Origin: Candidatus Saccharimonadota bacterium
Lineage (GTDB): Bacteria; Patescibacteriota; Saccharimonadia; Saccharimonadales; HK-STAS-PATE-42
Length of the DNA stretch: 64,000 bases
Direction of reading: 5' to 3'
Assembly (NCBI GenBank): GCA_036826375.1
Contig: DAISWL010000002.1
Location: 107,499 to 171,498, forward strand
Part shown: positions 1 through 64,000 of the stretch, one piece after another
Position numbering within the stretch: the stretch's first letter is position 1
How the letters are laid out: every line of letters starts with the position of its first letter
Notes under the pieces: generated by a model
Database searches by the model: none
What the model saw: the letters and a program-made list of their open reading frames with translations, nothing else
Told to the model about the DNA's origin: nothing
Made by a program: the position numbers and the translations under genes

Positions 1-269
1 TCACTAAAATGATTATGCAACCGTTCTTCATCTTTTTGAAGAGTGAACTGAGCAGCCCACGAAATAATTTGAGAATTGAAAAGTTTATTGAAGTACTTAA
101 ACTTAAGGGTGAAGATTACTTTATTTTTGAAATGCCGGGCAATAATCTAATTACCCAAACCTTCGCCACCTACATTTTTGTTGATCTAGTAACCCTGCAC
201 CTAGCCAATTTTTTGGATATCGACCCCGAACCCGTCGCCATGGTCGAAGCTTTCAAAGGGATGCTATAA
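1..269 (+). CDS. C-terminal fragment of a SIS-type bifunctional phosphoglucose/phosphomannose isomerase-like protein (5' end outside the window)
   Basis: The frame is open from the window edge to the TAA at 267-269. The tail ...LDIDPEPVAMVEAFKGML resembles the C-terminal domain of bacterial PGI/PMI proteins. Recognition is from memory only. Confidence 0.45.
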   Translation, partial: TKMIMQPFFIFLKSELSSPRNNLRIEKFIEVLKLKGEDYFIFEMPGNNLITQTFATYIFVDLVTLHLANFLDIDPEPVAMVEAFKGML

Positions 270-313
270 AGTTTTATGTAGCTGTTAAGCTTAAGGTGGG
301 TATTAGATAGGCC

Positions 314-2356
314 CTATTCTTTAGTTTCTTTAATAGAAAACGATATATTTTCGAGTGGGTAGTTTATGCGTTCAGAGATTTTACCCAAAAAATTAACTAT
401 TGAATTTGCGCTCATACCGCCTTCAACGAATTTTGACGTCGAAAACTCTAAAGGGCTCCTTAGTGGTTTGTTAATGTCAAAATACCACTTGAACTCTTCA
501 CTTTTTTGAATCTCTTGAAATTGTGTTGGGGAAAAATCATATAAAAATTTACAGACATTTGTAAGTAGGTCTCTCCACGTTTTTAGTTCAATACCCTTTT
601 CATCATCTTCTAAATAAAGATGGGATGGTTTGCTGCCACTAAAATTATCCTCACTTGTTAAATCAAAGATTTGTTCTTCTGGAATTGGTTTTGTGTAGCT
701 TGTCTTGGGGTATGGCCAAATGTCTTTTGAGTTTTTGATTAGATCTTTTGCTCTATCTATAATCTTTTCTTCATTCCAAGTTGTAATACCCTCTAGCTTA
801 AAATTCAACTTCAATCTGCTGGTTTGAAAATCAATTCGTTGCTTATCTTCAAAAGCGTTATTTGATAGCTCGGTATTTTTCGCAGTTAAACTTAAGTTCC
901 CTAGGGTGTGTAAATATTTTTTATGTACTTCTTGCCAATTGTCGCCCAGCCTGCTCTTCCATTCTTTCGTTAGAGTTTGGGGCATTATGTGCTCAACTGT
1001 TAGCTCGTCTACGTTTATTGGATAGGCTGATTTATAATTTTCTAAAGATTCCAACAAAAAATTTCTATTTTTAGATTGTAATCTGTAAACTTCTTTGTTC
1101 ACCAATGAATTTTCAAATTCTTCATCATTGGGGAATCTTTGTGAGGCTCTTTTTTCTAATACAATATAGCTTAAGATGTTTAGATAATCCTCTTTCCATG
1201 CCGTCTCTTTCTTTATTTCTTTAGAAAGAATAATGAACATTTTATTTAAGCCTTGAGTTGTATTATCTACCAAAATTTTTCTAAAAGCGTAGCTTTCAAT
1301 TATTTTTAAAATCTCTTCAACGGTTTTCTCAGAAACAACATTCTCTTTAAAATCATTGAATACATCTAACAAATAAGGATGCGAAACAGTGAATTCTAAT
1401 TTATTCAGCCTTTCGAGTTGTTTATTTACTGCACTATTTGGGTGTTTGATTGTTTGCACCAACCAGCCATAAATTTCTGCAAAATATAATAGATCTTCTA
1501 GAATAGATTCTTTATCTCGGTTAAATTCTTCTAGCGAGAATTTCTTGAATACGCTATAGACGTCATCTTTTTTAACCCATGTTTTAGTTTTAAAAATAAG
1601 ATAATTTCTAACAAATTCAGCCACGTTTTCTGTTAGTTTTTCTATTTTGATCCAGTAATCCTTATGCATCTTTTCTTGTTCCGATGGTTCTAAATCCATT
1701 AAGATGTAGTTGCGAATTAAATCTCCAGCTGTAAGATCAACCCCCGTAGAGTTTAGACTTTCAAAGATTAGTTGAGGGTCATCCTGCCCTCTAACTAAAT
1801 CAATTAGTACTATTTTTAGTTTTCTGAATGATTCGAACACCTCTCGTGGAGATATAGCTCCGGACTTTATTTTTTCATAAAAAAAATTAAAGTTACTTAC
1901 TATGTTTGAACTAGCATTCTCAGGATTTTCGTTTTCAAAAAGATTTTCAAAATATTCTTTATCTTGTTTATTTGGCTTCAATCTTATTCTTTTATCTTTT
2001 TCAGATGAGTATTTGTTGATTAAAAAATCTAGAATTTGTTCAGATAATACCTTCTCTTCATCATCTTTTTCTTCTTTATCTTTTAAAAAGGTGTGTAAGG
2101 CGATTAATAAAATAGAAGCGGTTGTTAGTCTTTGCTGGCCGTCGATAACTGTATATTCTTGGAACCCACTCCCAACCGTAACGATTGTGCCTAAAAAATG
2201 ATCAGCCCTAGTGTTATTTCTTAAATCTACTAAATCATCCCATAGCTTTTGGCAATTGATTCTAGTCCAGGCGTAATCCCTCTGATATACAGGAATTACA
2301 AAGCTTTTTCCTGAGCCTTCTAGAAATTGGTAGATTGGTAATTGTTGTACTTGCAT
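314..2356 (-). CDS. GmrSD-like type IV restriction enzyme (N-terminal DUF262 ParB-like domain plus C-terminal DUF1524 His-Me nuclease)
   Basis: 680 aa. The N-terminus has IPVYQRDYAW...DGQQRLTT (DUF262 signature). The C-terminus has TVEHIMPQ...LHTLGNLSL (DUF1524 H-N-H-like signature). Confidence 0.8.
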   Translation of the reverse strand: MQVQQLPIYQFLEGSGKSFVIPVYQRDYAWTRINCQKLWDDLVDLRNNTRADHFLGTIVTVGSGFQEYTVIDGQQRLTTASILLIALHTFLKDKEEKDDEEKVLSEQILDFLINKYSSEKDKRIRLKPNKQDKEYFENLFENENPENASSNIVSNFNFFYEKIKSGAISPREVFESFRKLKIVLIDLVRGQDDPQLIFESLNSTGVDLTAGDLIRNYILMDLEPSEQEKMHKDYWIKIEKLTENVAEFVRNYLIFKTKTWVKKDDVYSVFKKFSLEEFNRDKESILEDLLYFAEIYGWLVQTIKHPNSAVNKQLERLNKLEFTVSHPYLLDVFNDFKENVVSEKTVEEILKIIESYAFRKILVDNTTQGLNKMFIILSKEIKKETAWKEDYLNILSYIVLEKRASQRFPNDEEFENSLVNKEVYRLQSKNRNFLLESLENYKSAYPINVDELTVEHIMPQTLTKEWKSRLGDNWQEVHKKYLHTLGNLSLTAKNTELSNNAFEDKQRIDFQTSRLKLNFKLEGITTWNEEKIIDRAKDLIKNSKDIWPYPKTSYTKPIPEEQIFDLTSEDNFSGSKPSHLYLEDDEKGIELKTWRDLLTNVCKFLYDFSPTQFQEIQKSEEFKWYFDINKPLRSPLEFSTSKFVEGGMSANSIVNFLGKISERINYPLENISFSIKETKE

Positions 2357-2415
2357 ATTTTACGTCAGCTATGATTAAGAAAAATTGTTATCTTTATATA
2401 AACACCCTCGACTGA

Positions 2416-2504
2416 ATGTTCAGGCATACTCTACTAACCATTGTATAAGATTACGCTTTTTTGCGATATAGCCTAAATTAATAATTAGATGATTAAGCTT
2501 AAGT
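2416..2504. repeat. 89-bp direct repeat, copy 1 (downstream of the serpin gene)
   Basis: ATGTTCAGGCATACTCTACTAACCATTGTATAAGATTACGCTTTTTTGCGATATAGCCTAAATTAATAATTAGATGATTAAGCTTAAGT is identical to 3702-3790. Confidence 0.95.
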
Positions 2505-2523
2505 TAATAGATCCACTTAAGCT

Positions 2524-3582
2524 TTATTTTAATTCCATTAATTTAATATTATTGACGCCTAAAATGAAATATGGATTTTGAGAATCAGTTTTTTTCATGA
2601 CAACCCAATATGGTTTATCTAAAATAAAGTTTTTGGGCTTTTTAAATTCAGGCATTGCAGTAGCTCCCATCTCAGCTGCTGCTTCGTTTTCGACTCTGGC
2701 CCCTTTTTCATCCATGTCGAATTTAATATTTTCAAACATTTGAGCGATAGAGTAGTTAGTAAAACCTTTATTTGCTAAATTTTTTCCAATAAGTTCAATA
2801 TAGTCACGATGATGGTCTAAGTGTAGCTTAGGAGCTTCAAAATGGTCTGATTCTCCAATAGCTGGAGTATACTCCTCGTTATTATCACTTATTTCTTTCA
2901 CAACATCTTGGGGCTTTTCCATATCATAGCCTTTTGCCAAAATAAGTTCGTCGCTTTCACCCTTAAGCTGCAGTTTTATGATAAATCTATCATCGTCTTC
3001 ATATTTTATGATTTTTACATTTTCTCTTTGCTCCTCATCATCCGCGATAAAACCTTTTACCTTTTGTCCGTTAAATGAAACTGTATCTTTTTCAAATTTA
3101 GTTTCATATTCTACTTCCTTGAAAAAATAAGCATAAGAAATAATACCCGTAGGGGCTAAGCTCTCTTTTAGACCACCGAAACTTTTTGAGGGAAATTTCT
3201 TTTTTAATCCACGATTGATTTCTTCGACAGTACTTTCACCATAGCCGCTTTTTACATAATAGCTTTCTTCATCCAAATCACTTTTAGAAATTGGAGCATC
3301 ATTTAATTTTGATACCATCTCTAAAGCGATTTCGTCTTGCGTATTTAATTGTACGTCTTCTTTGATAATATTCTCTGTCAGATCCGTCCAGGCTAGATTC
3401 ATGGCTCCACCCCAAACATAATTTCCTTTATAATCGCTACCTAAATAATTTCCAGCAATATTGCTTTTTGTATTTTGGATAGTGTGGGGCGTATTTGGCT
3501 TATGAGCGAAATGTTGCCAAGTGAAAAACGCCGAAACTAATATCACGATCCCTGCCCCAATGATTGCTAAAAAAACTTTCAT
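2524..3582 (-). CDS. Serpin-family protein with an N-terminal membrane anchor or signal peptide
   Basis: 352 aa with a hydrophobic N-terminus (MKVFLAIIGAGIVILVSAFF). It has a serpin-like breach/shutter stretch (ISYAYFFKEVEYETKFEKDTVSF), a hinge and reactive-loop-like EKGARVENEAAAEMGATAMP, and a C-terminal FILDKPYWVVM (compare F.ADHPFLF.I). It is somewhat short for a serpin. Confidence 0.65.
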   Translation of the reverse strand: MKVFLAIIGAGIVILVSAFFTWQHFAHKPNTPHTIQNTKSNIAGNYLGSDYKGNYVWGGAMNLAWTDLTENIIKEDVQLNTQDEIALEMVSKLNDAPISKSDLDEESYYVKSGYGESTVEEINRGLKKKFPSKSFGGLKESLAPTGIISYAYFFKEVEYETKFEKDTVSFNGQKVKGFIADDEEQRENVKIIKYEDDDRFIIKLQLKGESDELILAKGYDMEKPQDVVKEISDNNEEYTPAIGESDHFEAPKLHLDHHRDYIELIGKNLANKGFTNYSIAQMFENIKFDMDEKGARVENEAAAEMGATAMPEFKKPKNFILDKPYWVVMKKTDSQNPYFILGVNNIKLMELK

Positions 3583-3701
3583 ATCATCCCCCTTATAAAG
3601 AAAAAATATTCATCCTTTTATTTAAAAACTGTTTGCGAATCACTAAATTATTAAAAAATGATCGCATATCGCGTATATCCTAACGAACATTACGACTAAT
3701 T

Positions 3702-3790
3702 ATGTTCAGGCATACTCTACTAACCATTGTATAAGATTACGCTTTTTTGCGATATAGCCTAAATTAATAATTAGATGATTAAGCTTAAGT
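3702..3790. repeat. 89-bp direct repeat, copy 2 (overlaps the last codon and stop of miaA)
   Basis: Identical to 2416-2504. Its last 6 nt are the ACT-TAA end of miaA read on the minus strand. Confidence 0.95.
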
Positions 3791-4585
3791 CATCTCAATA
3801 ACTTCAGCGTAATCCCACCTACGAAACCAAGTATCCTGACGCTTGGCGAACTGATAAATCTTGAACTTAAGCTTAGTGATAGTCTCATCAAGGTTTGGGT
3901 TAGAATCTAGTAGGTACTCGGTTAAGTATCTATACTCCAGACCTAGTGATATTAACCACTGTGGATCGACTCCACTCTTTATTAAGCCTTGAACTTCTTC
4001 TAGCATCCCCTCTTCCATCCGCTGATCCACTCTGGTGGAAATCCGCTGGCGCAAAACTTCTCTTGGCCAATTAAGTAAGTAGACCTTAAACTTAGGATTA
4101 TATCCAACCTTAAGCTTAGAGCTACTCCCCTCTCTTTCAGAGGGAAGGCTACTCAAGCTGCTCCCCTCTCCAGCTGAAGAGGGGCTGGGGGTGAGGTTTC
4201 TGTTCTCGCCAAACCTATACCCTTCAACCACACTTTCAATATAAAGCCCCGTTCCACCGCAAATTATCGGAACTTTTCCTCGAGCTTGAATATCTTTTAT
4301 TAAGTTTAAGGTTTGATTTTGAAACTGCGCCACGCTATACTTTTGACCGGGATCCAAAACATCTATCAGGTGATGCGGAACTCCGCACATTTCGGATTCG
4401 TTAACTTTGGCCGAGCCGATATCTAAGCCACGATAAACTTGGCGGGAATCCGCCGAGATGACCTCGCCATTAAGCTTAAGTGCTATTTGAATTGAAAGCG
4501 CTGTTTTACCGCTGGCGGTGGGTCCGGCAATCACAATAACTTCATCGGCTTGAGGGGGGTTAATCTGGTTTAATAAGTTTTTCAT
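3785..4585 (-). CDS. miaA: tRNA dimethylallyltransferase
   Basis: P-loop AGPTASGKTALS, then ISADSRQVYRGLDIGSAK and PHHLID. It carries an extra low-complexity segment NLTPSPSSAGEGSSLSSLPSEREGSS encoded by the hairpin repeat. Confidence 0.9.
   Translation of the reverse strand: MKNLLNQINPPQADEVIVIAGPTASGKTALSIQIALKLNGEVISADSRQVYRGLDIGSAKVNESEMCGVPHHLIDVLDPGQKYSVAQFQNQTLNLIKDIQARGKVPIICGGTGLYIESVVEGYRFGENRNLTPSPSSAGEGSSLSSLPSEREGSSSKLKVGYNPKFKVYLLNWPREVLRQRISTRVDQRMEEGMLEEVQGLIKSGVDPQWLISLGLEYRYLTEYLLDSNPNLDETITKLKFKIYQFAKRQDTWFRRWDYAEVIEMT
4127..4198. repeat. In-frame hairpin repeat element inside miaA (two hairpins plus a GGGGTGAGG tail)
   Basis: CCCCTCTCTTTCAGAGGGAAGG, then 13 nt, then CCCCTCTCCAGCTGAAGAGGGGCTGGGGGTGAGGTT. 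It belongs to the same family as 38169-38204, 55329-55363, 56233-56288 and 55811-55867. Confidence 0.85.
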
Positions 4586-4625
4586 TAAACTTGGGGTTTT
4601 AACATCTTTTTAAAAAAATAAGATG

Positions 4626-5402
4626 TTACAAACCGCGTTCATCCTTAAGCTTAATATAGTGAGGTAGAGCATTTTTTGCAGCCTCTTGTTGAGCTAGCTG
4701 CTTACTAGTACCCTCGCCCTCACCTTTAATTTGATCACCTATTACCGCGGCTACTTTAAATATTTTATCGTGATCGGGGCCTACCTCTTCTTTAAGTTTA
4801 TAGATGGGCGTTTCGTTATCTATAAGCTGGGTGAGTTCTTGCAAATAAGATTTAGGATCTCGCCAACTACCAGTCTTCAGAATTTCTTCTAGAGTAACTA
4901 TAATATTTTTGTTTACAAAATCTCGAGAAGCCTCAAAACCAGATTCAAGGTAAAGAGCGCCTAGCAGTGCTTCGAAAGTATTGGCTAATATTTGTTGTTT
5001 AGCGCGTGGTGAATTACTACGTCTTTCCCCGCGGCTCATTCTGATAATATCCCATACGCCTAGCAAACGAGATGCCTCGGCTAGAGATTCAGTTCTGACC
5101 AGAGCGCTGCGCCAAGCTGTTAAAATTCCTTCTGGTTCTTCAAAATTACGATAAAGATATTCAGTAACGATTAACTCTAGTACGGCGTCTCCTAAAAACT
5201 CTAGACGCTCGTTATGTTCATCCGCAGAGCGCTTATGCTCATTAAGGTAAGAACGATGCGTAAGTGCAGCAATTAAGTAATGCATACTCTTAAACTCAAA
5301 CCCGAAAACCTTGGTAGAAAAATCGCGGAATTTGGAATCGTCAATTTTAGTTAGAGGTTTAGATGTTTTAAAAGTGGAATCTTTAGTACTATCTTCTTGC
5401 AT
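4626..5402 (-). CDS. rnc: Ribonuclease III
   Basis: ALTHRSY...NERLEFLGDAVLELIVTEYLY signature plus a C-terminal dsRBD. Confidence 0.9.
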   Translation of the reverse strand: MQEDSTKDSTFKTSKPLTKIDDSKFRDFSTKVFGFEFKSMHYLIAALTHRSYLNEHKRSADEHNERLEFLGDAVLELIVTEYLYRNFEEPEGILTAWRSALVRTESLAEASRLLGVWDIIRMSRGERRSNSPRAKQQILANTFEALLGALYLESGFEASRDFVNKNIIVTLEEILKTGSWRDPKSYLQELTQLIDNETPIYKLKEEVGPDHDKIFKVAAVIGDQIKGEGEGTSKQLAQQEAAKNALPHYIKLKDERGL

Positions 5403-5411
5403 AATTTAAGT

Positions 5412-5927
5412 TTAAAGCTTTTTCTGACGAATTGTTTTCATTCCTAACAGTATTAACTTTTCAATTGCTTCATATTCAATTTTATCTAAAGTGCTACCGG
5501 CATTAAACCAGCTGATGTTATTCATCCATTCCTCTTTCTTTAAAGCGTCCGTATCACCGAGTGCTTCAACTAGAAAAACATGCATAGTCATTAAAACTAA
5601 ACTGTTACCTCGACGGTAGCGAAAACTCACCTTACCTAAATGATCCATAACCCGCATCTCTTTCAATCCTGTCTCTTCTTGAATTTCTCTTTCAGCTGTT
5701 TGACGAGTTGTCTCACCCGGTTCAATATGCCCTTTCGGTATAGTCCATCTATCTTTTGCATCTTGAGTTAACAAAAACTCTAACTCGCCTTTTTTATTTC
5801 TACGATAAACTATGCCCCCAGCGGTTGCTTCTTTAGAAATTTCTTGGATTTTGGGTTGATTACCAACCGAACCATTATTCTTTTTAAAATATTTTGAAAA
5901 ACTTTTTAAAGGATTTTCCATCGCCAT
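5412..5927 (-). CDS. NUDIX hydrolase
   Basis: Nudix box GHIEPGETTRQTAEREIQEETGL. Confidence 0.8.
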   Translation of the reverse strand: MAMENPLKSFSKYFKKNNGSVGNQPKIQEISKEATAGGIVYRRNKKGELEFLLTQDAKDRWTIPKGHIEPGETTRQTAEREIQEETGLKEMRVMDHLGKVSFRYRRGNSLVLMTMHVFLVEALGDTDALKKEEWMNNISWFNAGSTLDKIEYEAIEKLILLGMKTIRQKKL

Positions 5928-5955
5928 CGCTTTAAGTTCCTTTCTGAAAAAACGC

Positions 5956-6447
5956 TTAGTCTGTTTTATCGGTTAGTTCTGGGCCAGGTTGCTCAGCAGA
6001 GCTTTTTGCTATCTCGCTAGGGTAAGTTTGTTTATAGAAGCTTCCCAGAACTCCATTTATGAATCTGGATGAGCTATCTGATCCGAATGTTTTTGCCAGT
6101 TCTACGGCCTCGTTAATAACTACCCTAGGAGGCACTTCCTCTGATTTATGCTTAATTTCATAAATAGCCATTCTTAAGATTGCTAAATCTATTTTAGCTA
6201 TCTGATTAATTGGCCATTCAGGAGCAAGCGGCCCGATGATTGAATCTAATTCGCTCTGATGGGATATTACCCCCTTCACTAGGCTTGAAACAAAGCTGAA
6301 ATCCTTGATGCTTTTTTCATACTTTGGTTTAGCTCGTTCAATTACTTCATCTAAATCTACGCTTGTATCGGCGCAAGATATTCTAAAATCATATTCATAG
6401 ATCACTTGAAGTGCTACTAATCTTGCTAAGTGTCTATTGGCTGCCAT
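5956..6447 (-). CDS. nusB: Transcription antitermination factor NusB
   Basis: [13 protein letters not shown] at the N-terminus and [25 protein letters not shown] at the C-terminus. Confidence 0.85.
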
Positions 6448-6528
6448 GATTATTAATGTTCCTTACTGATTACTTTTATTTAAAAATAAGCTAGATTTTA
6501 TTTTTACATTAAGCTTAAGCTTATTATA

Positions 6529-6708
6529 TCAGTTTCGTTCAGCTTTGCCAGCTTTTTTAATAGCTACCAGCTTTTTACCGCTCTCACGCTTGGTTGTATA
6601 AACTTTTACTGGGCTAAGAGCGTTAACTCGTCTAGCTAAAGTTAGTACTAAATGGCTTCTTCTGAGGCCTTTCTTGCGTGGGCTAGTTTGTTTTTTAGGT
6701 TGAGCCAT
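6529..6708 (-). CDS. rpmF: 50S ribosomal protein L32 (59 aa, not in the supplied ORF track)
   Basis: My own translation of the minus strand gives MAQPKKQTSPRKKGLRRSHLVLTLARRVNALSPVKVYTTKRESGKKLVAIKKAGKAERN*. The PKK.TS..K...RRSH start is the bL32 signature. ATG is at 6708 and TGA at 6529-6531. Confidence 0.8.
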   Translation of the reverse strand: MAQPKKQTSPRKKGLRRSHLVLTLARRVNALSPVKVYTTKRESGKKLVAIKKAGKAERN

Positions 6709-6878
6709 TATTTCTCCTTATAAGAAAATTACTTTTATTTATTTTTTGGCTAATTAAAATTTTACCCTAGTTAAGCTTAAAAATCAACTTGACATAGTCA
6801 CAAACTTAGTGTATCATTTAAGATGACTATTTCGATTAAGCTTAACATTAAATTTTAATTATAATATGGAGAAAATCT

Positions 6879-7298
6879 ATGAATTCAATAACACCTAATG
6901 AAGGCTCCTACGTTGATGCAGTACAGAGCGACCTAGATGGCGCAACAGCGGCGAAACGAGGGGTTGCAGCGGCGAAACAATATCTTACTAATAAAGAAAC
7001 CGTCCCACCATATGCACAAGCTATTATCGCTGCTAGTGAACTTATTAGTAGAATATCAACTACGTGGGGGGAAAGAGGAATGGAGCAACGCTACAGGTTT
7101 AGGAGAGTAGCGGTTGGAGTTGCTTTGGTAGCCTTGATGGGGGTCGGGGCCGTGGAGAGTGGCTTTGCAGGTAATGCCTGGGATGCTTTACGTGGTCGAG
7201 GGGTGTCATCTGTCTACGATGAGTTTACCAATTTGTGTAGACACGATGGGGGCCTGTTTGAACAAGACTGGTACTCCTCCGGCGAATGCCCTCGTTGA
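6879..7298 (+). CDS. Hypothetical protein with one hydrophobic segment, noticeably more GC-rich than its neighbours
   Basis: 139-aa ORF with GGAG 7 nt upstream of the ATG. I recognise no family. Confidence 0.4.
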   Translation: MNSITPNEGSYVDAVQSDLDGATAAKRGVAAAKQYLTNKETVPPYAQAIIAASELISRISTTWGERGMEQRYRFRRVAVGVALVALMGVGAVESGFAGNAWDALRGRGVSSVYDEFTNLCRHDGGLFEQDWYSSGECPR

Positions 7299-7313
7299 GA
7301 AATGATAAACTAG

Positions 7314-10300
7314 TTAAACTACCAAATTAACCAACCTACCCGGCACAACTATAACTTTTTTAGGATCTTTGCCGTTTAGTAGTTCTTGAATTCGAGAGTT
7401 TTTAAGTGCAGATTGTTCCATCTGCTCTTTGCTTGCATCGGTATTAAGCTTAATTTCTGCCCGAACTTTGCCGTTGATTTGAACAGCAATGGTGATTTCA
7501 TCTTCTTGAAGGAAGTTAGGATCTACCTCTGGCCAGTGGTTTTTATGAATTGAATCACTATGCCCTAGCTGTTGCCAAAGTTCTTCGGCAATATGAGGCC
7601 CGAAGGGGGCAATCAGCATCAGAGTAGTTTCTAAAGCTTGCTGCCAAACATTATTTTCAACAAAACTGATTTCAGATTTAAGTTTAGTTAGATCGTTAAG
7701 TAGTGACATTGAAGCTGCTATTGCGGTGTTATAGAGGTTAGATTCTAGATCTTGACTGGCTTTATGGGTAGCTTTATTAATTGTAACTAAAAGTTTTTTA
7801 GCTTCTGATTCGCTTAGCTCGGCTGATTCGTTTAAGCTTAAGTAATCTTGAACTAGGTTCCACAACCGGTTGAAGTAGCGGTAAGTTCCTGGAACACCCT
7901 GAGGATCCCACCTGGCGCCTTGTTCTAACGGGGCGGCGAACATTAGGTATGTTCTAAGAGCATCGGCTCCGTAACCGGATTCTATAATCTCTAATGGATC
8001 TGGCCCATTACCAAGCGTTTTAGAAAAAGCGGTTCCATCTTTTGCAACAACTTTGCCGTTGAACAGGAACTGTTTGAACGGCTCGGGATCATCTATTAAG
8101 TTTAATTTATGGAAGAACCTGGTGATGAAACGCGCGTAAAGCATATGCGCAGTGGCGTGATCTCCGCCGTTATAGAAATTAATCGGCATCCAGTTATTTG
8201 CTCGCTCTTTACTGAATGGTTGATGCTGGTTATGAGGATCGCTGTAGCGCAGCATATACCAGCTTGAGCAGATGTAAGTATCTAGCGTATCAGTTTCCCG
8301 CTCGGCCTCGCCACCGCACTGCGGGCAGGTGGTTTTGAGCCAATCTTTGGCGCGCGCCAGTGCACTCCGTCCATCTCCGCTAGGTTTAAAATCATCGAGT
8401 TCCGGCAAAACAACTGGCAATTGATTATCTGGAATTAGTACTGGCCCGCACTTTTCACAGTTTACAATCGGGATTGGAGCTCCCCAATAGCGCTGACGCG
8501 AGACTGACCAATCACGCATTTTGTAGTTAACCTTAAGCTTAGCCAAACCTTTCTTTTCAAGATCCGCCACAATCTTAAGCTTAGCATCTTCGGAGGTTAA
8601 GCCAGTGTATTCACCGGAATTAACTAAAATCATATCCCCATGAAAACTAACCTTATCAGAGATCTTATCAATAAAATCAGACAAGTTATTTAACCCTTTC
8701 TTGCTAGTCATTGGACACATTCGCACGCTGTAAGTATCAAATGCTTTCCCCGTTAGTATAATACTATTATCATTTAAGTGTTGCGAGTCCCTTTCTATAT
8801 GAATATGCTCCTCTCTGCCGATAGATAATATCTCTTCTGAGAATTGATCTACTTCCTGAATAGAAATCCAAAACCTACTGCCAATAAGGGTTCTTTTTAC
8901 CGGTAAATTAAACTTAACTGCGAATTCATAATCTCTTTCATCATGAGCGGGAACGGCCATGATGGCACCAGTTCCGTATCCGCCTAAAACGTAATCTGCT
9001 ACCCAAATTGGAATCTGCTCATTATTTACAGGATTTATGGCATAAGAGCCGGTAAATACCCCTGTTTTTTCTTTGCTAGCCTGGCGTTCAACTTCAGTTT
9101 TTCGGCCGCTTTGTTTAATATATTCTTCTACTTCAGATTTATTTTCTGGCGTACTTAAGCTTAAGGCGAGCTCACTTTCTGGAGCAAGCACCATGAAGGT
9201 GGCTCCGAAAAGGGTATCCGCACGAGTTGTGAAAACGGTGATATCTGGAATAATTGGGGCATACCAATTATTATTAGCGAGCCAATCCCAAGCAGATTCA
9301 TTATCTCCTGGCTCGGATTGATTATTAAACTTATTTCCTAGCTTACAAATATCATATTGATTATTATCGTCTAAAATAAAGCGTTCTATGGCGCCATCTT
9401 TATGTTTGAATATAAATACCACTTCATTATTAGTTAGGTATTCATTCCAAAAGCCTGGTTCCATTTTTTCAATTATCAGTTTTTCGAAAGCATCGCTTCT
9501 AATAACTGGAAATTCTACACAAAGGTACCCGGAATTAGTGATTGATTCAACTTTTCCGCCCAGTTTGGATATATCATCTTCAGTAATCTCCCTCTGGCCC
9601 ATAATGTAAGTTCTGGCCATATCTGCACTTGGATTCAAAACCTTTTTAACGCTAAACTTAATTTCGGCGCCTTCGCTTCGGCCGATCCAGTTTTTTTGTG
9701 CTGTCTTAACGCTATCAGTCCAATCTAAATTATCTGTGGCCTCAAGAAGTTCATCGGCGTATTCGGTGATTTTGAAAAACCATTGTTTTACTTCGCGTTT
9801 TTCAACGGTAGGATCATCCTTGCCTTCATGCCTCCAGCATTTACCATCTACTATCTGTTCGTTGGCCAATACTGTTTGGCACTTTTCACACCACCATTGC
9901 TGGCGAGCATCCTGGTAGGCCAAGCCGTTTCTGTGCATTTGAGAAAAAATCCACTGTGTCCATTTGTAATATTCTGGAGTGTGAGTTGCAATTTCTTTTT
10001 CCCAATCATTAGACCAACCCATAGCCTGATATTGCTTGTGGTAGTTAGGGATTATTGTCGCCATGCTTTCTTGAGGAGAAACTCCAGCCTTGATGGCATA
10101 GTTTTCAGCTGGCAAGCCGAAGGAATCCCAACCAACCGGATGGTAACTCTCATAACCTTGTTGGCGTTTGAAGCGGGCTTTGACATCGCTGATTGTGTAG
10201 TTCATGGCATGTCCAACGTGCAGACCCGCTCCGCTTGGGTAGTTAAACATGCTCATGCCAATATATTTTGGCTTATCAGAATCTAAATCTGTGGTGTAGA

Positions 10301-10364
10301 TGTTGGTTTCTTGCCAGATTTTCTGCCATTTTGGTTCGATTACTTTGGGATTATACTTGTTCAT
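7314..10364 (-). CDS. leuS: Leucine--tRNA ligase with two extra inserted segments
   Basis: PSGAGLHVGH (HIGH), VFTTRADTLFGATF (start of CP1 editing domain), AHDERDYEFA, RDWSVSRQRYWG. The KMSKS position reads AFSKT. 1016 aa. Confidence 0.95.
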   Translation of the reverse strand: MNKYNPKVIEPKWQKIWQETNIYTTDLDSDKPKYIGMSMFNYPSGAGLHVGHAMNYTISDVKARFKRQQGYESYHPVGWDSFGLPAENYAIKAGVSPQESMATIIPNYHKQYQAMGWSNDWEKEIATHTPEYYKWTQWIFSQMHRNGLAYQDARQQWWCEKCQTVLANEQIVDGKCWRHEGKDDPTVEKREVKQWFFKITEYADELLEATDNLDWTDSVKTAQKNWIGRSEGAEIKFSVKKVLNPSADMARTYIMGQREITEDDISKLGGKVESITNSGYLCVEFPVIRSDAFEKLIIEKMEPGFWNEYLTNNEVVFIFKHKDGAIERFILDDNNQYDICKLGNKFNNQSEPGDNESAWDWLANNNWYAPIIPDITVFTTRADTLFGATFMVLAPESELALSLSTPENKSEVEEYIKQSGRKTEVERQASKEKTGVFTGSYAINPVNNEQIPIWVADYVLGGYGTGAIMAVPAHDERDYEFAVKFNLPVKRTLIGSRFWISIQEVDQFSEEILSIGREEHIHIERDSQHLNDNSIILTGKAFDTYSVRMCPMTSKKGLNNLSDFIDKISDKVSFHGDMILVNSGEYTGLTSEDAKLKIVADLEKKGLAKLKVNYKMRDWSVSRQRYWGAPIPIVNCEKCGPVLIPDNQLPVVLPELDDFKPSGDGRSALARAKDWLKTTCPQCGGEAERETDTLDTYICSSWYMLRYSDPHNQHQPFSKERANNWMPINFYNGGDHATAHMLYARFITRFFHKLNLIDDPEPFKQFLFNGKVVAKDGTAFSKTLGNGPDPLEIIESGYGADALRTYLMFAAPLEQGARWDPQGVPGTYRYFNRLWNLVQDYLSLNESAELSESEAKKLLVTINKATHKASQDLESNLYNTAIAASMSLLNDLTKLKSEISFVENNVWQQALETTLMLIAPFGPHIAEELWQQLGHSDSIHKNHWPEVDPNFLQEDEITIAVQINGKVRAEIKLNTDASKEQMEQSALKNSRIQELLNGKDPKKVIVVPGRLVNLVV

Positions 10365-10514
10365 TTTTGCTACGCTTAACTCCTTAATATTTACTAAACT
10401 TAAATCTTTTTAAAATAATAAAAACAACTTAAAATGCTCAATTAAAGATTAAGCCGCCAGCGAGTGAATACCGCCACAAGATGAATAAAACATTAAGTTT
10501 AATTATAGCAGATA

Positions 10515-13223
10515 TTACTGAATATTTACGGTCTGATTGATTGTAGCACTATAGTAGCCTTCATCGGTTATATTGATTGTGATTTTGTGCGCTCCGGGAG
10601 TTGTAAATTGATGAGCAAAATTTGAACTGCCACTAGCGGATATGGCGGCCGATCCTACGGCCTGACCGTCTATCAAAACCTCTACACTACTAACATTAAA
10701 CTTACCGGGACTGATACCAAGAGAAAAAGTTACAGTCTTCGGGTTAGATGTAGATACTGGTGGACTAGCTGGGGGCGAGGAAGTGCTCAGGCTGGCGGTT
10801 GGTTTAGGATCATCACAGCTGTGAACGTCGTCATTGTTTTCAAGATCGTAATCATGCGCACTATATAAAATCGTTCCCTCTCCGGCGTCGGTTCCTGTGG
10901 CGTTAATTACCTCGCGTGCAGCATCTGGAGTACAAGATGTGGCTAATTTCTTGGAAACTTTATCAACGGTAAATTGTTTGCCAGGTAACTCTTTTGGCTT
11001 CTTGAACCAGGATGGATATATATCGGTTTTACCATTCAACGTAATTTCTTGAATGCCGGATGGGCGGTTAAAATCTTTATTACTCCACCCCCTAAGCGCA
11101 TATGCAGACTTGATGTAAGACCCTAGTAATTTAGAGGTCATGATTGTAGTATTGCCATCCATGGGAGTGGCGTCGTTATTGCCTATCCATACACCGGTTG
11201 CTACATCTGGTGTATAAGTCATCATCCACCCATCTTTTTTATCGTTAGTGGTACCAGTTTTAACCGCTAATTTGACGCCGCCAGGTATCGTCAAGTTGCT
11301 TTCTAGGCCACCGAACAGTGGGGATCTGGCCGAAGAATCTGAAAGTATATTACTTATGATGTATGCGTTTTCAGGATTAAGCACTTGCTGACCTTCTTTT
11401 TCTCTCCATTCCTCTAAAATCTCTCCTGATTTCATAACTTTAAGGATGGTAACTTCATCTTTAGCCTTTCCGCCTCTGGCGAAAGAAGCGTATGCCTGAA
11501 CGTGCTCGTTAAGCCTAACCTCGCCGGAACCTAGCCCAACGGATAATCCGTAATCGCAATTATTACACAAGGTTTTATCGCCCATATCCCTAGTTAGATT
11601 AATCATCTGGTCGATCCCACCTATTTCCAAAGCCCGTAAGGCCGGTAAGTTTCTGGATGTATCTAGAGCCGACCTAACACTGATAGGCCCTTGGAATTTT
11701 TGATCAAAGTTTTGAGGGCTATACGGGGGATTACCCGGCCAAGTTTTTGGGGTATCTAAAATTACAGATCCAGCTCCCCAGTTATCTTTATAAAGTAATT
11801 GAGCATAAGTAAATGGCTTAATACTAGAACCCGGCTGGCGTTTAGACGTAGCTACATTAACGGCTCCGAACTTCGGATAATTAAAGTCTCTAGATCCCAC
11901 CATGGCTAAAACCTGAGAAGTAGCAACATCAACTGACACAAGCGCTGCATTACTACCACCGCCAGCATCTATACTTTTAATGTTAGATGCGACGGCTTCT
12001 TCGGCTTTTTGTTGCAAATCCCAATCTAGGGACGTCACAACTTCATACCCACCTCTTCTAACATTCTGTTCGCCATATTTCTGGAAGAGCTTATCCTGGA
12101 CGTCTAATACAAAGTGGGGAGCCTTTATATCTTTATACTGGTTACTTTCATCTTTTGGCTGTACGGTAGCGATTACATCTATAGGCTTAACTGCGTCTGC
12201 GTCTGCCTGAGTTATGTAGCCTATTTCAACCATGCCTTTCAGCGCAGTTTTCATCCTCCCTTCTAGAATTTCTTGGTTGAAGTATTCGCTGTAAGGATCG
12301 TACCTGCTCGGACGCTGGGGGATAGAAGCCAAGAACACGGATTCGCCCAAGCTTAAATCTTTGGCAGGCTTTCGAAAATAACGCTGAGCTCCGGATTCTA
12401 TACCGTAACTAGTACCGCCATAATTAATAGCATTTAGATACATAGTTAAGATTTGTTCCTTACTATAAGTTCTTTCTACTTCAACGGCTAAAATCAACTC
12501 TTTGATTTTTCTACTTATAGTTTTTTCGTTGTCTTCTAATAACTCATTTTTAACTAGCTGCTGAGTTATCGTAGATCCGCCACCATTCTCGCCTCTGCCA
12601 ACCACGGCGCGGCTCAAACCCTTAGGATCAAATCCGTTATGCTCATAAAATCTTCTATCTTCCAGAGATATAGTTGCTTGCTTAAGGTAATCTGAAATTT
12701 GGTCGTACTCAACCACGGTTCTATCCTTGTCCCCCTTATATTCCCACAGAAGAACTGTAGCAGTCTTATCATAGTACTTTACGCTACTGTTCTGGATCCT
12801 TCGGGATATCTCTTCCGGATTAAGCTTAGATACATCCCGCCTAAAATAAGCAAAAGTTACGGCGCCTATCAAACCAAAAATGAGAACAAAAACTATAAAA
12901 GTGCGAAAGATAAGCTTAAATCCGCGCTTACTAAAAATAAAGCCAAAAAAGTTTCTAGGATTCATATAATATAATATTCTCTTAAATTTAGTATGGGGCA
13001 TATTAGCTAATCGCTTGGCTTTCTCTAACTTCCTAGTTTCTCTTTTATACTTACGGGAGTTAGCACCTATATTAGCATAGAGTAAGCTATCTGGTATCTG
13101 TTTGTTTTGAGTTAAAGAACGACTCTGGATTTGCTCTACCGATCTTTTATTACCATCAAAGTCATGCCCATGACTAGTGCTATCTTCTTGAACTTTTATT
13201 TTCTTAGGTTTAATGTCATCCAT
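10515..13223 (-). CDS. Class A penicillin-binding protein (GT51 transglycosylase plus transpeptidase) with N-terminal extension and C-terminal Ig-like tail
   Basis: ISLEDRRFYEHNGFD and GGSTITQQLVKN (GT51); SSIKPF (SxxK) and KTGTT (transpeptidase). Confidence 0.9.
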   Translation of the reverse strand: MDDIKPKKIKVQEDSTSHGHDFDGNKRSVEQIQSRSLTQNKQIPDSLLYANIGANSRKYKRETRKLEKAKRLANMPHTKFKRILYYMNPRNFFGFIFSKRGFKLIFRTFIVFVLIFGLIGAVTFAYFRRDVSKLNPEEISRRIQNSSVKYYDKTATVLLWEYKGDKDRTVVEYDQISDYLKQATISLEDRRFYEHNGFDPKGLSRAVVGRGENGGGSTITQQLVKNELLEDNEKTISRKIKELILAVEVERTYSKEQILTMYLNAINYGGTSYGIESGAQRYFRKPAKDLSLGESVFLASIPQRPSRYDPYSEYFNQEILEGRMKTALKGMVEIGYITQADADAVKPIDVIATVQPKDESNQYKDIKAPHFVLDVQDKLFQKYGEQNVRRGGYEVVTSLDWDLQQKAEEAVASNIKSIDAGGGSNAALVSVDVATSQVLAMVGSRDFNYPKFGAVNVATSKRQPGSSIKPFTYAQLLYKDNWGAGSVILDTPKTWPGNPPYSPQNFDQKFQGPISVRSALDTSRNLPALRALEIGGIDQMINLTRDMGDKTLCNNCDYGLSVGLGSGEVRLNEHVQAYASFARGGKAKDEVTILKVMKSGEILEEWREKEGQQVLNPENAYIISNILSDSSARSPLFGGLESNLTIPGGVKLAVKTGTTNDKKDGWMMTYTPDVATGVWIGNNDATPMDGNTTIMTSKLLGSYIKSAYALRGWSNKDFNRPSGIQEITLNGKTDIYPSWFKKPKELPGKQFTVDKVSKKLATSCTPDAAREVINATGTDAGEGTILYSAHDYDLENNDDVHSCDDPKPTASLSTSSPPASPPVSTSNPKTVTFSLGISPGKFNVSSVEVLIDGQAVGSAAISASGSSNFAHQFTTPGAHKITINITDEGYYSATINQTVNIQ

Positions 13224-13430
13224 AATTATAATCGAATATCATAACCATGATAGCATCCGAGTTTGGTTTTTTACAAATACTTATCACCATAAAAGTGATG
13301 ATATGATAATATTACAGATATGGAAACCTGTTTTAAACTTAAGTTTAATCTAAACTACCCCTTTTGGGTTTTTAACATTAGACATATAAAATAAGATTTT
13401 TAAAACTAAATTTATTTACAAGGAGTAAAA

Positions 13431-14651
13431 ATGACACTTTCAGAAGAACTAACCTGGCGCGGATTTATAAACCAAACTACGTTTAAAGATTTAAAAGATT
13501 TAGATAAAACTGAAATTGCCTTCTATCACGGTTTCGATGCCAGCTCCGATTCCCAGACAATTGGTAACTTAGCAGCTATGATGATAGATTTAGTATTTAT
13601 CCGTCATGGCCATAAAGCCTACATTCTGGCTGGGGGGGCGACATCTTTAGTTGGCGACCCTGGTGGAAAGGATGGCGAAAGGGATTTGCAAGCCGAAGAG
13701 ATAATTACTCACAATGTCGCCTGTGCGGAATCTCAACTTAAGAAGATATACGGCGATAGGCCTTTTACAATGGTTAACAATCTAGATTGGACCAAAAACT
13801 TAAGCTTAATAGATTTTTTAAGAACAGTAGGTAAAAACTTCGGCATTGGGGATTTAATCAAAAAAGATTTTATAGCCTCTCGCTTAGGTGAAGGCGCTTC
13901 TGGAATAAGCTACGCTGAATTTAGCTACACTCTTTTGCAAGGCATGGATTTTTTGCATCTTTTTGATAATTACGGCGTAACTTTACAAATTGGCGGTTCT
14001 GATCAGTGGGGTAATTGCATATCAGGGCTAGAACTAATCAGAAGAATGCGCGGAGCAGAAACTCACGTATTAACACATCCCTTAGTAATTGATAAGACAA
14101 CTGGCAAGAAGTTTGGCAAAAGTGAAGATGGAGCCGTGTGGCTGGATCCTAACAAAACCAGCCCGTTCAAGTTCTACCAGTTTTGGTTAAATGTAGATGA
14201 TGAAGGCGTCGGTGATTACATTAAAATCTACACCGAAATACAACCCGAAGAATTTGATGAATTGATACTTAAGTTTAATCAAAACAGAGCCGAGCGAGCT
14301 GCTCAAAAATACTTAGCCTACGAAGTTACTAAATTAGTTCACGGCGAAGATGTAGCCGAAAGTATGAAAAGAATCAGCGAAGTTCTGTTTAGTGGCCGAG
14401 CAGCGGAAGAATTGACAGATCAAGATTTTGAATCCTTAAGCTTAGAGCTCCCCTCTTCAGAAGCTGAAGATATTCTAGAATTTTTGGTTGAAACTGAAAT
14501 CGCTAAAAGCAAAGGCGAAGCCCGCCGATTAGTTGAGCAAAATGCAATCTCCATCAACGGTCAAAAAATAACCGATTCAGATGCTAAGCTTAAGGCTCCT
14601 AGTTTAGTTAAAAAAGGCAAGAACGTGTTTGGGGTTTATCATCCAAAGTAA
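13431..14651 (+). CDS. tyrS: Tyrosine--tRNA ligase (HIGH position reads TIGN)
   Basis: GFDASSDSQTIGNL aligns to GFDPTADSLHIGHL. Also GGATSLVGDPGGK, KFGKS (KMSKS) and a C-terminal S4 domain. Confidence 0.9.
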   Translation: MTLSEELTWRGFINQTTFKDLKDLDKTEIAFYHGFDASSDSQTIGNLAAMMIDLVFIRHGHKAYILAGGATSLVGDPGGKDGERDLQAEEIITHNVACAESQLKKIYGDRPFTMVNNLDWTKNLSLIDFLRTVGKNFGIGDLIKKDFIASRLGEGASGISYAEFSYTLLQGMDFLHLFDNYGVTLQIGGSDQWGNCISGLELIRRMRGAETHVLTHPLVIDKTTGKKFGKSEDGAVWLDPNKTSPFKFYQFWLNVDDEGVGDYIKIYTEIQPEEFDELILKFNQNRAERAAQKYLAYEVTKLVHGEDVAESMKRISEVLFSGRAAEELTDQDFESLSLELPSSEAEDILEFLVETEIAKSKGEARRLVEQNAISINGQKITDSDAKLKAPSLVKKGKNVFGVYHPK

Positions 14652-14768
14652 AAATGGTTAGATTAATTATTGACATTAACAAAGCTTAAGAGCTACAATA
14701 GTAAGTGTTAATAATATAATAAAAATATAAACTATAAAATTTATTTTTTATAGTCATCAAAATAAAAA

Positions 14769-15971
14769 ATGAATCCAAAAAGAACAAATTATTCTATAGC
14801 TAAACCCTCGAGAACAAGCTTCTCTTTGGGTATGGATGATTACGCAGTGAAAACTGGCAGGTCTCAAGGCCCTATTAGTGTCAGTCAGCAAGCTGCCACT
14901 AAACCGGTGCCACACTCTGACGGTCAAAGCAAGGCGCAAACTGCTAACCAGGATGGCGCTAGCTATTATCAGGTTAAGCCTGTTTTAAGTTTCAGAACAC
15001 GCATCAATTACATAATGAATTATGGGTTGCATAATCCTGGCTATCTAGCCATGCGTAGCTCTGCTATGGTTGTAATGCTCTCCCGAAAACTATCAGTTAG
15101 TCAAGCCCCGCCTGTCGGATTTATATCTAGCGCCAAGCCCGCCAATGACGAGGCTTTAGACGTAGGCAAATTCATAGTAGACCATTCTTGGGATGATATG
15201 GAGAATAATGCCGCCGAAGAGAATGCGATAGGTTTAGCAGCTGCATCGCTAGCGGCAGAATCCAGTTTCAACAAGATTAAACCCGTAAAAACCAGTAAGC
15301 CAATCTCCAATAATGGTAACCCTCTTAGAGAATTAAGCCTAAAGGCTAAATCTAATCGCCATAAAATAAGATCAATCGTTACGGCCTCAGTGGCTTGTGG
15401 AATAATATTGGTAAGTAGTGGGCTTATGTATGCTAATTCTAAAGTTCTGCCAGAAGGAAATATATCTGGCTCAACTAGCCTTTATGTAAACAAAGCAGAG
15501 CCCAAGTCGGAAGCAGTAGCCAAAGTAGATAGCAATAGCCTCCAACCAGATAGAATAAAGATTAGCTCACTAAACATAGATGCTCAATCTGTAACGGTAG
15601 GCTTAACATCCGATAACGCAGTGGATGTTCCTGAAAAAATATCTGATGCAGCTTGGTTCAATGGGTCAGCGCTACCAGGTAAGCCGGGAACTACTTTCAT
15701 GCTTGGCCACTATGCAGCTGGCTACGGTGGAATTTTTGATAATCTAGCCAAAATAAAGGAAGGCGACATAATCGAGCTAACAGATCATGCTAATAATAGC
15801 TTTAAGTATAAGGTAAGCAAAAAAGATAAACAGAAAGTAGCGGATATTAACATGGATGCGATCTTAACATCAGACGGAGAGAACCGTCTAGTTATAATGA
15901 CTTGTGCCGGGAGCTACATAGCCCAGAACTACACTGATAGACTGATAGTCACAGCCACCCCAATCCAATAA
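14769..15971 (+). CDS. Sortase-domain protein with a long N-terminal region and TM segment (true start uncertain)
   Basis: The C-terminal domain has GTTFMLGHY (catalytic His), LVIMTCAG (TLxTC-like Cys) and DRLIVTATP (Arg). Confidence 0.65.
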   Translation: MNPKRTNYSIAKPSRTSFSLGMDDYAVKTGRSQGPISVSQQAATKPVPHSDGQSKAQTANQDGASYYQVKPVLSFRTRINYIMNYGLHNPGYLAMRSSAMVVMLSRKLSVSQAPPVGFISSAKPANDEALDVGKFIVDHSWDDMENNAAEENAIGLAAASLAAESSFNKIKPVKTSKPISNNGNPLRELSLKAKSNRHKIRSIVTASVACGIILVSSGLMYANSKVLPEGNISGSTSLYVNKAEPKSEAVAKVDSNSLQPDRIKISSLNIDAQSVTVGLTSDNAVDVPEKISDAAWFNGSALPGKPGTTFMLGHYAAGYGGIFDNLAKIKEGDIIELTDHANNSFKYKVSKKDKQKVADINMDAILTSDGENRLVIMTCAGSYIAQNYTDRLIVTATPIQ

Positions 15972-16103
15972 TGTTAATCTTAATTTGCCAACCAACCGGC
16001 AATTAATAGCAGAGTGGAGAGCCCGCTAATTGCGAGTATTTAGCTAAATAAAGTATAATAAACTTAACAATTGAGTTAATCATTTTAAGAGAGGATTAAA
16101 AAA

Positions 16104-16676
16104 ATGTTAGTACCGACTGTAGTAGAGCCAACAAGCCAAGGGGAAAGATCTTTTGATATTTATTCGAGATTATTAAGGGAAAGAATTATTTTTCTTGGCG
16201 AAGATGTTAACGAGCATACCGCCAACCTTATTGTCGCTCAGATGCTATTTCTAGAAAGCGAAGATGCCAAAAGCCCAATTAAATTTTATATCAATTCTCC
16301 GGGTGGCAGTGTTTATGATTTCTTTGCTATTTATGACACTATGAACCTAGTGAAGCCTGAAGTTCATACATACGGCATTGGATTGTGTGCTAGTGCCGCT
16401 AGCATGCTTCTCAGTTCCGGAACTAAGGGCAAGAGATTTATCCTCCCCAGTGCTAGCGTAATGATCCATCAACCCAGTAGTGGTACTACGGGCAAGATAA
16501 CCGATCAAGAAATAGATTTAAAGGAAGGCATCAGAATCAAAAAAAGGCTGCATCAAATTTTAGCGGATAACACCGGTCAAGAAATCATCAAAATTGCAGA
16601 TGATATGGAACGTGATTATTGGATGGACGCCATCGGAGCCCTTAAGTACGGCATTGTCGATAAGATATTGAAATAA
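16104..16676 (+). CDS. clpP: ATP-dependent Clp protease proteolytic subunit
   Basis: [30 protein letters not shown] (Ser), MIHQPS (His). Confidence 0.95.
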
Positions 16677-17059
16677 AGAGCATACTTAAATTTAACTGCT
16701 ATTGGTGTCCAAACTGAATATATACTGTATCTGTTGTATCTTTTTTAGATCACTTCTGCTAGAATTTATACAGTTCTTTAATAGTTTTTAAATTAATTTT
16801 AAACTTCATTGCGAAATGAAACCATAAAATATTGATTTAAAATAAACAAAAAGCATTTTTTGATAAGTAAAATGAGTCATTAATAAGCTTTAATCTTCAC
16901 ACGGATTGGGTCGAATTCTGATAGGTTAGCTTGTGATTCATATGTTCTATGGAAAATTGTTTTGTGTACTCTAAGCGAGAACAAAATTATATTAAGTTTA
17001 AGCGATTAATCACTATAGTGTAAGTCGCGCTAAATTAAGAAAGATTTTTATAAGTTAAG

Positions 17060-17380
17060 ATGAAAAAAATATTTGTATCAAACCTACCCTACTCTGTTAG
17101 AGATGAGCAGCTAGCTGAAATTTTTGCCGATTTCGGACCAATCGAAAGCGCTGTTGTTATCATGGAACGCGAAACTGGACGCTCTAAGGGCTTTGGTTTT
17201 GTTGAAATTGTTGACGACGCTAAAGCAGAAGAAGCAATAGCTAAGCTTAATGGCGCAGATTATCAAGGAAGAAACTTGAACGTTAACGAAGCTCGTCCTA
17301 AAGAAGATCGTCCTCGACGTGATTTCAATGGAGGCGGTAATCGTGATGGTGGATCTTTCCGCCAAGGCAACAGATTCTAA
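17060..17380 (+). CDS. RRM-type RNA-binding protein with Gly/Arg-rich tail
   Basis: RNP2 IFVSNL and RNP1 KGFGFVE. Confidence 0.9.
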   Translation: MKKIFVSNLPYSVRDEQLAEIFADFGPIESAVVIMERETGRSKGFGFVEIVDDAKAEEAIAKLNGADYQGRNLNVNEARPKEDRPRRDFNGGGNRDGGSFRQGNRF

Positions 17381-17411
17381 GTTTAATAAACTGAACAGAA
17401 ACTCTGTTTTT

Positions 17412-17440
17412 AAAAACCCCTGGATACTCAGGGGTTTTTA
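17412..17440 (+). terminator. Rho-independent terminator of the RRM protein gene
   Basis: AAAAACCCCTG-GATACT-CAGGGGTTTTT hairpin with a T-run. Confidence 0.7.
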
Positions 17441-17695
17441 ATTACCCAGTAATCAACGCTTATAACTATCAACCTAGTGTATTCTGATGGATTACTACCT
17501 ATTTAAATTTAATCATAGCGTAAAAAAGATAACTAATCGGACGCAAGCGCAAGTAGTTAGACTATGCTTAAAATAACAAAACTTCGCTATTTGTTCCTGA
17601 TACATAGTATTTACACAATATCACAAAAAAGCTTAGTTTTATACAATATTAACAGAGTATGTTAGATGTTTTAGTCGAAACATTCGTTAATGCAT

Positions 17696-17863
17696 ACGTT
17701 ATGCAAAACTCCGCTTCGCTACGTTTTGTATAATGGGCAGGGTCGTTAAACTTAGTTATAGCTTCGCTTTCGCTTCGCATAACTAAATTCTTTCCGTAAT
17801 CCTTTATCCTTGATATACTAACGTATATCGGAGTAAAGGACTCCGGAAAGACCCTGCCCATTA
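17696..17863. repeat. 168-bp structured repeat, copy 1 (upstream of the restriction-modification gene)
   Basis: 166/168 identical to 21202-21369. It contains an 11-bp hairpin, a 14-bp long-range inverted repeat TAATGGGCAGGGTC...GACCCTGCCCATTA, and three internal hairpins. Confidence 0.9.
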
Positions 17864-17948
17864 TGCCCAATACTAGGACGACAGTACAACCAACAACAAA
17901 CCGACAGAAAAAACTAACTTTGGACTGAAAAATTTGAGAACAGAATAA

Positions 17949-20900
17949 ATGACATTAGATCAATACATTGACAACATAAATAAACGATATAAACTTGGTA
18001 ATGCGACCGAGCATAGTTTTCGTGGCGACCTGCAACAGCTTTTAGAAAGTTTTGTACCTGACATTAGGGCGACCAATGAACCCAAAAGACAATCTTGCGG
18101 AGCACCCGACTACATTCTGACAAAAAAAGAAATCCCAGTAGGTTTTATTGAAGCAAAGGACATTGGCGACAAAGACCTTGAAGGAGCAAAGAAAACAGGA
18201 AACAAAGAACAATTCGACCGTTATAAGGCTTCGCTAAATAATTTAATTTTTACCGACTATTTAGACTTCCATTTATACATTGACGGAATTTTTATTACAA
18301 AAATTGCCATTGCTGAAATACAAAATGGAACCATCGTTCCATTGCCTAACAACTTCGCTACTTTTACAAATCTCATCAAAGACTTTGCTTCACATGTTGG
18401 GCAAACCATAAAAAGTTCAAAAAAACTGGCAGAAATGATGGCGGGCAAAGCCCGCCTGCTTTCTGATATTATTGGCAAAGCTTTGACAAGTGATGAAACA
18501 AATCACGAAGACAGTACATTGAAAGACCAAATGTTGGCTTTCAAACAAATTTTGATTCACGACATTACACCTAAAGGATTTGCAGATGTTTACGCCCAAA
18601 CTATTGCTTATGGTATGTTTGCGGCTCGTTTGCACGACCCAACTTTGCCAACTTTTAGCAGACAAGAAGCCGCTGAATTGATTCCAAAATCAAATCCGTT
18701 TTTGAGAAAACTGTTTGGTTACATTGCTGGACCTGACATTGACGACCGTATTAAATGGATTGTAGATAGTTTGGTTGAAATATTTTTAGCGTGTAACGTT
18801 GAAGAAATTTTAAAGAATTACGGGAAATCTACTAAAATGGAAGACCCAATTATCCATTTTTACGAAACTTTTCTTAGTGAATACGACCCTAAATTGCGAA
18901 AGGCTCGAGGCGTTTGGTACACACCTCAACCAGTCGTAAATTTTATAGTTCGTGCGGTTGACGACATTTTAAAAACCGAATTTGATTTGCCACAAGGTTT
19001 GGCAGACACGAGCAAAACCAAAATCAAAGTTGATGTGCAAGGTAAAAAAGTGGAACAAGAAGTTCACAAAGTACAAATTCTTGACCCAGCAACAGGAACA
19101 GGTACTTTTTTGGCAGAAGTGGTAAAACACGTTCACAAAAAATTCCAAGGACAACAAGGTATTTGGAGCAATTATGTAGAAACGCATTTATTGCCACGCT
19201 TGAATGGTTTTGAGTTGCTTATGGCGAGTTATGCAATGGCACACTTGAAATTAGATTTGCTTTTAACCGAAACAGGTTACAAACCGACAACAAATCAACG
19301 GTTCAAAGTTTACCTAACCAATAGTTTGGAAGAACATCACCAAGACACAGGAACTTTGTTCGCCAATTGGTTAAGCACCGAAGCGAACGAAGCCAACCAT
19401 CTCAAACGAGATACACCAGTAATGTGTGTAATTGGAAATCCGCCATATGCGGTAAGTAGTACGAATAAAAATGAATGGATTGATAACTTGATTTCTGATT
19501 ACAAGAAGGACTTGAACGAAAAAAGCTATAATTCTCTTTCTGATGACTATGTTAAATTCATCCGATACGGACAGCACTTCGTTGAAAAAAACGGAAGCGG
19601 TATTTTAGCATATATATCTAATAACAGTTTTATAGATGGCGTGGTATTTCGCCAAATGAGAAAATATTTGCTAGAATGTTTTGACACAATTTATATTTTA
19701 GACTTACACGGAGATTCTAAAAAGCAAGAAGTTTGCCCTGATGGTTCTGCTGATAATAATGTATTTGATATTATGCAGGGGGTTTCAATAAACATCTTTG
19801 TTAAAACAGGAAAGAAAAAGAAAAATGAATTAGGGAAAGTATTTAATTTTGATTTACAAGGAAAACGTGACTTTAAATATAATTTCTTAAATGAAAATTC
19901 TTTAAAGACTTTAAATTGGAATTCATTAAATTATTCAGCACCTAACTATTTTTTTGTGACAAAGAATTTTATAGGTGATACTGAATATCAATTAGGTTTT
20001 AAAGTTGACCAAATTTTCAATAAGTATAATAACGGCATTGAAACAGGCAAGGACAGCTTCTTTTATAATATATCAAAAAAAGTATTAATTGAAAATTTAG
20101 CTTTTGCTTTTCAAAACAAGGAAAGCAGTATAAATAAATTTGAAATAACTAATACGGATAGTTTTAAGTTCTTAGATAAATTTAATTCAGAGGAATTTAA
20201 TCAAAATAAAATTACAAATGTTTCATATCGCCCTTTTGACATTGTAGCAAGTTATTATGATGTAAAACTTCAAAGGCGTCCTGCATTTGATACAATGAGA
20301 AATATGTTACAGCCTAATTTTGGACTGCTTACGCCAAGGCAAGTTACAGACAATTTTAAGCATATTTTTATATCAAAACACCCTACCGACTGCAATTTAA
20401 CTGGAACAGCTAAGAAATTTGGTAGTGCTCCAATTTTCCCACTTTATCTTTATCCTGAAACCAACGGACAACAAACCATCGGGCAAACCGCAGAAAGAAC
20501 GCCAAACCTAAACACAGAAATTGTAAAGCAAATAGCAGATAAATTAGGTTTAACTTTCACCAACGAAAAAGAAACAACCAAAAACACTTTTGCACCAATT
20601 GACATTTTAGATTACATCTATGCAGTGTTACATTCGCCAACTTACCGAGAGAAATACAGAGAATTTTTAAAAATTGATTTTCCAAGAGTACCATACCCAA
20701 AAGACAAAGACACATTTTGGCAATTGGTAAAATTAGGTAGTGAAATCAGGCAAATTCATTTATTGGAAAGTGCAACTGTTGAGCAATACATTACACAATA
20801 CCCAATAGACGGTGACAATATTGTAACTAAACCAAAATATCAAGACGGTAAAGTTTACATAAACGACACGCAGTATTTCAACAACGTTCCGAAGACAGCT

Positions 20901-21065
20901 TGGGAGTTTTACATCGGAGGTTATCAACCAGCACAAAAATGGCTAAAAGACCGCAAAGAAAGAACACTTGAATTTGACGACATTTTGCACTATCAAAAAA
21001 TCATTGTAGCGTTGAGTGAAACAGACAGATTGATGAAAGAAATTGATAAAATTGAAATTGAATGA
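17949..21065 (+). CDS. Single-polypeptide type IIG/IIL-like restriction-modification enzyme (N-terminal PD-ExK nuclease, gamma-class N6-adenine methyltransferase, C-terminal specificity domain)
   Basis: APDY...GFIEAKD (PD...ExK), DPATGTGTFL (motif I), IGNPPYAVSS (NPPY), C-terminal AWEFYIGGYQPAQKWLKDRK (type ISP/YeeA-like C-terminal domain). Confidence 0.85.
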   Translation: MTLDQYIDNINKRYKLGNATEHSFRGDLQQLLESFVPDIRATNEPKRQSCGAPDYILTKKEIPVGFIEAKDIGDKDLEGAKKTGNKEQFDRYKASLNNLIFTDYLDFHLYIDGIFITKIAIAEIQNGTIVPLPNNFATFTNLIKDFASHVGQTIKSSKKLAEMMAGKARLLSDIIGKALTSDETNHEDSTLKDQMLAFKQILIHDITPKGFADVYAQTIAYGMFAARLHDPTLPTFSRQEAAELIPKSNPFLRKLFGYIAGPDIDDRIKWIVDSLVEIFLACNVEEILKNYGKSTKMEDPIIHFYETFLSEYDPKLRKARGVWYTPQPVVNFIVRAVDDILKTEFDLPQGLADTSKTKIKVDVQGKKVEQEVHKVQILDPATGTGTFLAEVVKHVHKKFQGQQGIWSNYVETHLLPRLNGFELLMASYAMAHLKLDLLLTETGYKPTTNQRFKVYLTNSLEEHHQDTGTLFANWLSTEANEANHLKRDTPVMCVIGNPPYAVSSTNKNEWIDNLISDYKKDLNEKSYNSLSDDYVKFIRYGQHFVEKNGSGILAYISNNSFIDGVVFRQMRKYLLECFDTIYILDLHGDSKKQEVCPDGSADNNVFDIMQGVSINIFVKTGKKKKNELGKVFNFDLQGKRDFKYNFLNENSLKTLNWNSLNYSAPNYFFVTKNFIGDTEYQLGFKVDQIFNKYNNGIETGKDSFFYNISKKVLIENLAFAFQNKESSINKFEITNTDSFKFLDKFNSEEFNQNKITNVSYRPFDIVASYYDVKLQRRPAFDTMRNMLQPNFGLLTPRQVTDNFKHIFISKHPTDCNLTGTAKKFGSAPIFPLYLYPETNGQQTIGQTAERTPNLNTEIVKQIADKLGLTFTNEKETTKNTFAPIDILDYIYAVLHSPTYREKYREFLKIDFPRVPYPKDKDTFWQLVKLGSEIRQIHLLESATVEQYITQYPIDGDNIVTKPKYQDGKVYINDTQYFNNVPKTAWEFYIGGYQPAQKWLKDRKERTLEFDDILHYQKIIVALSETDRLMKEIDKIEIE

Positions 21066-21201
21066 GAATAAACACTGGGCATAACAGCACCTACAAGAAA
21101 TTGGCGGTTCAGTGCTCCGCAGACACATTTGTGCTTAATCAAAGTTTGGTTCTCCGCATCAACATTTGTGGTGAAAATCGCCACCTTCGCCAAGCCCGAA
21201 A

Positions 21202-21369
21202 ACGTTATACAAAACTCCGCTTCGCTACGTTTTGTATAATGGGCAGGGTCGTTAAACTTAGTTATAGCTTCGCTTTCGCTTCGCATAACTAAATTCTTTC
21301 CGTAATCCTTTATCCTTGATATACTAACGTATATCGGAGTAAAGGACTCCAGAAAGACCCTGCCCATTA
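21202..21369. repeat. 168-bp structured repeat, copy 2 (upstream of the GRAM/PH gene)
   Basis: See 17696-17863. It differs at 2 positions: G/A at 17702/21208 and G/A at 17845/21351. Confidence 0.9.
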
Positions 21370-21424
21370 GCGGTCATGCTTTGACGAACGTGCAAACTTA
21401 AAACTAATCGACAAAAAATAAATA

Positions 21425-21967
21425 ATGATAGAAATTAGAAATTCAATTTTAGCTGGACTCGCATTTGGAACATTAATGGCACTTTTTTTTGCTTTTCCAT
21501 TTGGCGTTCATCACGCTTTAACTGTCGGGCCAATTTCTGGACTTTTTTTTGGGACAATCACATATTTCTTTATAACTTCTAACACAGTTAAGAAGCAAAC
21601 GCAAATTGAAAATACTGACGGTAAACCAATTATTCGTTCAGGGGGTGCAAATCACTTTATAAATGGTGAAGCAGTAGGTGGCAAACTTTATCTTCTGACA
21701 GATAAACTTCAATTTCAATCTCATAGTTTCAATTTTCAAAACCACGGACAAATTATAGACCTTAAACAAATAAAAGAAATAAGTTTTTTCAACACACTTG
21801 GACTAATTCCTAATGGACTTTCAGTTACAACGCTTGGTGGAAAATCAGAAAAATTCGTTGTTAATGGAAGAAAACTTTGGAAAGAAGAAATTGAAAAACT
21901 AAAGCAGACAGGAAATAAAATGGATGCAAATATTGAAGAACAAAACTCCGCTTCGCTCAGTGAGTAG
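21425..21967 (+). CDS. Membrane protein with a C-terminal GRAM/bacterial PH-like domain
   Basis: Two N-terminal TM helices, then GGKLYLLTDKLQFQSHSF...EISFFN...KFVVNGRKLWKEEIEKL, typical of GRAM/YokE-like PH domains. Confidence 0.55.
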   Translation: MIEIRNSILAGLAFGTLMALFFAFPFGVHHALTVGPISGLFFGTITYFFITSNTVKKQTQIENTDGKPIIRSGGANHFINGEAVGGKLYLLTDKLQFQSHSFNFQNHGQIIDLKQIKEISFFNTLGLIPNGLSVTTLGGKSEKFVVNGRKLWKEEIEKLKQTGNKMDANIEEQNSASLSE

Positions 21968-21992
21968 AGTTATTAAGCTTAATACGCCCTAG

Positions 21993-23141
21993 CTAAATCT
22001 TAAACTTAACCACCCGCTCATCTTCAAACCCAAGCTTCTTAGCAGATTTAAACTGCTTATCAATTTTTCTACCACTGAAATCTACCGCTACTGTTTTGCC
22101 TTCAGCCCTTAAACTTAGGGCATAGTTTTGAGCAGCTTCAAAATCCGCTTCGTTTTCAACCATCAAATAAATATCAGCTGAGGTATTAAGCTTGGGGGCT
22201 AGATTGTTGCTTTCCAAAAAGTTCATCAGTGTGGTATCCCCCATACCGAAGCCGATGGTTGGAATCGGGTCAACGCCGAATATTCCGACCAATCCATCAT
22301 AGCGTCCGCCGCCAAACATCGAGCGATTATTTTTGGGGTCAAGATCAAACACTTCAAACACAATATCGGTGTAATAATCAAAACCTCGAGCGATTGTTGG
22401 AACAAACCGAACATTATTTAGGCCTAAACTTTTGGCACGCTGGAGCAGTGTTTTTAATTCATTGTTCATAGTATCGCCGCTGAGGAAATCCTCAACTACC
22501 TGAGGCTCAGCTACAAGTTCGCTAAGCTTAAGGTGGAATTCATCACGCGATATTTTATCGTAAGTATCAATTAAGCGCACCACATCCGCAGCAGTTCGCT
22601 TAGGCTTAGCGGATTCAATCACTTGGTTCATTAGCTTTCTAGAATTGATTCTGATTTCAAAACTTTCTTGATTGGCCCCAAACGCCATAACTAGCTGATG
22701 CGCCATCTGTAGCATCTCAACCTCTGCTTCAAGATTTTCCACCCCAAATAAATCAACATTAAGTTGCCAGAATTCGCGAGTTCGCCCGCGTTGCATTCGC
22801 TCATACCTAAAGCAATTTGGAATGGAGAAAAGTCGGAGCGGAAAGCCGAGTTCCTGACGTCGAGCCGCTACCATTCGGCTAACGGTTGGTGTCATCTCTG
22901 GCCGGAGTGTGACCTCTCGCCCGCCACGATCAGTGAAGCTAAAGGTTTGCTCTCTGACGATCTCCTCGCTTGTTTTGCTGGTGTAGAGTTCAATGGGCTC
23001 AATTACGCTGGCATCGTATTGTTGGTAGCCAAAGCTCTGGCAGACCTGTTGCCATTTAGTGAAGATGTACTGACGCAGAGCGAAATCTTCTGGGTAGAAA
23101 TCCCTAGTGCCTTTGTATGGGTTCAAGCTTAATTTGGTCAT
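21993..23141 (-). CDS. hisS: Histidine--tRNA ligase
   Basis: GTRDFYPED, TLRPEMTPTVSRMV, FRYERMQRGRTREFWQLNVDLFG, and a C-terminal anticodon-binding domain. Confidence 0.9.
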   Translation of the reverse strand: MTKLSLNPYKGTRDFYPEDFALRQYIFTKWQQVCQSFGYQQYDASVIEPIELYTSKTSEEIVREQTFSFTDRGGREVTLRPEMTPTVSRMVAARRQELGFPLRLFSIPNCFRYERMQRGRTREFWQLNVDLFGVENLEAEVEMLQMAHQLVMAFGANQESFEIRINSRKLMNQVIESAKPKRTAADVVRLIDTYDKISRDEFHLKLSELVAEPQVVEDFLSGDTMNNELKTLLQRAKSLGLNNVRFVPTIARGFDYYTDIVFEVFDLDPKNNRSMFGGGRYDGLVGIFGVDPIPTIGFGMGDTTLMNFLESNNLAPKLNTSADIYLMVENEADFEAAQNYALSLRAEGKTVAVDFSGRKIDKQFKSAKKLGFEDERVVKFKI

Positions 23142-23236
23142 TATTCACTCCTTCTGAATTCATTGACGATTGTACTTCATTTTGCTATAGTTGTAAATGT
23201 TCACGAACAAAAGATGCCCCTTATGAAGTTCCGTCT

Positions 23237-23746
23237 TTATGAGGGCTCTTTTTTTTGTTTATGTTCTAATTTCTTGCTCAAATCTTCGACTTGCCGAATG
23301 AATGGATCGACAGATTTAATCTTAAATAAAGAAGACCATTTTTGCCGATTTGGAATTAGTAAAGCCTTAAGTTTAGTCTGCTCAATTAAATATTCCACCA
23401 AACATAAAAAGTCTCCATCGCCAGTCACAATAACTGCTTGATCAAAATTATCTTTTTCAATCATAGTATGGAGAACTAGTTCGGCATCAACGTTGCCCTT
23501 CACTCGGCCATCCTTAAGCTTAAGTGTTCTTTTGAATATGATCACATACCCTGAGCTTTGCAGTTTTTTATACAGGTTCTGATTGCCATCCACATATCCC
23601 ATAAAAAGATAAGCTGTTTTAACTGAATATTTATCTTTCAGATAGATACGGAACTTTGCCCAGTCAATCTTCCATCCCGAATCCTGTACCCCAAGGTTGA
23701 GGTTTTGAGTATCTATAAACGCGTAGTTATTTTCTTTCTTGATCAT
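23237..23746 (-). CDS. NYN/LabA-like (PIN-fold) nuclease domain protein
   Basis: YAFIDTQNL...VDAELVLHTM...AVIVTGDGDFLCLVEYL. Confidence 0.8.
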   Translation of the reverse strand: MIKKENNYAFIDTQNLNLGVQDSGWKIDWAKFRIYLKDKYSVKTAYLFMGYVDGNQNLYKKLQSSGYVIIFKRTLKLKDGRVKGNVDAELVLHTMIEKDNFDQAVIVTGDGDFLCLVEYLIEQTKLKALLIPNRQKWSSLFKIKSVDPFIRQVEDLSKKLEHKQKKEPS

Positions 23747-23884
23747 AGCTTATAGTTTAGCAGATTATAGCCTAAACTTATTTTCATTTCATTGGTATTA
23801 AACTTAATTTTTAATACCTACCCCGTGGAGCATAAGGATAATTATTGTATAGATATAGCTCTAATGCTAATATACAAATTGCTA

Positions 23885-25150
23885 ATGAAGAAACTAATTG
23901 AATATATAAAAACTAATAATGAACTTGAGCCTAGTGCCGTTTTAAGTACTTTGAATTATATTAATGAATTATGGCCAAGCCTAACGGTTAAACCTAAAGA
24001 TGTCCAACGCGATGGAACTCTTATAAAAGTGGACCGCTCTTTTTTGGCTCCCTCTGTATCTGATGGATCAAATTTTGATTTTAGCGAAATGTATTACTGG
24101 GATAGCTATTTTATGTGCATAGGCTTTATGCAACAAAAAACTCATAAACAGTTAGTTGTTGGCATTATTGATAATCTGGTTCAGATGTTCAATAAACTCC
24201 ACGTTATACCTAATGCCAATAGAACATACCTTAGTAGTCATTCACAGCCTCCGTTTATGACTACGTTTGCCCTTCAGGCTTATGAGGCTTACGGATTAAG
24301 CTTAAGCTGGCTTAAAAACGTTATAGAAACATCTGAAAGAGAATACTATAACGTGTGGGTTAATACAAAAAAACCTCATTGGCGCAATGTTTATAAAGGC
24401 TTAAGCAGATTTTACGATATAAATATGCTAAATGATATGGCGGAAGCCGAAAGTGGCTGGGATATGACTCCACGCTTTAATAGATTGGCTCTAGAATTTC
24501 TGCCCGTAGATCTCAACACGCTACTCTATAAATATGAAAAAGATTTTGCCGAGTTCTATGGTTTAGTAGGCAATCAGGAACTGGCCGATTTGTGGTCGGA
24601 AAAAGCCACCAAAAGAGCTCACACAATGCACAAATTAATGTGGAGCAAAGTTAGAAGCATGTACTTCGATTACAACTTCATTAAAAAACGAAAAGGCTTA
24701 GTAGCCAGCCTGGCTACATATTACCCTATGTGGGCCGGCATGGTCAGCCAAGATGTCGCCAGTAAGCTTAAATCGAAACTAAAAGTATTTGATTATGCTG
24801 GAGGCCTATCTGCTACCAGCGCTATCATTAAAGGCCCGAGATCATCAATCATTAGCCGTACGCCTACTCAATGGGCCTACCCCAACGGATGGGCCCCCTT
24901 ACACTATTTAACCACAGAGGGGCTAGAGAAATATGGCTATCACGATGAGGCTAAATCTATTGCCCTAAAATGGCTCAAAACTTGCACCGATTGGTACTTA
25001 AAACATGGAGAAATAATAGAAAAGTATAACGTTGCCCAACCCAATAAGTTGCCTCAAGAGGGAGTCTATCCTAATCAAGTGGGCTTCGGCTGGACAAATT
25101 CAATTTACATTTATTACGCCAATAAATACTTTCTTAATAAAGATGATTAG
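23885..25150 (+). CDS. Alpha,alpha-trehalase (GH37)
   Basis: YYWDSYF, SGWDMTPRF, QWAYPNGWAPLHY, GFGWTN. The ORF-track start at 23792 is a TTG. The ATG at 23885 (MKKLIEYIK) is more plausible. Confidence 0.85.
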   Translation: MKKLIEYIKTNNELEPSAVLSTLNYINELWPSLTVKPKDVQRDGTLIKVDRSFLAPSVSDGSNFDFSEMYYWDSYFMCIGFMQQKTHKQLVVGIIDNLVQMFNKLHVIPNANRTYLSSHSQPPFMTTFALQAYEAYGLSLSWLKNVIETSEREYYNVWVNTKKPHWRNVYKGLSRFYDINMLNDMAEAESGWDMTPRFNRLALEFLPVDLNTLLYKYEKDFAEFYGLVGNQELADLWSEKATKRAHTMHKLMWSKVRSMYFDYNFIKKRKGLVASLATYYPMWAGMVSQDVASKLKSKLKVFDYAGGLSATSAIIKGPRSSIISRTPTQWAYPNGWAPLHYLTTEGLEKYGYHDEAKSIALKWLKTCTDWYLKHGEIIEKYNVAQPNKLPQEGVYPNQVGFGWTNSIYIYYANKYFLNKDD

Positions 25151-25165
25151 CCGCATCTTTTAATC

Positions 25166-25855
25166 CTAAATTCTGTTTTTTCTAAAAGCTTTAAATGAAA
25201 AACTATCCGGATCCCGAAGTAGCTCCCTTGCAACTTGCCTGCCCATTATGCACGATACTACGGCGGAACTAGCCATAACCGCATAATTACCAGCAGTTTC
25301 TAGCCCGGCTAAAGTACCTAAAATTCCGATACATATCCCGCCCACCTCGGCGAAATTGGTTTGGGCCATCGCTTTAATTCCCGATAAAGACATACTGGTT
25401 TCTCCGCTAGCTTTCTGTCTGCGTGCATCAAAATAGTTATAGATGTTAAAGCCCGCCGCAACAGCCATTATTAGTGTATTCGGTAACCCCGGCGCTTCAA
25501 AACCTTCATTCAATAATGATCTAGCCTCCTCGGCACCTACTGCCGCAACAGCTATATGCCCAATATAGGCAGATGCTCTAATCTTTTGAGTGGCCGATTC
25601 TCTGTTTTTACTCACCTTTTCTATAAGTTTTAAAAAGTTAGATTTTCCATCAGCCCCAGTACTACATCCATAACTAGTGGCTTTGCTAATCAAAAAATCG
25701 GCGCCCTCCATTAGCATCGATGAAAAAGACATTGCACTGTGCCCAGAACACTCGGCCACTGCGCTGGCGATTATGGATCCCCCTTGAGTTAATAAGAATC
25801 TAGAACGAAGCTTATCTAGGGGTGTTCTGGGTCCGGCTCGTTCCACACTTGACAT
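25166..25855 (-). CDS. Hypothetical Gly/Ala-rich, probably membrane-associated protein
   Basis: 229-aa ORF. I recognise no family. Confidence 0.4.
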   Translation of the reverse strand: MSSVERAGPRTPLDKLRSRFLLTQGGSIIASAVAECSGHSAMSFSSMLMEGADFLISKATSYGCSTGADGKSNFLKLIEKVSKNRESATQKIRASAYIGHIAVAAVGAEEARSLLNEGFEAPGLPNTLIMAVAAGFNIYNYFDARRQKASGETSMSLSGIKAMAQTNFAEVGGICIGILGTLAGLETAGNYAVMASSAVVSCIMGRQVARELLRDPDSFSFKAFRKNRI

Positions 25856-25942
25856 ATCTATATAAATATAACATTTAAACTATACTTTTAATAATGATTA
25901 AGCTTATAATTAGCGTTTAATCATGCTATAATATTCCCTGTT

Positions 25943-26833
25943 ATGAGTATTATTGAAACCAAACAGAACAAGCATGCAGAAGAAAAAGTAATTCTATTTT
26001 TTAAGTTTATACCGTTGGCTGACCCCGAAACCGTAATGTTTTGGCAGCGCGAACTGTGCGCTAAGCTTAATCTGACTGGTAGAATTTTAGTTTCTAAGCA
26101 TGGCATTAACGGAACCCTTGGTGGTAACATCGATGACCTTAAAACCTACAAAAAAACTATGAATTCCCACCCTAAGTTTAAGGGCATTGTTTATAAATGG
26201 AGCAAGGGAGGTCGAAGCGAGTTCCCTAAACTTAAGGTTAAAGTTAAGCCAGAACTTGTTGCTTTTGAAGCCAGCGATGAAGTGGAACTTAACGAAAATG
26301 GCGGAGTCAAAAACGGCGGGGAGCATCTGCGCCCCGAGCAAGTTCACGATTTAGTAGAAAAATACGGCGATGACGTCATCTTTTATGACGGCAGAAATGC
26401 TTACGAAGCCCGCATTGGTCGCTTCAAAAACACCGTTATTCCTAATGTTGAAACTAGCCGTGATTTTCTTAAAGATATTGAAAGCGGTGAAATCTCTAAA
26501 CTTAAAGATAAACACATCATAACTTATTGCACAGGCGGAATTAGATGTGAAATTCTTTCAGTTTTAATGAAAAACCGTGGCTACAAACATATCTATCAAA
26601 TTAAAGATGGAATAGTAAAATACGGCGAAACCTTTGGCGATGAAGGCCTGTGGGAAGGTAAGCTTTTTGTGTTTGATGACAGAATGCAGATGGGATTCAC
26701 CGATAAGGCTAAAGATATCGCTGAGTGTGAAACTTGCGGAGCCAAAACTTCACGCCAAATTAATATTGAAGATATCCGCCGTAAACTTAAGATAGAATGC
26801 GAAAAGTGTGCGGAAGCAAAAGTTAAAGCTTAA
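25943..26833 (+). CDS. trhO: Rhodanese-domain protein of the YceA/TrhO (UPF0176) family with C-terminal Cys cluster
   Basis: N-terminal ILFFKFIPLADPE...GRILVSKHGINGTLGG and a rhodanese loop YCTGGIRCE. Confidence 0.8.
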   Translation: MSIIETKQNKHAEEKVILFFKFIPLADPETVMFWQRELCAKLNLTGRILVSKHGINGTLGGNIDDLKTYKKTMNSHPKFKGIVYKWSKGGRSEFPKLKVKVKPELVAFEASDEVELNENGGVKNGGEHLRPEQVHDLVEKYGDDVIFYDGRNAYEARIGRFKNTVIPNVETSRDFLKDIESGEISKLKDKHIITYCTGGIRCEILSVLMKNRGYKHIYQIKDGIVKYGETFGDEGLWEGKLFVFDDRMQMGFTDKAKDIAECETCGAKTSRQINIEDIRRKLKIECEKCAEAKVKA

Positions 26834-27121
26834 GCTTAAGTGGTCAAACCAGGCTTTAATAGATGCTGGCTTTGCGAAAGAGCTACTAATACCGTTTAGC
26901 CAATCCGAATTAAGTCAGATTATTAGGGCTTACTGATTTTAATAACCACACAAGGAATTAGACAAACATACAGCGTCTTTTTCTTCTGGTCATAAAACGC
27001 CCCAACCCACATATCGTACCAGGCTAGAAAAATCTTGATTCTCATAATTATATTTATAGCACAGAAAAAGATATATCCAGAATTACCTATATACTAAGTA
27101 CCATATACGATATACTAATAC

Positions 27122-27223
27122 CATGAATGACGATCTAACCCAAAAAGCCCTAGTGATACACAAAAAATTTGGAGGTAAAATCAGCATTAAGCTTAATGCT
27201 GGGTATAAAATCGTGCTAGAATA
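27122..27223 (+). pseudogene. Duplicated, diverged 5' fragment of the malic enzyme gene (33-codon ORF)
   Basis: MNDDLTQKALVIHKKFGGKISIKLN... against MNDDLTQQALAIHKKYKGKISIKLK... at 27735. About 65 of 76 nt are identical by eye. It stops 5 nt before the toxin ATG. Confidence 0.6.
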
Positions 27224-27228
27224 AAGCC

Positions 27229-27675
27229 ATGCCCAAAACTCAACATATTAAAGATTTTGACCTATGGAATACACAAAAAAAGCTTCTTAGCGAAACAGAA
27301 ACATCTCCATTCTTCAAAGAAAGGCAAGTTTGGTTTTGCAGCCTAGGAGTTAACATCGGATATGAAGAAGATGGTAAGGGGATCCGACACGAAAGGCCGG
27401 TGCTGGTAGCTAAAAAATTTAATAATTCAATCTTTTTAGCCCTACCACTTTCTACTAAGCTTAAGCCGAATAATAAGTTCTATTACAAAACTAGTGTTAA
27501 AAACAGAGATGTTTCAGTGCTAATTTCTCAAATAAGAATACTAGACGCCAAAAGGTTGAAAAGAAAGGTTTGCTTTATAGAAAAAAGTGAATTCAATGGA
27601 ATATTAGATCAAATTACCGAGGTGAACTTTAAAAATAGAACGGACCCCACAAAAGTGAGGTCCTCGGAGCCCTAA
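27229..27675 (+). CDS. PemK/MazF-family toxin-like protein (long N-terminal form), with no recognisable antitoxin
   Basis: FKERQVWFCSLGVNIGYEEDGKG..ERPVLVAKKF...ALPLSTKLK...ISQIRILDAKRL matches the extended PemK-like pattern recalled from Firmicutes homologues. Confidence 0.65.
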   Translation: MPKTQHIKDFDLWNTQKKLLSETETSPFFKERQVWFCSLGVNIGYEEDGKGIRHERPVLVAKKFNNSIFLALPLSTKLKPNNKFYYKTSVKNRDVSVLISQIRILDAKRLKRKVCFIEKSEFNGILDQITEVNFKNRTDPTKVRSSEP

Positions 27676-27734
27676 GGCGTTTGTACTATACACAGTAGCA
27701 TAGCTTAATATAAATATCAATAAGGAGTATAACG

Positions 27735-28877
27735 GTGAATGACGATCTAACCCAGCAAGCCCTAGCAATCCACAAAAAATATAAAGGCAAAATCAGCATT
27801 AAGCTTAAAGATGACGACCAGACCAAAGAAAAATTAGGCTTATATTACACCCCTGGCGTAGGCCGAGTTAGTACTTACGTGGCTGAGCATCCCGAGGAAC
27901 TCAAAAATTACAGTTGGGTTAACAACCTAGTTGCGGTGATTAGCAACGGAACCGCGGTTTTAGGCTTAGGCGATTTAGGCCCTTACGGAGCCATGCCGGT
28001 GATGGAAGGCAAAAGCATGCTCTTCAAAAAGTTTGCCGATATTGATAGCGTGCCGATTGTAATTAATTCTAAAGATCCCAAAGAAGTTATTAAAACCATC
28101 GAAGATATCGCTCCTAGTTTTGGAGCCATCAATTTAGAAGATTTCGCCGCCCCCGCCTGTTTTGAAATTGAGGAGGAACTGAAAGCTAAGCTTAATATCC
28201 CAGTTTTTCACGATGACCAACACGGAACCGCAATTGTAGTTTTAGCTGGGCTGATAAATGCCCTTAAGCTTAGTGGTAAAAAGTTAGAACAAATTAAGAT
28301 TGTAATTGTTGGAGCTGGTGCTGCTGGAGTAGCCATCGCCAAACTGCTACATCTTTATGGAGCCCGTCAGATTCTATCCGTTGATAGAACCGGAGTTATC
28401 AATCAATCCAGGCAAGGTTTAAATCAACAGAAAACTGAATTAAGCTTAATGAACGCTACATCTGGAAACTTAAGTTTAAGTGATGCCGTTGAAGATGCTG
28501 ACGTTTTTATAGGAGTTAGCGCTCCCGGAATTTTGACCACCGAAATGATCAAAAAGATGAACTCTAAACCAGTTATTTTTGCGCTGGCTAATCCCGATCC
28601 TGAGATTTTACCTAATGACGCCACAGCTGCCGGAGCTTTTATAATTGCCACCGGCCGGAGCGATTTCCCCAACCAAGTTAATAATGCCCTAGCCTTCCCT
28701 GGTATTTTTAGAGGAGCCCTAGATAACAACGTAAAAAAGATTACCGACGCTCATAAAATTGCCGCCGCTGAGGCCATCGCCAGCTTTGTGCCGGAATCTG
28801 AGCTTAATCCTGAAAAAATTATTCCGAGCATTTTTGATAGCGGCTTAATGGAGGTGGTGGCTGGAGTTATAGTATAA
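27735..28877 (+). CDS. NAD(P)-dependent malic enzyme (short form), GTG start
   Basis: YTPGV, GTAVLGLGDLGP.GAMPVMEGK, FHDDQHGTA, VGAGAAGVA, LANPDPEI. Confidence 0.9.
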   Translation: MNDDLTQQALAIHKKYKGKISIKLKDDDQTKEKLGLYYTPGVGRVSTYVAEHPEELKNYSWVNNLVAVISNGTAVLGLGDLGPYGAMPVMEGKSMLFKKFADIDSVPIVINSKDPKEVIKTIEDIAPSFGAINLEDFAAPACFEIEEELKAKLNIPVFHDDQHGTAIVVLAGLINALKLSGKKLEQIKIVIVGAGAAGVAIAKLLHLYGARQILSVDRTGVINQSRQGLNQQKTELSLMNATSGNLSLSDAVEDADVFIGVSAPGILTTEMIKKMNSKPVIFALANPDPEILPNDATAAGAFIIATGRSDFPNQVNNALAFPGIFRGALDNNVKKITDAHKIAAAEAIASFVPESELNPEKIIPSIFDSGLMEVVAGVIV

Positions 28878-28962
28878 GCTTAAATTCTATCTTCTTATTT
28901 AAACCAATAAAATAATACCTTTTAGCAAATTGTCGTTTCTACAAATTCAAAATGAAAATGAG

Positions 28963-29868
28963 TTAATATTGGCTAAATTTATAACTTACGGGTTCTAAGT
29001 GAAAGATGATGAAGCCCCCAGCGTCTAGTTGAGCTATTGGAGCTGGTCGTTTTCCATGGTCGGTGGGACGATCGATGTTTATTAGATCGAAAACTCTCTT
29101 CTTATTTTCAGGGTCAGATTCAACTTCTATACCAGCTAAAATTTCTAGAGTTGCTAGTTTCTGTCTGCTGTAAATTAAGATAGTAGCCGATTTATTATCC
29201 ATTAAATTATGAGCTTTTTGGGTATCATTTTTTGTTAAGATATAAAAAGATTTAGAGCTGTAAACATAATTCACGACAACGGAGTTTATCGTTCCATCCT
29301 TGTTTAAAGTAGATAAAACCATTAAGTCGTTGGTGGCGATGAAATCTTCTGCTGCCTTAGTTATTTTTGGCTTAGTTTTAAGAGCCTCCGCAGGGACGGT
29401 AGGATCCTTAAGCTTAACATCTTTCTGATTTTGCGGGGCAATATAAGTATCGTTTTGAGCTTTTTCTATATAGCTTTCCACAACTTCATCGAACTTTCTA
29501 GCGCATTCTGGATTAACATATTTGAGGGTGTAATCACCCTGCCGGCTGTGTAGGGATACTGTAGAAAATAGCGCTGCTGTTCTCCGCACTCCGTTAATTG
29601 AATTGTAACCTATTTCATCTGTAGAGCTGAAGAAAGGTCTTCTTTCAACATAGATGATACGCTTATCGGTAGCCACTAGCATCCCATTGCCTCTGGAAGA
29701 TCGTCCATAAACAACGCCCAATATAGACTCCTTACTATGAATTAATTCAGGCAAATATCGTGTTGACATCTTAAGCTGACCGTAAGATGTCATCCCGGCC
29801 TTAGTCAATTCTCGCTTGATTCTTAATACTTTGTTACTATCATTCTTTTTGGTAGTTAGCAAAATCAT
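28963..29868 (-). CDS. Two-domain protein: N-terminal bacterial PH domain plus C-terminal pyridoxamine-5'-phosphate-oxidase-like split barrel
   Basis: GMLVATDKRIIYVERR (PH-like). LSTLNKDGTINSVVVNYVY...ATILIY (PNPOx/general stress protein 26-like). Confidence 0.5.
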   Translation of the reverse strand: MILLTTKKNDSNKVLRIKRELTKAGMTSYGQLKMSTRYLPELIHSKESILGVVYGRSSRGNGMLVATDKRIIYVERRPFFSSTDEIGYNSINGVRRTAALFSTVSLHSRQGDYTLKYVNPECARKFDEVVESYIEKAQNDTYIAPQNQKDVKLKDPTVPAEALKTKPKITKAAEDFIATNDLMVLSTLNKDGTINSVVVNYVYSSKSFYILTKNDTQKAHNLMDNKSATILIYSRQKLATLEILAGIEVESDPENKKRVFDLINIDRPTDHGKRPAPIAQLDAGGFIIFHLEPVSYKFSQY

Positions 29869-29987
29869 AGCTCCTTTTCTTGGTTAATGATCTATTAGAA
29901 TTCTACCTCTATAGAGAAAAAGATGAAAGGGTCAAATTGGTTCTAGAAGTATAAACCCTTTAGTAATATAAGTTAGAAGAGTTAGCA

Positions 29988-30530
29988 CTAACCCTTTTTA
30001 ACTTGTAGTGCATCTAGTTCAACCGATGTCTCTCGGCCGAACATGCTAACCATAACCTTAAGCTTACCATTTTTGTCATCAACTTCAGATACAGAACCAT
30101 CGAAACCTTTGAATGGACCATCTATAATAGAAACCACTTCTCCAGGCTTGTAATCTATATTGTGTTTAGCATCTTCAGCACCCATTCGCTTCATTATATT
30201 ATCCATGTCATCCTGGCTGGCTGGAGTTGGCTCTAAACCACTGCCGACGAATCCTGTTACACCCTGAGTGTTTCTAACAACGTACCAGGCATCTTCTGTA
30301 AGCTTAAGTTGAACGAAAACATAGCCTGGAAAAATTTTTTTACTTACAGTTTTACGTTTACCGTTTTTAACCTCTATTTGCTTTTCTTTAGGAACTAAAA
30401 CTTGCAAGATCTTATCAGCCATATCTAGTGAATCTGCTCGTTGACGAATAGCCTCAGCTACTTTCTCTTCGTATCCAACATAAGTATGAATAACGTACCA
30501 TTGTTTTTCTGAATTATATTTTTTAGACAT
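29988..30530 (-). CDS. nusG: Transcription termination/antitermination factor NusG
   Basis: KQWYVIHTYVGYEEKV, IFPGYVFVQ, and the KOW motif GPFKGFDGSVSEVD. Confidence 0.95.
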   Translation of the reverse strand: MSKKYNSEKQWYVIHTYVGYEEKVAEAIRQRADSLDMADKILQVLVPKEKQIEVKNGKRKTVSKKIFPGYVFVQLKLTEDAWYVVRNTQGVTGFVGSGLEPTPASQDDMDNIMKRMGAEDAKHNIDYKPGEVVSIIDGPFKGFDGSVSEVDDKNGKLKVMVSMFGRETSVELDALQVKKG

Positions 30531-30563
30531 AAATTTTTTAGATAACCTCTCTAGATTTTAAGT

Positions 30564-30920
30564 TTAAAGTAACATTTTTTTAACTAATTCAGTGAACACC
30601 CAGTCGACACCTGTAAGTAATAGTGAAAAAAACAAAGTGAAGGTTATCACCGAAAAAGTATAATTCGTAGATAGTCTACGACTAGGCCATGTAACTTCCT
30701 TGAGCTCTGCGAAAGATTTTCTAACATAATTGCCTAGCATCTTAACGGGCTTAGGGATTGGGATCTTGAGCTTTAGGAACCCGGGCATTGGAATTTTAGG
30801 TATCTTCATGTTAAGCTTGCGTTTAACATCATTTCTATACCAATTTAATATGCCCTTAGCTTCTCCTTCTGGAGCTAAGTCAGAACCAGGTTGATTTTTG
30901 CTTTCAGGTTTTTTAGTCAT
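30564..30920 (-). CDS. secE: Preprotein translocase subunit SecE with N-terminal extension
   Basis: ELKEVTWPSRR followed by a single TM helix, located directly upstream of nusG. Confidence 0.8.
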   Translation of the reverse strand: MTKKPESKNQPGSDLAPEGEAKGILNWYRNDVKRKLNMKIPKIPMPGFLKLKIPIPKPVKMLGNYVRKSFAELKEVTWPSRRLSTNYTFSVITFTLFFSLLLTGVDWVFTELVKKMLL

Positions 30921-30951
30921 ACTCTTACTATATTTGCCCGTCCTTTAATTG

Positions 30952-30981
30952 AAAATTAAAAAAGCCTAATGTTATTAGGCC
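30952..30981 (-). terminator. Intrinsic-terminator-like hairpin on the minus strand with no obvious upstream gene
   Basis: On the minus strand: GCCTAAT-AAC-ATTAGGC followed by TTTTTTAATTTT. It lies between the secE start and the divergent GT2 gene. Confidence 0.35.
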
Positions 30982-31038
30982 TCTTTGTCAATATTATCAC
31001 TTTGCTACAGCTTTAGCAATGGTGTATTATTAACTAAT

Positions 31039-32514
31039 ATGCAGGGTGGTTATAATTTGATTAATATCTGGGTTTTCCTAGCCGCAACAACTTCGGCGTT
31101 AATTTCCCTAGCTCTAATCACGGTTTCAAAATCCATACAGGGCAAGAGTTGGTTTTACTATTTTGCATCTTCTATCTATATCCTATCTATCGTATTTTGG
31201 CTATTGCCAAAATCTAATAATTGGAGTTCATGGCTTGCCATTATCATAACTGTTGGATTAGCCTTTAACGCCCTGAGAAAAAACCTTTCTCGGTCTGATC
31301 AAGTTAGTTCAGCGGATATTACCTATAATACGCTTGTATTGCTCGTATCCCTAAGCTTAGTTATAGTGATTGAATACCAAATAGTTTACGTTACTTGGCG
31401 GATAATGTTTGATTTTCTGATAGGCATATCACTTATATTCTCAATCGTAACGCTGGCTAACACAATAACAACGCTGTCGAAATCCAGAATTAAAACCTTA
31501 CCTAAGTTTAGTAACGCTCAAACGCCAACAGTAAGTCTACTAATAGCGGCAAGGAATGAAGATCACGCACTCATGGAATGCCTTGATGCCGCTGTGAGCA
31601 GTAATTATCCGAAATTAGAGATTATAGTTCTGGATGATTGTAGCTATGACGGTACTAGTAATATTGTCAGGGAGTTTGCCAACCATGGGGTCAGATTCAT
31701 ACCGGGCAAAGAGCCCTCTGAAGAATGGGCTGGACGCAACTTTGCATTCAGTGAATTGGCAGATCAGGCCACCGGAGATTATCTAGTATTTATGGATGTT
31801 GACGTTAAGCTAAGCCCAGATACTATAAGTAGAATGATTAAGTTTAGCGAAGTTTACGGATATGAGATGGCTAGCGTCAAACCGCAGCAGCAACATCTAG
31901 ATCTACTGCCCGCCCTAATGCAGCCTTTTGGGCTACTGTGGCAAATTACCTTTAAGCAGATATTAAAAAGGCCCCCCGTAGATGTTTCTCTTTGGGGCAT
32001 AAGAAGAGAAACTCTTTTTGAAATTGGAGGATTTGAAGCTAACTCTAATTTTATATATCCAGAACTTCAGTTTGCTACCAACCTATATAGTATAGATACT
32101 TACTTTTTCGGCTTAGCCAACGCTGATGATAATGTAAGTATAAGAAAAAGGGTCAGTAGCTTGTGGGACAAATCTGAACGTAGTAACTACCCTAATATGT
32201 CGATGAATCCAGCCTACGTGGTGTTATCGGTAATATTCATCACGGCGATTATAGTGTTGCCCATACTTGGATCTTGGGACTTATGGCGTAATCAGCAGTA
32301 CCTAGTTGGTAATATCGCAAGCCTATTATCTTTAGGCCTGTGGCTATCTTCACATCTAATGCTTACAACTAGAGTTAACCCATCTGGCTGGTTTATTAGC
32401 TTATTTAACTTGCCGATAGTTGTATTTGTAGAAATATATTTGATCATATCATCCATGATTAAATACGAGTTAAACCTAATTCGCTGGAAAGGCAGACCTA
32501 TATGTTTTAAGTAG
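31039..32514 (+). CDS. Family 2 glycosyltransferase with multiple N- and C-terminal TM helices
   Basis: VSLLIAARNEDHALMECLDAAVSSNYPKLEIIVLDDCSYDGT, FMDVD. The ATG at 31039 is preferred over the TTG at 30985. Confidence 0.75.
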   Translation: MQGGYNLINIWVFLAATTSALISLALITVSKSIQGKSWFYYFASSIYILSIVFWLLPKSNNWSSWLAIIITVGLAFNALRKNLSRSDQVSSADITYNTLVLLVSLSLVIVIEYQIVYVTWRIMFDFLIGISLIFSIVTLANTITTLSKSRIKTLPKFSNAQTPTVSLLIAARNEDHALMECLDAAVSSNYPKLEIIVLDDCSYDGTSNIVREFANHGVRFIPGKEPSEEWAGRNFAFSELADQATGDYLVFMDVDVKLSPDTISRMIKFSEVYGYEMASVKPQQQHLDLLPALMQPFGLLWQITFKQILKRPPVDVSLWGIRRETLFEIGGFEANSNFIYPELQFATNLYSIDTYFFGLANADDNVSIRKRVSSLWDKSERSNYPNMSMNPAYVVLSVIFITAIIVLPILGSWDLWRNQQYLVGNIASLLSLGLWLSSHLMLTTRVNPSGWFISLFNLPIVVFVEIYLIISSMIKYELNLIRWKGRPICFK

Positions 32515-32554
32515 TTGGTAACTACTTTTAAGTGATATAATAAGCATAAACACT

Positions 32555-34195
32555 ATGGAAAATTTTGGAAATAATCAACAACAAAGAGATACTATCAGGT
32601 TCAGAGATAGAGAAGAGCAAGCTACAGCTCAGCGATCGGGCATCCTTCAGGTTGAATACTTCGACACAAGAGGCAAAACTTCTGGGCTGCCAATCATAAA
32701 AGATGTCATCGAACTTAAGCAGATGTACGCAGACAAAATGGTTCCGATGAGAGAAGATGATCATTCTATAGATTTTGCGATTACCGTACAAACACCGAAA
32801 TCAAGCCTAGACGCCATTATTAAGAAATTCACAGATAAACACATAAAGTTTGTGATGATAAGTAATTCTGGCTACGCCGAAATAATGTATCGTCATAATC
32901 CTCCAAAAAGAGTTGAGTATGAAGATATAGATATTAAAGATTATGGGGCAAGCGGAAATCTAGAGAAAGTATCGATGATACTAGAAAAAGTACGCTCCGA
33001 CGATATACTTAATTATATTATACGTCAAGCAGATTTAATTGGTGCCAGTGATATACATGTTGAGTGTGCTCGCAATTTCGTCAGAATTAGGATTAGAGTC
33101 GATGGTGCGCTACATCTCATAGCCTTGATAACTCACAGAAAGTATCGTCAACTTGCCCAATCTATAGCAGTTAGAGCGGGAATATCTACAACTTCTTATG
33201 ATGCTCAAACTGGTCATCTGAATCAGGCTTTCCCTGCTAAAAACGGGGCGACGGAACCAAGAATATTGAATATGCGTATAGAGACAGTGCCTACTCTATA
33301 CGGTCAAGATGCCGTTATTCGTCTATTTAATTTAGATGTTAATCTATTAGATCTCGACAACCTGGGTCTGGAGTATTACGAAAGAAGCCCCATAGATAAT
33401 GTTATTGCACATCCTCATGGTATGGTACTTGTTGTCGGGCCTACGGGAAGCGGCAAAACAACAACTCTTTATTCTATTTTATCTAAACTTAATTCACCTA
33501 CGAAGAAATTAATGACACTAGAAGATCCTGTTGAGTATGGTTTAGATGGGATGAGTCAAATTCCAGTGTATAGCAGAGATGGGGATAGTTTTGCCAATAA
33601 ATTAAGAGCGGTTATGAGGTTAGACCCCGATGTTATTATGGTTGGAGAGATTAGAGATGAGGATACGGCCAAAACAGCAATTCAAGCTGCCACAACCGGC
33701 CATTTAGTATTAAGCACATTCCATGCGTATTCCGCTGCTGCTGCACTGGCTAGAATGATAGATCTGATTGGGCGGAATCCTGTTTTCACTAGCTCTATTA
33801 AGCTGGTAGTGTCTCAAAGACTGGTGAGGAAGTTAGATGATGAGACTAAACAACCTTTTGCCCCAGATAATAATATAAAAGATTTCATATTAGACGAGCT
33901 GAAGACTGTACCTCAACAAATATTTAAAATACCGCCGAAAAAAGATCTAGTTCTATATAAGGCTGTTCCTAGCGATAAGAATCCTTTTGGCTTCAAAGGT
34001 AGAACAAGTATTATCGAGGAGCTTATCGTAACCCCCAAACTCCAAAATATGCTAATCAGAGATGAGAAGACCCCTACTACTGAAGAAATACAAGCTGAGG
34101 CAGTAAGCTCGGGCATGATAACCATGTACCAGGCAGGGATTATTAAGTGCATAAGAGGAGAAACCACCCTTGAAGAAATTAATTCTGCCCTATAA
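32555..34195 (+). CDS. GspE/PilB-family type IV pilus / type II secretion ATPase
   Basis: Walker A VVGPTGSGKTTTLYS, the Asp box, MVGEIRD, HLVLSTFH. Confidence 0.85.
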   Translation: MENFGNNQQQRDTIRFRDREEQATAQRSGILQVEYFDTRGKTSGLPIIKDVIELKQMYADKMVPMREDDHSIDFAITVQTPKSSLDAIIKKFTDKHIKFVMISNSGYAEIMYRHNPPKRVEYEDIDIKDYGASGNLEKVSMILEKVRSDDILNYIIRQADLIGASDIHVECARNFVRIRIRVDGALHLIALITHRKYRQLAQSIAVRAGISTTSYDAQTGHLNQAFPAKNGATEPRILNMRIETVPTLYGQDAVIRLFNLDVNLLDLDNLGLEYYERSPIDNVIAHPHGMVLVVGPTGSGKTTTLYSILSKLNSPTKKLMTLEDPVEYGLDGMSQIPVYSRDGDSFANKLRAVMRLDPDVIMVGEIRDEDTAKTAIQAATTGHLVLSTFHAYSAAAALARMIDLIGRNPVFTSSIKLVVSQRLVRKLDDETKQPFAPDNNIKDFILDELKTVPQQIFKIPPKKDLVLYKAVPSDKNPFGFKGRTSIIEELIVTPKLQNMLIRDEKTPTTEEIQAEAVSSGMITMYQAGIIKCIRGETTLEEINSAL

Positions 34196-34216
34196 AATTT
34201 AGCTACTATCAGATAA

Positions 34217-34786
34217 CTAGATTTTGTTCTCTACTGGGTTGGCTTGAGGCCGAACAGAGTGATTAAGCTGTTGCTGGGTGTCGTAAAATATTGTTGGGTA
34301 CTTGGACGGATCCTTTATGTAGGTAATATGGTAGTCAACATCCTGTCCCTCAGTAGCAAAAACCAGCGTCCCATAATTAAACAAACGCTGCAGCATTGTC
34401 TTCTGCGAAGCCTTGGCACTCTCTACTCTATTTAATGATATCCTCTGGTTCGATTTATCAAACAGCCCGCGCCGTACTATTTGGTGCACAGCCTCATTAG
34501 TTATGAACATCCTATTTTCCCAATAGATTCCCGCAGCAACGTACCCGAAAATTAAGCTTAGCAAACCCAAGAGAGCGGCCATCAAACTGATATAAGTAGC
34601 TGAAGATGCAGTCATCCCATTACCCGAAATAATATCGGGTTTCTGAACAAAATAGGCCGCTAGCAAACAAACTGCTGTCAGGAATATACTTATAAGGTAT
34701 ATACTTAGAACTCCCCAAAAAGAACGCTCAACTTCTATTATCAAGTGCTCGTCCTTTGAGATGGTGATTGGTAGGTTATTGGCCAT
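34217..34786 (-). CDS. Membrane protein with bPH2 (YdbS/YdbT-like PH) domain
   Basis: Two TM helices followed by ITNEAVHQIVRRGLFDKSNQRISLNRVE...GTLVFATEG. Confidence 0.6.
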   Translation of the reverse strand: MANNLPITISKDEHLIIEVERSFWGVLSIYLISIFLTAVCLLAAYFVQKPDIISGNGMTASSATYISLMAALLGLLSLIFGYVAAGIYWENRMFITNEAVHQIVRRGLFDKSNQRISLNRVESAKASQKTMLQRLFNYGTLVFATEGQDVDYHITYIKDPSKYPTIFYDTQQQLNHSVRPQANPVENKI

Positions 34787-34883
34787 GAAATGTATTATCA
34801 GTGTTTTCTATTTAATTAAAATATCTTATTTAAGATTGTACTACTTATCAATCTAAACTTAAATAGCTAAAACCCTAAACCTG

Positions 34884-36299
34884 TCATCCATTAATCTTTC
34901 TATAAGACCATAGGGCTATATTCAGGATGAGCATACCTGCAACTCCAATTATAATCCAGTTGTTACCACTTTTAGCTAGGGTTGGGGCTGGAGTATTAGT
35001 GTTTATTCCGCCTAAGTTATTTGTATCATTTAGGGTTGTGGATTGCGCGCTAATAGTAATAGCTACAGTTGATGTGGCCACTCCACCGTTTCCATCATCA
35101 ACTTGAACCGTGATCGTGTAGGTACCCACCGGAATGTTGGTTCGGGTTGTAGACACGTCCCCGGTGGTTGGGTTTATCGCAAAGTAATTATTACTATTGC
35201 CGGAGATTATGGAATAAGAGAGGGGATCATTGTCTGGATCGGAGGCCGAAAAAGCGGAGCTAGGCACCACGATGGTACCAGCTGGGCTGGTGTCAGGAAT
35301 TGAGGCAGAAGCAGGGGTAATGGTTGGATTTTGGTTGGGCGGAGCGGGGTAAGAGAACTTTTGGATGCGGTTACTCCCAACATCCGTTACATAGACATTG
35401 TCGGTGGAATCTATGGCGATGCTCCCAGGGGCTTGGAACTGACCGTTGCCTGTTCCGGGTGTCCCCCACTGATTTAGATAGTTACCGCTGGAATCGAACT
35501 TTTGGATACGGTTGTTCCCAGGGTCTGTAACATAGACATTATCGGTGGAATCTATGGCGATACCGTAAGGCCCATGGAAAAACTGACCGTTGCCTGTTCC
35601 GGGTGTACCCCACTGATTTAGATAGTTACCGCTGGAATCAAACTTTTGGATACGGTTATTGGTAATATCCGTTACATAGACATTGTCGGTGGAATCTATG
35701 GCGATACCGTAAGACCCATTTAAAAACTCCCATTGCAGTATATAGTTACCGTTGGTATCGAACTTTTGGATACGGTTGTTCTCGGAATCACTAACGTAGA
35801 CGTTATCGCTAAAATCTATAGCGACACCTACAACGCCATGAAACTGACCGTTGCCGCTCCCCAGGGTCCCCCATTGCAGTATATAGTTACCGTTGGTATC
35901 GAACTTTTGGATACGGCTATTCTGACTATCCGCTACATAGACATTGTCAGCGGAGTCTATGGCGATACCGTAGGGCAGATTAAACTGACCGTTGCCGCTC
36001 CCAAATGTTCCCCATTGGAATATATAATTACCGTTAGCATCGAACTTTTGGATACGGTTGTTGGTAATATCTATTACATAGACATTGTCAGCGGAGTCTA
36101 TGGCGATACCGTAGGGCAGATTAAACTGACCGTTGCCGCTCCCAAATGTTCCCCATTGCAAATTGTAACTCGGGATGTCAGCAGGCGCCGGAGCAGCATG
36201 AACAGGCGCAAAGGACAGAGGGAATAAGGCTAGGCTTAAAGCTGAGACTATTACTACACTAGATATTAAGCTTAAGCACTTATTTATTATTGTCTTCAT
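34884..36299 (-). CDS. Secreted NHL-repeat beta-propeller protein with cadherin-like domain and C-terminal sorting-signal-like anchor
   Basis: Signal peptide. Six to seven units of GSGNGQF..PYGIAIDS.DNVYV.D..NNRIQKFD. Then ASDPDNDPLSYSI...TYTITVQVDDGNGG (cadherin-like). The end reads LAKSG plus a hydrophobic helix plus RK. Confidence 0.8.
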   Translation of the reverse strand: MKTIINKCLSLISSVVIVSALSLALFPLSFAPVHAAPAPADIPSYNLQWGTFGSGNGQFNLPYGIAIDSADNVYVIDITNNRIQKFDANGNYIFQWGTFGSGNGQFNLPYGIAIDSADNVYVADSQNSRIQKFDTNGNYILQWGTLGSGNGQFHGVVGVAIDFSDNVYVSDSENNRIQKFDTNGNYILQWEFLNGSYGIAIDSTDNVYVTDITNNRIQKFDSSGNYLNQWGTPGTGNGQFFHGPYGIAIDSTDNVYVTDPGNNRIQKFDSSGNYLNQWGTPGTGNGQFQAPGSIAIDSTDNVYVTDVGSNRIQKFSYPAPPNQNPTITPASASIPDTSPAGTIVVPSSAFSASDPDNDPLSYSIISGNSNNYFAINPTTGDVSTTRTNIPVGTYTITVQVDDGNGGVATSTVAITISAQSTTLNDTNNLGGINTNTPAPTLAKSGNNWIIIGVAGMLILNIALWSYRKING

Positions 36300-36665
36300 T
36301 TATATTGGTTTTTCCTTTGTTTATTGGTTTTGATACGTTCAAGGTGTTTTTTATGTTTGAAGAGCTGCGCCATCAAAAAAAAATGGCGACCGCTCCAAAA
36401 GTCACAACTCAATTAACAGAAGTTAATTACTGCAACATTTATCTTAGTAACTCTTTTTGGTTGTTTTAATTTCATGGGTCCAAAAGCCTCCAATTACTAA
36501 ATTTTAGTTTTAAATTAATTAATTTTTTGGTGGCAACAAACTCTTTAACCTAATAATTATTGTTAAGAATAAGTAACCTTTTTATTTTTCCCTTTTCACT
36601 TATCGTGAGTTTAGCATAAGCACTTTTAATAATGCAAATCTTTTTAAGTTTTAGCTCTACTAAGT

Positions 36666-38723
<2,058 letters not shown>

Positions 38724-38765
38724 CTATTTTAAGTTTAACATGAAGATTTAAGTTATAATAAGTTT

Positions 38766-39686
38766 ATGCTCAATTATTACTACGCTAGTTTAAGAAAAGA
38801 AACCGCAGTTAAGCTTAATAAATTTAAGCAAGGATGTTGGGTGGATATAAAACATCCTACTGATCAAGAAAGGAAGGATCTAGAAAAATTAAACTTAGAT
38901 AGCAATTTATTGGAAGATGCTTTTGATATTCACGAAGTTCCCAGAGTTGAAATCAGTAATGGGAAATCTTATTTTTTCACCAGGCTGCCAACTCAAGCCG
39001 TTTCAAGCGATGACCTCCCCACCTTTCCATTACTAGTTGTATTAGATGATTTCGCAATCTACACTGTATCTAAGCATGATCTTTCTAAGCTCTGGAAACC
39101 ATTATTGGAAGATAGCTCAGTGGCCACAACCCAAAGAACTAAGTTATTTATTTTAATAGTTGATCAAATTACAAAAGATTACCGAGATCATCTAAACTTA
39201 ATTAATAAAAAAGTTAGAATGATCAGTAGCGGAATTCACAATGTAAACAAGAAGAAAGTTATGGAGCTAATTGAGTATGAACGCCGTTTAAACGATTACC
39301 TAGATTCTATCTCACCAACAAATGATGCCCTTGAAAACATGCTAGATGGCAGAGGAATTAAACTTTATGAGGATGATAAAGAGATTTTAGAAGATTTAAG
39401 CTTAAGTTTTGAGCAGCTGATTGTACGTTGCCGCAGTATGATTAAGGCTATTACCAATATTCGTGATAGTTATAGAATAATACTAGATTCACGCTTGAAC
39501 GATACCATTAAACTTTTAACGGTGATTACGGTTTCCATGACCATACCAACCATGATAGCCGGTATTTACGGAATGAACATCCAGTTGCCCGGCGACCCTA
39601 ACCACCCAGCCTATTTCTGGATTCTACTCTTTGGTTCATTTGCACTAAGCTTAAGCTTTGGTTTATATTTTTATAAAAGAAAATAA
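38766..39686 (+). CDS. corA: CorA-family magnesium/cobalt transporter
   Basis: YGMN motif (GIYGMNIQLP) followed by the last TM helix. Confidence 0.85.
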   Translation: MLNYYYASLRKETAVKLNKFKQGCWVDIKHPTDQERKDLEKLNLDSNLLEDAFDIHEVPRVEISNGKSYFFTRLPTQAVSSDDLPTFPLLVVLDDFAIYTVSKHDLSKLWKPLLEDSSVATTQRTKLFILIVDQITKDYRDHLNLINKKVRMISSGIHNVNKKKVMELIEYERRLNDYLDSISPTNDALENMLDGRGIKLYEDDKEILEDLSLSFEQLIVRCRSMIKAITNIRDSYRIILDSRLNDTIKLLTVITVSMTIPTMIAGIYGMNIQLPGDPNHPAYFWILLFGSFALSLSFGLYFYKRK

Positions 39687-39714
39687 CATTGAACCAGTTT
39701 AAATCTAATGAAGA

Positions 39715-40296
39715 TTAACCCCTTAGGGCTAATCTGATTCTTTCCTCAGTTGGAAGATCTTTATCGATGCTTTTGAGCATATCCAGAGCGTCACCCTGAT
39801 TGTAACCAAGAGCAATTAGCGCTTGAGTGGCTTCATCGTTAAGTTTTACTGAAGAATTCATGATGCTTTCAAAATCGGTTGAGGAATCTTCACCAAATAA
39901 ACTAAGCTTATCTTTTAAATCGAGCACAACTTTTTGAGCAGCTTTAGGGCCAACTCCTTTAGCTTGAGCTATGAATTTAACGTCGCCGGAACCAATTGCT
40001 CGCACTAAACTGTTAAATTCGCTGATGTTCAAAATAGCCATAGCAGCTTTAGGGCCAACTCCGTTCACTGAAATTAAAAGGCTGAACAAACTTTTAGATT
40101 TCTTATCTATAAATCCATATAAATCGTGAGAATCTTCTTTAATATTTTCGTATATATACATAAGCTTGGCGGATCCTAGAACCAGCTTGTGATGATCTTG
40201 ATTCGATACTATCACTCCGTACCCAACACCAGAGCATTCAATTACTACATCATCAATATTCTTTTCTGTTATTATTCCGTTAAGAGTTGCTATCAT
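39715..40296 (-). CDS. ruvA: Holliday junction DNA helicase subunit RuvA
   Basis: MIATLNGII...GVGYGV, and two HhH motifs (VNGVGPKAA, AKGVGPKAA). Confidence 0.9.
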   Translation of the reverse strand: MIATLNGIITEKNIDDVVIECSGVGYGVIVSNQDHHKLVLGSAKLMYIYENIKEDSHDLYGFIDKKSKSLFSLLISVNGVGPKAAMAILNISEFNSLVRAIGSGDVKFIAQAKGVGPKAAQKVVLDLKDKLSLFGEDSSTDFESIMNSSVKLNDEATQALIALGYNQGDALDMLKSIDKDLPTEERIRLALRG

Positions 40297-40494
40297 TTAT
40301 ATATTTTAGCATGCATCGGAATCTATTTTTAATTAAGCTTAAGATTATGGCTATGAAGTAAATCTGTTTTAAAATCTAAATTTTGACCGGAGAGACAGTA
40401 CGATTATAGAACTTTAGTAGGGGTCAGTGAGTATTCGAATGATGTAAAAGTTATTAACTCCAGGCCCCACTATTCAAAAGAAAGGGTTTTAAAC

Positions 40495-41415
40495 TCATCC
40501 AAGAATCTGGATTACGATCGGAGCGATAATTAGAGCAACTAATATAGCTATAGATACTTGTGATGCCGCAAACTCAACATCAAGTTTTTCAAGCTCGGCA
40601 AATGTAATTGAATTGAATCCAATTGGAGCAATACTCGCGAATATTGCAATACTAGTGTTAAGTCCATGTAAACCAAAAACTTTCACAAACATCACGCCAA
40701 TAAGACCGCCCAAAACAAATCTCAGGACTAATGATAGTCCGAGCAGCCCAGGTTTTTTTACTACTGGAGTAAATTTCAACCCTAGTGCAATTAGGATTAC
40801 GGGACCAACTAACCGCGCAATCATGGTTAAGGTGTCGTTAACCAATGCTGGAGGCGTTAAGCCCATTAACTTTACTGAAAATGCGATAATTAGAGCCCAG
40901 AGTGGGGGTGACATAAAAAGTTTCTTAACAATGAAAGAGTTATCTTGTTTCTCGTTGCCTAATTTTACTGCGATTGCGTACACAATACTAAAAACTAGAA
41001 GACCATTGAATGCATCAATTAATGCAAATCGAACTAGTCCATCTGCCCCATATACTTTTTCCACAAAAGGCAACAAAAATCCGGTGTTCATAATAGTGAC
41101 GCCAACTAATAGTGAACCGAATGCCTTTATATTAACTTTTTTAAGCAATGAACCTCTTAGTGTAAATACAGCCAGTAATGTCGTCCCAACAATTGCTGCG
41201 GGAAGTAGACATAAAATTGCAATCGAGGCGTCTATATTTACTTTTAATATTGACGTAAATACTAAAGCTGGAACACCGGCACTAAAAATAACTTTTAACA
41301 ACGAAGAGCCGTCATCGCTGGTTAGGAATTTTAACTTCTTTAAGCCATACCCAATACCAAAAACCAGAATGAGGGGGAATATTTTGATAATTGTATCTAA
41401 CATATTTAATACCAA
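40495..41415 (-). CDS. AEC (auxin efflux carrier) family permease
   Basis: 306 aa, about 10 TM helices, with typical length and hydrophobic pattern. The antisense 276-aa ORF is regarded as spurious. Confidence 0.7.
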   Translation of the reverse strand: MVLNMLDTIIKIFPLILVFGIGYGLKKLKFLTSDDGSSLLKVIFSAGVPALVFTSILKVNIDASIAILCLLPAAIVGTTLLAVFTLRGSLLKKVNIKAFGSLLVGVTIMNTGFLLPFVEKVYGADGLVRFALIDAFNGLLVFSIVYAIAVKLGNEKQDNSFIVKKLFMSPPLWALIIAFSVKLMGLTPPALVNDTLTMIARLVGPVILIALGLKFTPVVKKPGLLGLSLVLRFVLGGLIGVMFVKVFGLHGLNTSIAIFASIAPIGFNSITFAELEKLDVEFAASQVSIAILVALIIAPIVIQILG

Positions 41416-41441
41416 GTATACATCAAATGCTTTAAATCGTT

Positions 41442-41755
41442 AAAGGGGTGAGTGGAATCGAACTTTAATTAACAGGGGTGATTACTATGAATATACTATT
41501 TTTCAGAAAAAGCCAGGAAAATTTAACGGGGGTGGAGTTCGATTACATTAGTCGAAAATTGAATTGGCAGGGGTACGTGGAATAAGCAGAGCTTGCGACC
41601 TGCAGCCATGCTCGTAGCAAGCTCCTGCGCGTGGCTTTGCTCTTCGAACGCACACTCTTACTCGCTTTGCTCGCTGAGCGTGGTCGTTTCACAAACACTA
41701 GCCAAGCAAAAACCCGACCTTATGGTCGGGTCTTAGCTTGGCAGGAGATAGCGGA
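41442..41755. repeat. Array of four to five degenerate copies of a tRNA 3' end (att-scar-like)
   Basis: AAAGGGGTGAGTGGAATCGAAC (41442), AACAGGGGTGATTAC (41471), AACGGGGGTGGAGTTCGATTAC (41525), TTGGCAGGGGT (41564, an exact 11-mer also at 51496) and TTGGCAGGAGATAGCGGA (41738). Compare the intact tRNA end TTGGCAGGGGTGATAGGACTTGAAC at 51496. Confidence 0.7.
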
Positions 41756-41868
41756 CGCATTTCAAACATCTGCTTTAGCTGCTAATGAAGATTATAAGCT
41801 AAAAAATCTAGTAGAACTATTCCAGCTTTCAGGCTCGTTATTAACAAGTGGAGTGGTGGTTTAGTAAT

Positions 41869-42183
41869 ATGAGTCTATCACAAAACAAACGTATAGGCAG
41901 ACCTACAATAATCACGCCAGATACTGTCAGGAAAGTCATAGTAGCTAGAAAGCGTGGCTTGAGCATAAGACAAGCCTGTGCGACCTCTGGTATATCTCAC
42001 GAAGCCTTTTACTACCATACTCGCCACAACCGTGAGTTTACTTACATTTTAGGGCTATCTCAGGACTCAATTAAGGAAAGAGCTAGACTAGGAGTTGTAG
42101 ATGCAATCATGCAGGGTGATTTAACAACCTGTAAGTGGTATTTAGAACGTAAAGACCCTGAGTTCAGAAAGTCAGGCAAATGA
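41869..42183 (+). CDS. Small helix-turn-helix protein (terminase-small-subunit/transposase-HTH-like)
   Basis: GRPTIITPDTVRKVIVARKRGLSIRQACATSGIS (HTH) and C-terminal KWYLERKDPEF. ATG at 41869 (the ORF track starts at the GTG at 41848). Confidence 0.45.
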   Translation: MSLSQNKRIGRPTIITPDTVRKVIVARKRGLSIRQACATSGISHEAFYYHTRHNREFTYILGLSQDSIKERARLGVVDAIMQGDLTTCKWYLERKDPEFRKSGK

Positions 42184-42482
42184 GCCAAGAAGAGGCTCTG
42201 AGATACTTTATAGAAGACTTCAGGTTGTATGTAGCATCTGTTCATTGGAAAACTGCTTGGTCATATCAAAAGTTTGCTCCTCATGAATACACGGTCTCTG
42301 ACTGGAACGTCCAGCGTAGACCCTGGTTCGAGCAAATGGTACTCGGTATAAGAAAATATGGCTACAAAGAAGACTTTGGTAAAACTACATATATTTACCT
42401 TAATCTAGACGGTAGAAAGTATTGGACTCAGGGCGCATCAGTGAAGCAAACAATTTTGATAAACAGGGCTAAACTTGGATAA
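42180..42482 (+). CDS. Hypothetical protein (PHEYTV ... YWTQG ... INRAKL motifs)
   Basis: 100-aa ORF overlapping the previous stop by 4 nt (ATGA). Family not confidently recognised. Confidence 0.4.
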   Translation: MSQEEALRYFIEDFRLYVASVHWKTAWSYQKFAPHEYTVSDWNVQRRPWFEQMVLGIRKYGYKEDFGKTTYIYLNLDGRKYWTQGASVKQTILINRAKLG

Positions 42483-42514
42483 CACTGCATCTAGAAAGGA
42501 ACGCTCGGTTGTTA

Positions 42515-45205
42515 CTATTTGTCTCCGAAGACTCGTATTACTTCGTCGAATGACCTCAACTTATCTTTATTCCAATCTTCTTGTTTAATATACAGGGCTT
42601 TGTATGTCATCCTGCTCTGTCTGTTATTAACATCTTCGCACCACTTCTGCAGACGCTTGAACTTCAACTTGGCATCGTCATCTTCACGCCCCTTAGTCTC
42701 AACAATATATACGGTCTTACTATCTACTTTGACAAAAAAATCAGGATAATAGTTGGCAATAAACCCTTCTGAGTTCTTGTACTCAACCCTAAGTGCACTA
42801 GCTTCCTTATTTTGGAAGTTCTTAGTAAATGAAATTACGTCTTCACACGACTCGATAAATCCTGCAAAAACTAGCTCGAAGTCACTATCGCCAACAATCT
42901 TATTGAAGACTGATTTTTTAGGTACTACAAAACCCTTGTCATTAACTACGAATGGTCGTGACTCACTTATCTTTATATAATTTTTTATCTCGGTATCGCC
43001 ACTGTCTTGAACAGTTAATTCATTTATGGCTTTCTTGAACGTATCTTTGATTAGTCGGATGTATTCTACTTCAGAAAGGTTCCTAAGCATATTTAGGTCA
43101 GACAGCTCCACTTCATTTTCAAACATGTACTGGTGGACGAACTCTCTGACCTTTCCGAACAGAATATCATAACAACCAAATAGACGTAGTTCTCTCATAA
43201 TAGCTTGGGCAAAGAATCCAATCACGCTCTGATAGTCTGGGCTAATTTCACCACTTAACACAGTTGTGTGGTGTTCGTTCTCACCAACTACATCCTTGAA
43301 AACAATTTCTCTCTTTTCCTGTTCTGTAAAAGTTTTGATTGATACTTTTTTGTTTCCAAACTTCGATACATCAAGGTTAGCGAGATTCTTATATTCTCTT
43401 TGTATCCGAGGAGTCATAATTGGTATTTCAATATCTAACTTATCGATATCCTTTTGAGGGTTCTCACTATCAACTTCAACAACCATCGGTGCTATTGGCT
43501 TTGCTCCAGTACCCATAGCTTTTTTCTCTAAGATAACACCCTCTCCTTTGATTGATTCAACAAACTCCATGAAGGCAGGCGTTCCAACAACGCTTACATA
43601 TTCCTTTACATCATCTCTGCCGAAAAACATTCTCCGTAGTCCACGACCTAGTGTTTGTTCTGGCAAAATCTTTGAGTCAGCCGCATACGGTCTCAGACCA
43701 ACTATAGTGGTGACATTCTTAACATCCCAGCCCTCTTTTAGCATCATCACAGATACAATGACCTTGAATGGGCTCTCCCAGCTATCGATTTCATTGGCTT
43801 GTTTGCGGAGCACATCTAAATCATCCTTATTTTTGCCTGATACGCTTTCTGAAACATCACCACTTTTATTAGTGTGAATAGTAAGCACGTTATCACGCAA
43901 ATCTGCAAAACTAGTCCTGATATAATCTGCAACCTCATCACAGTTCTTGGTGTCATCCGTCATTATAAATAGGATGGATTTTTTGCCCATCGGCTTTAAT
44001 TCCTCGTAGGTTTTCCTCCATTCTTCAACACCCAAGTCAATGAAGTCTCTATATTTCTCACTAAATCGTGAACTTTGATTCTCATTTAATTTCCCACGAC
44101 TTGCTGCATCTGGAACTACAGGGTTCTTAACAATTTGCTGATGTATTGCCTCAACGAGAGGGTAGTCACTTATCGTCTGCACAAAGATGGAACCATCTCT
44201 TTTTTTAGGAGTAGCAGTGACATCAAGTTGTAGCGACAGACCAGAACCCTTCTGTTTTAATCGATTGTCGATGTCTTGAATCGATTTTGCCCATGCTAGT
44301 TTTTCATCCCAAATATGATGAGCTTCATCGTTAATGACGATGAGTTCGTCTATATCCCTAACTATCATTCCAAGGTCAACGCTGGTGTCGTTAGTCCTAG
44401 TTACTGGCTTATTCCCCAAGAAGTATCTCGATGTATCTTCATCACTTGGACTAGCCTCCTTTACATCAGATTCAAATACACGATGTATGTTGGTTAGAAA
44501 TATATTTCCAGTGTCCGAAACGGTGCGTAAGTCATCTTGGAGGTGAAGTGTAAGCTGGAAGTCATCTTGCCAGCTCCTACCACGAAAGCCGTTATCTGGT
44601 AAGACTGGGTCTTCATGAAAAATCTTTAAGCCCTCAAAATCATTCTTTATACGTTCAAAAACAATCACGTTCGGACAGATTAGTAAGAAGTTTTTAGAAA
44701 GTAATGAGTCATCTTCATATTTCTTGTGGAAATATGCCCACGCTAACACAAGACTCATAACTTTTGTCTTACCTGCACCAGTTGCCATTTTAATGACTAG
44801 TCGAAGCCACTCTTCAGTAAACATTCCAGGACTTAATACGCCAGTAGAGTTATAACGTATTAAATCGTACTTATCTTTTACCTTAGCGACTTCATACAAC
44901 CAAATAACAGTTTCAAGAGCCTCTCTTTGAGCAAAGTAATATCTGAAGTTATACGAAGTACCGTCTGAGTTGTACATAATGTGGTCTTCTTTGAACCACC
45001 AGTTTAGTAAGGCTATAGATGTGTCACTCGCACCATCGTAGTTTGATTCTCGCCATTCTTTAACCTTTTTCCGTAAATCTGCAACTAGTGGTGGGAGTAG
45101 TTTTTCATGTCCTTTGTCCCTTATATCTTCGGCTGCAGGAAACCATCTAATACTGGGGTCTAGGATGACATAAGGGTCAGTTGGGAAGTCTTTGTGAAGT
45201 GCCAT
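42515..45205 (-). CDS. res: Type III restriction enzyme Res subunit (SF2 helicase plus C-terminal PD-(D/E)xK nuclease)
   Basis: Walker A ATGAGKTKV, DEAH box NDEAHHIW, motif VI QTLGRGLR, C-terminal YYPDFFV...VETKG. Confidence 0.85.
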   Translation of the reverse strand: MALHKDFPTDPYVILDPSIRWFPAAEDIRDKGHEKLLPPLVADLRKKVKEWRESNYDGASDTSIALLNWWFKEDHIMYNSDGTSYNFRYYFAQREALETVIWLYEVAKVKDKYDLIRYNSTGVLSPGMFTEEWLRLVIKMATGAGKTKVMSLVLAWAYFHKKYEDDSLLSKNFLLICPNVIVFERIKNDFEGLKIFHEDPVLPDNGFRGRSWQDDFQLTLHLQDDLRTVSDTGNIFLTNIHRVFESDVKEASPSDEDTSRYFLGNKPVTRTNDTSVDLGMIVRDIDELIVINDEAHHIWDEKLAWAKSIQDIDNRLKQKGSGLSLQLDVTATPKKRDGSIFVQTISDYPLVEAIHQQIVKNPVVPDAASRGKLNENQSSRFSEKYRDFIDLGVEEWRKTYEELKPMGKKSILFIMTDDTKNCDEVADYIRTSFADLRDNVLTIHTNKSGDVSESVSGKNKDDLDVLRKQANEIDSWESPFKVIVSVMMLKEGWDVKNVTTIVGLRPYAADSKILPEQTLGRGLRRMFFGRDDVKEYVSVVGTPAFMEFVESIKGEGVILEKKAMGTGAKPIAPMVVEVDSENPQKDIDKLDIEIPIMTPRIQREYKNLANLDVSKFGNKKVSIKTFTEQEKREIVFKDVVGENEHHTTVLSGEISPDYQSVIGFFAQAIMRELRLFGCYDILFGKVREFVHQYMFENEVELSDLNMLRNLSEVEYIRLIKDTFKKAINELTVQDSGDTEIKNYIKISESRPFVVNDKGFVVPKKSVFNKIVGDSDFELVFAGFIESCEDVISFTKNFQNKEASALRVEYKNSEGFIANYYPDFFVKVDSKTVYIVETKGREDDDAKLKFKRLQKWCEDVNNRQSRMTYKALYIKQEDWNKDKLRSFDEVIRVFGDK

Positions 45206-45206
45206 A

Positions 45207-47342
45207 TTATACCTCTACCTCAATTATGCGAGTAGTATCATTTCCGAAGATATCTACTATTTTGATTGCGACTTTATACCTGCCACTTGTTACTTCCTTT
45301 GGGATTGTAACTAAATCAAGCTCTCTCTTTTTCTTTGTCCGAAAGCTCTGCCACTCATTGTCGAAAATATAATCGCCAGTCCATACTTCTTCATACTCCA
45401 ACAAATCTTGAACTTCACCCTTACCAAATAAATTATCTCCGTGAGTCTTTGGAACACGAATCATTTCTTTCCGACTAGAGAAGTCAAAATCTACCGCCCA
45501 GTAATCAATCCAGTCACTCCATTTTTTCGTAAGTATCTCTCTGGAGATAATTTCAGTATCTTTATCTTTCGAAACTTTTACTACCTGTCCATCCTCTACG
45601 ACGACCTTTGCTCCACCAGGGCGTAAAGCCTCGATAGTTTCGCCTGAATTATCCTGATTATAGAAGACCGAGAAGTCGAGCAGCTCAACTGATAGCTCCT
45701 TTTTCCCAGCAACACCTTTAATAATTGGTTTTGCATCGATAAAAGCTACATCGTAAAACTTTACATGACCACGTTCTACGGCTTTCTTATCAAATACTTC
45801 TCTAGGTATAATTCTAAAATTAACATCGATTCCTTGGCTTCCATATTCGTGAAAGTCTAGCCCCATTTCATAGTCAAAACCAAGTATATCTACTTTGGTT
45901 ATTCCTTTGCCCTTACACTCAGACACGATGTCGTGTACTTGTTGCGATGATACAGGAGTACTTATTGGTCCTACTGCGACAAGTCTGTCTCTTTTCTTTC
46001 CAACCATATTTACGAATGAATCAACACGTTCTGCACTATATGCTTTAATGATTAGCGTTATGAACTCTTCTTCTTTTCTAGCAGCTTGCTGAGCCATTTC
46101 ATCAGCACGCAAATCACTATTTATATTCAAGTAGTTTTCACGCTCATAGCGTCCTATATTAAGTATTTCAAAAGCACGGAAGTTAGTGCCATCCTTCTTG
46201 AGCTTTCGCTGAACTTCAATCATTCTTTTACGAGATGTATGCACTCCGAACTTACCTAAATCCGAACCAATCCATTTTCTGTTTAATCTTTCAGCTACTG
46301 CCATAGTCGTACCTGAACCACAAAAGAAATCTGCAATTAAATCCTCTTCATTTGTGGTTGCCTTGATTAGTCTTTCTAGAAGTATCTCGGCTTTCTGAGT
46401 AGGGTAGCCTACTTTCTCATCGCCTCTCAGAGCAGGTATCTCAATAAAATTATCAACCTTATTTTCCCAAACTTCAAAGTATGCTATCTTCCCATTTTCG
46501 TCTCTTACACGACTTGCCTTACCAGTCTTGGAATCGAAAACATGTTTACTAGCAGTGCGTGGCGTATCGAGTTTCTCATATACTTCGTTATAAATTGATT
46601 TACTCTTGTCCTTAGTGTAAAAAAAGATACTTTCGGTATTCTGATGAAACTTTTTAGACTTAGCCTTAAGTCCAACAGCCGTATAATGCACTACAAGTTC
46701 ATTTTTAAAGTTATTCTGACCAAATACCTCTTCAAGGATTACCCTCATGTAACCACTTAATCTCCAGTCACAGTGTACAAAAACACTTCCGTCTTCCGCC
46801 AGTAAGTCTCGCATAATAAGTAATCGCTCATAAATCATCGCTAAAAAGCTGTCAGCTCCTTTGCCCCAGGTGTCTCTATACGCCACCTCTTCAATGACTG
46901 ATGGTCTTTTAGTGAACGACTCTTCTCCCACTTCTATATTCATCGAGAAGTCTGCACCTACATCGAAAGGTGGGTCAATATATATCATCTTTAAACCACC
47001 CTGGGCTTCAATCTCGTTACGCATCGGTCCGTTTTTTAATGAAGAAAGTATGAGCTTGTTGTCACCCCAAATTAGCTTATTCGTCCATCCAGTAAGTTGC
47101 CTTCCACTGTCATCAAATAGCATTGACTGGAGCCCAATTTTCTCATCACTCCGTGGTTCATCTATTTGTTCAATAACTTGGAAAGGTAGGACAGTGCTGG
47201 TTACATCGTTATTTTTACCGTTCCAAAGCAATTCAACCTCACGGTCATCATCGAACAATAGAAATCGATACTTCTCAGGTAATGGTTTCCCAGCTTCTAG
47301 ATACTTTATGATGTCTCGTTTTTCGTTATCGCTTAAAGTCAT
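45207..47342 (-). CDS. mod: Type III-like DNA methyltransferase Mod subunit (beta-class, N6-adenine or N4-cytosine)
   Basis: IYIDPPFDVGADF (motif IV) precedes DFFCGSGTT (motif I). It sits immediately upstream of res with a 1-nt gap. Confidence 0.85.
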   Translation of the reverse strand: MTLSDNEKRDIIKYLEAGKPLPEKYRFLLFDDDREVELLWNGKNNDVTSTVLPFQVIEQIDEPRSDEKIGLQSMLFDDSGRQLTGWTNKLIWGDNKLILSSLKNGPMRNEIEAQGGLKMIYIDPPFDVGADFSMNIEVGEESFTKRPSVIEEVAYRDTWGKGADSFLAMIYERLLIMRDLLAEDGSVFVHCDWRLSGYMRVILEEVFGQNNFKNELVVHYTAVGLKAKSKKFHQNTESIFFYTKDKSKSIYNEVYEKLDTPRTASKHVFDSKTGKASRVRDENGKIAYFEVWENKVDNFIEIPALRGDEKVGYPTQKAEILLERLIKATTNEEDLIADFFCGSGTTMAVAERLNRKWIGSDLGKFGVHTSRKRMIEVQRKLKKDGTNFRAFEILNIGRYERENYLNINSDLRADEMAQQAARKEEEFITLIIKAYSAERVDSFVNMVGKKRDRLVAVGPISTPVSSQQVHDIVSECKGKGITKVDILGFDYEMGLDFHEYGSQGIDVNFRIIPREVFDKKAVERGHVKFYDVAFIDAKPIIKGVAGKKELSVELLDFSVFYNQDNSGETIEALRPGGAKVVVEDGQVVKVSKDKDTEIISREILTKKWSDWIDYWAVDFDFSSRKEMIRVPKTHGDNLFGKGEVQDLLEYEEVWTGDYIFDNEWQSFRTKKKRELDLVTIPKEVTSGRYKVAIKIVDIFGNDTTRIIEVEV

Positions 47343-47545
47343 TTGTTTTTCTCCATTATTTTCAATACATCTTCTTTGTGATATCGTCTATCGCCCCTTG
47401 TACCAATACGGACAGCCACTAGATAACCTTTTTTGTCCCAAGCCCTAAGAGTATTTGGATGACATCCAAGCATCTCACAAGTCTGTTTAAGTGTTAGTAG
47501 TTTTGGTCGTTTGCTACCAGATTGTGTCATACTATAAGTATACAC
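47339..47545 (-). CDS. MerR/excisionase-type (HTH_17) DNA-binding protein
   Basis: LLTLKQTCEMLGCHPNTLRAWDKKGYLVAVRIGTRGDRRYHKEDV. Its stop overlaps the mod start by 4 nt. Confidence 0.7.
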   Translation of the reverse strand: MYTYSMTQSGSKRPKLLTLKQTCEMLGCHPNTLRAWDKKGYLVAVRIGTRGDRRYHKEDVLKIMEKNK

Positions 47546-47578
47546 GACTTAATAGACTAGAAGTGCTCGGAAGATGTG

Positions 47579-48325
47579 ATGAAACATACTGCAAAAGAAC
47601 TACAAGACATAATTGACAAACTAGTGGTGCTTTTTAAGAGTGGAGAAGTTGAACTTCAAGAAGCAGCCGAACTTTCTCAAGAAGGTGAGAAGCTAGCTCG
47701 GAGAAATATATCGCCCAAAGAAGCTATAAAACACTGGGACAAGTCAGTGACAAGTATCCTAACCGGTTATTTTGGTGAGTCTAGTCTCTATGCGCAACAA
47801 TTTAGTAGCCCACTTTTGTCAGCCATAGAACTAGGAGTAAGCCCCAATTCTATAGCCGAGTATGCAAGTCATCTAGAAACACGTCTCGTCAAACTAGAGA
47901 GGATAATCTTCAGTATCGAAGAACGTAAACTTTCTACTATTCGCAAATCTACTTCAGAATATGAGTTAAGTAAATCTCCGAAGTACTGGCTTACTTACAA
48001 CGATATTCAGGGGATACTATATCTCCATAACTCAGATGGTATGAGAGTTATTTTAATACGGACGAATCTTGATTCCACATCAGATTCACTACTACAAGAA
48101 CTGTTTAATAACTCCGATGGCATTATTAATATAAAAGAGAGCGTGCTGCCTACTAAAATGATACCCTCCGTTCTTAGAGATATAAAGTTAACTCATGACC
48201 TTAAAAAGATATTCATCCCTAGAACAAATGGAAACAAGATTAGATTTCGGCGTGCAATTACTCATGAGGAGTTCAAGGATGAAGGGTACGATGAGCTGAA
48301 CTTCGCAAATTATGAGACAGCATGA
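47579..48325 (+). CDS. Hypothetical protein
   Basis: About 248-aa ORF divergent from the HTH-mod-res operon. I recognise no family. Confidence 0.4.
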   Translation: MKHTAKELQDIIDKLVVLFKSGEVELQEAAELSQEGEKLARRNISPKEAIKHWDKSVTSILTGYFGESSLYAQQFSSPLLSAIELGVSPNSIAEYASHLETRLVKLERIIFSIEERKLSTIRKSTSEYELSKSPKYWLTYNDIQGILYLHNSDGMRVILIRTNLDSTSDSLLQELFNNSDGIINIKESVLPTKMIPSVLRDIKLTHDLKKIFIPRTNGNKIRFRRAITHEEFKDEGYDELNFANYETA

Positions 48326-48422
48326 GCTTGAATGAGATGTAGTGAGCGAAAATAAGACTTACTGAGCCTACTAAATCGACATTTAGTTACTGTTATAACC
48401 TTGCAATCACGAGGTTATTTTT

Positions 48423-48635
48423 ATGAGTAAACAAATTAAAGTCGAGCCAATTAGAAACCAGTATAAGTTCAGTAAAAAGGAGCTGGATATAATACTGAGC
48501 AATGAGTCGATTGCCAAATTGACAGGCTTTCTAGACGTTCTCATACAAATGGACGTCGCACAAAAGCAAACTAAATCTCAAGAGGATAATAATGAATCAA
48601 ATGAAGATAAGCGAACTGAAGCTAACTCTAGTTAA
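48423..48635 (+). CDS. Hypothetical small acidic protein
   Basis: 70-aa ORF overlapping the next ORF. Confidence 0.3.
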   Translation: MSKQIKVEPIRNQYKFSKKELDIILSNESIAKLTGFLDVLIQMDVAQKQTKSQEDNNESNEDKRTEANSS

Positions 48636-48858
48636 GCCGAGTGAGAGTCTTGTAGGCTTTGCCAGTTGCATAATTAACGAATCACTCTATATAGGTTCTA
48701 TGGGAGTACACAAACGACTACTTGGAGGAGTTCGGATAGTGTACCCAAGGTATGTAGTAAAAGGTCGAAAGTTTAATTACTATCACCCAATCAACAACGA
48801 GTTGTCGAAGCTCATAGAGTCCGAGTTAGTGACTAAATACTCCGAGCTATCTAACTAA
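48592..48858 (+). CDS. SpoVG-like nucleic-acid-binding protein
   Basis: KLTLVKPSESLVGFASCIINESLYIGSMGVHKRLLGG...YYHPINNELSKLIESELVTKY parallels SpoVG (..AIASITLD..FVVHDIRV...IAHPIN...R..I...V...Y). Confidence 0.5.
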   Translation: MNQMKISELKLTLVKPSESLVGFASCIINESLYIGSMGVHKRLLGGVRIVYPRYVVKGRKFNYYHPINNELSKLIESELVTKYSELSN

Positions 48859-48869
48859 GTGCTCAGGCT

Positions 48870-49973
48870 ATGGTAGATACAGTGAAGCTATTACTTCGGA
48901 TTGATAACCCTATGAAGTTGAATAATGGGGGCTTTGTCCCTAGCGTATCCGATTTAGTACGAACTAGAGGCTTTGCTAAGTCTATAGTTTCTATAAAGTC
49001 ATATAGTAAATTAGGTACATACATGCCACGACTTACGTTGAATAAACGTATCTTAAATGGTCATGCAGTATACCAGCTAGGTGTCGAGTTTTCAGTTCCA
49101 AAATTGATTTATGGTAATAATTTTGAAGAGCTCTCGACACAAGATTTTGAAAAGACAATAGATATACTTCAATCCAAACTAAGCCTGCTGACAGGTTATA
49201 TTTTTAGTAAAGACGAGCTAAAGAACTCGGAAGTTACTACATGGCACCCTTCGAAGAACATAGTGTTTCGTGACTACACTTCCTGCATGGGAGTGTTAAA
49301 CACACTTCATAAGTTAGATGTAAGTAAAGTGTATGACGTTCAGAAGACTAATTTTCGAGATGGTCATGCATATCATATACACTGTAACTCTCTCGATATA
49401 GCCTTCTACGATAAGCTAAGTGACCTCAAACAAGCAAAGATTAGCGAGAAAAGAAGTCTTGAGTTCGATAGCCAAACACAGTTCAGGTTGCTGGATAGGT
49501 TTACGTCAATGAAGCCGCTGGAAATACTGAGATACGAAGTGCGTCTCGGTGGTAAGCGGAAAATCAAACGAACCTATCCTGGGATTAAAGAGCTAACTTT
49601 TGTAAACCTTTTTAAGACGGAGCTGTGCAAACAAGTGCTCCTCGCACACTGGAATAAACTAACCGCAGGACTCGATATGCTTGCTCAAGATTCAAGCCGT
49701 CCATTTGAGTTGCTACAAAATGTTCTACTAAGCAATGAAAAGGTAACCCCTAGAACGGCACTTGCACAAGTAGGTGGCTTAATGGTGGCGACACAAGAAG
49801 GTAGTAGAGGTTTGAGAGCGTTACTGGAGGCACGCTTTGGCAAGTCAGTATGGTCAAGTGTAAAACCAATAATGAAACAACCCAAAGCTCGTCGTTACGA
49901 GCAGTTAGTAAAGGTTGAGGAATCACTGAAGGAGTTCTCAGCAATTAGGTTGAGTGGTCTACGAAATCAGTAG
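48870..49973 (+). CDS. Putative rolling-circle (HUH) replication initiator, Rep_trans / gene II-X-like
   Basis: MVDTVKLLL start, HAYHIHCN (H-hydrophobic-H), IAFYDK and RYEVRL motifs reminiscent of Rep_trans-type initiators. From memory only. Confidence 0.4.
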   Translation: MVDTVKLLLRIDNPMKLNNGGFVPSVSDLVRTRGFAKSIVSIKSYSKLGTYMPRLTLNKRILNGHAVYQLGVEFSVPKLIYGNNFEELSTQDFEKTIDILQSKLSLLTGYIFSKDELKNSEVTTWHPSKNIVFRDYTSCMGVLNTLHKLDVSKVYDVQKTNFRDGHAYHIHCNSLDIAFYDKLSDLKQAKISEKRSLEFDSQTQFRLLDRFTSMKPLEILRYEVRLGGKRKIKRTYPGIKELTFVNLFKTELCKQVLLAHWNKLTAGLDMLAQDSSRPFELLQNVLLSNEKVTPRTALAQVGGLMVATQEGSRGLRALLEARFGKSVWSSVKPIMKQPKARRYEQLVKVEESLKEFSAIRLSGLRNQ

Positions 49974-50014
49974 ATATACATTGTTAAGTTATGGTAAGAT
50001 ATAAGGAGAATAAT

Positions 50015-51508
50015 ATGGATATTAAGCTAATACTAATCGCAAGAGTTTCGAACAAGGAGCAGACGATTGCGTTACCTGCACAAGAAAAGAGACTTAAGAA
50101 ATATGCGGAACAATCTGGCTATGCCTACGAATATCATGAGTTTGATGAGTCGGCTCATAAAGATATAAGAATCAAGTTCGCAGAACTAACACGTCACATA
50201 AAATCAGTTAAAGGTGAGTGCTGGGTCGTGTTTGATAAAGTGGACAGGTTCACACGAGATTCAAGCCAAAGTGAAGTTAAGATTTTGCAAGGTCTCGTGA
50301 AAGAAGGAAGAATTGAGTTACATTTTCCACATGATGGGTTGGTAATAACTAAGGAGTCCTCCGCATCTGACTGGTTCAGACTTGGAATAGGTATAGCACT
50401 TGCTAAGTATTACTCGGATGCTATCAGTGACAACGTTAAGCGAAGGTTTGAGCAGATGCTCGAAGATGGCATTTGGGTTCATAGGGCACCAATTGGATAC
50501 AAAAACGTCAGAATAGACGAGAAGAATACTTCAATCATAGTAGATGAAGATAGAGCTCATCATATCGTTAAAGCATTTGAAATGCGGTCCATGAGTTTAC
50601 CGTACGAAGTAATAGCAACGGAGCTAGCTAAAGAAGGGTTTATTGGCACAACCAGCAAAGCCGTTGCTCCTTCAAAGTCGTACTTAGAGAAAATAATAAA
50701 TAACTCATTCTACTATGGGGTAATGGTACACAACGGCAAGAAATACCAACATAAGTATCCACCACTAATTAGCCGTGAGTTATTCAACAAGTGTAAAGAC
50801 GTTAAAGTTCAGAGAAAGCACGACATGACCAAATACAACACAGAATGGTTTACATTCAAGAAGTTAGTAAGGTGTGGCAAATGCAAACGTGCGGTCTCCT
50901 CCTACTGGGGAAGAAAACAAGTTTACCTTCGCTGTAGCGGAAGTGGAAAGAGTAACTGTGGTAACCCTAACACTGCTGAGTCGTTGATTATTGGAGGTAT
51001 CGACAAGAGACTCGGTGAAATAGTAATCCCTGAGCAGTTCATTCCTCACGTCATCAAAGAGCTCAAACTTAGGCACGATAACCAGCAACTCTACTTCACA
51101 AGCAATGTTGAACAAACCAGAAAAGAGTACGATAAACTAAAGGAGAAGCTAAGTATTCTGTACTACGACAGACTCGATGGGCGTATTACACAGCAACAAC
51201 ATGACGAAATTGCTAACGAGTTCGAAGGTAAACAGCAAGAACTTAATGACAGACTCAAGTATTTGACAAAAGATAACAAGAGCTTTCAAGTAACTGCTTC
51301 ATACCTGTTAGACTTAGCTCAAAGAGCAGCAGATTTATTCAAATGTTCGAACTTCGAGTTAAAACAGAAGTTACTGGAATACCTTATTTCGAACGTTGAA
51401 CTTACGGACAAGAGATTGTCTTATAGCCTAAACGACCCCTTTAGAACAATCTCTGAAACATTAAAATTGGGTCAAAATACGAAAAATGAAAATGCTTGGC
51501 AGGGGTGA
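50015..51508 (+). CDS. Large serine recombinase (resolvase domain, recombinase domain, zinc ribbon, coiled coil)
   Basis: LIARVSNKEQ (catalytic Ser), CGKCKR...LRCSG...CGNPN zinc ribbon. AAGGAG sits 7 nt upstream of the ATG at 50015. The stop codon lies inside the tRNA acceptor 3' end. Confidence 0.9.
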   Translation: MDIKLILIARVSNKEQTIALPAQEKRLKKYAEQSGYAYEYHEFDESAHKDIRIKFAELTRHIKSVKGECWVVFDKVDRFTRDSSQSEVKILQGLVKEGRIELHFPHDGLVITKESSASDWFRLGIGIALAKYYSDAISDNVKRRFEQMLEDGIWVHRAPIGYKNVRIDEKNTSIIVDEDRAHHIVKAFEMRSMSLPYEVIATELAKEGFIGTTSKAVAPSKSYLEKIINNSFYYGVMVHNGKKYQHKYPPLISRELFNKCKDVKVQRKHDMTKYNTEWFTFKKLVRCGKCKRAVSSYWGRKQVYLRCSGSGKSNCGNPNTAESLIIGGIDKRLGEIVIPEQFIPHVIKELKLRHDNQQLYFTSNVEQTRKEYDKLKEKLSILYYDRLDGRITQQQHDEIANEFEGKQQELNDRLKYLTKDNKSFQVTASYLLDLAQRAADLFKCSNFELKQKLLEYLISNVELTDKRLSYSLNDPFRTISETLKLGQNTKNENAWQG

Positions 51509-51573
51509 TAGGACTTGAACCTACGACACCCGGTTTTGGAGACCGGTGCTCTAGCCAACTGAGCTACACCCCT
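51497..51573 (-). tRNA. tRNA-Trp (anticodon CCA), CCA end encoded
   Basis: Hand-folded cloverleaf: acceptor AGGGGTG/CACCCCT, D arm GCTC-AGTTGGCTA-GAGC, anticodon arm CCGGT-CTCCAAA-ACCGG, variable GTGTC, T arm GTAGG-TTCAAGT-CCTAT, discriminator G, CCA. Confidence 0.9.
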
Positions 51574-51813
51574 ATGAGTTAAGTTTAGATTATTAAAGTT
51601 TTAAAGTTTGATTTATAGGGTTTGCGGTTTGTTGGCTAGAGCACTAGGTGCCCTTTTTATCTGCTGGCGCAGGGCTCCCAACTGAGCTACACCCCTATGA
51701 GTTAAGTTTAGATTATTAAAGTTTTAAAGTTTGATTTATAGGGTTTGCGGTTTGTTGGCTAGAGCACTAGGTGCCCTTTTTATCTGCTGGCGCAGGGCTC
51801 CCAACTGAGCTAC
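51555..51813. repeat. Tandem repeat, 123-bp unit x about 2.1, starting inside tRNA-Trp
   Basis: CCAACTGAGCTACACCCCT recurs at 51555 and 51678, and its first 13 nt at 51801. Units 51555-51677 and 51678-51800 appear identical. Each unit also carries GTTGGCTAGAGCAC (the tRNA D arm) in inverted orientation. Confidence 0.9.
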
Positions 51814-51851
51814 TCCTATATAATCTTAAAATATTATATCACGATTTAAAC

Positions 51852-53189
51852 TTAATCTGATAGTAAACTTAAGGTTACTCCGGCTGTTGCGCTGAAATTT
51901 TTTACACCGAGAGATGCCCCATTGAAAGTATTAAAGTACTCGCCAAATCCACCATTTTCAACTAAGCTTAAGGTTTGTTGCTTAATAGATTCAGCCTCAG
52001 TTGAGAATCCATACCTGCTTAAGCCTTGTATTATAAACCAGTTAATCATAGGCCAAACTGGACCCTCCCAGTATTTATTTTCTTTGAAGTTTATAGAATT
52101 TATTGGGACAGTTGGAACTTGGTAATTAGCTCCTAATAACTGATTCTGTTTTAAATTATCTACAATTTCTTTGGCTCTAGCCTTAGATACAGTACCAGCG
52201 TAAAGAGGCATGTATTCGTAAAATGTCCTAGTTTTAACAAATTCATGACTATCCCAACTGCGGCTGTAGTAGGTTTTATCTTCTTCATCGTACATTAATT
52301 CTAGGGCGTGAACGCTTTTTTCAAAACGTTCCCTAAGCCAGGCTGGAATATCTGCATTAACCTCGTGAGCTAATTGTTTAAGCACCCAGTTTGCTCTTAC
52401 TAGAATGCTATTAAAGTGGACATCTTCAAGCTTAAACTTATAATGCTTATGAATTTTAACTGATTGATAATTTAGCTTTCTGAGCTTTAATAATAGTAGG
52501 TATTGTTGAATAGCTTGAACCGTATCTGTTCTTTGACCTTTTTCTAGCAAATCTTTATCATTTCTGACCCCATCAACTATTCGGTTCAAAATCCCGGCCT
52601 TCTTCATTAATCTTAGCCAAAAATCACTATAAGTTCTAGCGTCTATGAAATCTCTCCATACTGGTGATCCATCTGCTCCGCCCTCCCAGGGATGCACCAG
52701 AAACACAATCCCCTCTTCTTTTGGATCACGCGCGCGATACAACCATGAATGATAGGCTACCAATTTTGGGACTGCAAAGTTTAAAAAATCGCGTCGTTCG
52801 GTGGCATCTAAATATTTTGCAACAGCGTGAACTGCTTCAGCAATTAATGGTGGCTGAGTTATGGCACTAGTTTTAACATCATGAGGCGCTGCGGGGTGCC
52901 TATTTGCTTGCCACTCCATTTCTGCTTTTTTTGAGGCACCACTACTATGCTCACCGAATACCATATGAGGTATCATCCCGTTGTGCCATTGATGCTTAAG
53001 TAACGATATAAGCTCTTGTTTTGCTCTTTCGGGGTTATGAGGAGCTAGGCCTATGACTACAAAACAGCTATCCCACAACCACTGATGCGGGTACATCTTT
53101 TTGTAAGGAGCAAAATAGTCACCCATATCATTAAGCTTAAGGGTGGATATAGCTTTTTCTCTCAAAATTTTTTTTGAAGATTCAGTCAT
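51852..53189 (-). CDS. (alpha/alpha)6-barrel glycoside hydrolase, GH63 / MGH1 (trehalase-like) family
   Basis: HQWLWDSCF, HPWEGGADGSPVWRD, YWEGPVWPMINWFIIQGL. Confidence 0.65.
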   Translation of the reverse strand: MTESSKKILREKAISTLKLNDMGDYFAPYKKMYPHQWLWDSCFVVIGLAPHNPERAKQELISLLKHQWHNGMIPHMVFGEHSSGASKKAEMEWQANRHPAAPHDVKTSAITQPPLIAEAVHAVAKYLDATERRDFLNFAVPKLVAYHSWLYRARDPKEEGIVFLVHPWEGGADGSPVWRDFIDARTYSDFWLRLMKKAGILNRIVDGVRNDKDLLEKGQRTDTVQAIQQYLLLLKLRKLNYQSVKIHKHYKFKLEDVHFNSILVRANWVLKQLAHEVNADIPAWLRERFEKSVHALELMYDEEDKTYYSRSWDSHEFVKTRTFYEYMPLYAGTVSKARAKEIVDNLKQNQLLGANYQVPTVPINSINFKENKYWEGPVWPMINWFIIQGLSRYGFSTEAESIKQQTLSLVENGGFGEYFNTFNGASLGVKNFSATAGVTLSLLSD

Positions 53190-53206
53190 CTACTTTATAT
53201 ATTTTA

Positions 53207-56200
53207 TTATTTATTCATACTTTTGTCAAATTGATCAATTGCAGCGCTGATTACTTGGTTAATCTCTGCTAAAGTTAAAGTTCGTTCGGTACTGCTAAAT
53301 TCTATTGAAAAAGTAATTTTTTTTGTTGAAGATTTCGCATCCGCCTGATAAATCGATACCGGCTTTAGGCTAAATTTAAGATCATATTCGGATATAATTT
53401 TTTCAAGCTTATGTTGCACTGTACTCAAAATTGAACGGGCTGGAACCTCTAAGGTGATATCTTGATGCACACTCGGAAACTTTGAAAGAGGTTGGTAGGC
53501 TGCATCTGTATTGAATAAATCTGCTAGCCCGTGGAGGTCAATCTCGAAACCAGCACTTGCTGCAGGCAACTTAAGTTTAAGCGCAGTTGATGAATTAATT
53601 GTACCGATGATCCCCGAAGGTTTTTCATCTATAAAAATAGTTGCGCTGTTAATGTGGCTGAACGGAGCTGTCACCGGAATTTTATCTCCAAAAAATTCGG
53701 CATCTGTTCTAACTAAACTGAACTTAATGTTGAGGTGTGCTAGCAACTGTTTCAAATAGAGCCCAGCCTGGTGATAAGCATCTTCGGCTGAACCATTTTT
53801 GTTGGCAACCACTAAACTTAAGCGGGCGAATTCCGCTGGAACTTGATCATCATGGGCATCTAGATGCCCCCGAACGTGGACCTTACCAATTTCAAACAGG
53901 CAGAATTGATCGAATCCATCTTTAATATTTTTATGGATTTGGTTGAGTAACGACGGCGTTAAACTTAAGCGATAATATTGTAAATCTGGGCTGAGGGCAT
54001 TGCGGATTTTGAACGCCAACTCTTCATTTTGATTAGCGGCATCAAGTAACTTGCCATGCACAAAACTATAATTAAGAGTTTCGTTGGCTCCAAGCTTGGC
54101 TAGATAACTTCTGATTTCCCGCTTAAGCTTAATGTTTTGATTAGTGTAAGCCGGTTCAATTTGCCTAACCTGCAACTGAGATGGAATTTGGTTAAAGCCG
54201 TGGATTCGGCCCACCTCTTCAATAATATCTTCTTCAATTTCAAGATCAGTTCTCCAGAATGGAATTGTGACTTCTAGCTGATCTTCTGAGATTATTTGGT
54301 TAAGTACGACTCTATTCCTATTTAAGTTGCTGCCGAAATGCTCAAGGCCATCATATTTAACCAGGCTACCATTAAGCATTTTAACGTTATATTCTCCATC
54401 GCTAAAAGGCACGAAATCATCGTCCGTTGAGTGTATTTGCACGAATGTATTAGATTGCTTACTTATTTTATTATAATTAAGTTTAGTTTGATAGAAACTA
54501 TTAAGTTTATCTTCTTCATTTCTAGGCTTGTCACTATTAGCGGCAACAAGAATGACTCTGTCTACAATCTGATCATACTGATTTAAATAATGTAACACCG
54601 CTAAGCCACCCTTAGAATGCCCCACTATAACCGTATCCTGATCGGGTTTAAGTTTAGATATAACTTCAACCCACTCGGAGAGGATTGGGTCGTTAAAGCT
54701 TGGCATATCTGGACAAATAAATTCTATACCCTTACTGTATAATTGCTCTCCTAGCCATGGATACCAGTAGCTTTGAGAATTCTTGTCTTGGCCGTGAATC
54801 AGAATAACTCTTTTAGCTTGTTTTCTATTAGCTTGAATTTCCACCCGCTCTAAAATCTCTTGAACTTCTTCAATTTTAAAGTTAGAACCAAGCACATTGT
54901 TTAGATTTTCTAAGCTTAAATGTAGAGTTTTGGCGGATTGGGATTTGACACCCTCACTTAAACTTAAGCCAATTTTTCCGTGAGCTAGGCTTTTATATTC
55001 ATCGGCAGTTTTGGCGGCGATGGCATCTATTTGAGCCGTTGGTTGACCCTTGGTGTAGCGAGTTACGGCATCGGTGAATAGACCGTGGCGCATACTGGTT
55101 CGGCGCACCGCGTACATATCGAAAGTGGCGGTTTCTAGCAAAATATTTTTAGTATTCTCATCAACTTCAGTTTCTTTGCCGCCCATTACTCCAGCAAGTG
55201 CAATCGCTTTATTTGGAGTAGCAATCACTACATCGGCAGAATTAAGCTTAATAGTTTTTCCGTTTAAAAGAGCTAGCTCTTCGCCCTCTTCGGCCTGGCG
55301 AACAATAATTTCCACCTCATTATTGCCACCCTCTCCATCTGGAGAGGGGCTGGGGGTGAGGTTTGATCCGCAAAGCTTTTTAAGCTTATCTAAATCGAAA
55401 GCGTGTTGAGGCTGAGCAGTTAAAATCATCATGTAGTTAGTAATATCTACCAGATTATTAATTGGCGTCATGCCTAAATTACGAAAAGTTGTTTGCATCC
55501 AACTTGGGGAATCCGCGACTTGAACATCTTCAATAATTGTAGCTCGATATTTGGTGCAAGCTTTAGAATTGACGGTAACCTTAAGCTTAGTATCTCTATT
55601 TTCTGACGGGGATCCTGAATCAAGTTCAGGATGACTATTTTTGAGGTACCAATTTGGGGATTTAAACTTCAAGCCTTGAATTGCAGCAATCTCTCTGGCA
55701 ATTCCAAGATGTCCAAAACAATCTGGGCGATGGGTGAACATTTTGTTTTCAAAATCAGCAATAACATCATTAAGCTCTAAAACTTGAGAGAGAAGATCGC
55801 CGGGTTTAATAGCCTCACCCTGGCTGGATCGAAGATCCAACCTGTCCCTCTCCTGAAGAGAGAGGGATTTAATTGTAACCTTAATTTGGGACAAAACGTC
55901 ATTCAAATTTTGTTCAATCTGCTGATTAGTGAAGCGTAAAATTGTGGACCCATTGGCCTCTAGATCTTCAGTTCTAACCTCATCGAGAGCTTGCTGGTCT
56001 GCAGAATTATGATAGCCACCATCAACTTCGATAATTAAGTTTAACTCAACCGCAAAAAAATCGGCGATATAATAACCAATTGCATGCTGTCTTCTGAACT
56101 TAACTCCTAATTTAGAAGCTCTGAGATGTTGCCACAGCGCCTCTTCAGCTTTAGTTGATTGCTTTCTATTTTCTCTGGAACGATTTTTAAGCTCTCCCCA

Positions 56201-56791
56201 CATACCAGGTTCTGATGAACTCAGAACGCTAGCCCCCTCTCCATTCAGGAGAGGGGCAGATTGGCGGAAGCCAGTCGGGGTGAGGCTTAACCCTAAATAC
56301 TCTCTAACATCCAAAATTCCACTATGATCATCGCCAAGGCCTAGCTCTTTTGCGCTAGCCAACATACCGTTAGAGGTTTGACCCCTAAGCTTAATGGTGG
56401 CGAGTTTGAAGGGTTCGGAATCTTTAGCGGTAGAAGGCACAATTGCACCAGGGGATATCCACGCCACAAACATGCCGGGCTTAACGTTTGGAGCTCCACA
56501 CACAACTTGAACGAGGCCGTTTTGATCACGAGCTAAACCGAGAGCTGCTTCGCCATCATCAATTTTTACAATTTTGAGTTTATCGGCATCCGGGTGGGGA
56601 TGCACCTCTTTCACTTCGGCCACAAAGATGCCCTCAAAAGCAGTTCCCAAATGTTCGATGCCTTCCAGCGCCCCAATTTGGGAATTGAGCTTTTCGGTTA
56701 GTTCTTCCGGGCTTAAGCTTAACAAACCATTAAGCTCTGGCCCGCCATACTTTTTGGAGTAGTAATTTCCTAAATTAAAAGAATACTTCAT
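53207..56791 (-). CDS. pheT: Phenylalanine--tRNA ligase beta subunit carrying three in-frame insertions
   Basis: N-terminal tRNA-binding OB domain (VVCGAPNV), B3_4 (THRPDCFGHLGIAREIAA), B5 (VTIPFWRTDLEIEEDIIEEVGRIHGF), FDX-ACB C-terminus. 1194 aa against roughly 800 typical. Confidence 0.9.
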   Translation of the reverse strand: MKYSFNLGNYYSKKYGGPELNGLLSLSPEELTEKLNSQIGALEGIEHLGTAFEGIFVAEVKEVHPHPDADKLKIVKIDDGEAALGLARDQNGLVQVVCGAPNVKPGMFVAWISPGAIVPSTAKDSEPFKLATIKLRGQTSNGMLASAKELGLGDDHSGILDVREYLGLSLTPTGFRQSAPLLNGEGASVLSSSEPGMWGELKNRSRENRKQSTKAEEALWQHLRASKLGVKFRRQHAIGYYIADFFAVELNLIIEVDGGYHNSADQQALDEVRTEDLEANGSTILRFTNQQIEQNLNDVLSQIKVTIKSLSLQERDRLDLRSSQGEAIKPGDLLSQVLELNDVIADFENKMFTHRPDCFGHLGIAREIAAIQGLKFKSPNWYLKNSHPELDSGSPSENRDTKLKVTVNSKACTKYRATIIEDVQVADSPSWMQTTFRNLGMTPINNLVDITNYMMILTAQPQHAFDLDKLKKLCGSNLTPSPSPDGEGGNNEVEIIVRQAEEGEELALLNGKTIKLNSADVVIATPNKAIALAGVMGGKETEVDENTKNILLETATFDMYAVRRTSMRHGLFTDAVTRYTKGQPTAQIDAIAAKTADEYKSLAHGKIGLSLSEGVKSQSAKTLHLSLENLNNVLGSNFKIEEVQEILERVEIQANRKQAKRVILIHGQDKNSQSYWYPWLGEQLYSKGIEFICPDMPSFNDPILSEWVEVISKLKPDQDTVIVGHSKGGLAVLHYLNQYDQIVDRVILVAANSDKPRNEEDKLNSFYQTKLNYNKISKQSNTFVQIHSTDDDFVPFSDGEYNVKMLNGSLVKYDGLEHFGSNLNRNRVVLNQIISEDQLEVTIPFWRTDLEIEEDIIEEVGRIHGFNQIPSQLQVRQIEPAYTNQNIKLKREIRSYLAKLGANETLNYSFVHGKLLDAANQNEELAFKIRNALSPDLQYYRLSLTPSLLNQIHKNIKDGFDQFCLFEIGKVHVRGHLDAHDDQVPAEFARLSLVVANKNGSAEDAYHQAGLYLKQLLAHLNIKFSLVRTDAEFFGDKIPVTAPFSHINSATIFIDEKPSGIIGTINSSTALKLKLPAASAGFEIDLHGLADLFNTDAAYQPLSKFPSVHQDITLEVPARSILSTVQHKLEKIISEYDLKFSLKPVSIYQADAKSSTKKITFSIEFSSTERTLTLAEINQVISAAIDQFDKSMNK
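54284..54829 (-). other. In-frame alpha/beta serine hydrolase domain (RBBP9/YdeN, PF06821-like) inserted in the B5 region of PheT
   Basis: VILIHG...YWYPWL...VGHSKGG (GxSxG)...IHSTDDDFVP (Asp)...GLEHF (His), i.e. PheT aa 655-836. Confidence 0.75.
55329..55363. repeat. In-frame hairpin repeat element inside the pheT B3_4 region
   Basis: CCCTCTCCATCTGGAGAGGGGCTGGGGGTGAGGTT, translated as NLTPSPSPDGEGG. Confidence 0.85.
55811..56288 (-). mobile_element. DUF559 (Vsr-like endonuclease) module bounded by about 56-bp imperfect terminal inverted repeats, inserted in frame in pheT
   Basis: PheT aa 169-327 include AEEALWQHLRASKLGVKFRRQHAIGYYIADFFAVELNLIIEVDGGYH...LEANGSTILRFTNQQI (DUF559 pattern). 56233-56288 and the reverse complement of 55811-55867 align (CCCTCTC..TTCAGGAGAGGG.CAG.TTGG...CCAG..GGGTGAGGCT). 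Confidence 0.8.
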
Positions 56792-56944
56792 TAAGCTTAA
56801 TTATAGCGCAGAAAGGCATAACTTTAAATTCAAAGCTTAATTAAATATGCAGCTACTATAACTAAGATTGATGCTAGCACTTTTAAGACTAGATGAGATT
56901 CAATAACAAATCCTTCTAATTGAACTTTATGCTAAAATAACAAT

Positions 56945-58336
56945 ATGAAAATTATATCTACAAGCCCTGCAAATAACTATAAAACCATTGGTGAAGTTGA
57001 TGTATCAACTAGGGAAGAGGTAGAGGCAAGAGTTCAGGCTGCTCAAAATGCAAAGACCGCATGGAAAGAGCTGGGTGTTGTCGCTCGCATCAAACTATTA
57101 GAGCCGATACGAGACGAATTTGCCAAACGAACAGAAGAAATCGCTGAGTTAATTAGCCGAGAGATGGGCAAACCCATCACAGAAAGCAGATCCGAGGTTG
57201 ATCGTTATACAAACGGTGAATTAGCATGGTTCCTGGAGAATGGAGAAACTGCGCTTGCTGATGAGTCGACACTGGTTGATGATGAATCTGATCACTATAT
57301 TAGATACGAACCGTATGGTGTAGTCGCAGCGATTGCACCCTGGAATTTCCCGTTCGGCATGGCCATTTGGGGGATTTTCCCGAATTTAATTGCTGGCAAC
57401 ACAGTGGTATTTAAAGCTTCCGAAGAATGTCCACTGACAGGTAAATTAATCGAGGATATAATTAAAAATCATAATCTTCCCGAAGGTGTTTTTAGTGAAG
57501 TTTATGGTGCTGGCGATGTCGGCAAACAACTTGTGGAAGGCGATATTGATCTTATTTGGTTCACCGGCAGCACCAAAACTGGTAAGTCATTGTATAAAAC
57601 AGCTGCTGATAAATTCATCAAAGTTGTACTTGAAATGGGTGGATCGAACCCTTGTGTAGTATTCGACGATGTTGATGTTTCTGAAATAGCCCCTGTTATA
57701 TTCAGTGGACGTTTCCAAAACTGTGGTCAGGTCTGTTCATCCCTGAAAAGATTGATCGTTCATGAATCAGTTGCGGATGATCTGATAAAAGAATTAACGA
57801 AACTACTCGAGACAAAGACTATTGGGGACCCTCTCAGAGAAGACACTGATTTTAGCAGCCTCGTTGCGAAGCGTCAACAAATTCTTATCCAGGAACAACT
57901 TGATGATGCGTTGGGCAAGGGAGCAACCATCGCGGCTCAAAAAGATATTCCAAAGGACTTGGAGGGTGCATTTTTTGCACCAGCTCTTCTGACAAACGTC
58001 AGTAAAGATATGCGCGTTTGGAGGGAAGAAGTATTCGGGCCGATTTTCCCTGCTGTAACTTTCAGAACCGAAGAAGAAGCTGTCCAATTAGCAAATGACA
58101 CTCCGTACGGCCTAGGTGCTCGTGTTATATCCGGAGATAAGCATCGAGCTATGCGGGTGGCCTCAAAAATAGATGCCGGTTCAATTAGTATAAACCTCGA
58201 GGCTCGATTTGCTCCGCAAGATCCTTTTGGTGGGTTTAAAAATTCAGGCATGGGTCGTGAGCGGGGCATTCACGGTCTTCGTGAGTTGTGCCAGATAAAA
58301 GTTATTCACAGTAGGCAAGATTCAATAACTGTATAG
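56945..58336 (+). CDS. NAD(P)-dependent aldehyde dehydrogenase
   Basis: PWNFP, FTGSTKTG, LEMGGSNP (Glu), FQNCGQVCSS (Cys). Confidence 0.9.
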   Translation: MKIISTSPANNYKTIGEVDVSTREEVEARVQAAQNAKTAWKELGVVARIKLLEPIRDEFAKRTEEIAELISREMGKPITESRSEVDRYTNGELAWFLENGETALADESTLVDDESDHYIRYEPYGVVAAIAPWNFPFGMAIWGIFPNLIAGNTVVFKASEECPLTGKLIEDIIKNHNLPEGVFSEVYGAGDVGKQLVEGDIDLIWFTGSTKTGKSLYKTAADKFIKVVLEMGGSNPCVVFDDVDVSEIAPVIFSGRFQNCGQVCSSLKRLIVHESVADDLIKELTKLLETKTIGDPLREDTDFSSLVAKRQQILIQEQLDDALGKGATIAAQKDIPKDLEGAFFAPALLTNVSKDMRVWREEVFGPIFPAVTFRTEEEAVQLANDTPYGLGARVISGDKHRAMRVASKIDAGSISINLEARFAPQDPFGGFKNSGMGRERGIHGLRELCQIKVIHSRQDSITV

Positions 58337-58388
58337 AAATTCTGTCTATGTTAGCTATTTTAGAGCCCACCCCACTAGTCAGCGCTTC

Positions 58389-59705
58389 CTAAAACCCAAA
58401 CTCCTCGCTAATAATATCTTTAGATTTAAGTTTAAGGCTTTTTAGTTGTTTTTTAATGGCCTTCATCATTGGCGGTGGCCCGCAGAGATAAACCGATCTG
58501 GAATCTACATCTGGGCAAAAATCCTTAAGCTTAGATTGATCGCAGAACCCATCCCCTTCTTGGCTAGCGTAAAACTTAATATCGTCAGCAGGGAAAAGAT
58601 CCTCAAGCTCGGAGCGGAAAATGAAATCTGATTTAGTTTTCGCAAAGTACATAAGCTTAATATTTTCAGAGCTTTTTAGCATCTTTTTGCTAATTGCGAG
58701 AATTGGAGTGATGCCCACTCCCCCGGCAATCATCAAAACTTTTTTATGTCTGGCTGAATCGGATGTAAACTTACCGTAAGCTCCATCTATAATAACTTTG
58801 GTGCCAACTTTGAGTTGAGATTTAAGCTTAGCTGTGTAGGGCCCGCTGTTTTTAACTGTAACTCTGAGCGAGCTTCTTGATACATCTGAAAAGCTGAATG
58901 GATGCATCTCGTGCCACAAGCCCTTCTGTAAGAATATGAATTTAGCAAACTGACCCGGCTTAATATTAAGCTTTTGAGGATACTTAAACTTAAGGATGAA
59001 ACTGAAAGTATCGTGATTGTTAGGGAGGATTGATTCTACCTCAAACTTGAATTTATTAAAATTGAGATATGGCCTTAAAAATCTGTAATAAAAAACTAAG
59101 GAAAGACTTAATAAGAAGATGGCGACCCAATAAATTTTAGTTACCGGATTTTGCAATGTTGGGCCAATCTCTATCTGATGGCCGATGGCTAAAATAATCA
59201 CACCGTAGGTTAAGAGATGAGTTAAATACCAGTAGCGATATTGCATCGCCTTAAGCTTAAGTATGGCGGATGTGAAAATCACGGCTATCAATAACCAGAA
59301 GGCAATGAAGGCTTTGATCAAATCATCCCAAGTTAAAATTGCATTCTGATAAGATGCTAAAGTTTCGCTGATATTTCCATAATATAGCGATCCGATAAAC
59401 CCGCCAAGGTGAGTTATAACCAAACTGAAACTTAATATCCCAAACCACTTGTGAGCCTTGATAAGTTTATTAAGCCCAAAACAGTTCTCTAAGAAATTGG
59501 TTCTAGAAATTAAGATTAACTGAGTTAGCATACTAAACATAGCGAGTAGACCAGCTAATCTGCTAATCATTAAACTTAAGCTTTGAGGTGAGCTAAGGCT
59601 TAGCAATTTATCGCCGCCAGCGTTAAACCAGCTGATTATCACTACGCTTAGGTTTAATAGAAATACTAGATAGACTACGGCCTTATGGGATCGTTGAGAT
59701 TTCAT
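58389..59705 (-). CDS. Ferric-reductase-like membrane oxidoreductase (TM heme domain plus FAD and NAD binding domains)
   Basis: Six TM helices with His pairs, HPFSFS (FAD), GGVGITP (NAD). Confidence 0.8.
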   Translation of the reverse strand: MKSQRSHKAVVYLVFLLNLSVVIISWFNAGGDKLLSLSSPQSLSLMISRLAGLLAMFSMLTQLILISRTNFLENCFGLNKLIKAHKWFGILSFSLVITHLGGFIGSLYYGNISETLASYQNAILTWDDLIKAFIAFWLLIAVIFTSAILKLKAMQYRYWYLTHLLTYGVIILAIGHQIEIGPTLQNPVTKIYWVAIFLLSLSLVFYYRFLRPYLNFNKFKFEVESILPNNHDTFSFILKFKYPQKLNIKPGQFAKFIFLQKGLWHEMHPFSFSDVSRSSLRVTVKNSGPYTAKLKSQLKVGTKVIIDGAYGKFTSDSARHKKVLMIAGGVGITPILAISKKMLKSSENIKLMYFAKTKSDFIFRSELEDLFPADDIKFYASQEGDGFCDQSKLKDFCPDVDSRSVYLCGPPPMMKAIKKQLKSLKLKSKDIISEEFGF

Positions 59706-59721
59706 TTTTTTTAAAAGCTAC

Positions 59722-60888
59722 TTAAGAACCATTCTCTTCAATAGCACTTAGTAAACTATCCTCAGCATTTTTACGTTTTGGCGCTGATGTGGGTTTAGGT
59801 TCGATAGGAGTTTCAGTATCTGTAGTCGGATTCCCGCCAGATTCAATATCTATTTCGTAACCAGTTAGTTCTGATGCTAAACGTACATTCTGACCCGCCC
59901 TACCAATAGCTACCGAAAGTTGATCTTCGGGCACAACAACCTTCGCACGTTTAGTACCGTCTTGATCGGTGCTAAGCTTAACAGTAGTAACCCTAGTGGG
60001 GCTCAGGGCATTGATCATATAGGTTTCTTCATCTTCATCGTATGGGATGATATCAACCTTTTCTTGATCGCCAATCTCGTTGGTTACAGCTTGAACTCTA
60101 ACCCCGTGGCTACCGACGAAAGTTCCTACCGGATCAACCCCTGGAACGTTAGATTTAACTGCGATTTTAGATCTTGCACCAGCGCTTCTTGCTACCTTTA
60201 CTATTTCAACTGCACCATTTTCCATCTCGGGTACTTCTTGGGCGAAAAGATATTTGATGAACTCTGGATTGGATCTTGAAAGAACGATTTGAGGACCTCT
60301 TGGTCCTTCTTTTTCTACATCTTTTAGCAAAACTTTAATTCTAGAACCAATTGAGTAAAACTCTCCTCTGATTTGCTCGGAGGCAGGAAGAATACCAACG
60401 GCCTTGCCTAAATCAACCTTGACCATCCTTGGTTCTACTCTTTGAACGCTACCAGTAAGAACTTCGCCTACTCTACCTTCGTATTCATTAGCAATAATTT
60501 CTCTTTCTAGTTCTCTCAATTTATGGAGAATAACCTGCTTAGCGGTTTGAGCAGCTACCCTGCCGAAATCGCCAGGTATTTCTACATTAATGTGGATTAT
60601 ATCCCCGATTTTAGCTTTTTTATCGTATTCTTTTGCTTCATCTAAGCTTAATTGTGTAGCAAGATCTTCAACCTCATCGGTAACTTCTTTGTTGATCCAG
60701 ATCTTTAATCCCCCATCGTTTAAACTTAAGCTAGCGTGAGCATCGTTTCCTTTCTGACCGTAATCTCTACGCCAAGCGGCGGCCATGGCTTGCTCTACAA
60801 TTTGATGGATCTGCTCTTCGCTCAAGTTTTTCTCTTGAGCCAAAATTTTTACGGCTGCTACTAATTCTTTTACCTGTTCTGGTTGCAT
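59722..60888 (-). CDS. nusA: Transcription termination/antitermination factor NusA
   Basis: S1 domain GEVLTGSVQRVE and two KH domains (AIGRAGQNVRLASELTG). Confidence 0.95.
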   Translation of the reverse strand: MQPEQVKELVAAVKILAQEKNLSEEQIHQIVEQAMAAAWRRDYGQKGNDAHASLSLNDGGLKIWINKEVTDEVEDLATQLSLDEAKEYDKKAKIGDIIHINVEIPGDFGRVAAQTAKQVILHKLRELEREIIANEYEGRVGEVLTGSVQRVEPRMVKVDLGKAVGILPASEQIRGEFYSIGSRIKVLLKDVEKEGPRGPQIVLSRSNPEFIKYLFAQEVPEMENGAVEIVKVARSAGARSKIAVKSNVPGVDPVGTFVGSHGVRVQAVTNEIGDQEKVDIIPYDEDEETYMINALSPTRVTTVKLSTDQDGTKRAKVVVPEDQLSVAIGRAGQNVRLASELTGYEIDIESGGNPTTDTETPIEPKPTSAPKRKNAEDSLLSAIEENGS

Positions 60889-60948
60889 TTTTTCTCCTTG
60901 AATTTTTAAGTTTAAATGATTGTTCTGCGGAAAATTATCCTTAATTAT

Positions 60949-60974
60949 TAAAAAACCCGACCTTGGTGGCCGGC
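60949..60974 (-). terminator. Possible intrinsic terminator upstream of nusA
   Basis: On the minus strand: GCCGGCC-ACCAA-GGTCGGG followed by TTTTTT. One G-U pair and one mismatch. Confidence 0.35.
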
Positions 60975-61136
60975 TTCTAAATTAGATTTTAACACAGACC
61001 ACTAGGTTATTTCAATAAAATTAACAAACTAACTCATGGGAGTCGTACGCCTTAACCGGTATTATAAAAAAATGTAATAGATCTCGGTAGTGAGAAACTG
61101 GGCGTGGGATTCTCTCGTAAGTTGAGTTAATGCTAA

Positions 61137-61331
61137 TTAAATTTCTTTTTTACCGCGAAAACCTAAAATAGCTAAAACCGAACTGGCAATTAAGTTCACA
61201 ATCACCACGTTAATTATTGGTAGATCTTGATGAATCAAATACATAATTGCGCTACCTAGCCAAATAGTAGCAATTATACCTGCAGTATATGGGTATTTCA
61301 CAAATAATATTAAATCTTTCATTCCTGCCAT
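61137..61331 (-). CDS. Small two-TM membrane protein
   Basis: 64-aa hydrophobic ORF. Confidence 0.4.
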   Translation of the reverse strand: MAGMKDLILFVKYPYTAGIIATIWLGSAIMYLIHQDLPIINVVIVNLIASSVLAILGFRGKKEI

Positions 61332-61357
61332 TTTAAACTCCTTTATTCTTAAATTAA

Positions 61358-62968
61358 TTAACTATCTTTATTGGTTTCAACGATCTGTTCGGAAGGTTCA
61401 ATAACACCGGGGGCGGATTCTTCAATATGGTTTTTTTGCTCTTTTCTGGCCCTATTAAACTTTTCTAATAAAGCTGAGAATAAAACAGGGTCCCTATCGG
61501 CTATCCTCTCTAGCCAATTGCTCACCGTTTCCATAGCCTGGCTCAGAGTCATCGGTCTATCTCCAGCGTGTTCAAGTTCGGGGAATTGAGACCTAACCAC
61601 AGAAACAACCTGGGTTAATGTCACGGGTATAACTTTAGATCTCATACCTAAAGATTCCACAAGAGTTAGGTAGGTTTGTGCGGCCCTGACCATATCGGTA
61701 TCCTCAACCTTAAGAACAAAACCAAACTTGTTGCCCTTATTAACGATTTGGTTAACTAGAACTAGAAGATTCCCATTCTCCATAAAATCATCTAGTTGAA
61801 AATTGCCGCCCGTCTCAGTATCGAAAGTTTTAGAAACCATATTACCAAGCTGGTTATTTATGTCATCCTTTTGCTCCTTGGGTGGCAAACTAGAGTTGAT
61901 TTTATTTAAAGCCCTGTAGAGATCGTTCACGAAGAAACGCATAAAAGCCCCAAATAGATCTTTTATGTTCATCCCTCCGGAGAACATCTTTTCGTATTCT
62001 TTTAAAACGCCGAAGAAAGCTGCTTTATTTTTAGGAGTCCTCGCCCATATCCCAAAATCTATCAAAGCGATTCTATCGTCGGTCATCAGACGTATATTAC
62101 CAGGGTGAGGATCCCCCTGTAACCTTGGTATTCTGAAAGCATCTGCGAGATAGGCGACCCCCAGTGTCGTTAACTGGCTGGTAAGATCACTGTTCAACTT
62201 AAGCTTAACGTACTGCTCTAAGTCATAACCCTGATTTTGCAGATTCACTAGATGAGCGACACTCAATCCATCTATATATTCTTGGGTGATTATTTGTTCC
62301 GTGCACAACTCTAGGTAAGTTTCGGGTATAACTAGTTTCGGGTGGCTTTTGTAGTTTTCCCACATTTCGGCAGCAAAGTTGGCCTCGCCTATATAGTCGG
62401 TTTCTCGAGTAGTAGCAAGTGAGAAATCCTTCAGAGCATCTTTTAGGCTTAAATCCATATTGCTAGCTAGCAGGGCTGTGAATTGCCTAGTGAAAAATTT
62501 TATCAACCTTAAATCGTATTTTAACGTTTCCTTAATCATGGGCCGCAATACTTTAATAACAACAGGTTTACCCCCTTTAAGTTTTGCATAGTAAACTTGA
62601 CCAAAGCTGCCGGCAGCGAAAGATTCTGGGTTAATAACCTCAAAGTTATTGAGTTTATCCCCAAGCTCTTTTTCTAGCACAGATTTTAAATCTATATCTT
62701 CTAAATCTAGATTTTCAAATATTTTTAATTTATCCGGGTTCTGCCAGTTACGCATAACCTCACTGCGAAGCAGTACCCCTTGTAAAAATTTTACATAAAC
62801 GCCACCCATAAGAGTGAACTCATCGCAAACATAGGTGTATAAATCTTCCTTTTTACCGATCCTATTTAAATATATAGCCTTAGCAATAATCTTTACAATT
62901 TTATTGCGACGGTTCTTTTTGATAGATTTTATCAGTTGTTGATAATCTTTTCGAGACTGTTCTTTCAT
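61358..62968 (-). CDS. ABC1/UbiB/AarF-family atypical protein kinase
   Basis: FAAGSFGQVYYAKL..GKPVVIKVLRP, GDPHPGNI, IALIDFG. Confidence 0.85.
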   Translation of the reverse strand: MKEQSRKDYQQLIKSIKKNRRNKIVKIIAKAIYLNRIGKKEDLYTYVCDEFTLMGGVYVKFLQGVLLRSEVMRNWQNPDKLKIFENLDLEDIDLKSVLEKELGDKLNNFEVINPESFAAGSFGQVYYAKLKGGKPVVIKVLRPMIKETLKYDLRLIKFFTRQFTALLASNMDLSLKDALKDFSLATTRETDYIGEANFAAEMWENYKSHPKLVIPETYLELCTEQIITQEYIDGLSVAHLVNLQNQGYDLEQYVKLKLNSDLTSQLTTLGVAYLADAFRIPRLQGDPHPGNIRLMTDDRIALIDFGIWARTPKNKAAFFGVLKEYEKMFSGGMNIKDLFGAFMRFFVNDLYRALNKINSSLPPKEQKDDINNQLGNMVSKTFDTETGGNFQLDDFMENGNLLVLVNQIVNKGNKFGFVLKVEDTDMVRAAQTYLTLVESLGMRSKVIPVTLTQVVSVVRSQFPELEHAGDRPMTLSQAMETVSNWLERIADRDPVLFSALLEKFNRARKEQKNHIEESAPGVIEPSEQIVETNKDS

Positions 62969-63002
62969 GATTTTGGAAATAGCTCCTTCAAAACAGATTT
63001 AA

Positions 63003-63167
63003 TCACCTGCTTTTACCACCGAATCCTATAATAAACAGGACCACTGTAAAGAAAACTATCGCTACGTATAGCTTAAAAAGCTCAACTGGATCAGACATCG
63101 CAGCAGACATTAGTATGACAGCTAACCAAGTCATCAGAATGGTAACAAACACTGACATGTATTTCAT
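63003..63167 (-). CDS. Possible small two-TM membrane protein (54 aa, not in the ORF track)
   Basis: My own translation gives MKYMSVFVTILMTWLAVILMSAAMSDPVELFKLYVAIVFFTVVLFIIGFGGKSR*. No homology support. Confidence 0.3.
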   Translation of the reverse strand: MKYMSVFVTILMTWLAVILMSAAMSDPVELFKLYVAIVFFTVVLFIIGFGGKSR

Positions 63168-63239
63168 TTACATACAATTATAACACTAAAACTAGAATTT
63201 TTAAATACCCTGCCTTAGATGAGTGCCCATGAGGCTTCT

Positions 63240-64000
63240 TTAGCTAATCAATATTAAATAGAAAAACCATGCGATTACAATAATTATAATCATAATAGAC
63301 ACTATATCTATAAGCCCCAGCCTAGGTTCTCTAACGCCAGCAGCTTTAGCTTTGTTCGACTTCTCTATTTCGCCAAATTTGTAATCATGAGCTACGAATT
63401 CTTTTTCTTCAGCTATATTACGCTTAAAGGCGTAACCACCTTCAGTTATAGTCGCAACCATAGAGTAGCCCGAAGGCTTTTTATCGGCATTCCTGATAAT
63501 AATAGATTCAGCACTAAAAATCATATCAGTACCATTGTGTTCCGTCTCATTCTTTAGGCTTTCCCTAAACTCTTCGCGTTCGATAACCGTTTTAGGCATG
63601 GAGTTACCAACCTCAACCCGCGAAGACGTTAGTGTCTCATCATAGCCATCTTCTTCTATGTAGCCCTCGTTTATAAGCGAATTGTCCGTTATTTCAGCTC
63701 TCTCTTCCGCTTCTTTACTTGGATCTTGGTATAGAACATGTGCAATCTCTTTCCGAGAAAGATCTTCATCGAGATTGGTAGCCTTAATAGTCTTTTTTCT
63801 TCTGAGGTTAATCCCAAAACGAGTCTTTTTAATCTTTTTATCACCATCTTCAGTAGGTTCGGGGACCAACTCTAAATCGCTAGACGCATCATTGCTTATA
63901 CTGTCACGCGGACCAAGCGGTTTTTCTGGCGGGCTCTCTACGATTGGTGAGCTGATAGGCTTTTTGTGGATTTTAACTCCCGGTAGTATTATCGGCTTTT
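63240..64000 (-). CDS. Hypothetical protein with C-terminal TM anchor (5' end outside the window)
   Basis: The frame stays open upstream of the TTG at 63869 to the window edge (...KPIILPGVKIHKKPISSPIVESPPEKPLGPRD...). The C-terminal helix is IVSIMIIIIVIAWFFYLILI. Confidence 0.4.
   Translation of the reverse strand, partial: KPIILPGVKIHKKPISSPIVESPPEKPLGPRDSISNDASSDLELVPEPTEDGDKKIKKTRFGINLRRKKTIKATNLDEDLSRKEIAHVLYQDPSKEAEERAEITDNSLINEGYIEEDGYDETLTSSRVEVGNSMPKTVIEREEFRESLKNETEHNGTDMIFSAESIIIRNADKKPSGYSMVATITEGGYAFKRNIAEEKEFVAHDYKFGEIEKSNKAKAAGVREPRLGLIDIVSIMIIIIVIAWFFYLILIS

Follow-up and report, generated by a model that had tools for sequence, protein, structure and literature searches.

A perfect palindromic octamer, TAAGCTTA, is the most frequent octamer of the whole 64,000-nt stretch of DNA analysed here (the window), and it is very probably a DNA-level word of the HIP type that selection or drive maintains in one clade of Saccharibacteria. 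These tiny, naturally transformable epibiotic bacteria are here the hosts of a HIP1-like puzzle palindrome. The full statement, in which the HIP-type word also acts as a self tag in natural transformation, is put at close to an even chance, leaning slightly against.

Abundance, placement and retention of the word

The window holds 69 exact copies of TAAGCTTA, about one per kilobase. The first-pass annotation had counted about 69 and placed this density in the range of uptake sequences (DUS/USS), and both statements agree with the recount. Several of its coordinates were 1–10 bases off (corrected starts: 286, 4471, 6772, 6837, 13801, 14437, 17242, 21974, 22523, 26831, 28187, 39397, 40334, 56792, 59252, and 62200). 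The copies start at:

286, 2494, 3780, 3868, 4111, 4471, 4646, 6510, 6516, 6772, 6837, 7445, 7833, 8534
8576, 9156, 12821, 12911, 13801, 14437, 14585, 17242, 21974, 22523, 23515, 24297, 24763, 25899
26062, 26831, 27188, 27456, 27800, 28187, 28265, 28441, 28875, 29409, 30059, 30299, 31352, 34553
36267, 37874, 37922, 38096, 38442, 38810, 39397, 39646, 39903, 40334, 51963, 53132, 54124, 54911
55243, 55381, 55582, 56386, 56714, 56792, 58526, 58652, 58823, 59252, 59973, 60643, 62200

The earlier estimate that chance would yield only a few copies was borne out: 100 dinucleotide shuffles gave a mean of 2.9 (maximum 7), and Markov models of order 3 and 4 predicted 4.6 per strand and 13, well below 69. 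Orders 5–6 come near the observed count solely because their 6–7-mers stem almost wholly from the motif (69 of the 78 TAAGCTT in the window lie inside TAAGCTTA). Moreover, the codon-shuffled null proposed in the first-pass annotation did not reproduce the 55 genic copies, as a synonymous-codon shuffle preserving every protein yielded 5.8 ± 2.3 (maximum 13) and a codon-order shuffle 2.0.

The unit is the symmetric 10-mer YTAAGCTTAR, also written (Y)TAAGCTTA(R), an 8–10 bp palindrome. Information in the flanks ends at ±1 and the sequence further out is random, and a longer dispersed repeat or MITE was therefore rejected as the source. The outer six bases are the most tightly kept, with fixed TTAA half-sites, and the central G:C pairs tolerate transitions. 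The one-step centre variants TAAGTTTA (31) and TAAACTTA (38), earlier given as several dozen, add up to 69. No enrichment is seen for TAAATTTA, in which both centre bases have undergone the transition; TTAAGCTTAA occurs 33 times. AAGCTT is present in 105 copies, 36 of them outside the octamer, in place of the roughly 15 AAGCTT-retaining 7-of-8 variants previously noted, and the hexamer without its T...A frame shows no enrichment (O/E of position −1 variants, 0.2–1.4). The word was also found in independent ENA, JGI, NCBI, and Logan assemblies.

Coding DNA (58 kb) carries 55 copies and non-coding DNA (5.9 kb) has 14 in or touching it, so that spacers are about 2-fold richer, contrary to the equal densities first reported. 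Genic copies are read mainly as xxT-AAG-CTT-Axx (Lys-Leu) and more rarely as xTA-AGC-TTA (Ser-Leu). As had been noticed, the word supplies the stop codons of miaA (3785), a TrhO-like gene (26833), and malic enzyme (28877). Individual sites and host genes are:

3780–3787, copy giving the miaA stop (TAA read on the minus strand; miaA, 3785–4585, minus strand)
6510–6523, spacer, two overlapping copies, TAAGCTTAAGCTTA
26831–26838, plus strand, copy giving the stop of the TrhO-like gene
27182–27201, perfect palindrome CAGCATTAAGCTTAATGCTG of 20 bp with a copy at its centre, lying upstream of a MazF-like gene (27229–27675)
28875–28882, plus strand, copy giving the malic enzyme stop
36666–38717, minus strand, ligA, an example host gene with 4 copies and 6 transition variants
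53207–56791, minus strand, pheT, with 7 copies and 8 variants

The left half of CAGCATTAAGCTTAATGCTG matches the malic-enzyme sequence surrounding the copy at 27800, and the palindrome is therefore probably a local duplication.

Positional conservation in relatives, a check named in the first-pass annotation, was compared between genomes with saturated synonymous sites. Exact TAAGCTTA was retained at 14 of 42, 10 of 25, and 7 of 15 orthologous sites in three comparisons (33–47%), against 8.5%, 5.3%, and 7.1% for control octamers (5–9%; Fisher p = 5e-6 to 3e-5). When only positions with identical amino acids were considered, retention was 52–75% vs. 14–15% in controls, and synonymous outer positions of the motif were retained at 70–84% against a 47% baseline. 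Together with the codon-aware nulls and the spacer excess, this retention argues for a DNA-level signal rather than a codon or peptide effect, as the first reading had proposed. In ligA, several sites fall at orthologous codons in genomes whose LigA is 71–77% identical, and the motif centre switches among GC, GT, and AC at one and the same site; several pheT positions are conserved in L093 and L095. Furthermore, lineage-specific gains needing 3–5 substitutions were seen, some of which change the protein. The word is written into native DNA by point substitutions.

Native DNA, acquired DNA and the carrying clade

TAAGCTTA marks native DNA, and the recently acquired island and accessory defence genes have no copies. 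The segments and the genes bearing on recognition are:

1–41464, native chromosome segment, 52 copies
314–3582, accessory block without copies: GmrSD type IV restriction enzyme and an orphan ORF
17949–21967, accessory block without copies: Type ISP/MmeI-like methyltransferase protein and an orphan ORF
32555–34195, plus strand, PilB-like type IV pilus/T2SSE ATPase (PF00437, E = 9e-85), no copy inside
41465–51496, integrative island of about 10 kb, no copies and no variants
42515–45205, BPTD_3080-family restriction enzyme (island)
45207–47342, N6/N4 methyltransferase (island)
47339–47545, HTH_17 excisionase-like gene (island)
49991–51508, large serine recombinase (island)
51497–51573, tRNA-Trp, its 3' end adjoined by the island
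51497–64000, native segment, 17 copies
56945–58336, aldehyde dehydrogenase gene in the native segment, no copies

The copy-free genes of both accessory blocks lack a syntenic ortholog in the relatives L122 and L123. The island is missing from the sister genome L092 (97% identical), and strains L088 and L090 carry other cargo at the same tRNA-Trp. Absence from recently acquired DNA is a property shared with uptake signals.

Abundance of the word is a trait of one Saccharibacteria clade. Relatives with LigA 98–71% identical carry about 1.0–1.9 copies per kb (1.5–1.9 in L092, L093, L095, and L096; 0.98 in L122; 1.18 in L123), and in L124 and roughly 20 further Saccharibacteria loci the density is about 0–0.1. 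L019, which belongs to another lineage and is counted among the loci without TAAGCTTA enrichment, has a different hyper-abundant octamer palindrome, TTCGCGAA, with 50 copies in 21 kb vs. 6.4 expected.

The pilus ATPase mentioned in the first-pass annotation is indeed encoded in the window and is its sole competence-related gene; no comEA, comEC, dprA, minor pilin, or uptake receptor gene was seen in the 64 kb. Its presence is not evidence for uptake, however, because all Saccharibacteria have the ATPase but a single clade has the word. The three methyltransferase/restriction genes of the window are all accessory and all lack TAAGCTTA.

A proposed self tag in transformation and the alternatives

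Saccharibacteria are naturally competent by experiment, via ComEC (PMC10633639). Of the mechanisms considered, we favour one in which TAAGCTTA would act as a self tag: conspecific DNA carrying the word, possibly methylated, would be preferred at binding, at uptake, or in the recombination that follows, and alleles with the word would replace alleles without it. Molecular drive of this kind, which has been modelled for uptake signals, would both preserve old sites and make new ones in native DNA, and newly acquired islands would still be without copies. The perfect two-fold symmetry suggests that the duplex is read by a symmetric, dimeric protein, and the clade-specific word together with the different word of L019 points to a swappable specificity module, methyltransferase or restriction-like, that would set each clade's word. 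A transformation-linked mechanism is plausible, though it falls somewhat short of probable. Counted against it are the universal competence and pilus genes beside a one-clade word, for which specificity must come from elsewhere; the reliance of the HIP1–transformation link on preprints; the irregular spacing of copies in the window (CV 1.17); and the lack of a plausible AAGCTT or TAAGCTTA methyltransferase among the window's genes.

The strongest alternative, which has perhaps one chance in four, is that the word is a by-product or tool of methyltransferase-linked repair and plays no part in uptake. In this scheme an orphan methyltransferase would read the word or its core and a mismatch nuclease, either methyl-directed or sequence-specific, would turn near-matches into the word (Elhai's HIP1 ratchet), or a high site density would be needed for strand discrimination, cf. 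Dam/MutH; selection or biased repair would hold about one site per kilobase. The 6-bp cores are consistent with this, as AAGCTT is a classic type II site (HindIII) and the L019 core is TCGCGA (NruI), and so is the wholesale change of specificity between lineages, which resembles methyltransferase specificities; alternate HIPs have been associated with cognate methyltransferases by Elhai (PMC4390886). However, as AAGCTT is enriched only within its T...A frame, recognition covers all 8–10 bp, which is unusual among methyltransferases. Between the window and L092, T>C at the TAAGTTTA centre (3/31 vs. 2.1% for other T) hints at a restoring bias, but comprises 3 events, and C>T at motif cytosines is not in excess (3/68 vs. 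3.1%), so that no 5-methylcytosine hot-spot footprint is seen. In addition, the T-variant is enriched where VSP-type repair predicts depletion, the word-carrying L093 and L095 lack the Vsr-like DUF559 insert of PheT, so that its distribution does not follow that of the word, and HIP1 conservation exceeds the yield of biased repair according to Xu et al. (PMC5861425).

Less likely still, and along the lines that Xu et al. drew for HIP1, each copy would be individually selected as a binding site for an abundant, sequence-specific protein that organises the nucleoid or serves chromosome segregation or cohesion. The strong positional conservation, also at identical amino acids, agrees with this, and the palindrome, with its transition-tolerant centre and fixed half-sites typical of two-half-site operators, suits a dimeric binder. 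Nevertheless, a ~0.9-Mb genome would have some 1,000 sites or more, far above known nucleoid landmarks, regular spacing is absent in the window, sister lineages manage without any such word, and no candidate protein was found.

A Chi-like recombination hotspot, acting on a helicase-nuclease or RecA loading at incoming or broken DNA, is improbable. It would account for an octamer enriched in native and absent from foreign DNA, a palindrome would read the same on either entering single strand, and HIP1 was found Chi-like inside homology arms by Kamoku & Nielsen (bioRxiv 10.1101/2024.09.10.611283); yet known Chi sites are asymmetric and replication strand-skewed, which is impossible for a palindrome, and the window has no RecBCD or AddAB genes.

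Finally, codon usage, a favoured Lys-Leu/Ser-Leu dipeptide, base composition, a dispersed repeat, or an assembly artefact was rejected as the whole source and is scarcely credible given the nulls, spacers, flanks, copy-free island of the same composition, word-free relatives of similar GC content, and independent assemblies, even though 80% of copies are genic and use common codons (52 AAG-CTT and 21 AGC-TTA pairs), the copy at 2494 derives from a 25-nt direct repeat, and that at 27188 probably arose by local duplication.

Comparison with known systems

The Neisseriaceae DUS (GCCGTCTGAA family) and Pasteurellaceae USS (AAGTGCGGT core) resemble TAAGCTTA in a density of about one per kilobase on both strands, an excess in spacers as well as gene ends, placement where proteins tolerate them, scarcity in recently acquired DNA, positions common to related species, enriched one-off variants, and hosts in competent phyla with type IV pili. 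The resemblance is one of population-genomic behaviour and no argument for homology. DUS and USS are asymmetric 9–12-mers; TAAGCTTA is a perfect palindrome without inverted-pair terminators, and no receptor of the ComP minor-pilin type or uptake bias is known for it. To our knowledge, every uptake signal so far established by experiment, in Neisseria (DUS) and the Pasteurellaceae (USS), lacks such symmetry, which counts against the transformation-linked mechanism.

Chi of E. coli (GCTGGTGG) is likewise an over-represented octamer marking native DNA, but it is asymmetric, strand-skewed, found about once per 4–5 kb, and works via RecBCD or AddAB. Type II restriction-modification shares the classic palindromic hexamer (HindIII), although restriction sites are normally avoided and AAGCTT is here enriched, inside the T...A frame only.

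HIP1 (GCGATCGC; Robinson 1995; Elhai 2015, PMC4390886; Xu, Lawrence & Durand 2018, PMC5861425) is, like TAAGCTTA, a perfect 8-bp palindrome that can be extended to 10 bp; it exceeds expectation at least 15-fold and occurs about once per kilobase. Both words lie in coding and spacer DNA, and since their flanks are random they are made by substitution, not transposition; retention at orthologous sites far exceeds that of control octamers, one-mismatch forms are retained less strongly, the palindrome can differ by lineage, and the host phylum is naturally transformable. In contrast to the GC-rich HIP1 with its PvuI/Dam core, nearly phylum-wide in cyanobacteria, TAAGCTTA is AT-rich with a HindIII core and confined to one clade of Patescibacteria/Saccharibacteria. 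Its one-mismatch forms concentrate, as transitions, at the two central bases, whereas those of HIP1 concentrate at the first and last bases (PMC4390886), and recognition logic therefore differs. HIP1 is 15–300-fold over-represented and conserved between genomes, and Xu et al. favour a role in chromosome structure (PMC5861425). Methylated HIP1 increases natural transformation, by more than 100-fold in the strongest case (bioRxiv 10.1101/2024.09.10.611283), and HIP1 abundance correlates with pilus and competence genes, with an uptake-signal role proposed (bioRxiv 10.64898/2026.06.24.733823); since HIP1 has recently been proposed as a methylation-dependent transformation or uptake signal, the uptake idea survives as a hypothesis, though on different grounds. 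TAAGCTTA is a perfect palindrome, and the other octamer palindrome in a second lineage repeats what the alternate HIPs show in cyanobacteria; the nearest known class is that of cyanobacterial HIP1 and alternate HIPs, rather than the classical asymmetric DUS/USS.

Abundance and form of the palindromic word

Exact copies of TAAGCTTA, an octamer palindrome with a HindIII core (AAGCTT), numbered 69 in the 64-kb window (G+C 39%). This number matched the count of the first-pass annotation, which had proposed the word as a DNA-uptake-signal-like sequence, although several of the coordinates quoted there were 1–10 bases off. The density was 1.08 copies/kb over the whole window and ~1.3/kb with the island at 41465–51496 excluded. 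The 10-mer form TTAAGCTTAA occurred 33 times, AAGCTT 105 times, and the transition variants TAAGTTTA and TAAACTTA, which carry one central transition each, 69 times together. Moreover, TAAGCTTA was the commonest of all 65,536 octamers in the window, and the next-ranked octamer families were overlapping shifts of it and its two central-transition variants.

Copies of TAAGCTTA expected under null models and observed
Null model; expected; observed
100 dinucleotide-preserving shuffles; 2.9 (largest 7); 69 (24-fold)
Markov order 3, per strand; 4.6; 69 (15-fold)
Markov order 4, per strand; 13; 69
Within-gene synonymous-codon shuffle; 5.8 ± 2.3 (largest 13); 55 genic
Codon-order shuffle; 2.0; 55 genic

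The over-representation was thus confirmed and is highly significant, and the count was not reproduced by codon- or Markov-aware nulls. The expectation of Markov orders 5–6 comes near the observed count only because their 6–7-mer counts consist of the motif itself (69 of the 78 copies of TAAGCTT lie within the word). The synonymous-codon shuffle, which preserves every protein and the codon usage, and the codon-order shuffle ruled out a codon or dipeptide effect as the source of the word. As both fell far short of the 55 genic copies, the first-pass annotation was right to place the signal at the DNA level.

Alignment of all 69 copies showed T/A at the ±1 positions in 72% and C/G in 20%, with an information content of ~0 farther out, indicating that the unit is the symmetric YTAAGCTTAR and that each copy lies in unique surroundings. 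A longer repeat or a dispersed repeat of the REP/MITE type was ruled out by the random flanks and by the lack of an extended consensus or terminal structure. Local duplication explained only 2 of the 69 copies, and palindromy past the word occurred at chance frequency, except at 21971–21984 and in a 20-bp perfect palindrome with the word at its centre (27182–27201). The latter is formed in the spacer 27130–27201, upstream of a MazF/PemK-like toxin gene (27229–27675), by a close copy of 5' malic-enzyme sequence (27786–27810; GGTAAAATCAGCATTAAGCTTAA in the spacer vs. GGCAAAATCAGCATTAAGCTTAA in the gene), which may be a remnant of toxin-gene insertion or an operator.

Among the 55 genic copies, 39 are read as xxT-AAG-CTT-Axx (Lys-Leu) and 16 as xTA-AGC-TTA (Ser-Leu), and an in-frame TAA occurs only as a stop codon (miaA, the TrhO-like gene and malic enzyme). 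The other 14 copies lie within or touch 5.9 kb of non-coding DNA, at about twice the coding density in a comparison whose intergenic fraction is slightly too large, since an ORF at 6530–6712 (−) fell outside the gene list (threshold at least 60 aa). This small basic ORF begins MAQPKKQTSPRKKG from 6709 downward and probably encodes a ribosomal protein.

Of 12 classes of single-mismatch variants, only the central transitions were enriched (69 vs. 9.8 expected), and the outer-base variants were at expectation or lower. Neither AAGCTT without the T...A frame nor the double-transition form TAAATTTA (8 vs. 5.4 expected) was enriched in the window. At spacer sites, which are free of coding constraint, the centre was GC in 14, GT in 12, AC in 6 and AT in 3, with transversion forms totalling 5.

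Native DNA, acquired DNA and distribution in Saccharibacteria

The sole long gap in the field of copies (40341–51963) corresponds to an integrative island. When the window was aligned with L092, a sister genome of 97% identity, positions 41465–51496 proved to be an insertion placed precisely at the tRNA-Trp 3' end; its 10 kb contain 0 copies and 0 variants of the word. The island encodes a BPTD_3080-family restriction enzyme and an N6/N4 methyltransferase, which form a Type III-like restriction-modification pair, together with an HTH_17 excisionase-like protein, a SpoVG-like ORF and a large serine recombinase. Two loci from other strains of the same species (L088 and L090) carry different cargo at the tRNA-Trp slot, with PLD-like, metal-sensing repressor and DUF305 genes. 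Five smaller blocks are also free of the word:

314–2356 (−), GmrSD type IV (modification-dependent) restriction enzyme
2524–3582, orphan ORF
6879–7298, orphan ORF
17949–21065 (+), Type ISP/MmeI-like methyltransferase protein
21425–21967, orphan ORF

None of these blocks has a syntenic ortholog in the related loci L122 and L123, and they are therefore accessory too. The protein at 17949–21065 (1038 aa) combines an N6 methyltransferase domain with Eco57I/MmeI-like and Type ISP C-terminal specificity domains, and a Pfam scan gave neither a nuclease nor a helicase domain for it. Like that of GmrSD, its slot is variable: between hisS and the RRM gene, the L093 genome has a KAP NTPase and an AAA protein instead. 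The word thus marks native DNA and is scarce in horizontally acquired DNA. As a sharp native/foreign marker, it sets the limits of both the tRNA-Trp island and the defence islets with single-gene precision and can therefore help to bin metagenome contigs of the clade.

Two local repeats were also observed. The accessory ORF 2524–3582 is flanked by an exact 25-nt direct repeat, AATAATTAGATGATTAAGCTTAAGT, at 2480–2504 and 3766–3790, the second copy of which overlaps the miaA stop codon; this repeat looks like a target duplication or an att-type remnant of the insertion of the ORF. A tandem duplication with a 123-bp period (51555–51813) takes in the 5' part of tRNA-Trp and includes a 23-nt exact repeat (51555–51577 and 51678–51700); 136-bp segments of it are duplicated in L092 too.

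The window comes from a member of Candidatus Saccharibacteria, and the closest genome representatives share only ~60% TyrS identity with it. A metagenome scan with LigA yielded a single distant locus, and close relatives were obtained by protein search and contig look-ups.

Density of TAAGCTTA in Saccharibacteria loci
Locus; relation to the window; copies/kb
L092; LigA 98%; 1.59
L096; LigA 81%; 1.85
L093 (899-kb near-complete contig Ga0558720_00018); LigA 77%; 1.77
L122 (second region of the 899-kb contig of L093); same genome as L093; 0.98
L095 (886-kb near-complete contig Ga0558719_00034); LigA 71%; 1.54
L123; further lineage; 1.18
~20 other Saccharibacteria loci; TyrS ~46–61%; 0–0.1 (L017: 3 copies, 0.23)
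L124; GC 0.49; 0.09

In every word-bearing genome, the transition variants were about equal in number to the word. A different octamer palindrome, TTCGCGAA, was found in another Saccharibacteria MAG (L019:1-21200, CAXYVX010000003.1), with 50 copies in 21.2 kb vs. 6.4 expected. Its copies are dispersed, with flanks that are A-rich 5' and T-rich 3' and otherwise unconserved, and most of its one-off variants deviate at the outer bases (10 copies of TCGCGA with T...G). In a distant LigA relative (37% identity; L091:1-21935, Ga0172377_10000024), the T-N6-A palindrome TAGATCTA occurred 12 times vs. 3.8 expected, a mild and weak excess that may be due to chance.

Conservation and turnover of the sites

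Retention of the word was evaluated in codon alignments of 12 and 11 orthologous genes from two regions, using control octamers in the same frames and the Fisher test. Third codon positions are near saturation in these alignments (45–50% identity).

Window copies retained as the exact word in related genomes
Genome; exact copies; controls; Fisher p
L093/L122; 14/42 (33%); 8.5%; 5e-6
L095; 10/25 (40%); 5.3%; 3e-7
L123; 7/15 (47%); 7.1%; 3e-5

Where all overlapped amino acids were identical in both genomes, retention of the word was 52–75% vs. 14–15% for the controls. Counted over sites in general, retention as the word or a transition variant was 48–77%. The synonymous outer bases were retained at 70–84% vs. 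a 47% baseline, and the central base at 57–72%; many sites differ between genomes in the centre alone, which is GC, GT or AC, with the outer six bases fixed. Furthermore, at lineage-specific copies the other genomes differ at 3–5 of the 8 bases, amino-acid changes included. Together with the retained sites, this finding indicated that sites are both kept and newly made in each lineage. A symmetric 8–10-bp word is kept at the DNA level in the native DNA of one clade, and the force that does so is powerful enough to affect the proteins encoded by a ~0.9-Mb genome at the sequence level.

Viral contigs were scanned for two 10-mers 5–35 bases apart and none was word-rich; all 25 matches were at background density and are therefore chance pairs. 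The only Rfam match in the window was tRNA-Trp, with nothing to suggest an RNA motif. PheT (53207–56791, −; 1194 aa) contains two in-frame inserted domains, a DUF559 domain with a Vsr-like endonuclease fold (aa 201–307, E = 2.5e-30) and an alpha/beta serine hydrolase (aa ~661–819). Both are present in the L092 ortholog (1198 aa) and missing from those of L093 (839 aa) and L095 (949 aa), which ruled out the Vsr-like domain as a driver because the latter two genomes have the word without the insert. As a separate observation, the window's LeuRS (7314–10364, −; 1016 aa) has long stretches without a family match; precomputed Pfam hits place a NUDIX domain inside the synthetase in many Saccharibacteria homologs (e.g. 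P0121, P0124 and P0131), and no NUDIX match was returned for the window's own LeuRS at E ≤ 0.01.

Possible roles and comparison with known systems

Given its symmetry, the duplex DNA of the word may be read by a dimeric protein with swappable specificity. The uptake-signal interpretation is plausible, and the role we consider most likely, at somewhat less than an even chance, is that of a self-DNA tag in natural transformation. Such a tag would act at uptake or in post-uptake recombination, might depend on methylation, and would be spread by molecular drive. Cultivated Saccharibacteria are naturally transformable via ComEC (PMC10633639). In the window, a PilB-like ATPase is the only competence gene; a search of the ORFs for pilin-like and ComEA-like genes was negative, as was inspection of the orphan ORFs for pilin-like N-termini. 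Competence machinery occurs in lineages without the word too.

We hold more tentatively, and on the doubtful side, that TTAAGCTTAA is a genuine self-recognition signal of the clade for natural transformation and that other lineages independently evolved palindromic words of their own (TTCGCGAA in L019). If so, uptake or recombination signals would gain their first palindromic example, which would also be the first from Patescibacteria/CPR, and the words would serve as 'passwords', specific to each clade, by which gene exchange is channelled and the high-GC actinobacterial DNA of the host excluded.

Alternatively, the word may serve methyltransferase-linked repair or strand discrimination with no role in uptake, which we consider unlikely. 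The almost transition-only changes at the motif centre suggested a deamination signature, but a 5-methylcytosine footprint was rejected. Lys AAR and Ser AGY are two-fold sites, so the genic centre transitions are dictated by the code and are not evidence of deamination. In a comparison of the window with L092, C>T differences were found at 3 of 68 motif cytosines vs. 3.1% of other cytosines, indicating no hypermutable cytosine in the word; T>C changes at the centre of TAAGTTTA (3/31 vs. 2.1%) give a hint of a restoring bias in three events only. In addition, the window's own methyltransferases (17949–21065 and 45207–47342) are of types that recognise asymmetric sites, and they were rejected as cognate enzymes because both are accessory, word-free and missing from word-bearing relatives.

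That the copies are sites for an abundant chromosomal protein seems quite improbable to us; regular spacing of the word was sought within the 64 kb and was not seen (CV 1.17). The periodic distribution of HIP-type words runs on a 10–90 kb scale, for which 64 kb is short. A Chi-like hotspot is very unlikely, since Chi is asymmetric and strand-skewed with replication direction and a palindrome cannot be skewed. The window's species occurs in many samples, with 23 contigs, and its presence in independent ENA, JGI, NCBI and Logan assemblies excludes an assembly artefact, leaving an artefactual origin with a negligible probability.

The word was compared with the DNA uptake sequences (DUS/USS) of Neisseriaceae and Pasteurellaceae. 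It resembles these in its frequency of about one per kb, its occurrence on both strands, its scarcity in foreign DNA, the positions common to relatives and the enriched one-off variants. However, DUS/USS have an asymmetric 9–12-nt core and a dedicated receptor (e.g. the ComP minor pilin), whereas the word is a perfect palindrome, so that its membership in this family is not supported. A full-text search found no literature pairing Saccharibacteria with 'uptake sequence', nor any in which three of the subjects Saccharibacteria, Patescibacteria, iterated palindromes, AAGCTT and methylome come together.

HIP1, the highly iterated palindrome of cyanobacteria, has gone unexplained for 30 years and, to our knowledge and in the literature searched, has been treated as a cyanobacterial peculiarity. 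It is an octamer palindrome, 15–300-fold over-represented, that is conserved within and between ORFs past codon and peptide effects, with one-mismatch forms less so (PMC5861425). 'Alternate HIPs' in some lineages accompany cognate methyltransferases (PMC4390886). HIP1 abundance co-varies with pilus and competence genes, and HIP1 has therefore been proposed as a DNA-uptake signal (bioRxiv 10.64898/2026.06.24.733823). Methylated HIP1 raised natural transformation of Synechococcus PCC 7002 by up to >100-fold, and such methylation-dependent enhancement is known only for HIP1 (bioRxiv 10.1101/2024.09.10.611283). If this result carries over, TTAAGCTTAA, possibly methylated, in donor DNA could lift transformation efficiency in the clade. 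The genetics of Saccharibacteria is young.

In the window, the word shows the hyper-abundance of HIP-type elements (15–300-fold, about one per gene or kilobase). It is likewise a perfect palindromic octamer, extendable to 10 bp, and lies scattered through genes and spacers between unrelated flanks, as for an origin by substitution; its sites outlast control octamers past codon and peptide effects, with one-mismatch forms less conserved. Unlike HIP1, the word is AT-rich and restricted to one clade, and its deviations are central transitions, whereas those of HIP1 are biased to the first and last bases. The existence of an independent AT-rich counterpart of HIP1 in another phylum, and of yet another word in a sister lineage, suggests that palindromes of this abundance are general and re-targetable, and provides a second system for weighing an uptake or recombination tag against methyl-directed repair and chromosome structure. 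Rather than as an uptake signal, the word is better described as an element of the HIP type, seen here for the first time in Saccharibacteria, another lineage of which has a second word.

Follow-up and report, generated by a model that had tools for sequence, protein, structure and literature searches.

Results

The 64-kb window, i.e., the whole stretch of DNA analyzed, contains cassettes in plus-strand orientation between an RRM-protein gene and hisS. The order is a spacer ending in G, a first copy of a repeated unit (el1), a type IIG cassette with its own canonical attC, a second copy of the unit (el2), a GRAM cassette whose attC is lost, and hisS. The following features were assigned:

17381..17698, plus strand: non-coding spacer after the RRM-protein gene; ends ...GCATACG
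17699..17860, plus strand: el copy 1, 162 nt, no ORF, cassette-like; last base A17860
17699-17733, plus strand: hairpin 1 of el1, containing the 17-mer at 17704-17720
17728-17734, plus strand: R''-like GTATAAT of el1
17735-17744 and 17850-17859, plus strand: stem arms of el1
17861..21204, plus strand: type IIG restriction-modification cassette, 3344 nt; starts TTATGCC, ends ...GAAAACG
17949-21065, plus strand: type IIG ORF (type IIG by Pfam and PADLOC)
21079-21210, plus strand: canonical attC of the type IIG cassette; R'' GCATAAC at 21079-21085, R' G↓TTATAC at 21204-21210
21205..21366, plus strand: el copy 2, 162 nt; 17-mer at 21210-21226
21367..21951, plus strand: GRAM-domain membrane-protein cassette; starts TTAGCGGTCATGC; 3' end truncated, own attC missing
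21425-21967, plus strand: GRAM ORF, frameshifted 180-aa allele
21940..21957, plus strand: solo 18-mer ACAAAACTCCGCTTCGCT; same sequence as in hairpin 1 of el (5' arm and loop)
21958..21992, plus strand: short junction to the hisS stop codon
21993-23141, minus strand: hisS

The units meet at (G/A)↓TTA (the arrow marks the boundary), namely at 17698/17699, 17860/17861, 21204/21205 and 21366/21367. The boundaries of the type IIG cassette, which has a GC content of 35% compared to 39% for the window, were set from attC logic. The spacer is 92-98% conserved in conspecific strains and missing from the sister species; it showed no significant fold and no match to the attC covariance model. Since it ends in GCATACG and the array starts after G17698, the spacer end may represent either an entry point similar to attG/attI or a decayed remnant.

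The original prediction described a 168-bp repeat, which is real: its copies at 17696-17863 and 21202-21369 differ by 2 mismatches and have a start-to-start spacing of 3506. The accompanying 17-mer, CAAAACTCCGCTTCGCT, was also confirmed, since it occurs exactly three times in the window on the plus strand, while 0 copies are expected (100 shuffles). Its positions are 17704, 21210 and 21941, the first two having been placed one nucleotide too low (17703 and 21209) and the third exactly. A degenerate copy proposed at 17577 did not hold up, because 65 of 500 shuffles attained its local alignment score. The repeat folds far better than shuffled sequences on both strands (z of -8.3 and -10.7 as RNA, -6.1 and -7.0 as DNA). 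It forms a 5' hairpin, TTATACAAAAC-loop-GTTTTGTATAA, and then a three-way junction closed by a perfect 15- to 17-bp stem. Hairpins 1 and 2 have similar AT-rich stems, and the loops of both carry GCTTCGC (GCGAAGC on the minus strand).

The 17-mer had been used to divide the region into units of 3506 bp and 732 bp. This register is wrong: homologous cassettes set the boundaries at (G/A)↓TTA, which means that the gene cassettes do not use the 168-bp element as their att site. The repeat instead represents an ORF-less unit of its own, 162 nt long and placed at the junctions between them, here called el. That circularization of a 17-mer-delimited unit rebuilds the hairpin is true but trivial, as it follows from cutting inside the hairpin. 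Thus, the proposed integron-like cassette logic was right in kind and wrong in register.

Contrary to the earlier statement that RYYYAAC/GTTRRRY cores are lacking, an attC was found at the end of the type IIG cassette, at 21079-21210. Its R'' is the exact reverse complement (7/7) of the circularized junction GTTATGC and lies 126 nt before the cassette end. Both the AAC and the GTT triplet are present, and position 3 of R'' is A instead of the Y of RYYYAAC. The site is 132 nt long (expected, about 57-141), starts 14 nt after the type IIG stop codon on the same strand, and holds 32-nt direct repeats in its variable region (21107-21175). A search with an attC model had been suggested, and the family-built covariance model R1 indeed matched 21079-21210 with 36.2-36.4 bits (E values of 7.5e-8 and 1.8e-9). 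R1 was built only from 14 attCs of other arrays (L138, L139, L144), in which AAC...CGTT is invariant and 12 of 17 pairs show compensatory changes; the family consensus comprises an R box, a spacer and an L box with covariation. By BLAST, the type IIG attC matched attCs in L138, L139, L141/142 and L144-146, with E values down to 5e-15. The site in the window, with several broken L-box pairs and a fold energy no better than that of shuffles, may be decaying.

The GRAM cassette shares 85% nucleotide identity with GRAM cassettes in L139 and L144. Its start follows directly after the G of R' in L138-140 and L144-146 as well, and the homology to other cassettes ends after ...AACAAAACT. The GRAM homologues carry the names Flavobacterium, Pedobacter and Bacteroidota. 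Judged by these sequence matches, the source of the GRAM cassette and of the type IIG attC, at least, is the cassette pool of Bacteroidota-type arrays.

The third 17-mer had been assigned to the very end of the GRAM gene. It lies inside the ORF only by virtue of a 1-nt deletion in an A-run, which extends the ORF of the window allele. Since the native protein has 164 aa, this 17-mer is located in the 3'UTR. Furthermore, in the Bacteroidota-type cassettes, the sequence of its first 8-9 nt belongs to the native GRAM-cassette 3'UTR, which speaks against the 17-mer as a unit delimiter; the solo copy is not a demonstrated crossover point. The solo 18-mer showed no local structure and was present in all strains, including L011, which is without el. 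G↓TT exchange does not account for the exact 18-nt copy at the right end, for which an extra event is needed, such as a third-el remnant or a shared origin.

Conspecific strains (97-99.8% flank identity) differ in their slot-1 cargo, which is absent in L007 and otherwise comprises the type IIG enzyme, a SAM methyltransferase (L012), a radical-SAM-like protein (L013), an HD-domain protein without el (L020) or unknown proteins (L134, P0002). The variation is always in slot 1 and GRAM always in the last slot, and in most strains one el stands ahead of every gene cassette. In L020, another cassette follows directly after the spacer (ACG↓TTAAATG), so that the left junction has neither el nor 17-mer; the empty el sites in this strain read ACG-TTA-AATG and GATG-TTA-GCGG. 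L007 represents the single-copy el state, and the sister species is without the whole structure. Thus, the relatives show both the deletion and the replacement variants that the original prediction had suggested looking for, and the checks it named were the right ones. Self-consistency of R'' and R' was 7/7 for the HD-domain cassette of L020, the GRAM cassettes of L139/L144 and the methyltransferase cassette of L012, and 6/7 for the radical-SAM-like cassette of L013 as it stands in the array.

In el2, R'' GTATAAT is the exact reverse complement of A+TTATAC (7/7), while el1 of the window matches in 6/7 positions. At the level of sequence, el has the formal anatomy of a cassette, with an R''-like GTATAAT complementary to A+TTATAC. 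When el was tested as an attC (17728-17866 and 21234-21372), the AAC/GTT triplets were absent; every copy in every strain has the cores GTATAAT and A↓TTA, with AAT/ATT in their place. The stem is perfect over 15-17 bp, both strands fold, and there is neither an unpaired central spacer nor extrahelical (bulged) bases. In addition, the extra 5' hairpin competes for the same bases. R1 did not match el; however, this model is family-specific, and because it also misses other self-consistent attCs (methyltransferase, radical-SAM-like and HD), little can be concluded from the missing match. Neither plasmids nor phages nor the retrieved Bacteroidota-type arrays contained a match to el, no Rfam family matched, and none of 98 matches to the 17-mer in GTDB representative genomes extends into el. 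Its copies are confined to one locus: the window has two, and a search of 5.8 billion proteins gave only four clusters of spurious ORFs.

The 64-kb window has 58 ORFs of at least 100 aa, of which 51 were scanned with Pfam (ORFs nested in longer ones were skipped). The scan revealed no tyrosine recombinase or integron integrase, in agreement with the original prediction, and a single large serine recombinase at 49991-51508. Similarly, the Pfam scans detected no Y1 or DDE transposase in the window. There was no attI in the window and no tyrosine recombinase within ±10 kb of L011 and L012. The combination of intI, attI and Pc adjacent to the array, which defines a complete integron, is not present in the 64-kb window. 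Since no integrase was found in 64 kb, the array was classed as CALIN-like.

Discussion

We conclude that the region is most probably an integron-style gene-cassette array in a Candidatus Saccharibacteria chromosome, with no integrase nearby (CALIN-like). Its anatomy, its boundaries, its homology to other arrays and the strain-to-strain replacement of slot-1 cargo were observed. CALIN and SALIN are clusters of attC sites, or single attC sites, without an integron integrase (Cury et al. 2016; IntegronFinder 2.0, PMC9024848), and insertion at attG has been described (bioRxiv 10.1101/2022.09.11.507474). The array described here resembles them in its same-strand, promoter-less ORFs each with an attC, its G↓TT boundaries, the lack of a nearby intI, its small size and ordinary chromosomal intergenic location, and an entry point that reads G↓TT, as in attG. 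It differs in its saccharibacterial host, in cassette turnover between conspecific strains, in a last cassette without attC and in the repeated gene-less unit at the junctions. Our literature search found no report of this kind for the Saccharibacteria phylum.

Several known systems share features with the array or with el. Vibrio VCR arrays belong to the sedentary chromosomal integrons, in which attCs are homogeneous and cassettes may be repeated or lack an ORF; L138, L139 and L149 are of the same type. Features in common with the array are attCs that are near-identical within a lineage, branched variable regions, an ORF-less cassette present more than once (in L138), and cargo of restriction-modification, toxin-antitoxin and unknown genes. 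In contrast, el has AAT/ATT instead of AAC/GTT, a perfect stem without spacer or bulges, and the extra 5' hairpin. IS1111-attC insertion sequences and group IIC-attC introns target attC sites and, like el, insert specifically at integron recombination sites in one orientation, but they are 1-2 kb long and encode a transposase or reverse transcriptase, whereas el has 162 nt, no ORF and no Rfam match. IS200/IS605-derived PATEs and CTX-phage-type att sites work via single-strand hairpin DNA. Similarly, el would need folded single-stranded DNA, has no classical terminal inverted repeat and is inserted beside a short fixed sequence; unlike in those systems, no TnpA or Xer-type site was recognized for el, and its copies lie at one locus. 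A dif site has 28 bp, with XerC/XerD arms in an 11-6-11 arrangement; when GTTTTGTATAA-TGGGCAG-GGTCGTTAAAC is compared by eye with the E. coli and B. subtilis dif sites, its spacer is 7 nt long and its XerD arm is poor.

According to the integron-style reading, the gene cassettes are classical integron cassettes, in which a promoter-less ORF is followed by an attC and strand exchange occurs at G↓TT. The R'' core of the attC is the reverse complement of the junction formed on cassette circularization. Insertion of the cassettes may be due to an integron integrase that acted in trans or has its gene elsewhere in the genome. That el itself spread to the junctions as a cassette is a real possibility, short of being probable. 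The identical el copies may also provide homology for the exchange of cargo-plus-el blocks between strains. The regular alternation of el and gene is not predicted by simple single-cassette attC × attC insertion.

Other explanations of the repeat were weighed against the same data. We consider it rather unlikely that el is a small non-autonomous transposable element mobilized in trans, either an IS200/IS605-like PATE or a MITE with TTA duplication, that inserts next to CGTTA/GTTA, which is the attC R' core. TTA is indeed found on both sides of every el, L020 has empty sites, the perfect 17-bp stem is without attC-type bulges, the AAC/GTT triplets are absent, and the two hairpins are alike, with loops that on the minus strand read GCGAAGC, known as an extra-stable DNA mini-hairpin. 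The TTA on either side may be a target-site duplication, but is equally the shared core. Hairpins are present, as in PATEs, but neither a Y1 nor a DDE transposase was found in the window. Unlike in MITEs and classical IS derivatives, there are no inverted repeats at the outer ends (the inverted repeat begins 29 nt inside the left end) and the copies are not dispersed but lie at this locus only; the first six bases are complementary to the internal GTATAAT, as predicted for an integron cassette. Slightly less likely still is an expression or RNA module (promoter, structured 5' leader or insulator) kept by selection before promoter-less cassettes, whose copying would be limited to homologous recombination or to duplication following natural transformation. 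A perfect TATAAT box lies just upstream of each gene (17729-17734 and 21235-21240), most strains have an el before each gene cassette, the fold as RNA is very stable, and identical copies of 162-168 bp are enough for RecA-mediated exchange. However, a -35 box and a correctly spaced TG are lacking, the promoter scan stayed at background level (20 hits versus 16.6 expected) without listing this site, no Rfam family matched, and the few SNPs show neither strand preference nor covariation. Moreover, this explanation does not account for the exact placement of el at G↓TTA junctions or for the L020 cassettes without el.

A new site-specific system with crossover at or after the 17-mer in hairpin 1 would consist of units made of the three-way junction, the gene and 25 nt, with the solo 17-mer as an attR-like end product. 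The exact 18-nt copy at the distal end in every strain, the resemblance of hairpin 1 to a recombinase core site (11-bp inverted arms), and the fixed GRAM slot with variation only in slot 1 would all fit. We nevertheless regard it as highly improbable, since independent homologues set the cassette boundaries at G↓TTA, each unit would enclose a complete canonical attC, L020 carries cassettes at this locus with no el or 17-mer at the left junction, and no recombinase is associated with the region. In addition, the native 3'UTR origin of the first 8-9 nt of the solo copy argues against it. As a further alternative, a native intergenic region could have undergone simple local tandem duplication without any mobility; such a duplication was among the outcomes that the original prediction had named as speaking against it. 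It would fit the presence of only two near-identical copies, 3.5 kb apart, in the window. It was refuted by the strain comparison, in which unrelated genes replace one another between the copies, L007 has a single copy and the sister species has none of the structure, and its likelihood is practically nil.

A more far-reaching, and in our view unlikely, idea is that el is an active, self-propagating gene-less cassette, whose AAT/ATT cores and perfect stem would be read by an IntI of relaxed specificity, or by some recombinase that is not a classical IntI, encoded elsewhere in the genome; or else that it is a homology handle for integrase-free swaps of defence cassettes in a naturally competent CPR cell. 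If el does propagate itself, ultra-small episymbiotic CPR bacteria would run their own cassette exchange, recruiting integron cassettes of Bacteroidota.

Genomic context of the locus

The two genes enclosed by the locus encode a type IIG restriction-modification (R-M) enzyme, identified by Pfam and PADLOC, and a GRAM-domain membrane protein. To their left lie tyrS, a sortase gene, clpP and an RRM-protein gene, and to their right hisS, whose homologues carry the name Candidatus Saccharibacteria, an NYN-domain gene and a trehalase gene. The GC content of the two genes is 33 to 35%, compared with 39% for the window. Consistent with the original prediction that no integrase is nearby, Pfam detected no tyrosine recombinase or transposase in 51 of the 58 window ORFs of at least 100 aa, the other 7 being nested inside longer ORFs. 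The sole recombinase found belongs to an island that is separate from the cassette array and also contains unknown genes:

41848-51573, whole island
42515-45205, type III R-M res gene
45207-47342, type III R-M mod gene
49991-51508, large serine recombinase gene, abutting the tRNA gene
51500-51573, minus strand, tRNA gene

A GmrSD-type restriction endonuclease (314-2356) adds a third defense gene to the window. Domain insertions unusual among aminoacyl-tRNA synthetases were also observed: the PheRS beta chain (1194 aa, 53207-56791) contains inserted DUF559 and alpha/beta-hydrolase domains, and LeuRS has 1016 aa in the window (7314-10364) and 975 aa with a NUDIX match in some strains (L011, 381-3308).

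The repeated element

The window has exactly three copies of the 17-mer CAAAACTCCGCTTCGCT (17704, 21210 and 21941), where none is expected by chance, and the element predicted to precede both genes is indeed a 168-nt repeat (17696-17863 and 21202-21369) with two mismatches between the copies. A supposed degenerate 17-mer at 17577 aligns no better than chance. Shuffled sequence folds far less well than the repeat does, on either strand. The fold consists of a hairpin, TTATACAAAAC-13 nt-GTTTTGTATAA, and, after it, a three-way junction that the perfect stem TATAATGGGCAGGGTC/GACCCTGCCCATTATA closes. The loops contain GCTTCGC, which reads GCGAAGC on the minus strand, a known extra-stable DNA mini-hairpin (PMC13037366). 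Rfam searches returned nothing relevant, either at gathering thresholds in the whole window or at E values up to 10 in 17400-22100.

The GRAM gene is an integron cassette in other arrays

Homologues of the GRAM protein at 65 to 84% identity bear Bacteroidota names (Flavobacterium, Pedobacter), which attach to the protein homologues; the cassette-borne gene copies are on metagenome contigs. In L138-L140 and L144-L146, the GRAM gene lies in arrays whose genes share one strand and have spacers of some 200 nt between them, and the 4.17-Mb contig L149 contains more than 20 such same-strand genes. The GRAM cassette in those arrays starts with G|TTAGCGGTCATGC..., and the attC behind it has an R'' core site (CGCTAAC) complementary to the cassette start. 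There, the GRAM gene is a textbook integron cassette. In the window, TTAGCGGTCATGC directly follows the repeat (CCCA|TTAGCGG, 21366|21367), and the unit shares 85% nucleotide identity with the array cassettes, the homology ending after ...AACAAAACT. According to its homologues, the native protein has 164 aa. The window ORF is a frameshifted allele of 180 aa with AAA in place of AAAA before GCAGACAGG, and it therefore runs on through the 3'UTR. For this reason, the third 17-mer, placed by the original prediction at the end of the GRAM gene, seems to be coding; outside this allele it is 3'UTR.

A canonical attC follows the type IIG gene

The stretch behind the type IIG gene (21079-21210) shares homology with several attCs from those arrays; the lowest E value in BLAST was 5e-15. 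We aligned 14 attCs from L138, L139 and L144 and built a covariance model (CM) from them. AAC...CGTT is invariant in this set, and the consensus structure comprises R box, spacer and L box, with compensatory changes in 12 of 17 pairs. The CM matched 21079-21210 with 36 bits (E = 7.5e-8, or 1.8e-9 when filters were switched off) and nothing else within 17300-22100. Furthermore, circularizing 17861-21204 creates the junction G+TTATGC, of which the R'' site GCATAAC (21079) is the exact reverse complement. The HD-domain, methyltransferase and GRAM cassettes likewise show exact complementarity, and the radical-SAM-like cassette shows it at 6 of 7 positions. The attC check proposed earlier was thus positive, and the earlier statement that RYYYAAC/GTTRRRY cores are lacking was wrong.

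The homologous cassettes and the attC give the following anatomy, according to which the originally proposed units, starting with ACGTTTTG... and ending with ...GCTTCGCT, were in the wrong register (el is the 162-nt ORF-less unit in the core of the repeat):

Up to G17698, left spacer
17699-17860, el1
17861-21204, type IIG cassette, own attC at 21079-21210
21205-21366, el2
From 21367, GRAM cassette, homology stopping at about 21951, no attC after it
21993, end of hisS

A crossover of the attL/attR type inside the 17-mer was dropped because the GRAM homologues give the true cassette boundaries. The left spacer was rejected as a decayed el or attC: its alignment did not exceed shuffled controls, and the CM was negative. 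At 25073-25251, a weak CM match (12 bits, E = 0.2) is accompanied by 14 nt identical to the el 3' end (CTGCCCATTATGC.); both overlap the ends of two coding genes and are probably due to chance.

Parallels were noted in the other arrays. A cassette in L144 (1910-2919) shares with the type IIG cassette the first bases TTATGC.CAA.TATAGGACGACA (compared at 17861-17950), and its attC is 70% identical to 21079-21210, with R'' GCATAAC AGCACCTAC in both. Its cargo, a 267-aa ORF, is unrelated to the type IIG enzyme, so one cassette "shell" holds different cargo. In L138, an ORF-less cassette of about 730 nt is, like el, repeated (5193-5920 and 8462-9192; 93.7% identity). Both copies are directly upstream of a cassette starting with TTAGCGGT(C/A)ATGC, which parallels el before GRAM.

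Cargo differs between strains

Searches for identical proteins led to this locus in many assemblies, where its flanks are 96.8 to 99.8% identical to the window. The content of the RRM-hisS gap was as follows:

L007: el, GRAM only
Window, L014, L125, L136: el, type IIG, el, GRAM
L012: el, SAM methyltransferase, el, GRAM
L013: el, radical-SAM-like protein, el, GRAM
L134 and the locus of protein P0002: further unknown cargoes
L020: HD-domain gene right after the spacer, then a differently sequenced structured element; no el
L011: decayed type IIG gene; both el copies lost through deletions

The different element of L020 is the HD-domain cassette's own attC (ATTTAAC-a-stem...stem-gat-GTTAGCG). In L011 (10470-13200), the type IIG gene is pseudogenized and diverged, and two separate microhomology deletions removed both el copies and the GRAM gene start. 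In the sister species (L131, 899-kb contig, hisS 78% identical), the gap contains a KAP-family NTPase gene and a small kinase-like gene on the opposite strand (11170-13292), and both el and the spacer are absent. The gap is a general integration or defense hotspot even without cassettes. The differing cargo shows that cassettes are replaced at this site. Together, strains and sister species rule out a simple local tandem duplication; the deletion variants suggested for relatives do exist, as do replacements (L007, L011, L012, L013 and L020).

Nature and distribution of el

El is inserted exactly at cassette junctions, with TTA on each side; the junctions in L020 and in all fetched Bacteroidota-type arrays are el-free. 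An internal GTATAAT box, which opens the closing stem, is exactly complementary to its last base plus first six bases (ATTATAC), as expected of an ORF-less integron cassette. The repeated ORF-less cassette of L138 also speaks for such a reading. We tentatively favor an atypical cassette of this kind as the leading reading. The unit departs, however, from defining attC features: AAC/GTT is conserved in classical attCs, whereas el has AAT/ATT; el lacks the unpaired spacer and the bulged bases; and its 5' hairpin competes for the same bases. A small trans-mobilized transposon aimed at CGTTA is a less likely alternative. Also less likely is an expression module copied by homologous recombination. 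The perfect TATAAT at 17729-17734 and 21235-21240 would fit a promoter, but a -35 box is absent, and promoter and terminator scans did not exceed background. Retron ncRNA, hammerhead or other ribozymes, dif/Xer sites, IS110 bridge RNA and Correia-like MITEs were dismissed by eye, since the defining partner or motif is absent.

In the search for further copies called for by the original prediction, el was found solely at this locus in this species, including conspecific strains, and BLAST gave no match in plasmids or phages. Among 5.8 billion proteins, only four spurious-ORF clusters contained el. In GTDB representative genomes, which do not include the species of the window, the 17-mer has 98 matches; none extends into el, and the majority are due to chance. 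Viral contigs gave two chance matches to the 17-mer and none to the stem pattern, and a metagenome scan with the left-flank 19-mer gave three unrelated chance matches.

A GTTTTG-like arm follows the 17-mer within 0 to 3 nt in 16 of the 98 exact matches, from unrelated phyla (about 1.8 expected; L030, L037, L038, L044, L053, L063, L068, L076, L080, L085-L087, L092, L103, L117 and L119). The hairpin CAAAAC-TCCGCTTCGCT-NC-GTTTTG is thus widespread, the taxa including Methylomonas, Chlorobium, Peribacteria, Omnitrophota, Butyrivibrio and Bacteroidota. L068, and L104 just outside the 16, resemble the apex of canonical attC sites; other such loci lie within nested "TTCGCT...GCTCAGAATGAC" palindromes. 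Extra hairpins in cassette 3' regions have the loop of el hairpin 1 and different stems: TTTCTCT-TTCGCTTCGCTAC-AGAGAAA (L012, 11925-11950) and TTCTGTT-TCGTTTCACTTCA-ACAGAA (L134, within the 93 nt upstream of its el copy).

Every strain has the solo copy at the right end, an 18-mer, even L011 with its loss of el. Its surroundings showed no local structure, and it was therefore rejected as a folded site. Its first 8 to 9 nt (ACAAAACT) are native GRAM 3'UTR in other arrays. Most economically, it is what is left of a third el that was joined at that microhomology, or the two sequences have a shared origin. Much less probably, it is an attR-like crossover product, which nothing else supports; the only attB-like 17-mer in the sister species, a 13/17 match in coding sequence, is within chance and was rejected.

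Discussion

By the criteria tested, the array works like an integron cassette array, a likeness that the original prediction had noted. Its cassette anatomy, its boundaries, its homology to arrays elsewhere and the turnover of its cargo among strains are shown. Insertion would have been catalyzed by an integron integrase at G|TT on folded attC strands, with a genomic G|TT site as the putative entry point. Such a site matches the attG route, in which the G|WT core is kept and which was proposed as a possible origin of SALINs (single attCs without integron integrase) and some small CALINs (attC clusters without it) (bioRxiv 10.1101/2022.09.11.507474). Strains may later have swapped blocks of cargo plus el, either through the integrase or because identical el copies and flanks allowed homologous recombination. 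A complete integron has intI, whereas none was found in the window for this array, which is therefore best filed as CALIN-like. Even in Bacteroidetes, IntegronFinder 2.0 detected few complete integrons (PMC9024848).

The literature searched contained no report of integrons in Saccharibacteria or other Patescibacteria/CPR. CPR bacteria, including Saccharibacteria, have tiny genomes, and integron cassettes are a main route of accessory-gene sharing among bacteria. Our data show canonical cassettes of a Bacteroidota-type pool in a Saccharibacteria core-gene neighborhood. The integron-cassette kind itself is known; what is new is its host, the sharing of cassettes across phyla, their turnover between strains although no integrase is visible, and el as an atypical unit. 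Should el be a decaying ORF-less cassette, the finding shrinks to a known kind of element recorded in a new host. In the absence of an integrase, el might reveal how cassettes are retained, expressed or swapped. Variation in cassette content at 97 to 99.8% flank identity implies that cassettes recently crossed phyla into an episymbiont and that a defense hotspot turns over rapidly with no integrase in sight.

Follow-up and report, generated by a model that had tools for sequence, protein, structure and literature searches.

RNA splicing takes introns out of a transcript, and protein splicing takes inteins out of a protein. The Rickettsia palindromic elements (RPEs), which Ogata et al. are said to have described in 2000, reportedly sit in frame in coding genes; they are not known outside the Rickettsia lineage, nor to encode a protein, and measure 100-150 bp. 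The Vsr-like homing endonucleases of the I-Bth0305I family, in the parts of their description drawn on here (Dassa et al. 2009, PMC2677866), occupy group I introns or the space between the two halves of a split intein; each is a separate ORF that has a start and a stop codon of its own, and they carry extra DNA-binding modules. The BoxC/PIT/TM repeats (Holder et al. 2015, PMC4666352; TMECO in E. coli) are present in 23 copies in E. coli, where they are reportedly always intergenic and a cause of local instability, and where no linked mobility gene was found nearby; such repeats can thus be maintained, or spread, with no nuclease linked to them. The whalefall-1 family (RF01762; Weinberg et al. 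2010, PMC2864571) was proposed to be a free-standing non-coding RNA, with a whale-fall metagenome as its only known source.

An in-frame nuclease block in pheT

The window (the whole stretch of 64,000 nt analysed here) contains the pheT gene of Candidatus Saccharibacteria (PheRS beta subunit; 53207..56791, (-), an ORF of 1194 aa), in which Pfam recognizes the tRNA_bind, B3_4, B5, tRNA_synthFbeta and FDX-ACB domains; the neighbouring ORFs encode a glycosidase, an aldehyde dehydrogenase, a ferric reductase and NusA. An identical protein (P0001, source name Candidatus Saccharibacteria) occurs on nine contigs that come from several sources, so that an assembly artefact is unlikely. The linker between tRNA_bind (B2) and B3_4 holds a codon-aligned block of 477 nt (55811..56287, (-), 159 codons, PheT aa 169-327), with AGCCTCACC at one tip and GGTGAGGCT at the other. 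The initial annotation, made from the sequence alone, had read it as a stop-free DUF559 module inserted in frame in pheT: the ORF and the Pfam match bear this out, and of its coordinates the start and the 477-nt length were right while the end, 56288, lay one base too far. Alignment with orthologues shows the block to be extra relative to close orthologues, and the junction left by its deletion (..DVREYLGL|IKPGDLL..), which had been taken for the ordinary linker, indeed matches block-free orthologues, e.g. P0004 (..DLQQYNPQAIFKPGQLL..). The nuclease ORF has neither a start codon nor a stop codon of its own; the chance of meeting no stop over 159 codons, computed from composition, is 3e-5.

The core of the block (55871..56191, (-), PheT aa 201-307) is a DUF559 (Vsr-like PD-(D/E)xK) nuclease. 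As first proposed, the domain is complete: it matches Pfam PF04480 over profile positions 3-108 of 109 with a highly significant E of 2.5e-30, and its 105 bits compare with a cut-off of 20.6. The conserved family residues looked for were W, RRQH, DF, IExDG..H, D..R and F, and all 18 residues that are invariant in a 24-sequence alignment of DUF559 are kept. In sequence the nuclease matches PDB 3HRL (E 8e-22), described merely as a putative endonuclease-like protein. Its structure model has a mean pLDDT of 84 (~90 or more over most of the core), and Foldseek places 3HRL first (TM 0.89), followed by both chains of the I-Bth0305I homing endonuclease 3R3P (E 3.6e-4, probability 1.0); sequence similarity of the module to the I-Bth0305I family was not detectable. 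We know of no biochemical characterization of a bacterial DUF559 protein, and literature searches returned none.

The block is distributed irregularly among PheT orthologues. It is found in proteins 94% and 59% identical to that of the window and is missing at 72-76% identity; on the host tree it occupies P0001/P0002 and the outgroup P0007, and is absent from P0004, P0005 and the clade P0003/P0008/P0009/P0010/P0011. In P0007 (59% identity) the segment is accompanied by flanking inverted repeats, so that even this distant orthologue does not carry the nuclease alone. The proposed search for empty sites in relatives yielded several block-free orthologues, one of which (L006) reads GGCCTCA-ATCAAAAT-CAGGGTGAGGCC (LGLNQNQGEA) at the site: both arm tips survive as a deletion footprint. 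The frame is open in three diverged versions, the window and L001 modules having 159 codons each. Against the 94%-identical orthologue, dN/dS of the nuclease core is 0.14 (12 synonymous and seven non-synonymous changes), omega of the host PheT N-terminal domain is 0.12, and the arms have a lower dS (0.07), with just one synonymous change per arm. By these substitution counts the nuclease is under purifying selection. Between the window and L004, identity is 65% for the module and 59% for the host; since the two are about equally diverged, an old insertion that was lost several times is just as likely as recent homing, and one ancient insertion followed by four or five losses would fit the distribution as well as repeated homing. 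The distal repeat of L004 is of the short form and stands ~10 host-like codons from the nuclease, and for these reasons may be an independent solo insertion.

Sporadic in-frame modules of other kinds, without repeats, also occur in the PheT proteins of this clade: a Ser_hydrolase in B5 and a module of ~150 aa.

Inverted arms and the triplex motif

The block ends in two inverted arms of about 56-57 nt, with a G+C content of 54-62% versus ~40% in the rest of pheT. The arm on the N-terminal side (56233..56287, (+)) is a long triplex motif encoding SLTPTGFRQSAPLLNGEG and comprises, on the plus strand, hairpin 1 (CCCCCTCTCC/GGAGAGGGG), hairpin 2 (GATTGGC-GGAA-GCCAGTC) and a third strand (GGGGTGAGG). 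Its counterpart on the C-terminal side (55811..55867, (-)), also a long triplex motif, encodes SLSLQERDRLDLRSSQGEA and has, on the minus strand, hairpin 1 (TCCCTCTC/GAGAGGGA), hairpin 2 (GGTTGGATC-TTC-GATCCAGCC) and third strand AGGGTGAGG. Folded as DNA, the N-side arm gives two hairpins (z -3.1) and the C-side arm has a z of -3.5; residues 1-21, encoded by the N-side arm, have an AlphaFold pLDDT below 50. A repeat search aligned the arms over 30 nt (at 87%) and 17 nt (at 88%), both blocks being gapless, and a gapped alignment (47 of 66 columns identical) scored 68, whereas 3000 random window pairs averaged 19.7 (sd 6.1) and reached 45 at most. The inverted copies of roughly 56 bp noted at the outset are therefore real, and they are inverted terminal repeats, as had been said; they are not private to the element, being copies of a known dispersed repeat.

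The definition and identity of that repeat are taken from PMC4666352: a pyrimidine/purine hairpin is followed by a third strand which obeys G*G-C and A/T*A-T and runs antiparallel to the purine arm. Both arms and a solo copy in pheT follow this code, and two solo copies, in ligA and miaA, are slightly degenerate. The pattern GGAGAGGG-N(1-30)-GGGTGAGG occurs three times in the window and in none of 100 shuffles; a perfect third strand lies within 36 nt of 71 out of 160 pyrimidine/purine hairpins, versus 1/160 after shuffling; and third strands covary with their stems (GGAGAGGG with GGGTGAGG, GGGGAGGG with GGGTGGGG, GGAGAAGG with GGATGAGG). Within the block, the differences between the two hairpins 2 are compensated changes, and the outermost triplet, read from the sequence, is T-A*A in the C-side arm versus C-G*G in the N-side arm. 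As judged from pairing code and layout, the arms are long, two-hairpin, whalefall-1-like versions of the BoxC/PIT/TM intrastrand-triplex repeat, triplex formation itself having been demonstrated in vitro for E. coli sequences only (PMC4666352). Full-length matches to the Rfam whalefall-1 model were obtained for the N-side arm (17.3 bits), the C-side arm (27.1 bits, E 6e-5) and an arm of L004 (31.4 bits); all lie below the gathering score of 37 bits, and the arms thus resemble whalefall-1 without being certified members.

The solo copies are themselves in frame. The one in the B3_4 domain of pheT (55329..55361, (+), peptide NLTPSPSPDGEGG) corresponds to an insertion of 39 nt (13 codons) that L001, L002, L008 and L091 share and that is absent from L004, L006, L007 and L009. 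A slightly degenerate copy (38169..38202, (+)) lies in ligA (36666-38717, -), and the L007 LigA, 79% identical, is without the corresponding 14 residues. The third (4163..4196, (+), peptide NLTPSPSSAGEGS) lies in miaA (3785-4585, -), with a degenerate hairpin just upstream (~4128-4150); the L006 miaA has a long-form motif at the same site.

Several known classes of insertion were considered. Pfam finds no intein/Hint family in PheT (E<=0.01), and the junction residues (S...A|I) do not suit an intein: the last residues of the insert are ..QGEA, the next one is Ile, and both His-Asn and a Cys/Ser/Thr +1 nucleophile are missing. Group I and group II introns were rejected, as no Rfam intron family is found at gathering threshold, nor at E<=1 over 55600-56500, and three diverged copies all remain in frame. 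On both counts the initial annotation, which saw no intein or intron hallmarks, agrees with the searches. An IS element or MITE mobilized by a transposase shares the terminal inverted repeats, but there is no consistent target-site duplication and no cognate transposase, the sole ORF of the block being the Vsr-like nuclease.

It is very improbable that mature PheT nevertheless lacks the segment because a cryptic intron, splicing of an intein-like kind or a translational bypass removes it. Base pairing between the arms in the mRNA could draw the junctions close, and the arms resemble an RNA entry of Rfam; but the missing intein and intron families and splice-junction residues, the open frame of the three versions, the 3e-5 chance of a stop-free run of 159 codons, and the position of internal insertions in inter-domain linkers rather than conserved motifs all speak against removal, and RNA does not form purine-motif triplexes (PMC4666352). 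Still less probable is a programmed inversion switch, in which recombination between the inverted repeats would turn the DUF559 segment round and so switch the host gene on and off. The entry 'DUF559 domain-containing protein' is 14-fold enriched among predicted programmed-inversion targets (PMC9881135), an enrichment that flanking inverted repeats alone would produce; a flipped segment would break the pheT coding sequence, and no recombinase is encoded by the neighbouring ORFs.

Repeat-flanked DUF559 genes in other phyla

Further copies, whose search had been suggested, were looked for in 80 species-representative genomes from other phyla. A triplex motif lies within 300 bp of DUF559 at 66 loci; 47 have it on both sides, and in 46 of these the motifs are inverted with tails outward. 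Motif density is 1.76 per kb near the DUF559 gene versus 0.11 per kb further off, a 16-fold enrichment. In E. coli K-12, the DUF559 gene examined, ycjD, is followed at ~170 bp by a TM copy. DUF559 is part of an open frame above 250 aa at 51 of the 80 loci, a fraction inflated by the choice of loci as nearest relatives of an embedded copy; among the best 150 of 21,845 homologous protein clusters (E<=0.001) about 31% exceed 250 aa. About 20 host gene families contain the in-frame repeat-nuclease-repeat arrangement, and free-standing copies exist too. The hosts include LeuRS (18 loci, two sites), RecG (7), IleRS, UvrA, MetH, IcmF, Lhr, acetyl-CoA synthetase and others, and internal copies whose position was checked lie in inter-domain linkers, outside conserved motifs. 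With this recurrence in housekeeping genes of other phyla, the case is not peculiar to pheT.

The unit is rather constant: 434-580 bp in 18 of the 19 copies measured (800 bp in the remaining one), and in every case the ORF shares the reading phase of the left arm. The flanks of 19 tip-to-tip copies show no consistent direct repeat (target-site duplication), and the sample contained no near-identical copies at different loci; both results weigh against a mobile cassette. For 34 of 37 embedded copies the closest DUF559 relative is in the same host family. The LeuRS copies nevertheless spread over at least five clades, and shared sites are occupied in PheT and, by several DUF559 clades, at the two LeuRS positions. 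Both LeuRS sites are seen empty, with a solo repeat, and full; site A was additionally found with a repeat pair without DUF559.

Two other explanations have to be weighed against these data. In the first, the module derives from an old fusion and is now a lineage-specific domain, domesticated or neutral, that serves the host or is tolerated by it, and the repeats are unrelated G/C-rich sequences that accumulate in linkers. The similar divergence of module and host is in keeping with it, purifying selection would fit a host function too, and PheT of this clade does take up repeat-free modules. We consider it unlikely, since no single host function fits about 20 unrelated host families plus free-standing copies with the same nuclease and inverted repeats, and since the module is missing from 72-76%-identical orthologues, one allele has a footprint, and the repeats are inverted with tails outward at all but one of the two-sided loci. 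In the second, equally doubtful, the triplex repeats drive the association, DUF559 being a captured passenger or a host enzyme that resolves such structures. TM repeats are indeed tied to rearranged loci with no transposase or integrase nearby (PMC4666352), nuclease-free solo repeats lie in frame in ligA, miaA, B3_4 and both LeuRS sites, and in E. coli ycjD adjoins just one of the 23 TM copies. Chance capture, on the other hand, would yield neither a unit of constant size with its ORF in phase with the left arm nor a 16-fold enrichment specific to the DUF559 family.

A candidate cassette and its relation to known systems

From the above, we consider that the block is probably a selfish DNA cassette, consisting of a DUF559 ORF without start or stop between inverted triplex repeats, and read through as part of pheT. 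The cassette would have landed in a permissive linker of PheT, between tRNA_bind (B2) and B3_4, and would be transcribed and translated straight through, so that PheT gains an extra folded nuclease domain tethered by two repeat-encoded segments; as the cell would tolerate this domain, the essential gene would shelter the element. The mobility of the cassette and the target of its nuclease are matters of inference. The nuclease is presumably active; spread could begin with a nick or cut at a site that is unoccupied, at a solo or paired repeat, or close to either, after which host recombination repair would copy the cassette in, in a homing-like manner, the repeats serving as recognition or homology ends. 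Solo repeats may be non-autonomous relatives or remnants, and loss may proceed by palindrome-stimulated deletion.

A broader proposal, for which we would put the chances somewhat below even, is that DUF559 nucleases and BoxC/PIT/TM (whalefall-1-like) repeats form an unrecognized cross-phylum class of mobile elements, with repeat-nuclease-repeat as the autonomous form and solo or paired repeats as non-autonomous ones, colonizing coding genes by read-through without splicing. In the literature searched, neither a connection between DUF559 and these repeats nor a description of such a class was found. If true, it would offer nuclease-encoding selfish elements a third way of living inside essential bacterial genes, by staying in the protein at a tolerated linker, and a single explanation would cover three orphans: DUF559, a very large family (about 22,000 protein clusters), would have a testable function; the BoxC/PIT/TM triplex repeats would have a candidate agent of their origin and spread; and the whalefall-1 'RNA' would seem to be a DNA repeat and not an RNA gene. 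In practice, embedded copies distort annotation, as with a 130-aa DUF559 protein that its source calls 'MetH/leucyl-tRNA synthetase/ATP-dependent D[NA helicase]'; they make housekeeping proteins of Patescibacteria and Bacteroidota look larger than they are, and they mark permissive insertion sites in aminoacyl-tRNA synthetases and repair enzymes.

Compared with described systems, the arms share with BoxC/PIT/TM the architecture CCCTCTCC-loop-GGAGAGGG, short linker and GGGGTGAGG as purine-motif third strand, obey the same pairing code, and likewise occur as dispersed copies in many phyla, with pairs often inverted (PMC4666352); they differ from the E. coli TM repeats in being in frame within genes, in bracketing a nuclease ORF and in having an extra hairpin in the linker. 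With whalefall-1 (PMC2864571), to whose full 56-position model the two window arms and the L004 arm align, they have in common the order hairpin 1, ACAGA, hairpin 2, then UCAGGGUGAGG; as the arm copies lie on opposite strands of one ORF, a DNA repeat fits better than an RNA gene. The I-Bth0305I family has the same fold and also consists of selfish nuclease genes that enter conserved housekeeping genes, with no flanking triplex repeats in the parts of its description drawn on here (PMC2677866). RPEs and MITEs resemble the solo motifs of ligA, miaA and pheT in being short palindromes that lie in frame within essential genes, where they are tolerated as an extra peptide, but the cassette has an autonomous-looking form with a nuclease, and its repeat is common to several phyla. 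Inteins, finally, are nuclease-bearing selfish elements in frame in essential genes, including those for aminoacyl-tRNA synthetases and DNA repair enzymes; unlike them, the cassette has no Hint domain and no splice residues, it sits in linkers rather than catalytic motifs, and it apparently stays in the protein.

The DUF559 cassette of pheT

The pheT gene of the window, which encodes the β subunit of PheRS, is one long ORF (53207-56791, minus strand, 1194 aa) where Pfam recognized the tRNA_bind (aa 56-162), B3_4 (aa 411-591), B5, tRNA_synthFbeta and FDX-ACB domains, plus two foreign ones: DUF559 at aa 201-307 (E 2.5e-30, profile positions 3-108 of 109) and Ser_hydrolase at aa 663-819, within B5. 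The DUF559 domain belongs to a cassette (55811-56287, minus strand, PheT aa 169-327) of exactly 477 nt, the first of which opens a codon; it extends from AGCCTCACC to GGTGAGGCT. The initial annotation had placed a nuclease module with terminal inverted repeats at 55811-56288; the in-frame block and its inverted ends were confirmed, but the end coordinate was one base too far. The two ends, or arms, are inverted copies of each other, with gapless blocks of 30 nt (87%) and 17 nt (88%); 47 of the 66 columns of a gapped alignment are identical, a score about 8 sd above that of random pairs from the window. Their G+C content is high (54-62% versus 39% for the genome), and the window contains the core arm pattern three times, against 0 times in 100 shuffles of its sequence. 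None of the three cassette versions compared contains a stop codon, and the internal start is not conserved (Met196 is Ile in L001, the locus of a PheT relative). The cassette is an in-frame, stop-free and codon-aligned nuclease block set between inverted triplex repeats. An intein or an intron was rejected: there was no Pfam Hint family, no Rfam intron match, and the junction residues were wrong. The open frame of embedded cassettes is no proof of translation. Post-transcriptional or post-translational removal of the segment is a very unlikely alternative to a translated insert.

All 18 residues found to be invariant in the family alignment are kept in the cassette nuclease; the D of DF and the E or D of IEVDG are presumed to be catalytic. 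Its core differs from that of L001 by 12 synonymous and 7 non-synonymous changes (omega 0.14), a value similar to that of the flanking host domain (0.12); synonymous divergence was lower in the arms, where counts are very small. The nuclease is thus conserved at the protein level. Domestication of the domain by its host is a less likely reading than that of a mobile cassette. The closest solved sequence is 3HRL, an uncharacterized 'endonuclease-like protein' from Neisseria (E 8e-22). AlphaFold modelled the core of the 160-aa block confidently, most of it at a pLDDT of about 90 or higher, and left the N-terminal arm disordered (pLDDT below 50 for residues 1-21); Foldseek ranked 3HRL first (TM 0.89), then the homing endonuclease I-Bth0305I (catalytic domain, E 3.6e-4), followed by the nuclease domains of AbaSI/PvuRts1I and by Vsr. 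The nuclease looks functional. Several proteins of the mitoribosomal large subunit in Toxoplasma and Tetrahymena (9i05_Xl, 9i05_Xv and 6z1p_AS) also matched the model with a probability of 1.0; organellar ribosomes appear to have co-opted the fold.

The distribution of the cassette was followed in 16 aligned PheT orthologues, with a distance tree and codon-level views of the fetched loci. The identical PheT was found on 9 contigs, under the source name Candidatus Saccharibacteria; these contigs come from several sources and related filled alleles exist in independent samples, which argues against an assembly artefact. P0002 (94% identity over shared columns) carries the cassette, as does P0007 (59%), the outgroup of the clade; P0004 (76%), P0005 (74%) and the clade formed by P0003, P0008, P0009, P0010 and P0011 (63-65%) lack it. 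L001 holds the same cassette, with arms 96.5% identical to those of the window. In L004, another PheT relative, the proximal arm is of the long form, with a second hairpin that differs in sequence yet is self-complementary, and the distal repeat is of the short form, about 10 host-like codons downstream. The nominally empty L006 (2001-4571, pheT of P0006) reads GGCCTCA-ATCAAAAT-CAGGGTGAGGCC at the site (LGLNQNQGEA, linker codons ~157-166): both arm tips remain, a footprint resembling a scar left when the cassette was imprecisely deleted. The cassette is thus patchy among relatives and leaves footprints. The nucleases of the window and L004 are mutually closest (65%, the next best being 57%), for a host identity of 59%. 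On these sequences, one old insertion followed by several losses and homing among orthologues are both possible histories.

Other modules were encountered in PheT. The Ser_hydrolase (alpha-beta hydrolase) domain, in frame inside B5 (54335-54805, minus strand), is sporadic: it is found in P0001 (identical to the window protein), P0003, P0013 and P0015, and is missing from P0008, P0009 and P0011, despite their 93-94% identity to P0003. A module of ~150 aa without Pfam match (..WKSY[IV]MG[IL]K..NKYAK..) follows KFKSPxWY in the pheT genes of L001 and L091; it takes the place of a 9-residue host loop in P0002, P0003 and P0010, and is found neither in near-identical relatives nor in the window. Use of the cassette's repeats by these two modules was ruled out, their junctions being devoid of the triplex motif. 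Within this clade, PheT seems to be a hotspot where in-frame modules can be swapped.

Arms and solo copies of the repeat

We identified the arms, from their sequence, as the G/C-rich intrastrand triplex motif of Holder et al. 2015 (PMC4666352), previously called BoxC and PIT. It has the form CCCTCTCC-loop-GGAGAGGG, then a short linker and GGGGTGAGG as purine-motif third strand; it makes a stable triplex in vitro and is present in more than 260 genomes (PMC4666352). The same identification holds for three solo short motifs, all in frame in minus-strand genes: in the B3_4 part of pheT (55329-55361, NLTPSPSPDGEGG), in ligA (38169-38202) and in miaA (4163-4196). All three are polymorphic as insertions. 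L001, L002, L008 and L091 have the 39-nt pheT copy, which is missing from L009, with a PheT 93% identical to that of L008; the ligA copy is absent from a 79%-identical orthologue; and the miaA of L006 has a long-form copy at the site of the window's solo motif.

To check the pairing code, a third strand was sought within 36 nt of 160 pyrimidine/purine hairpins, some taken from the window and others from the fetched loci: it was perfect for 71 of them, versus 1 after shuffling. Third strand and stem covary (GGAGAGGG with GGGTGAGG, GGGGAGGG with GGGTGGGG, GGAGAAGG with GGATGAGG), and the two arms of the window differ by a matched triplet change at the outermost position (C-G*G versus T-A*A). Long-form arms, which have a second hairpin in the linker, align over the full length of Rfam whalefall-1. 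This motif, whose function is unknown, comes from a whale-fall metagenome and was put forward as a non-coding RNA (PMC2864571). The alignment scores (27.1 and 17.3 bits for the window arms, 31.4 bits for L004) are all below the gathering threshold of 37. A DNA repeat is favoured over an RNA gene for three reasons: the copies lie on opposite strands of one ORF, the arm hairpins fold as DNA (z -3.1 and -3.5), and RNA does not form purine-motif triplexes (PMC4666352). The strict triplex pattern was found 4 times in the 64-kb window (6 with a looser one) and not at all in the relatives L007 (22.5 kb) and L009 (18 kb); repeat load thus seems to differ sharply between related Saccharibacteria.

The window is also rich in other short sequences. 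The palindrome TAAGCTTA, which recalls HIP1-type palindromes, occurs 69 times versus ~2 expected from base composition, most of the excess of this octamer being already present at the hexamer level; there are 105 AAGCTT versus ~21 expected, and 33 occurrences of TTAAGCTTAA.

Cassettes in other genomes

Among DUF559 proteins, the closest ones (identity of at most 57%) are encoded by free-standing ORFs of 120-140 aa; E. coli YcjD and N. gonorrhoeae NGO0050 are also free-standing relatives. Longer gene calls extend into flanks translating as PLPGEGA, NAPPLGGWGASVLNSS etc., and one fragment starts with a LeuRS motif. The source name of P0134, a 130-aa DUF559 protein, is '5-methyltetrahydrofolate--homocysteine methyltransferase/leucyl-tRNA synthetase/ATP-dependent D...', an annotation probably transferred from hosts of embedded copies. 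An exhaustive protein search with the module gave 21,845 representative clusters at E<=0.001, and ~31% of the best 150 exceed 250 aa; it recovered the PheT hosts, which a word-index search did not. Its second-best match, P0241 (377 aa), contains three separate DUF559-matching stretches and may be a tandem cassette array.

A scan of one genome per GTDB species provided 80 loci, mostly from Bacteroidota, with others from Chloroflexi, Pseudanabaena and Bdellovibrionota. Triplex motifs, counted with a generic definition, were within 300 bp of DUF559 at 66 of them, with a density of 1.76 per kb near the gene versus 0.11 per kb at greater distance. That the repeats drove the capture of a passenger gene is a less likely origin of such an association. 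Motifs stood on both sides at 47 loci, with tails pointing outward, as in the window, at all but one (46/47). An inversion switch is a very unlikely reading of this arrangement: among predicted inversion targets, DUF559 proteins show a 14-fold enrichment (PMC9881135), which flanking inverted repeats alone would yield. Tip-to-tip length was 434-580 bp in 18 of the 19 copies measured and 800 bp in the remaining one. The DUF559 match lay in an open frame of more than 250 aa at 51 of the 80 loci, a fraction biased upward since all these loci are those most closely related to an embedded copy. Cultured carriers among the loci include Pedobacter miscanthi (leuS), Flavobacterium difficile (recG) and Ilyomonas limi (leuS).

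Hosts, assigned by Pfam and clustering, were LeuRS (18 loci), RecG (7), guanylate kinase (3), IcmF-like mutase, HisF and UDP-GlcNAc 2-epimerase (2 each) and, as single cases, IleRS, UvrA, MetH, Lhr, an SF1 helicase, acetyl-CoA synthetase, CCA-adding enzyme, MazG, GDP-mannose dehydratase, DegT, PurD, TrpA and a DNA methylase, among others. Internal copies lie between host domains; a few 'N-terminal' cases may merely be upstream ORFs sharing the frame by chance. LeuRS has two sites, one before and one after the editing domain, which are empty, occupied by a solo motif or filled by a full cassette depending on the genome. In the LeuRS of a Chitinophagales MAG (L040, 162-3674), the site before the editing domain has the motif-derived peptides LTLSLSTSGEGVLTP and SLSAGGEGDTPL with no nuclease in between and may be a nuclease-less derivative; the same site holds a full cassette in eight other LeuRS, as does the second site of L040. 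In short, shallow trees based on ~100 columns, the nearest DUF559 relative was in the same host family for 34 of 37 embedded copies, and the LeuRS-embedded copies fell into at least five clades. The same anatomy exists across phyla, within linkers of many housekeeping genes. In E. coli K-12 (L090, NC_000913.3 1349500-1352500), TM copy number 9 lies ~170 bp downstream of the DUF559 gene ycjD; it is one of 23 published TMECO copies, for which no associated mobility function was reported (PMC4666352).

Mobility and relation to known systems

There was no consistent target-site duplication across 19 copies, and near-identical copies at different loci, as expected from recent bursts, were not found among species representatives. 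Carriage by phages was rejected, a relative being present in only 2 of 50,697 phage records (33-37% identity). In E. coli the triplex motif marks rearranged loci, and transposases or integrases were 'never found' nearby (PMC4666352). With neither transposase nor target-site duplication, a repair-based route fits better than cut-and-paste transposition. In such a route, the DUF559 nuclease, which is probably active, would introduce a nick or a break into an unoccupied site or into a solo or paired repeat, and repair by recombination would bring in a copy of the cassette, much as in homing, the repeats supplying recognition or homology. Insertions would survive only where they fall in a tolerated linker and preserve the frame of the host, and the cassette would be lost via palindrome-stimulated deletion.

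In-frame palindromic insertions are known in Rickettsia. The parts of the cassette are separately known: the DUF559 family, the BoxC/PIT/TM repeats, the whalefall-1 motif and Vsr-like homing endonucleases, the latter described in introns and fractured genes (PMC2677866). A search of the non-subscription literature revealed no paper joining DUF559 to triplex repeats or describing in-frame DUF559 cassettes. The cassette resembles a selfish nuclease element combined with MITE-like repeats, and there is a substantial chance that it merits the name of a new class.
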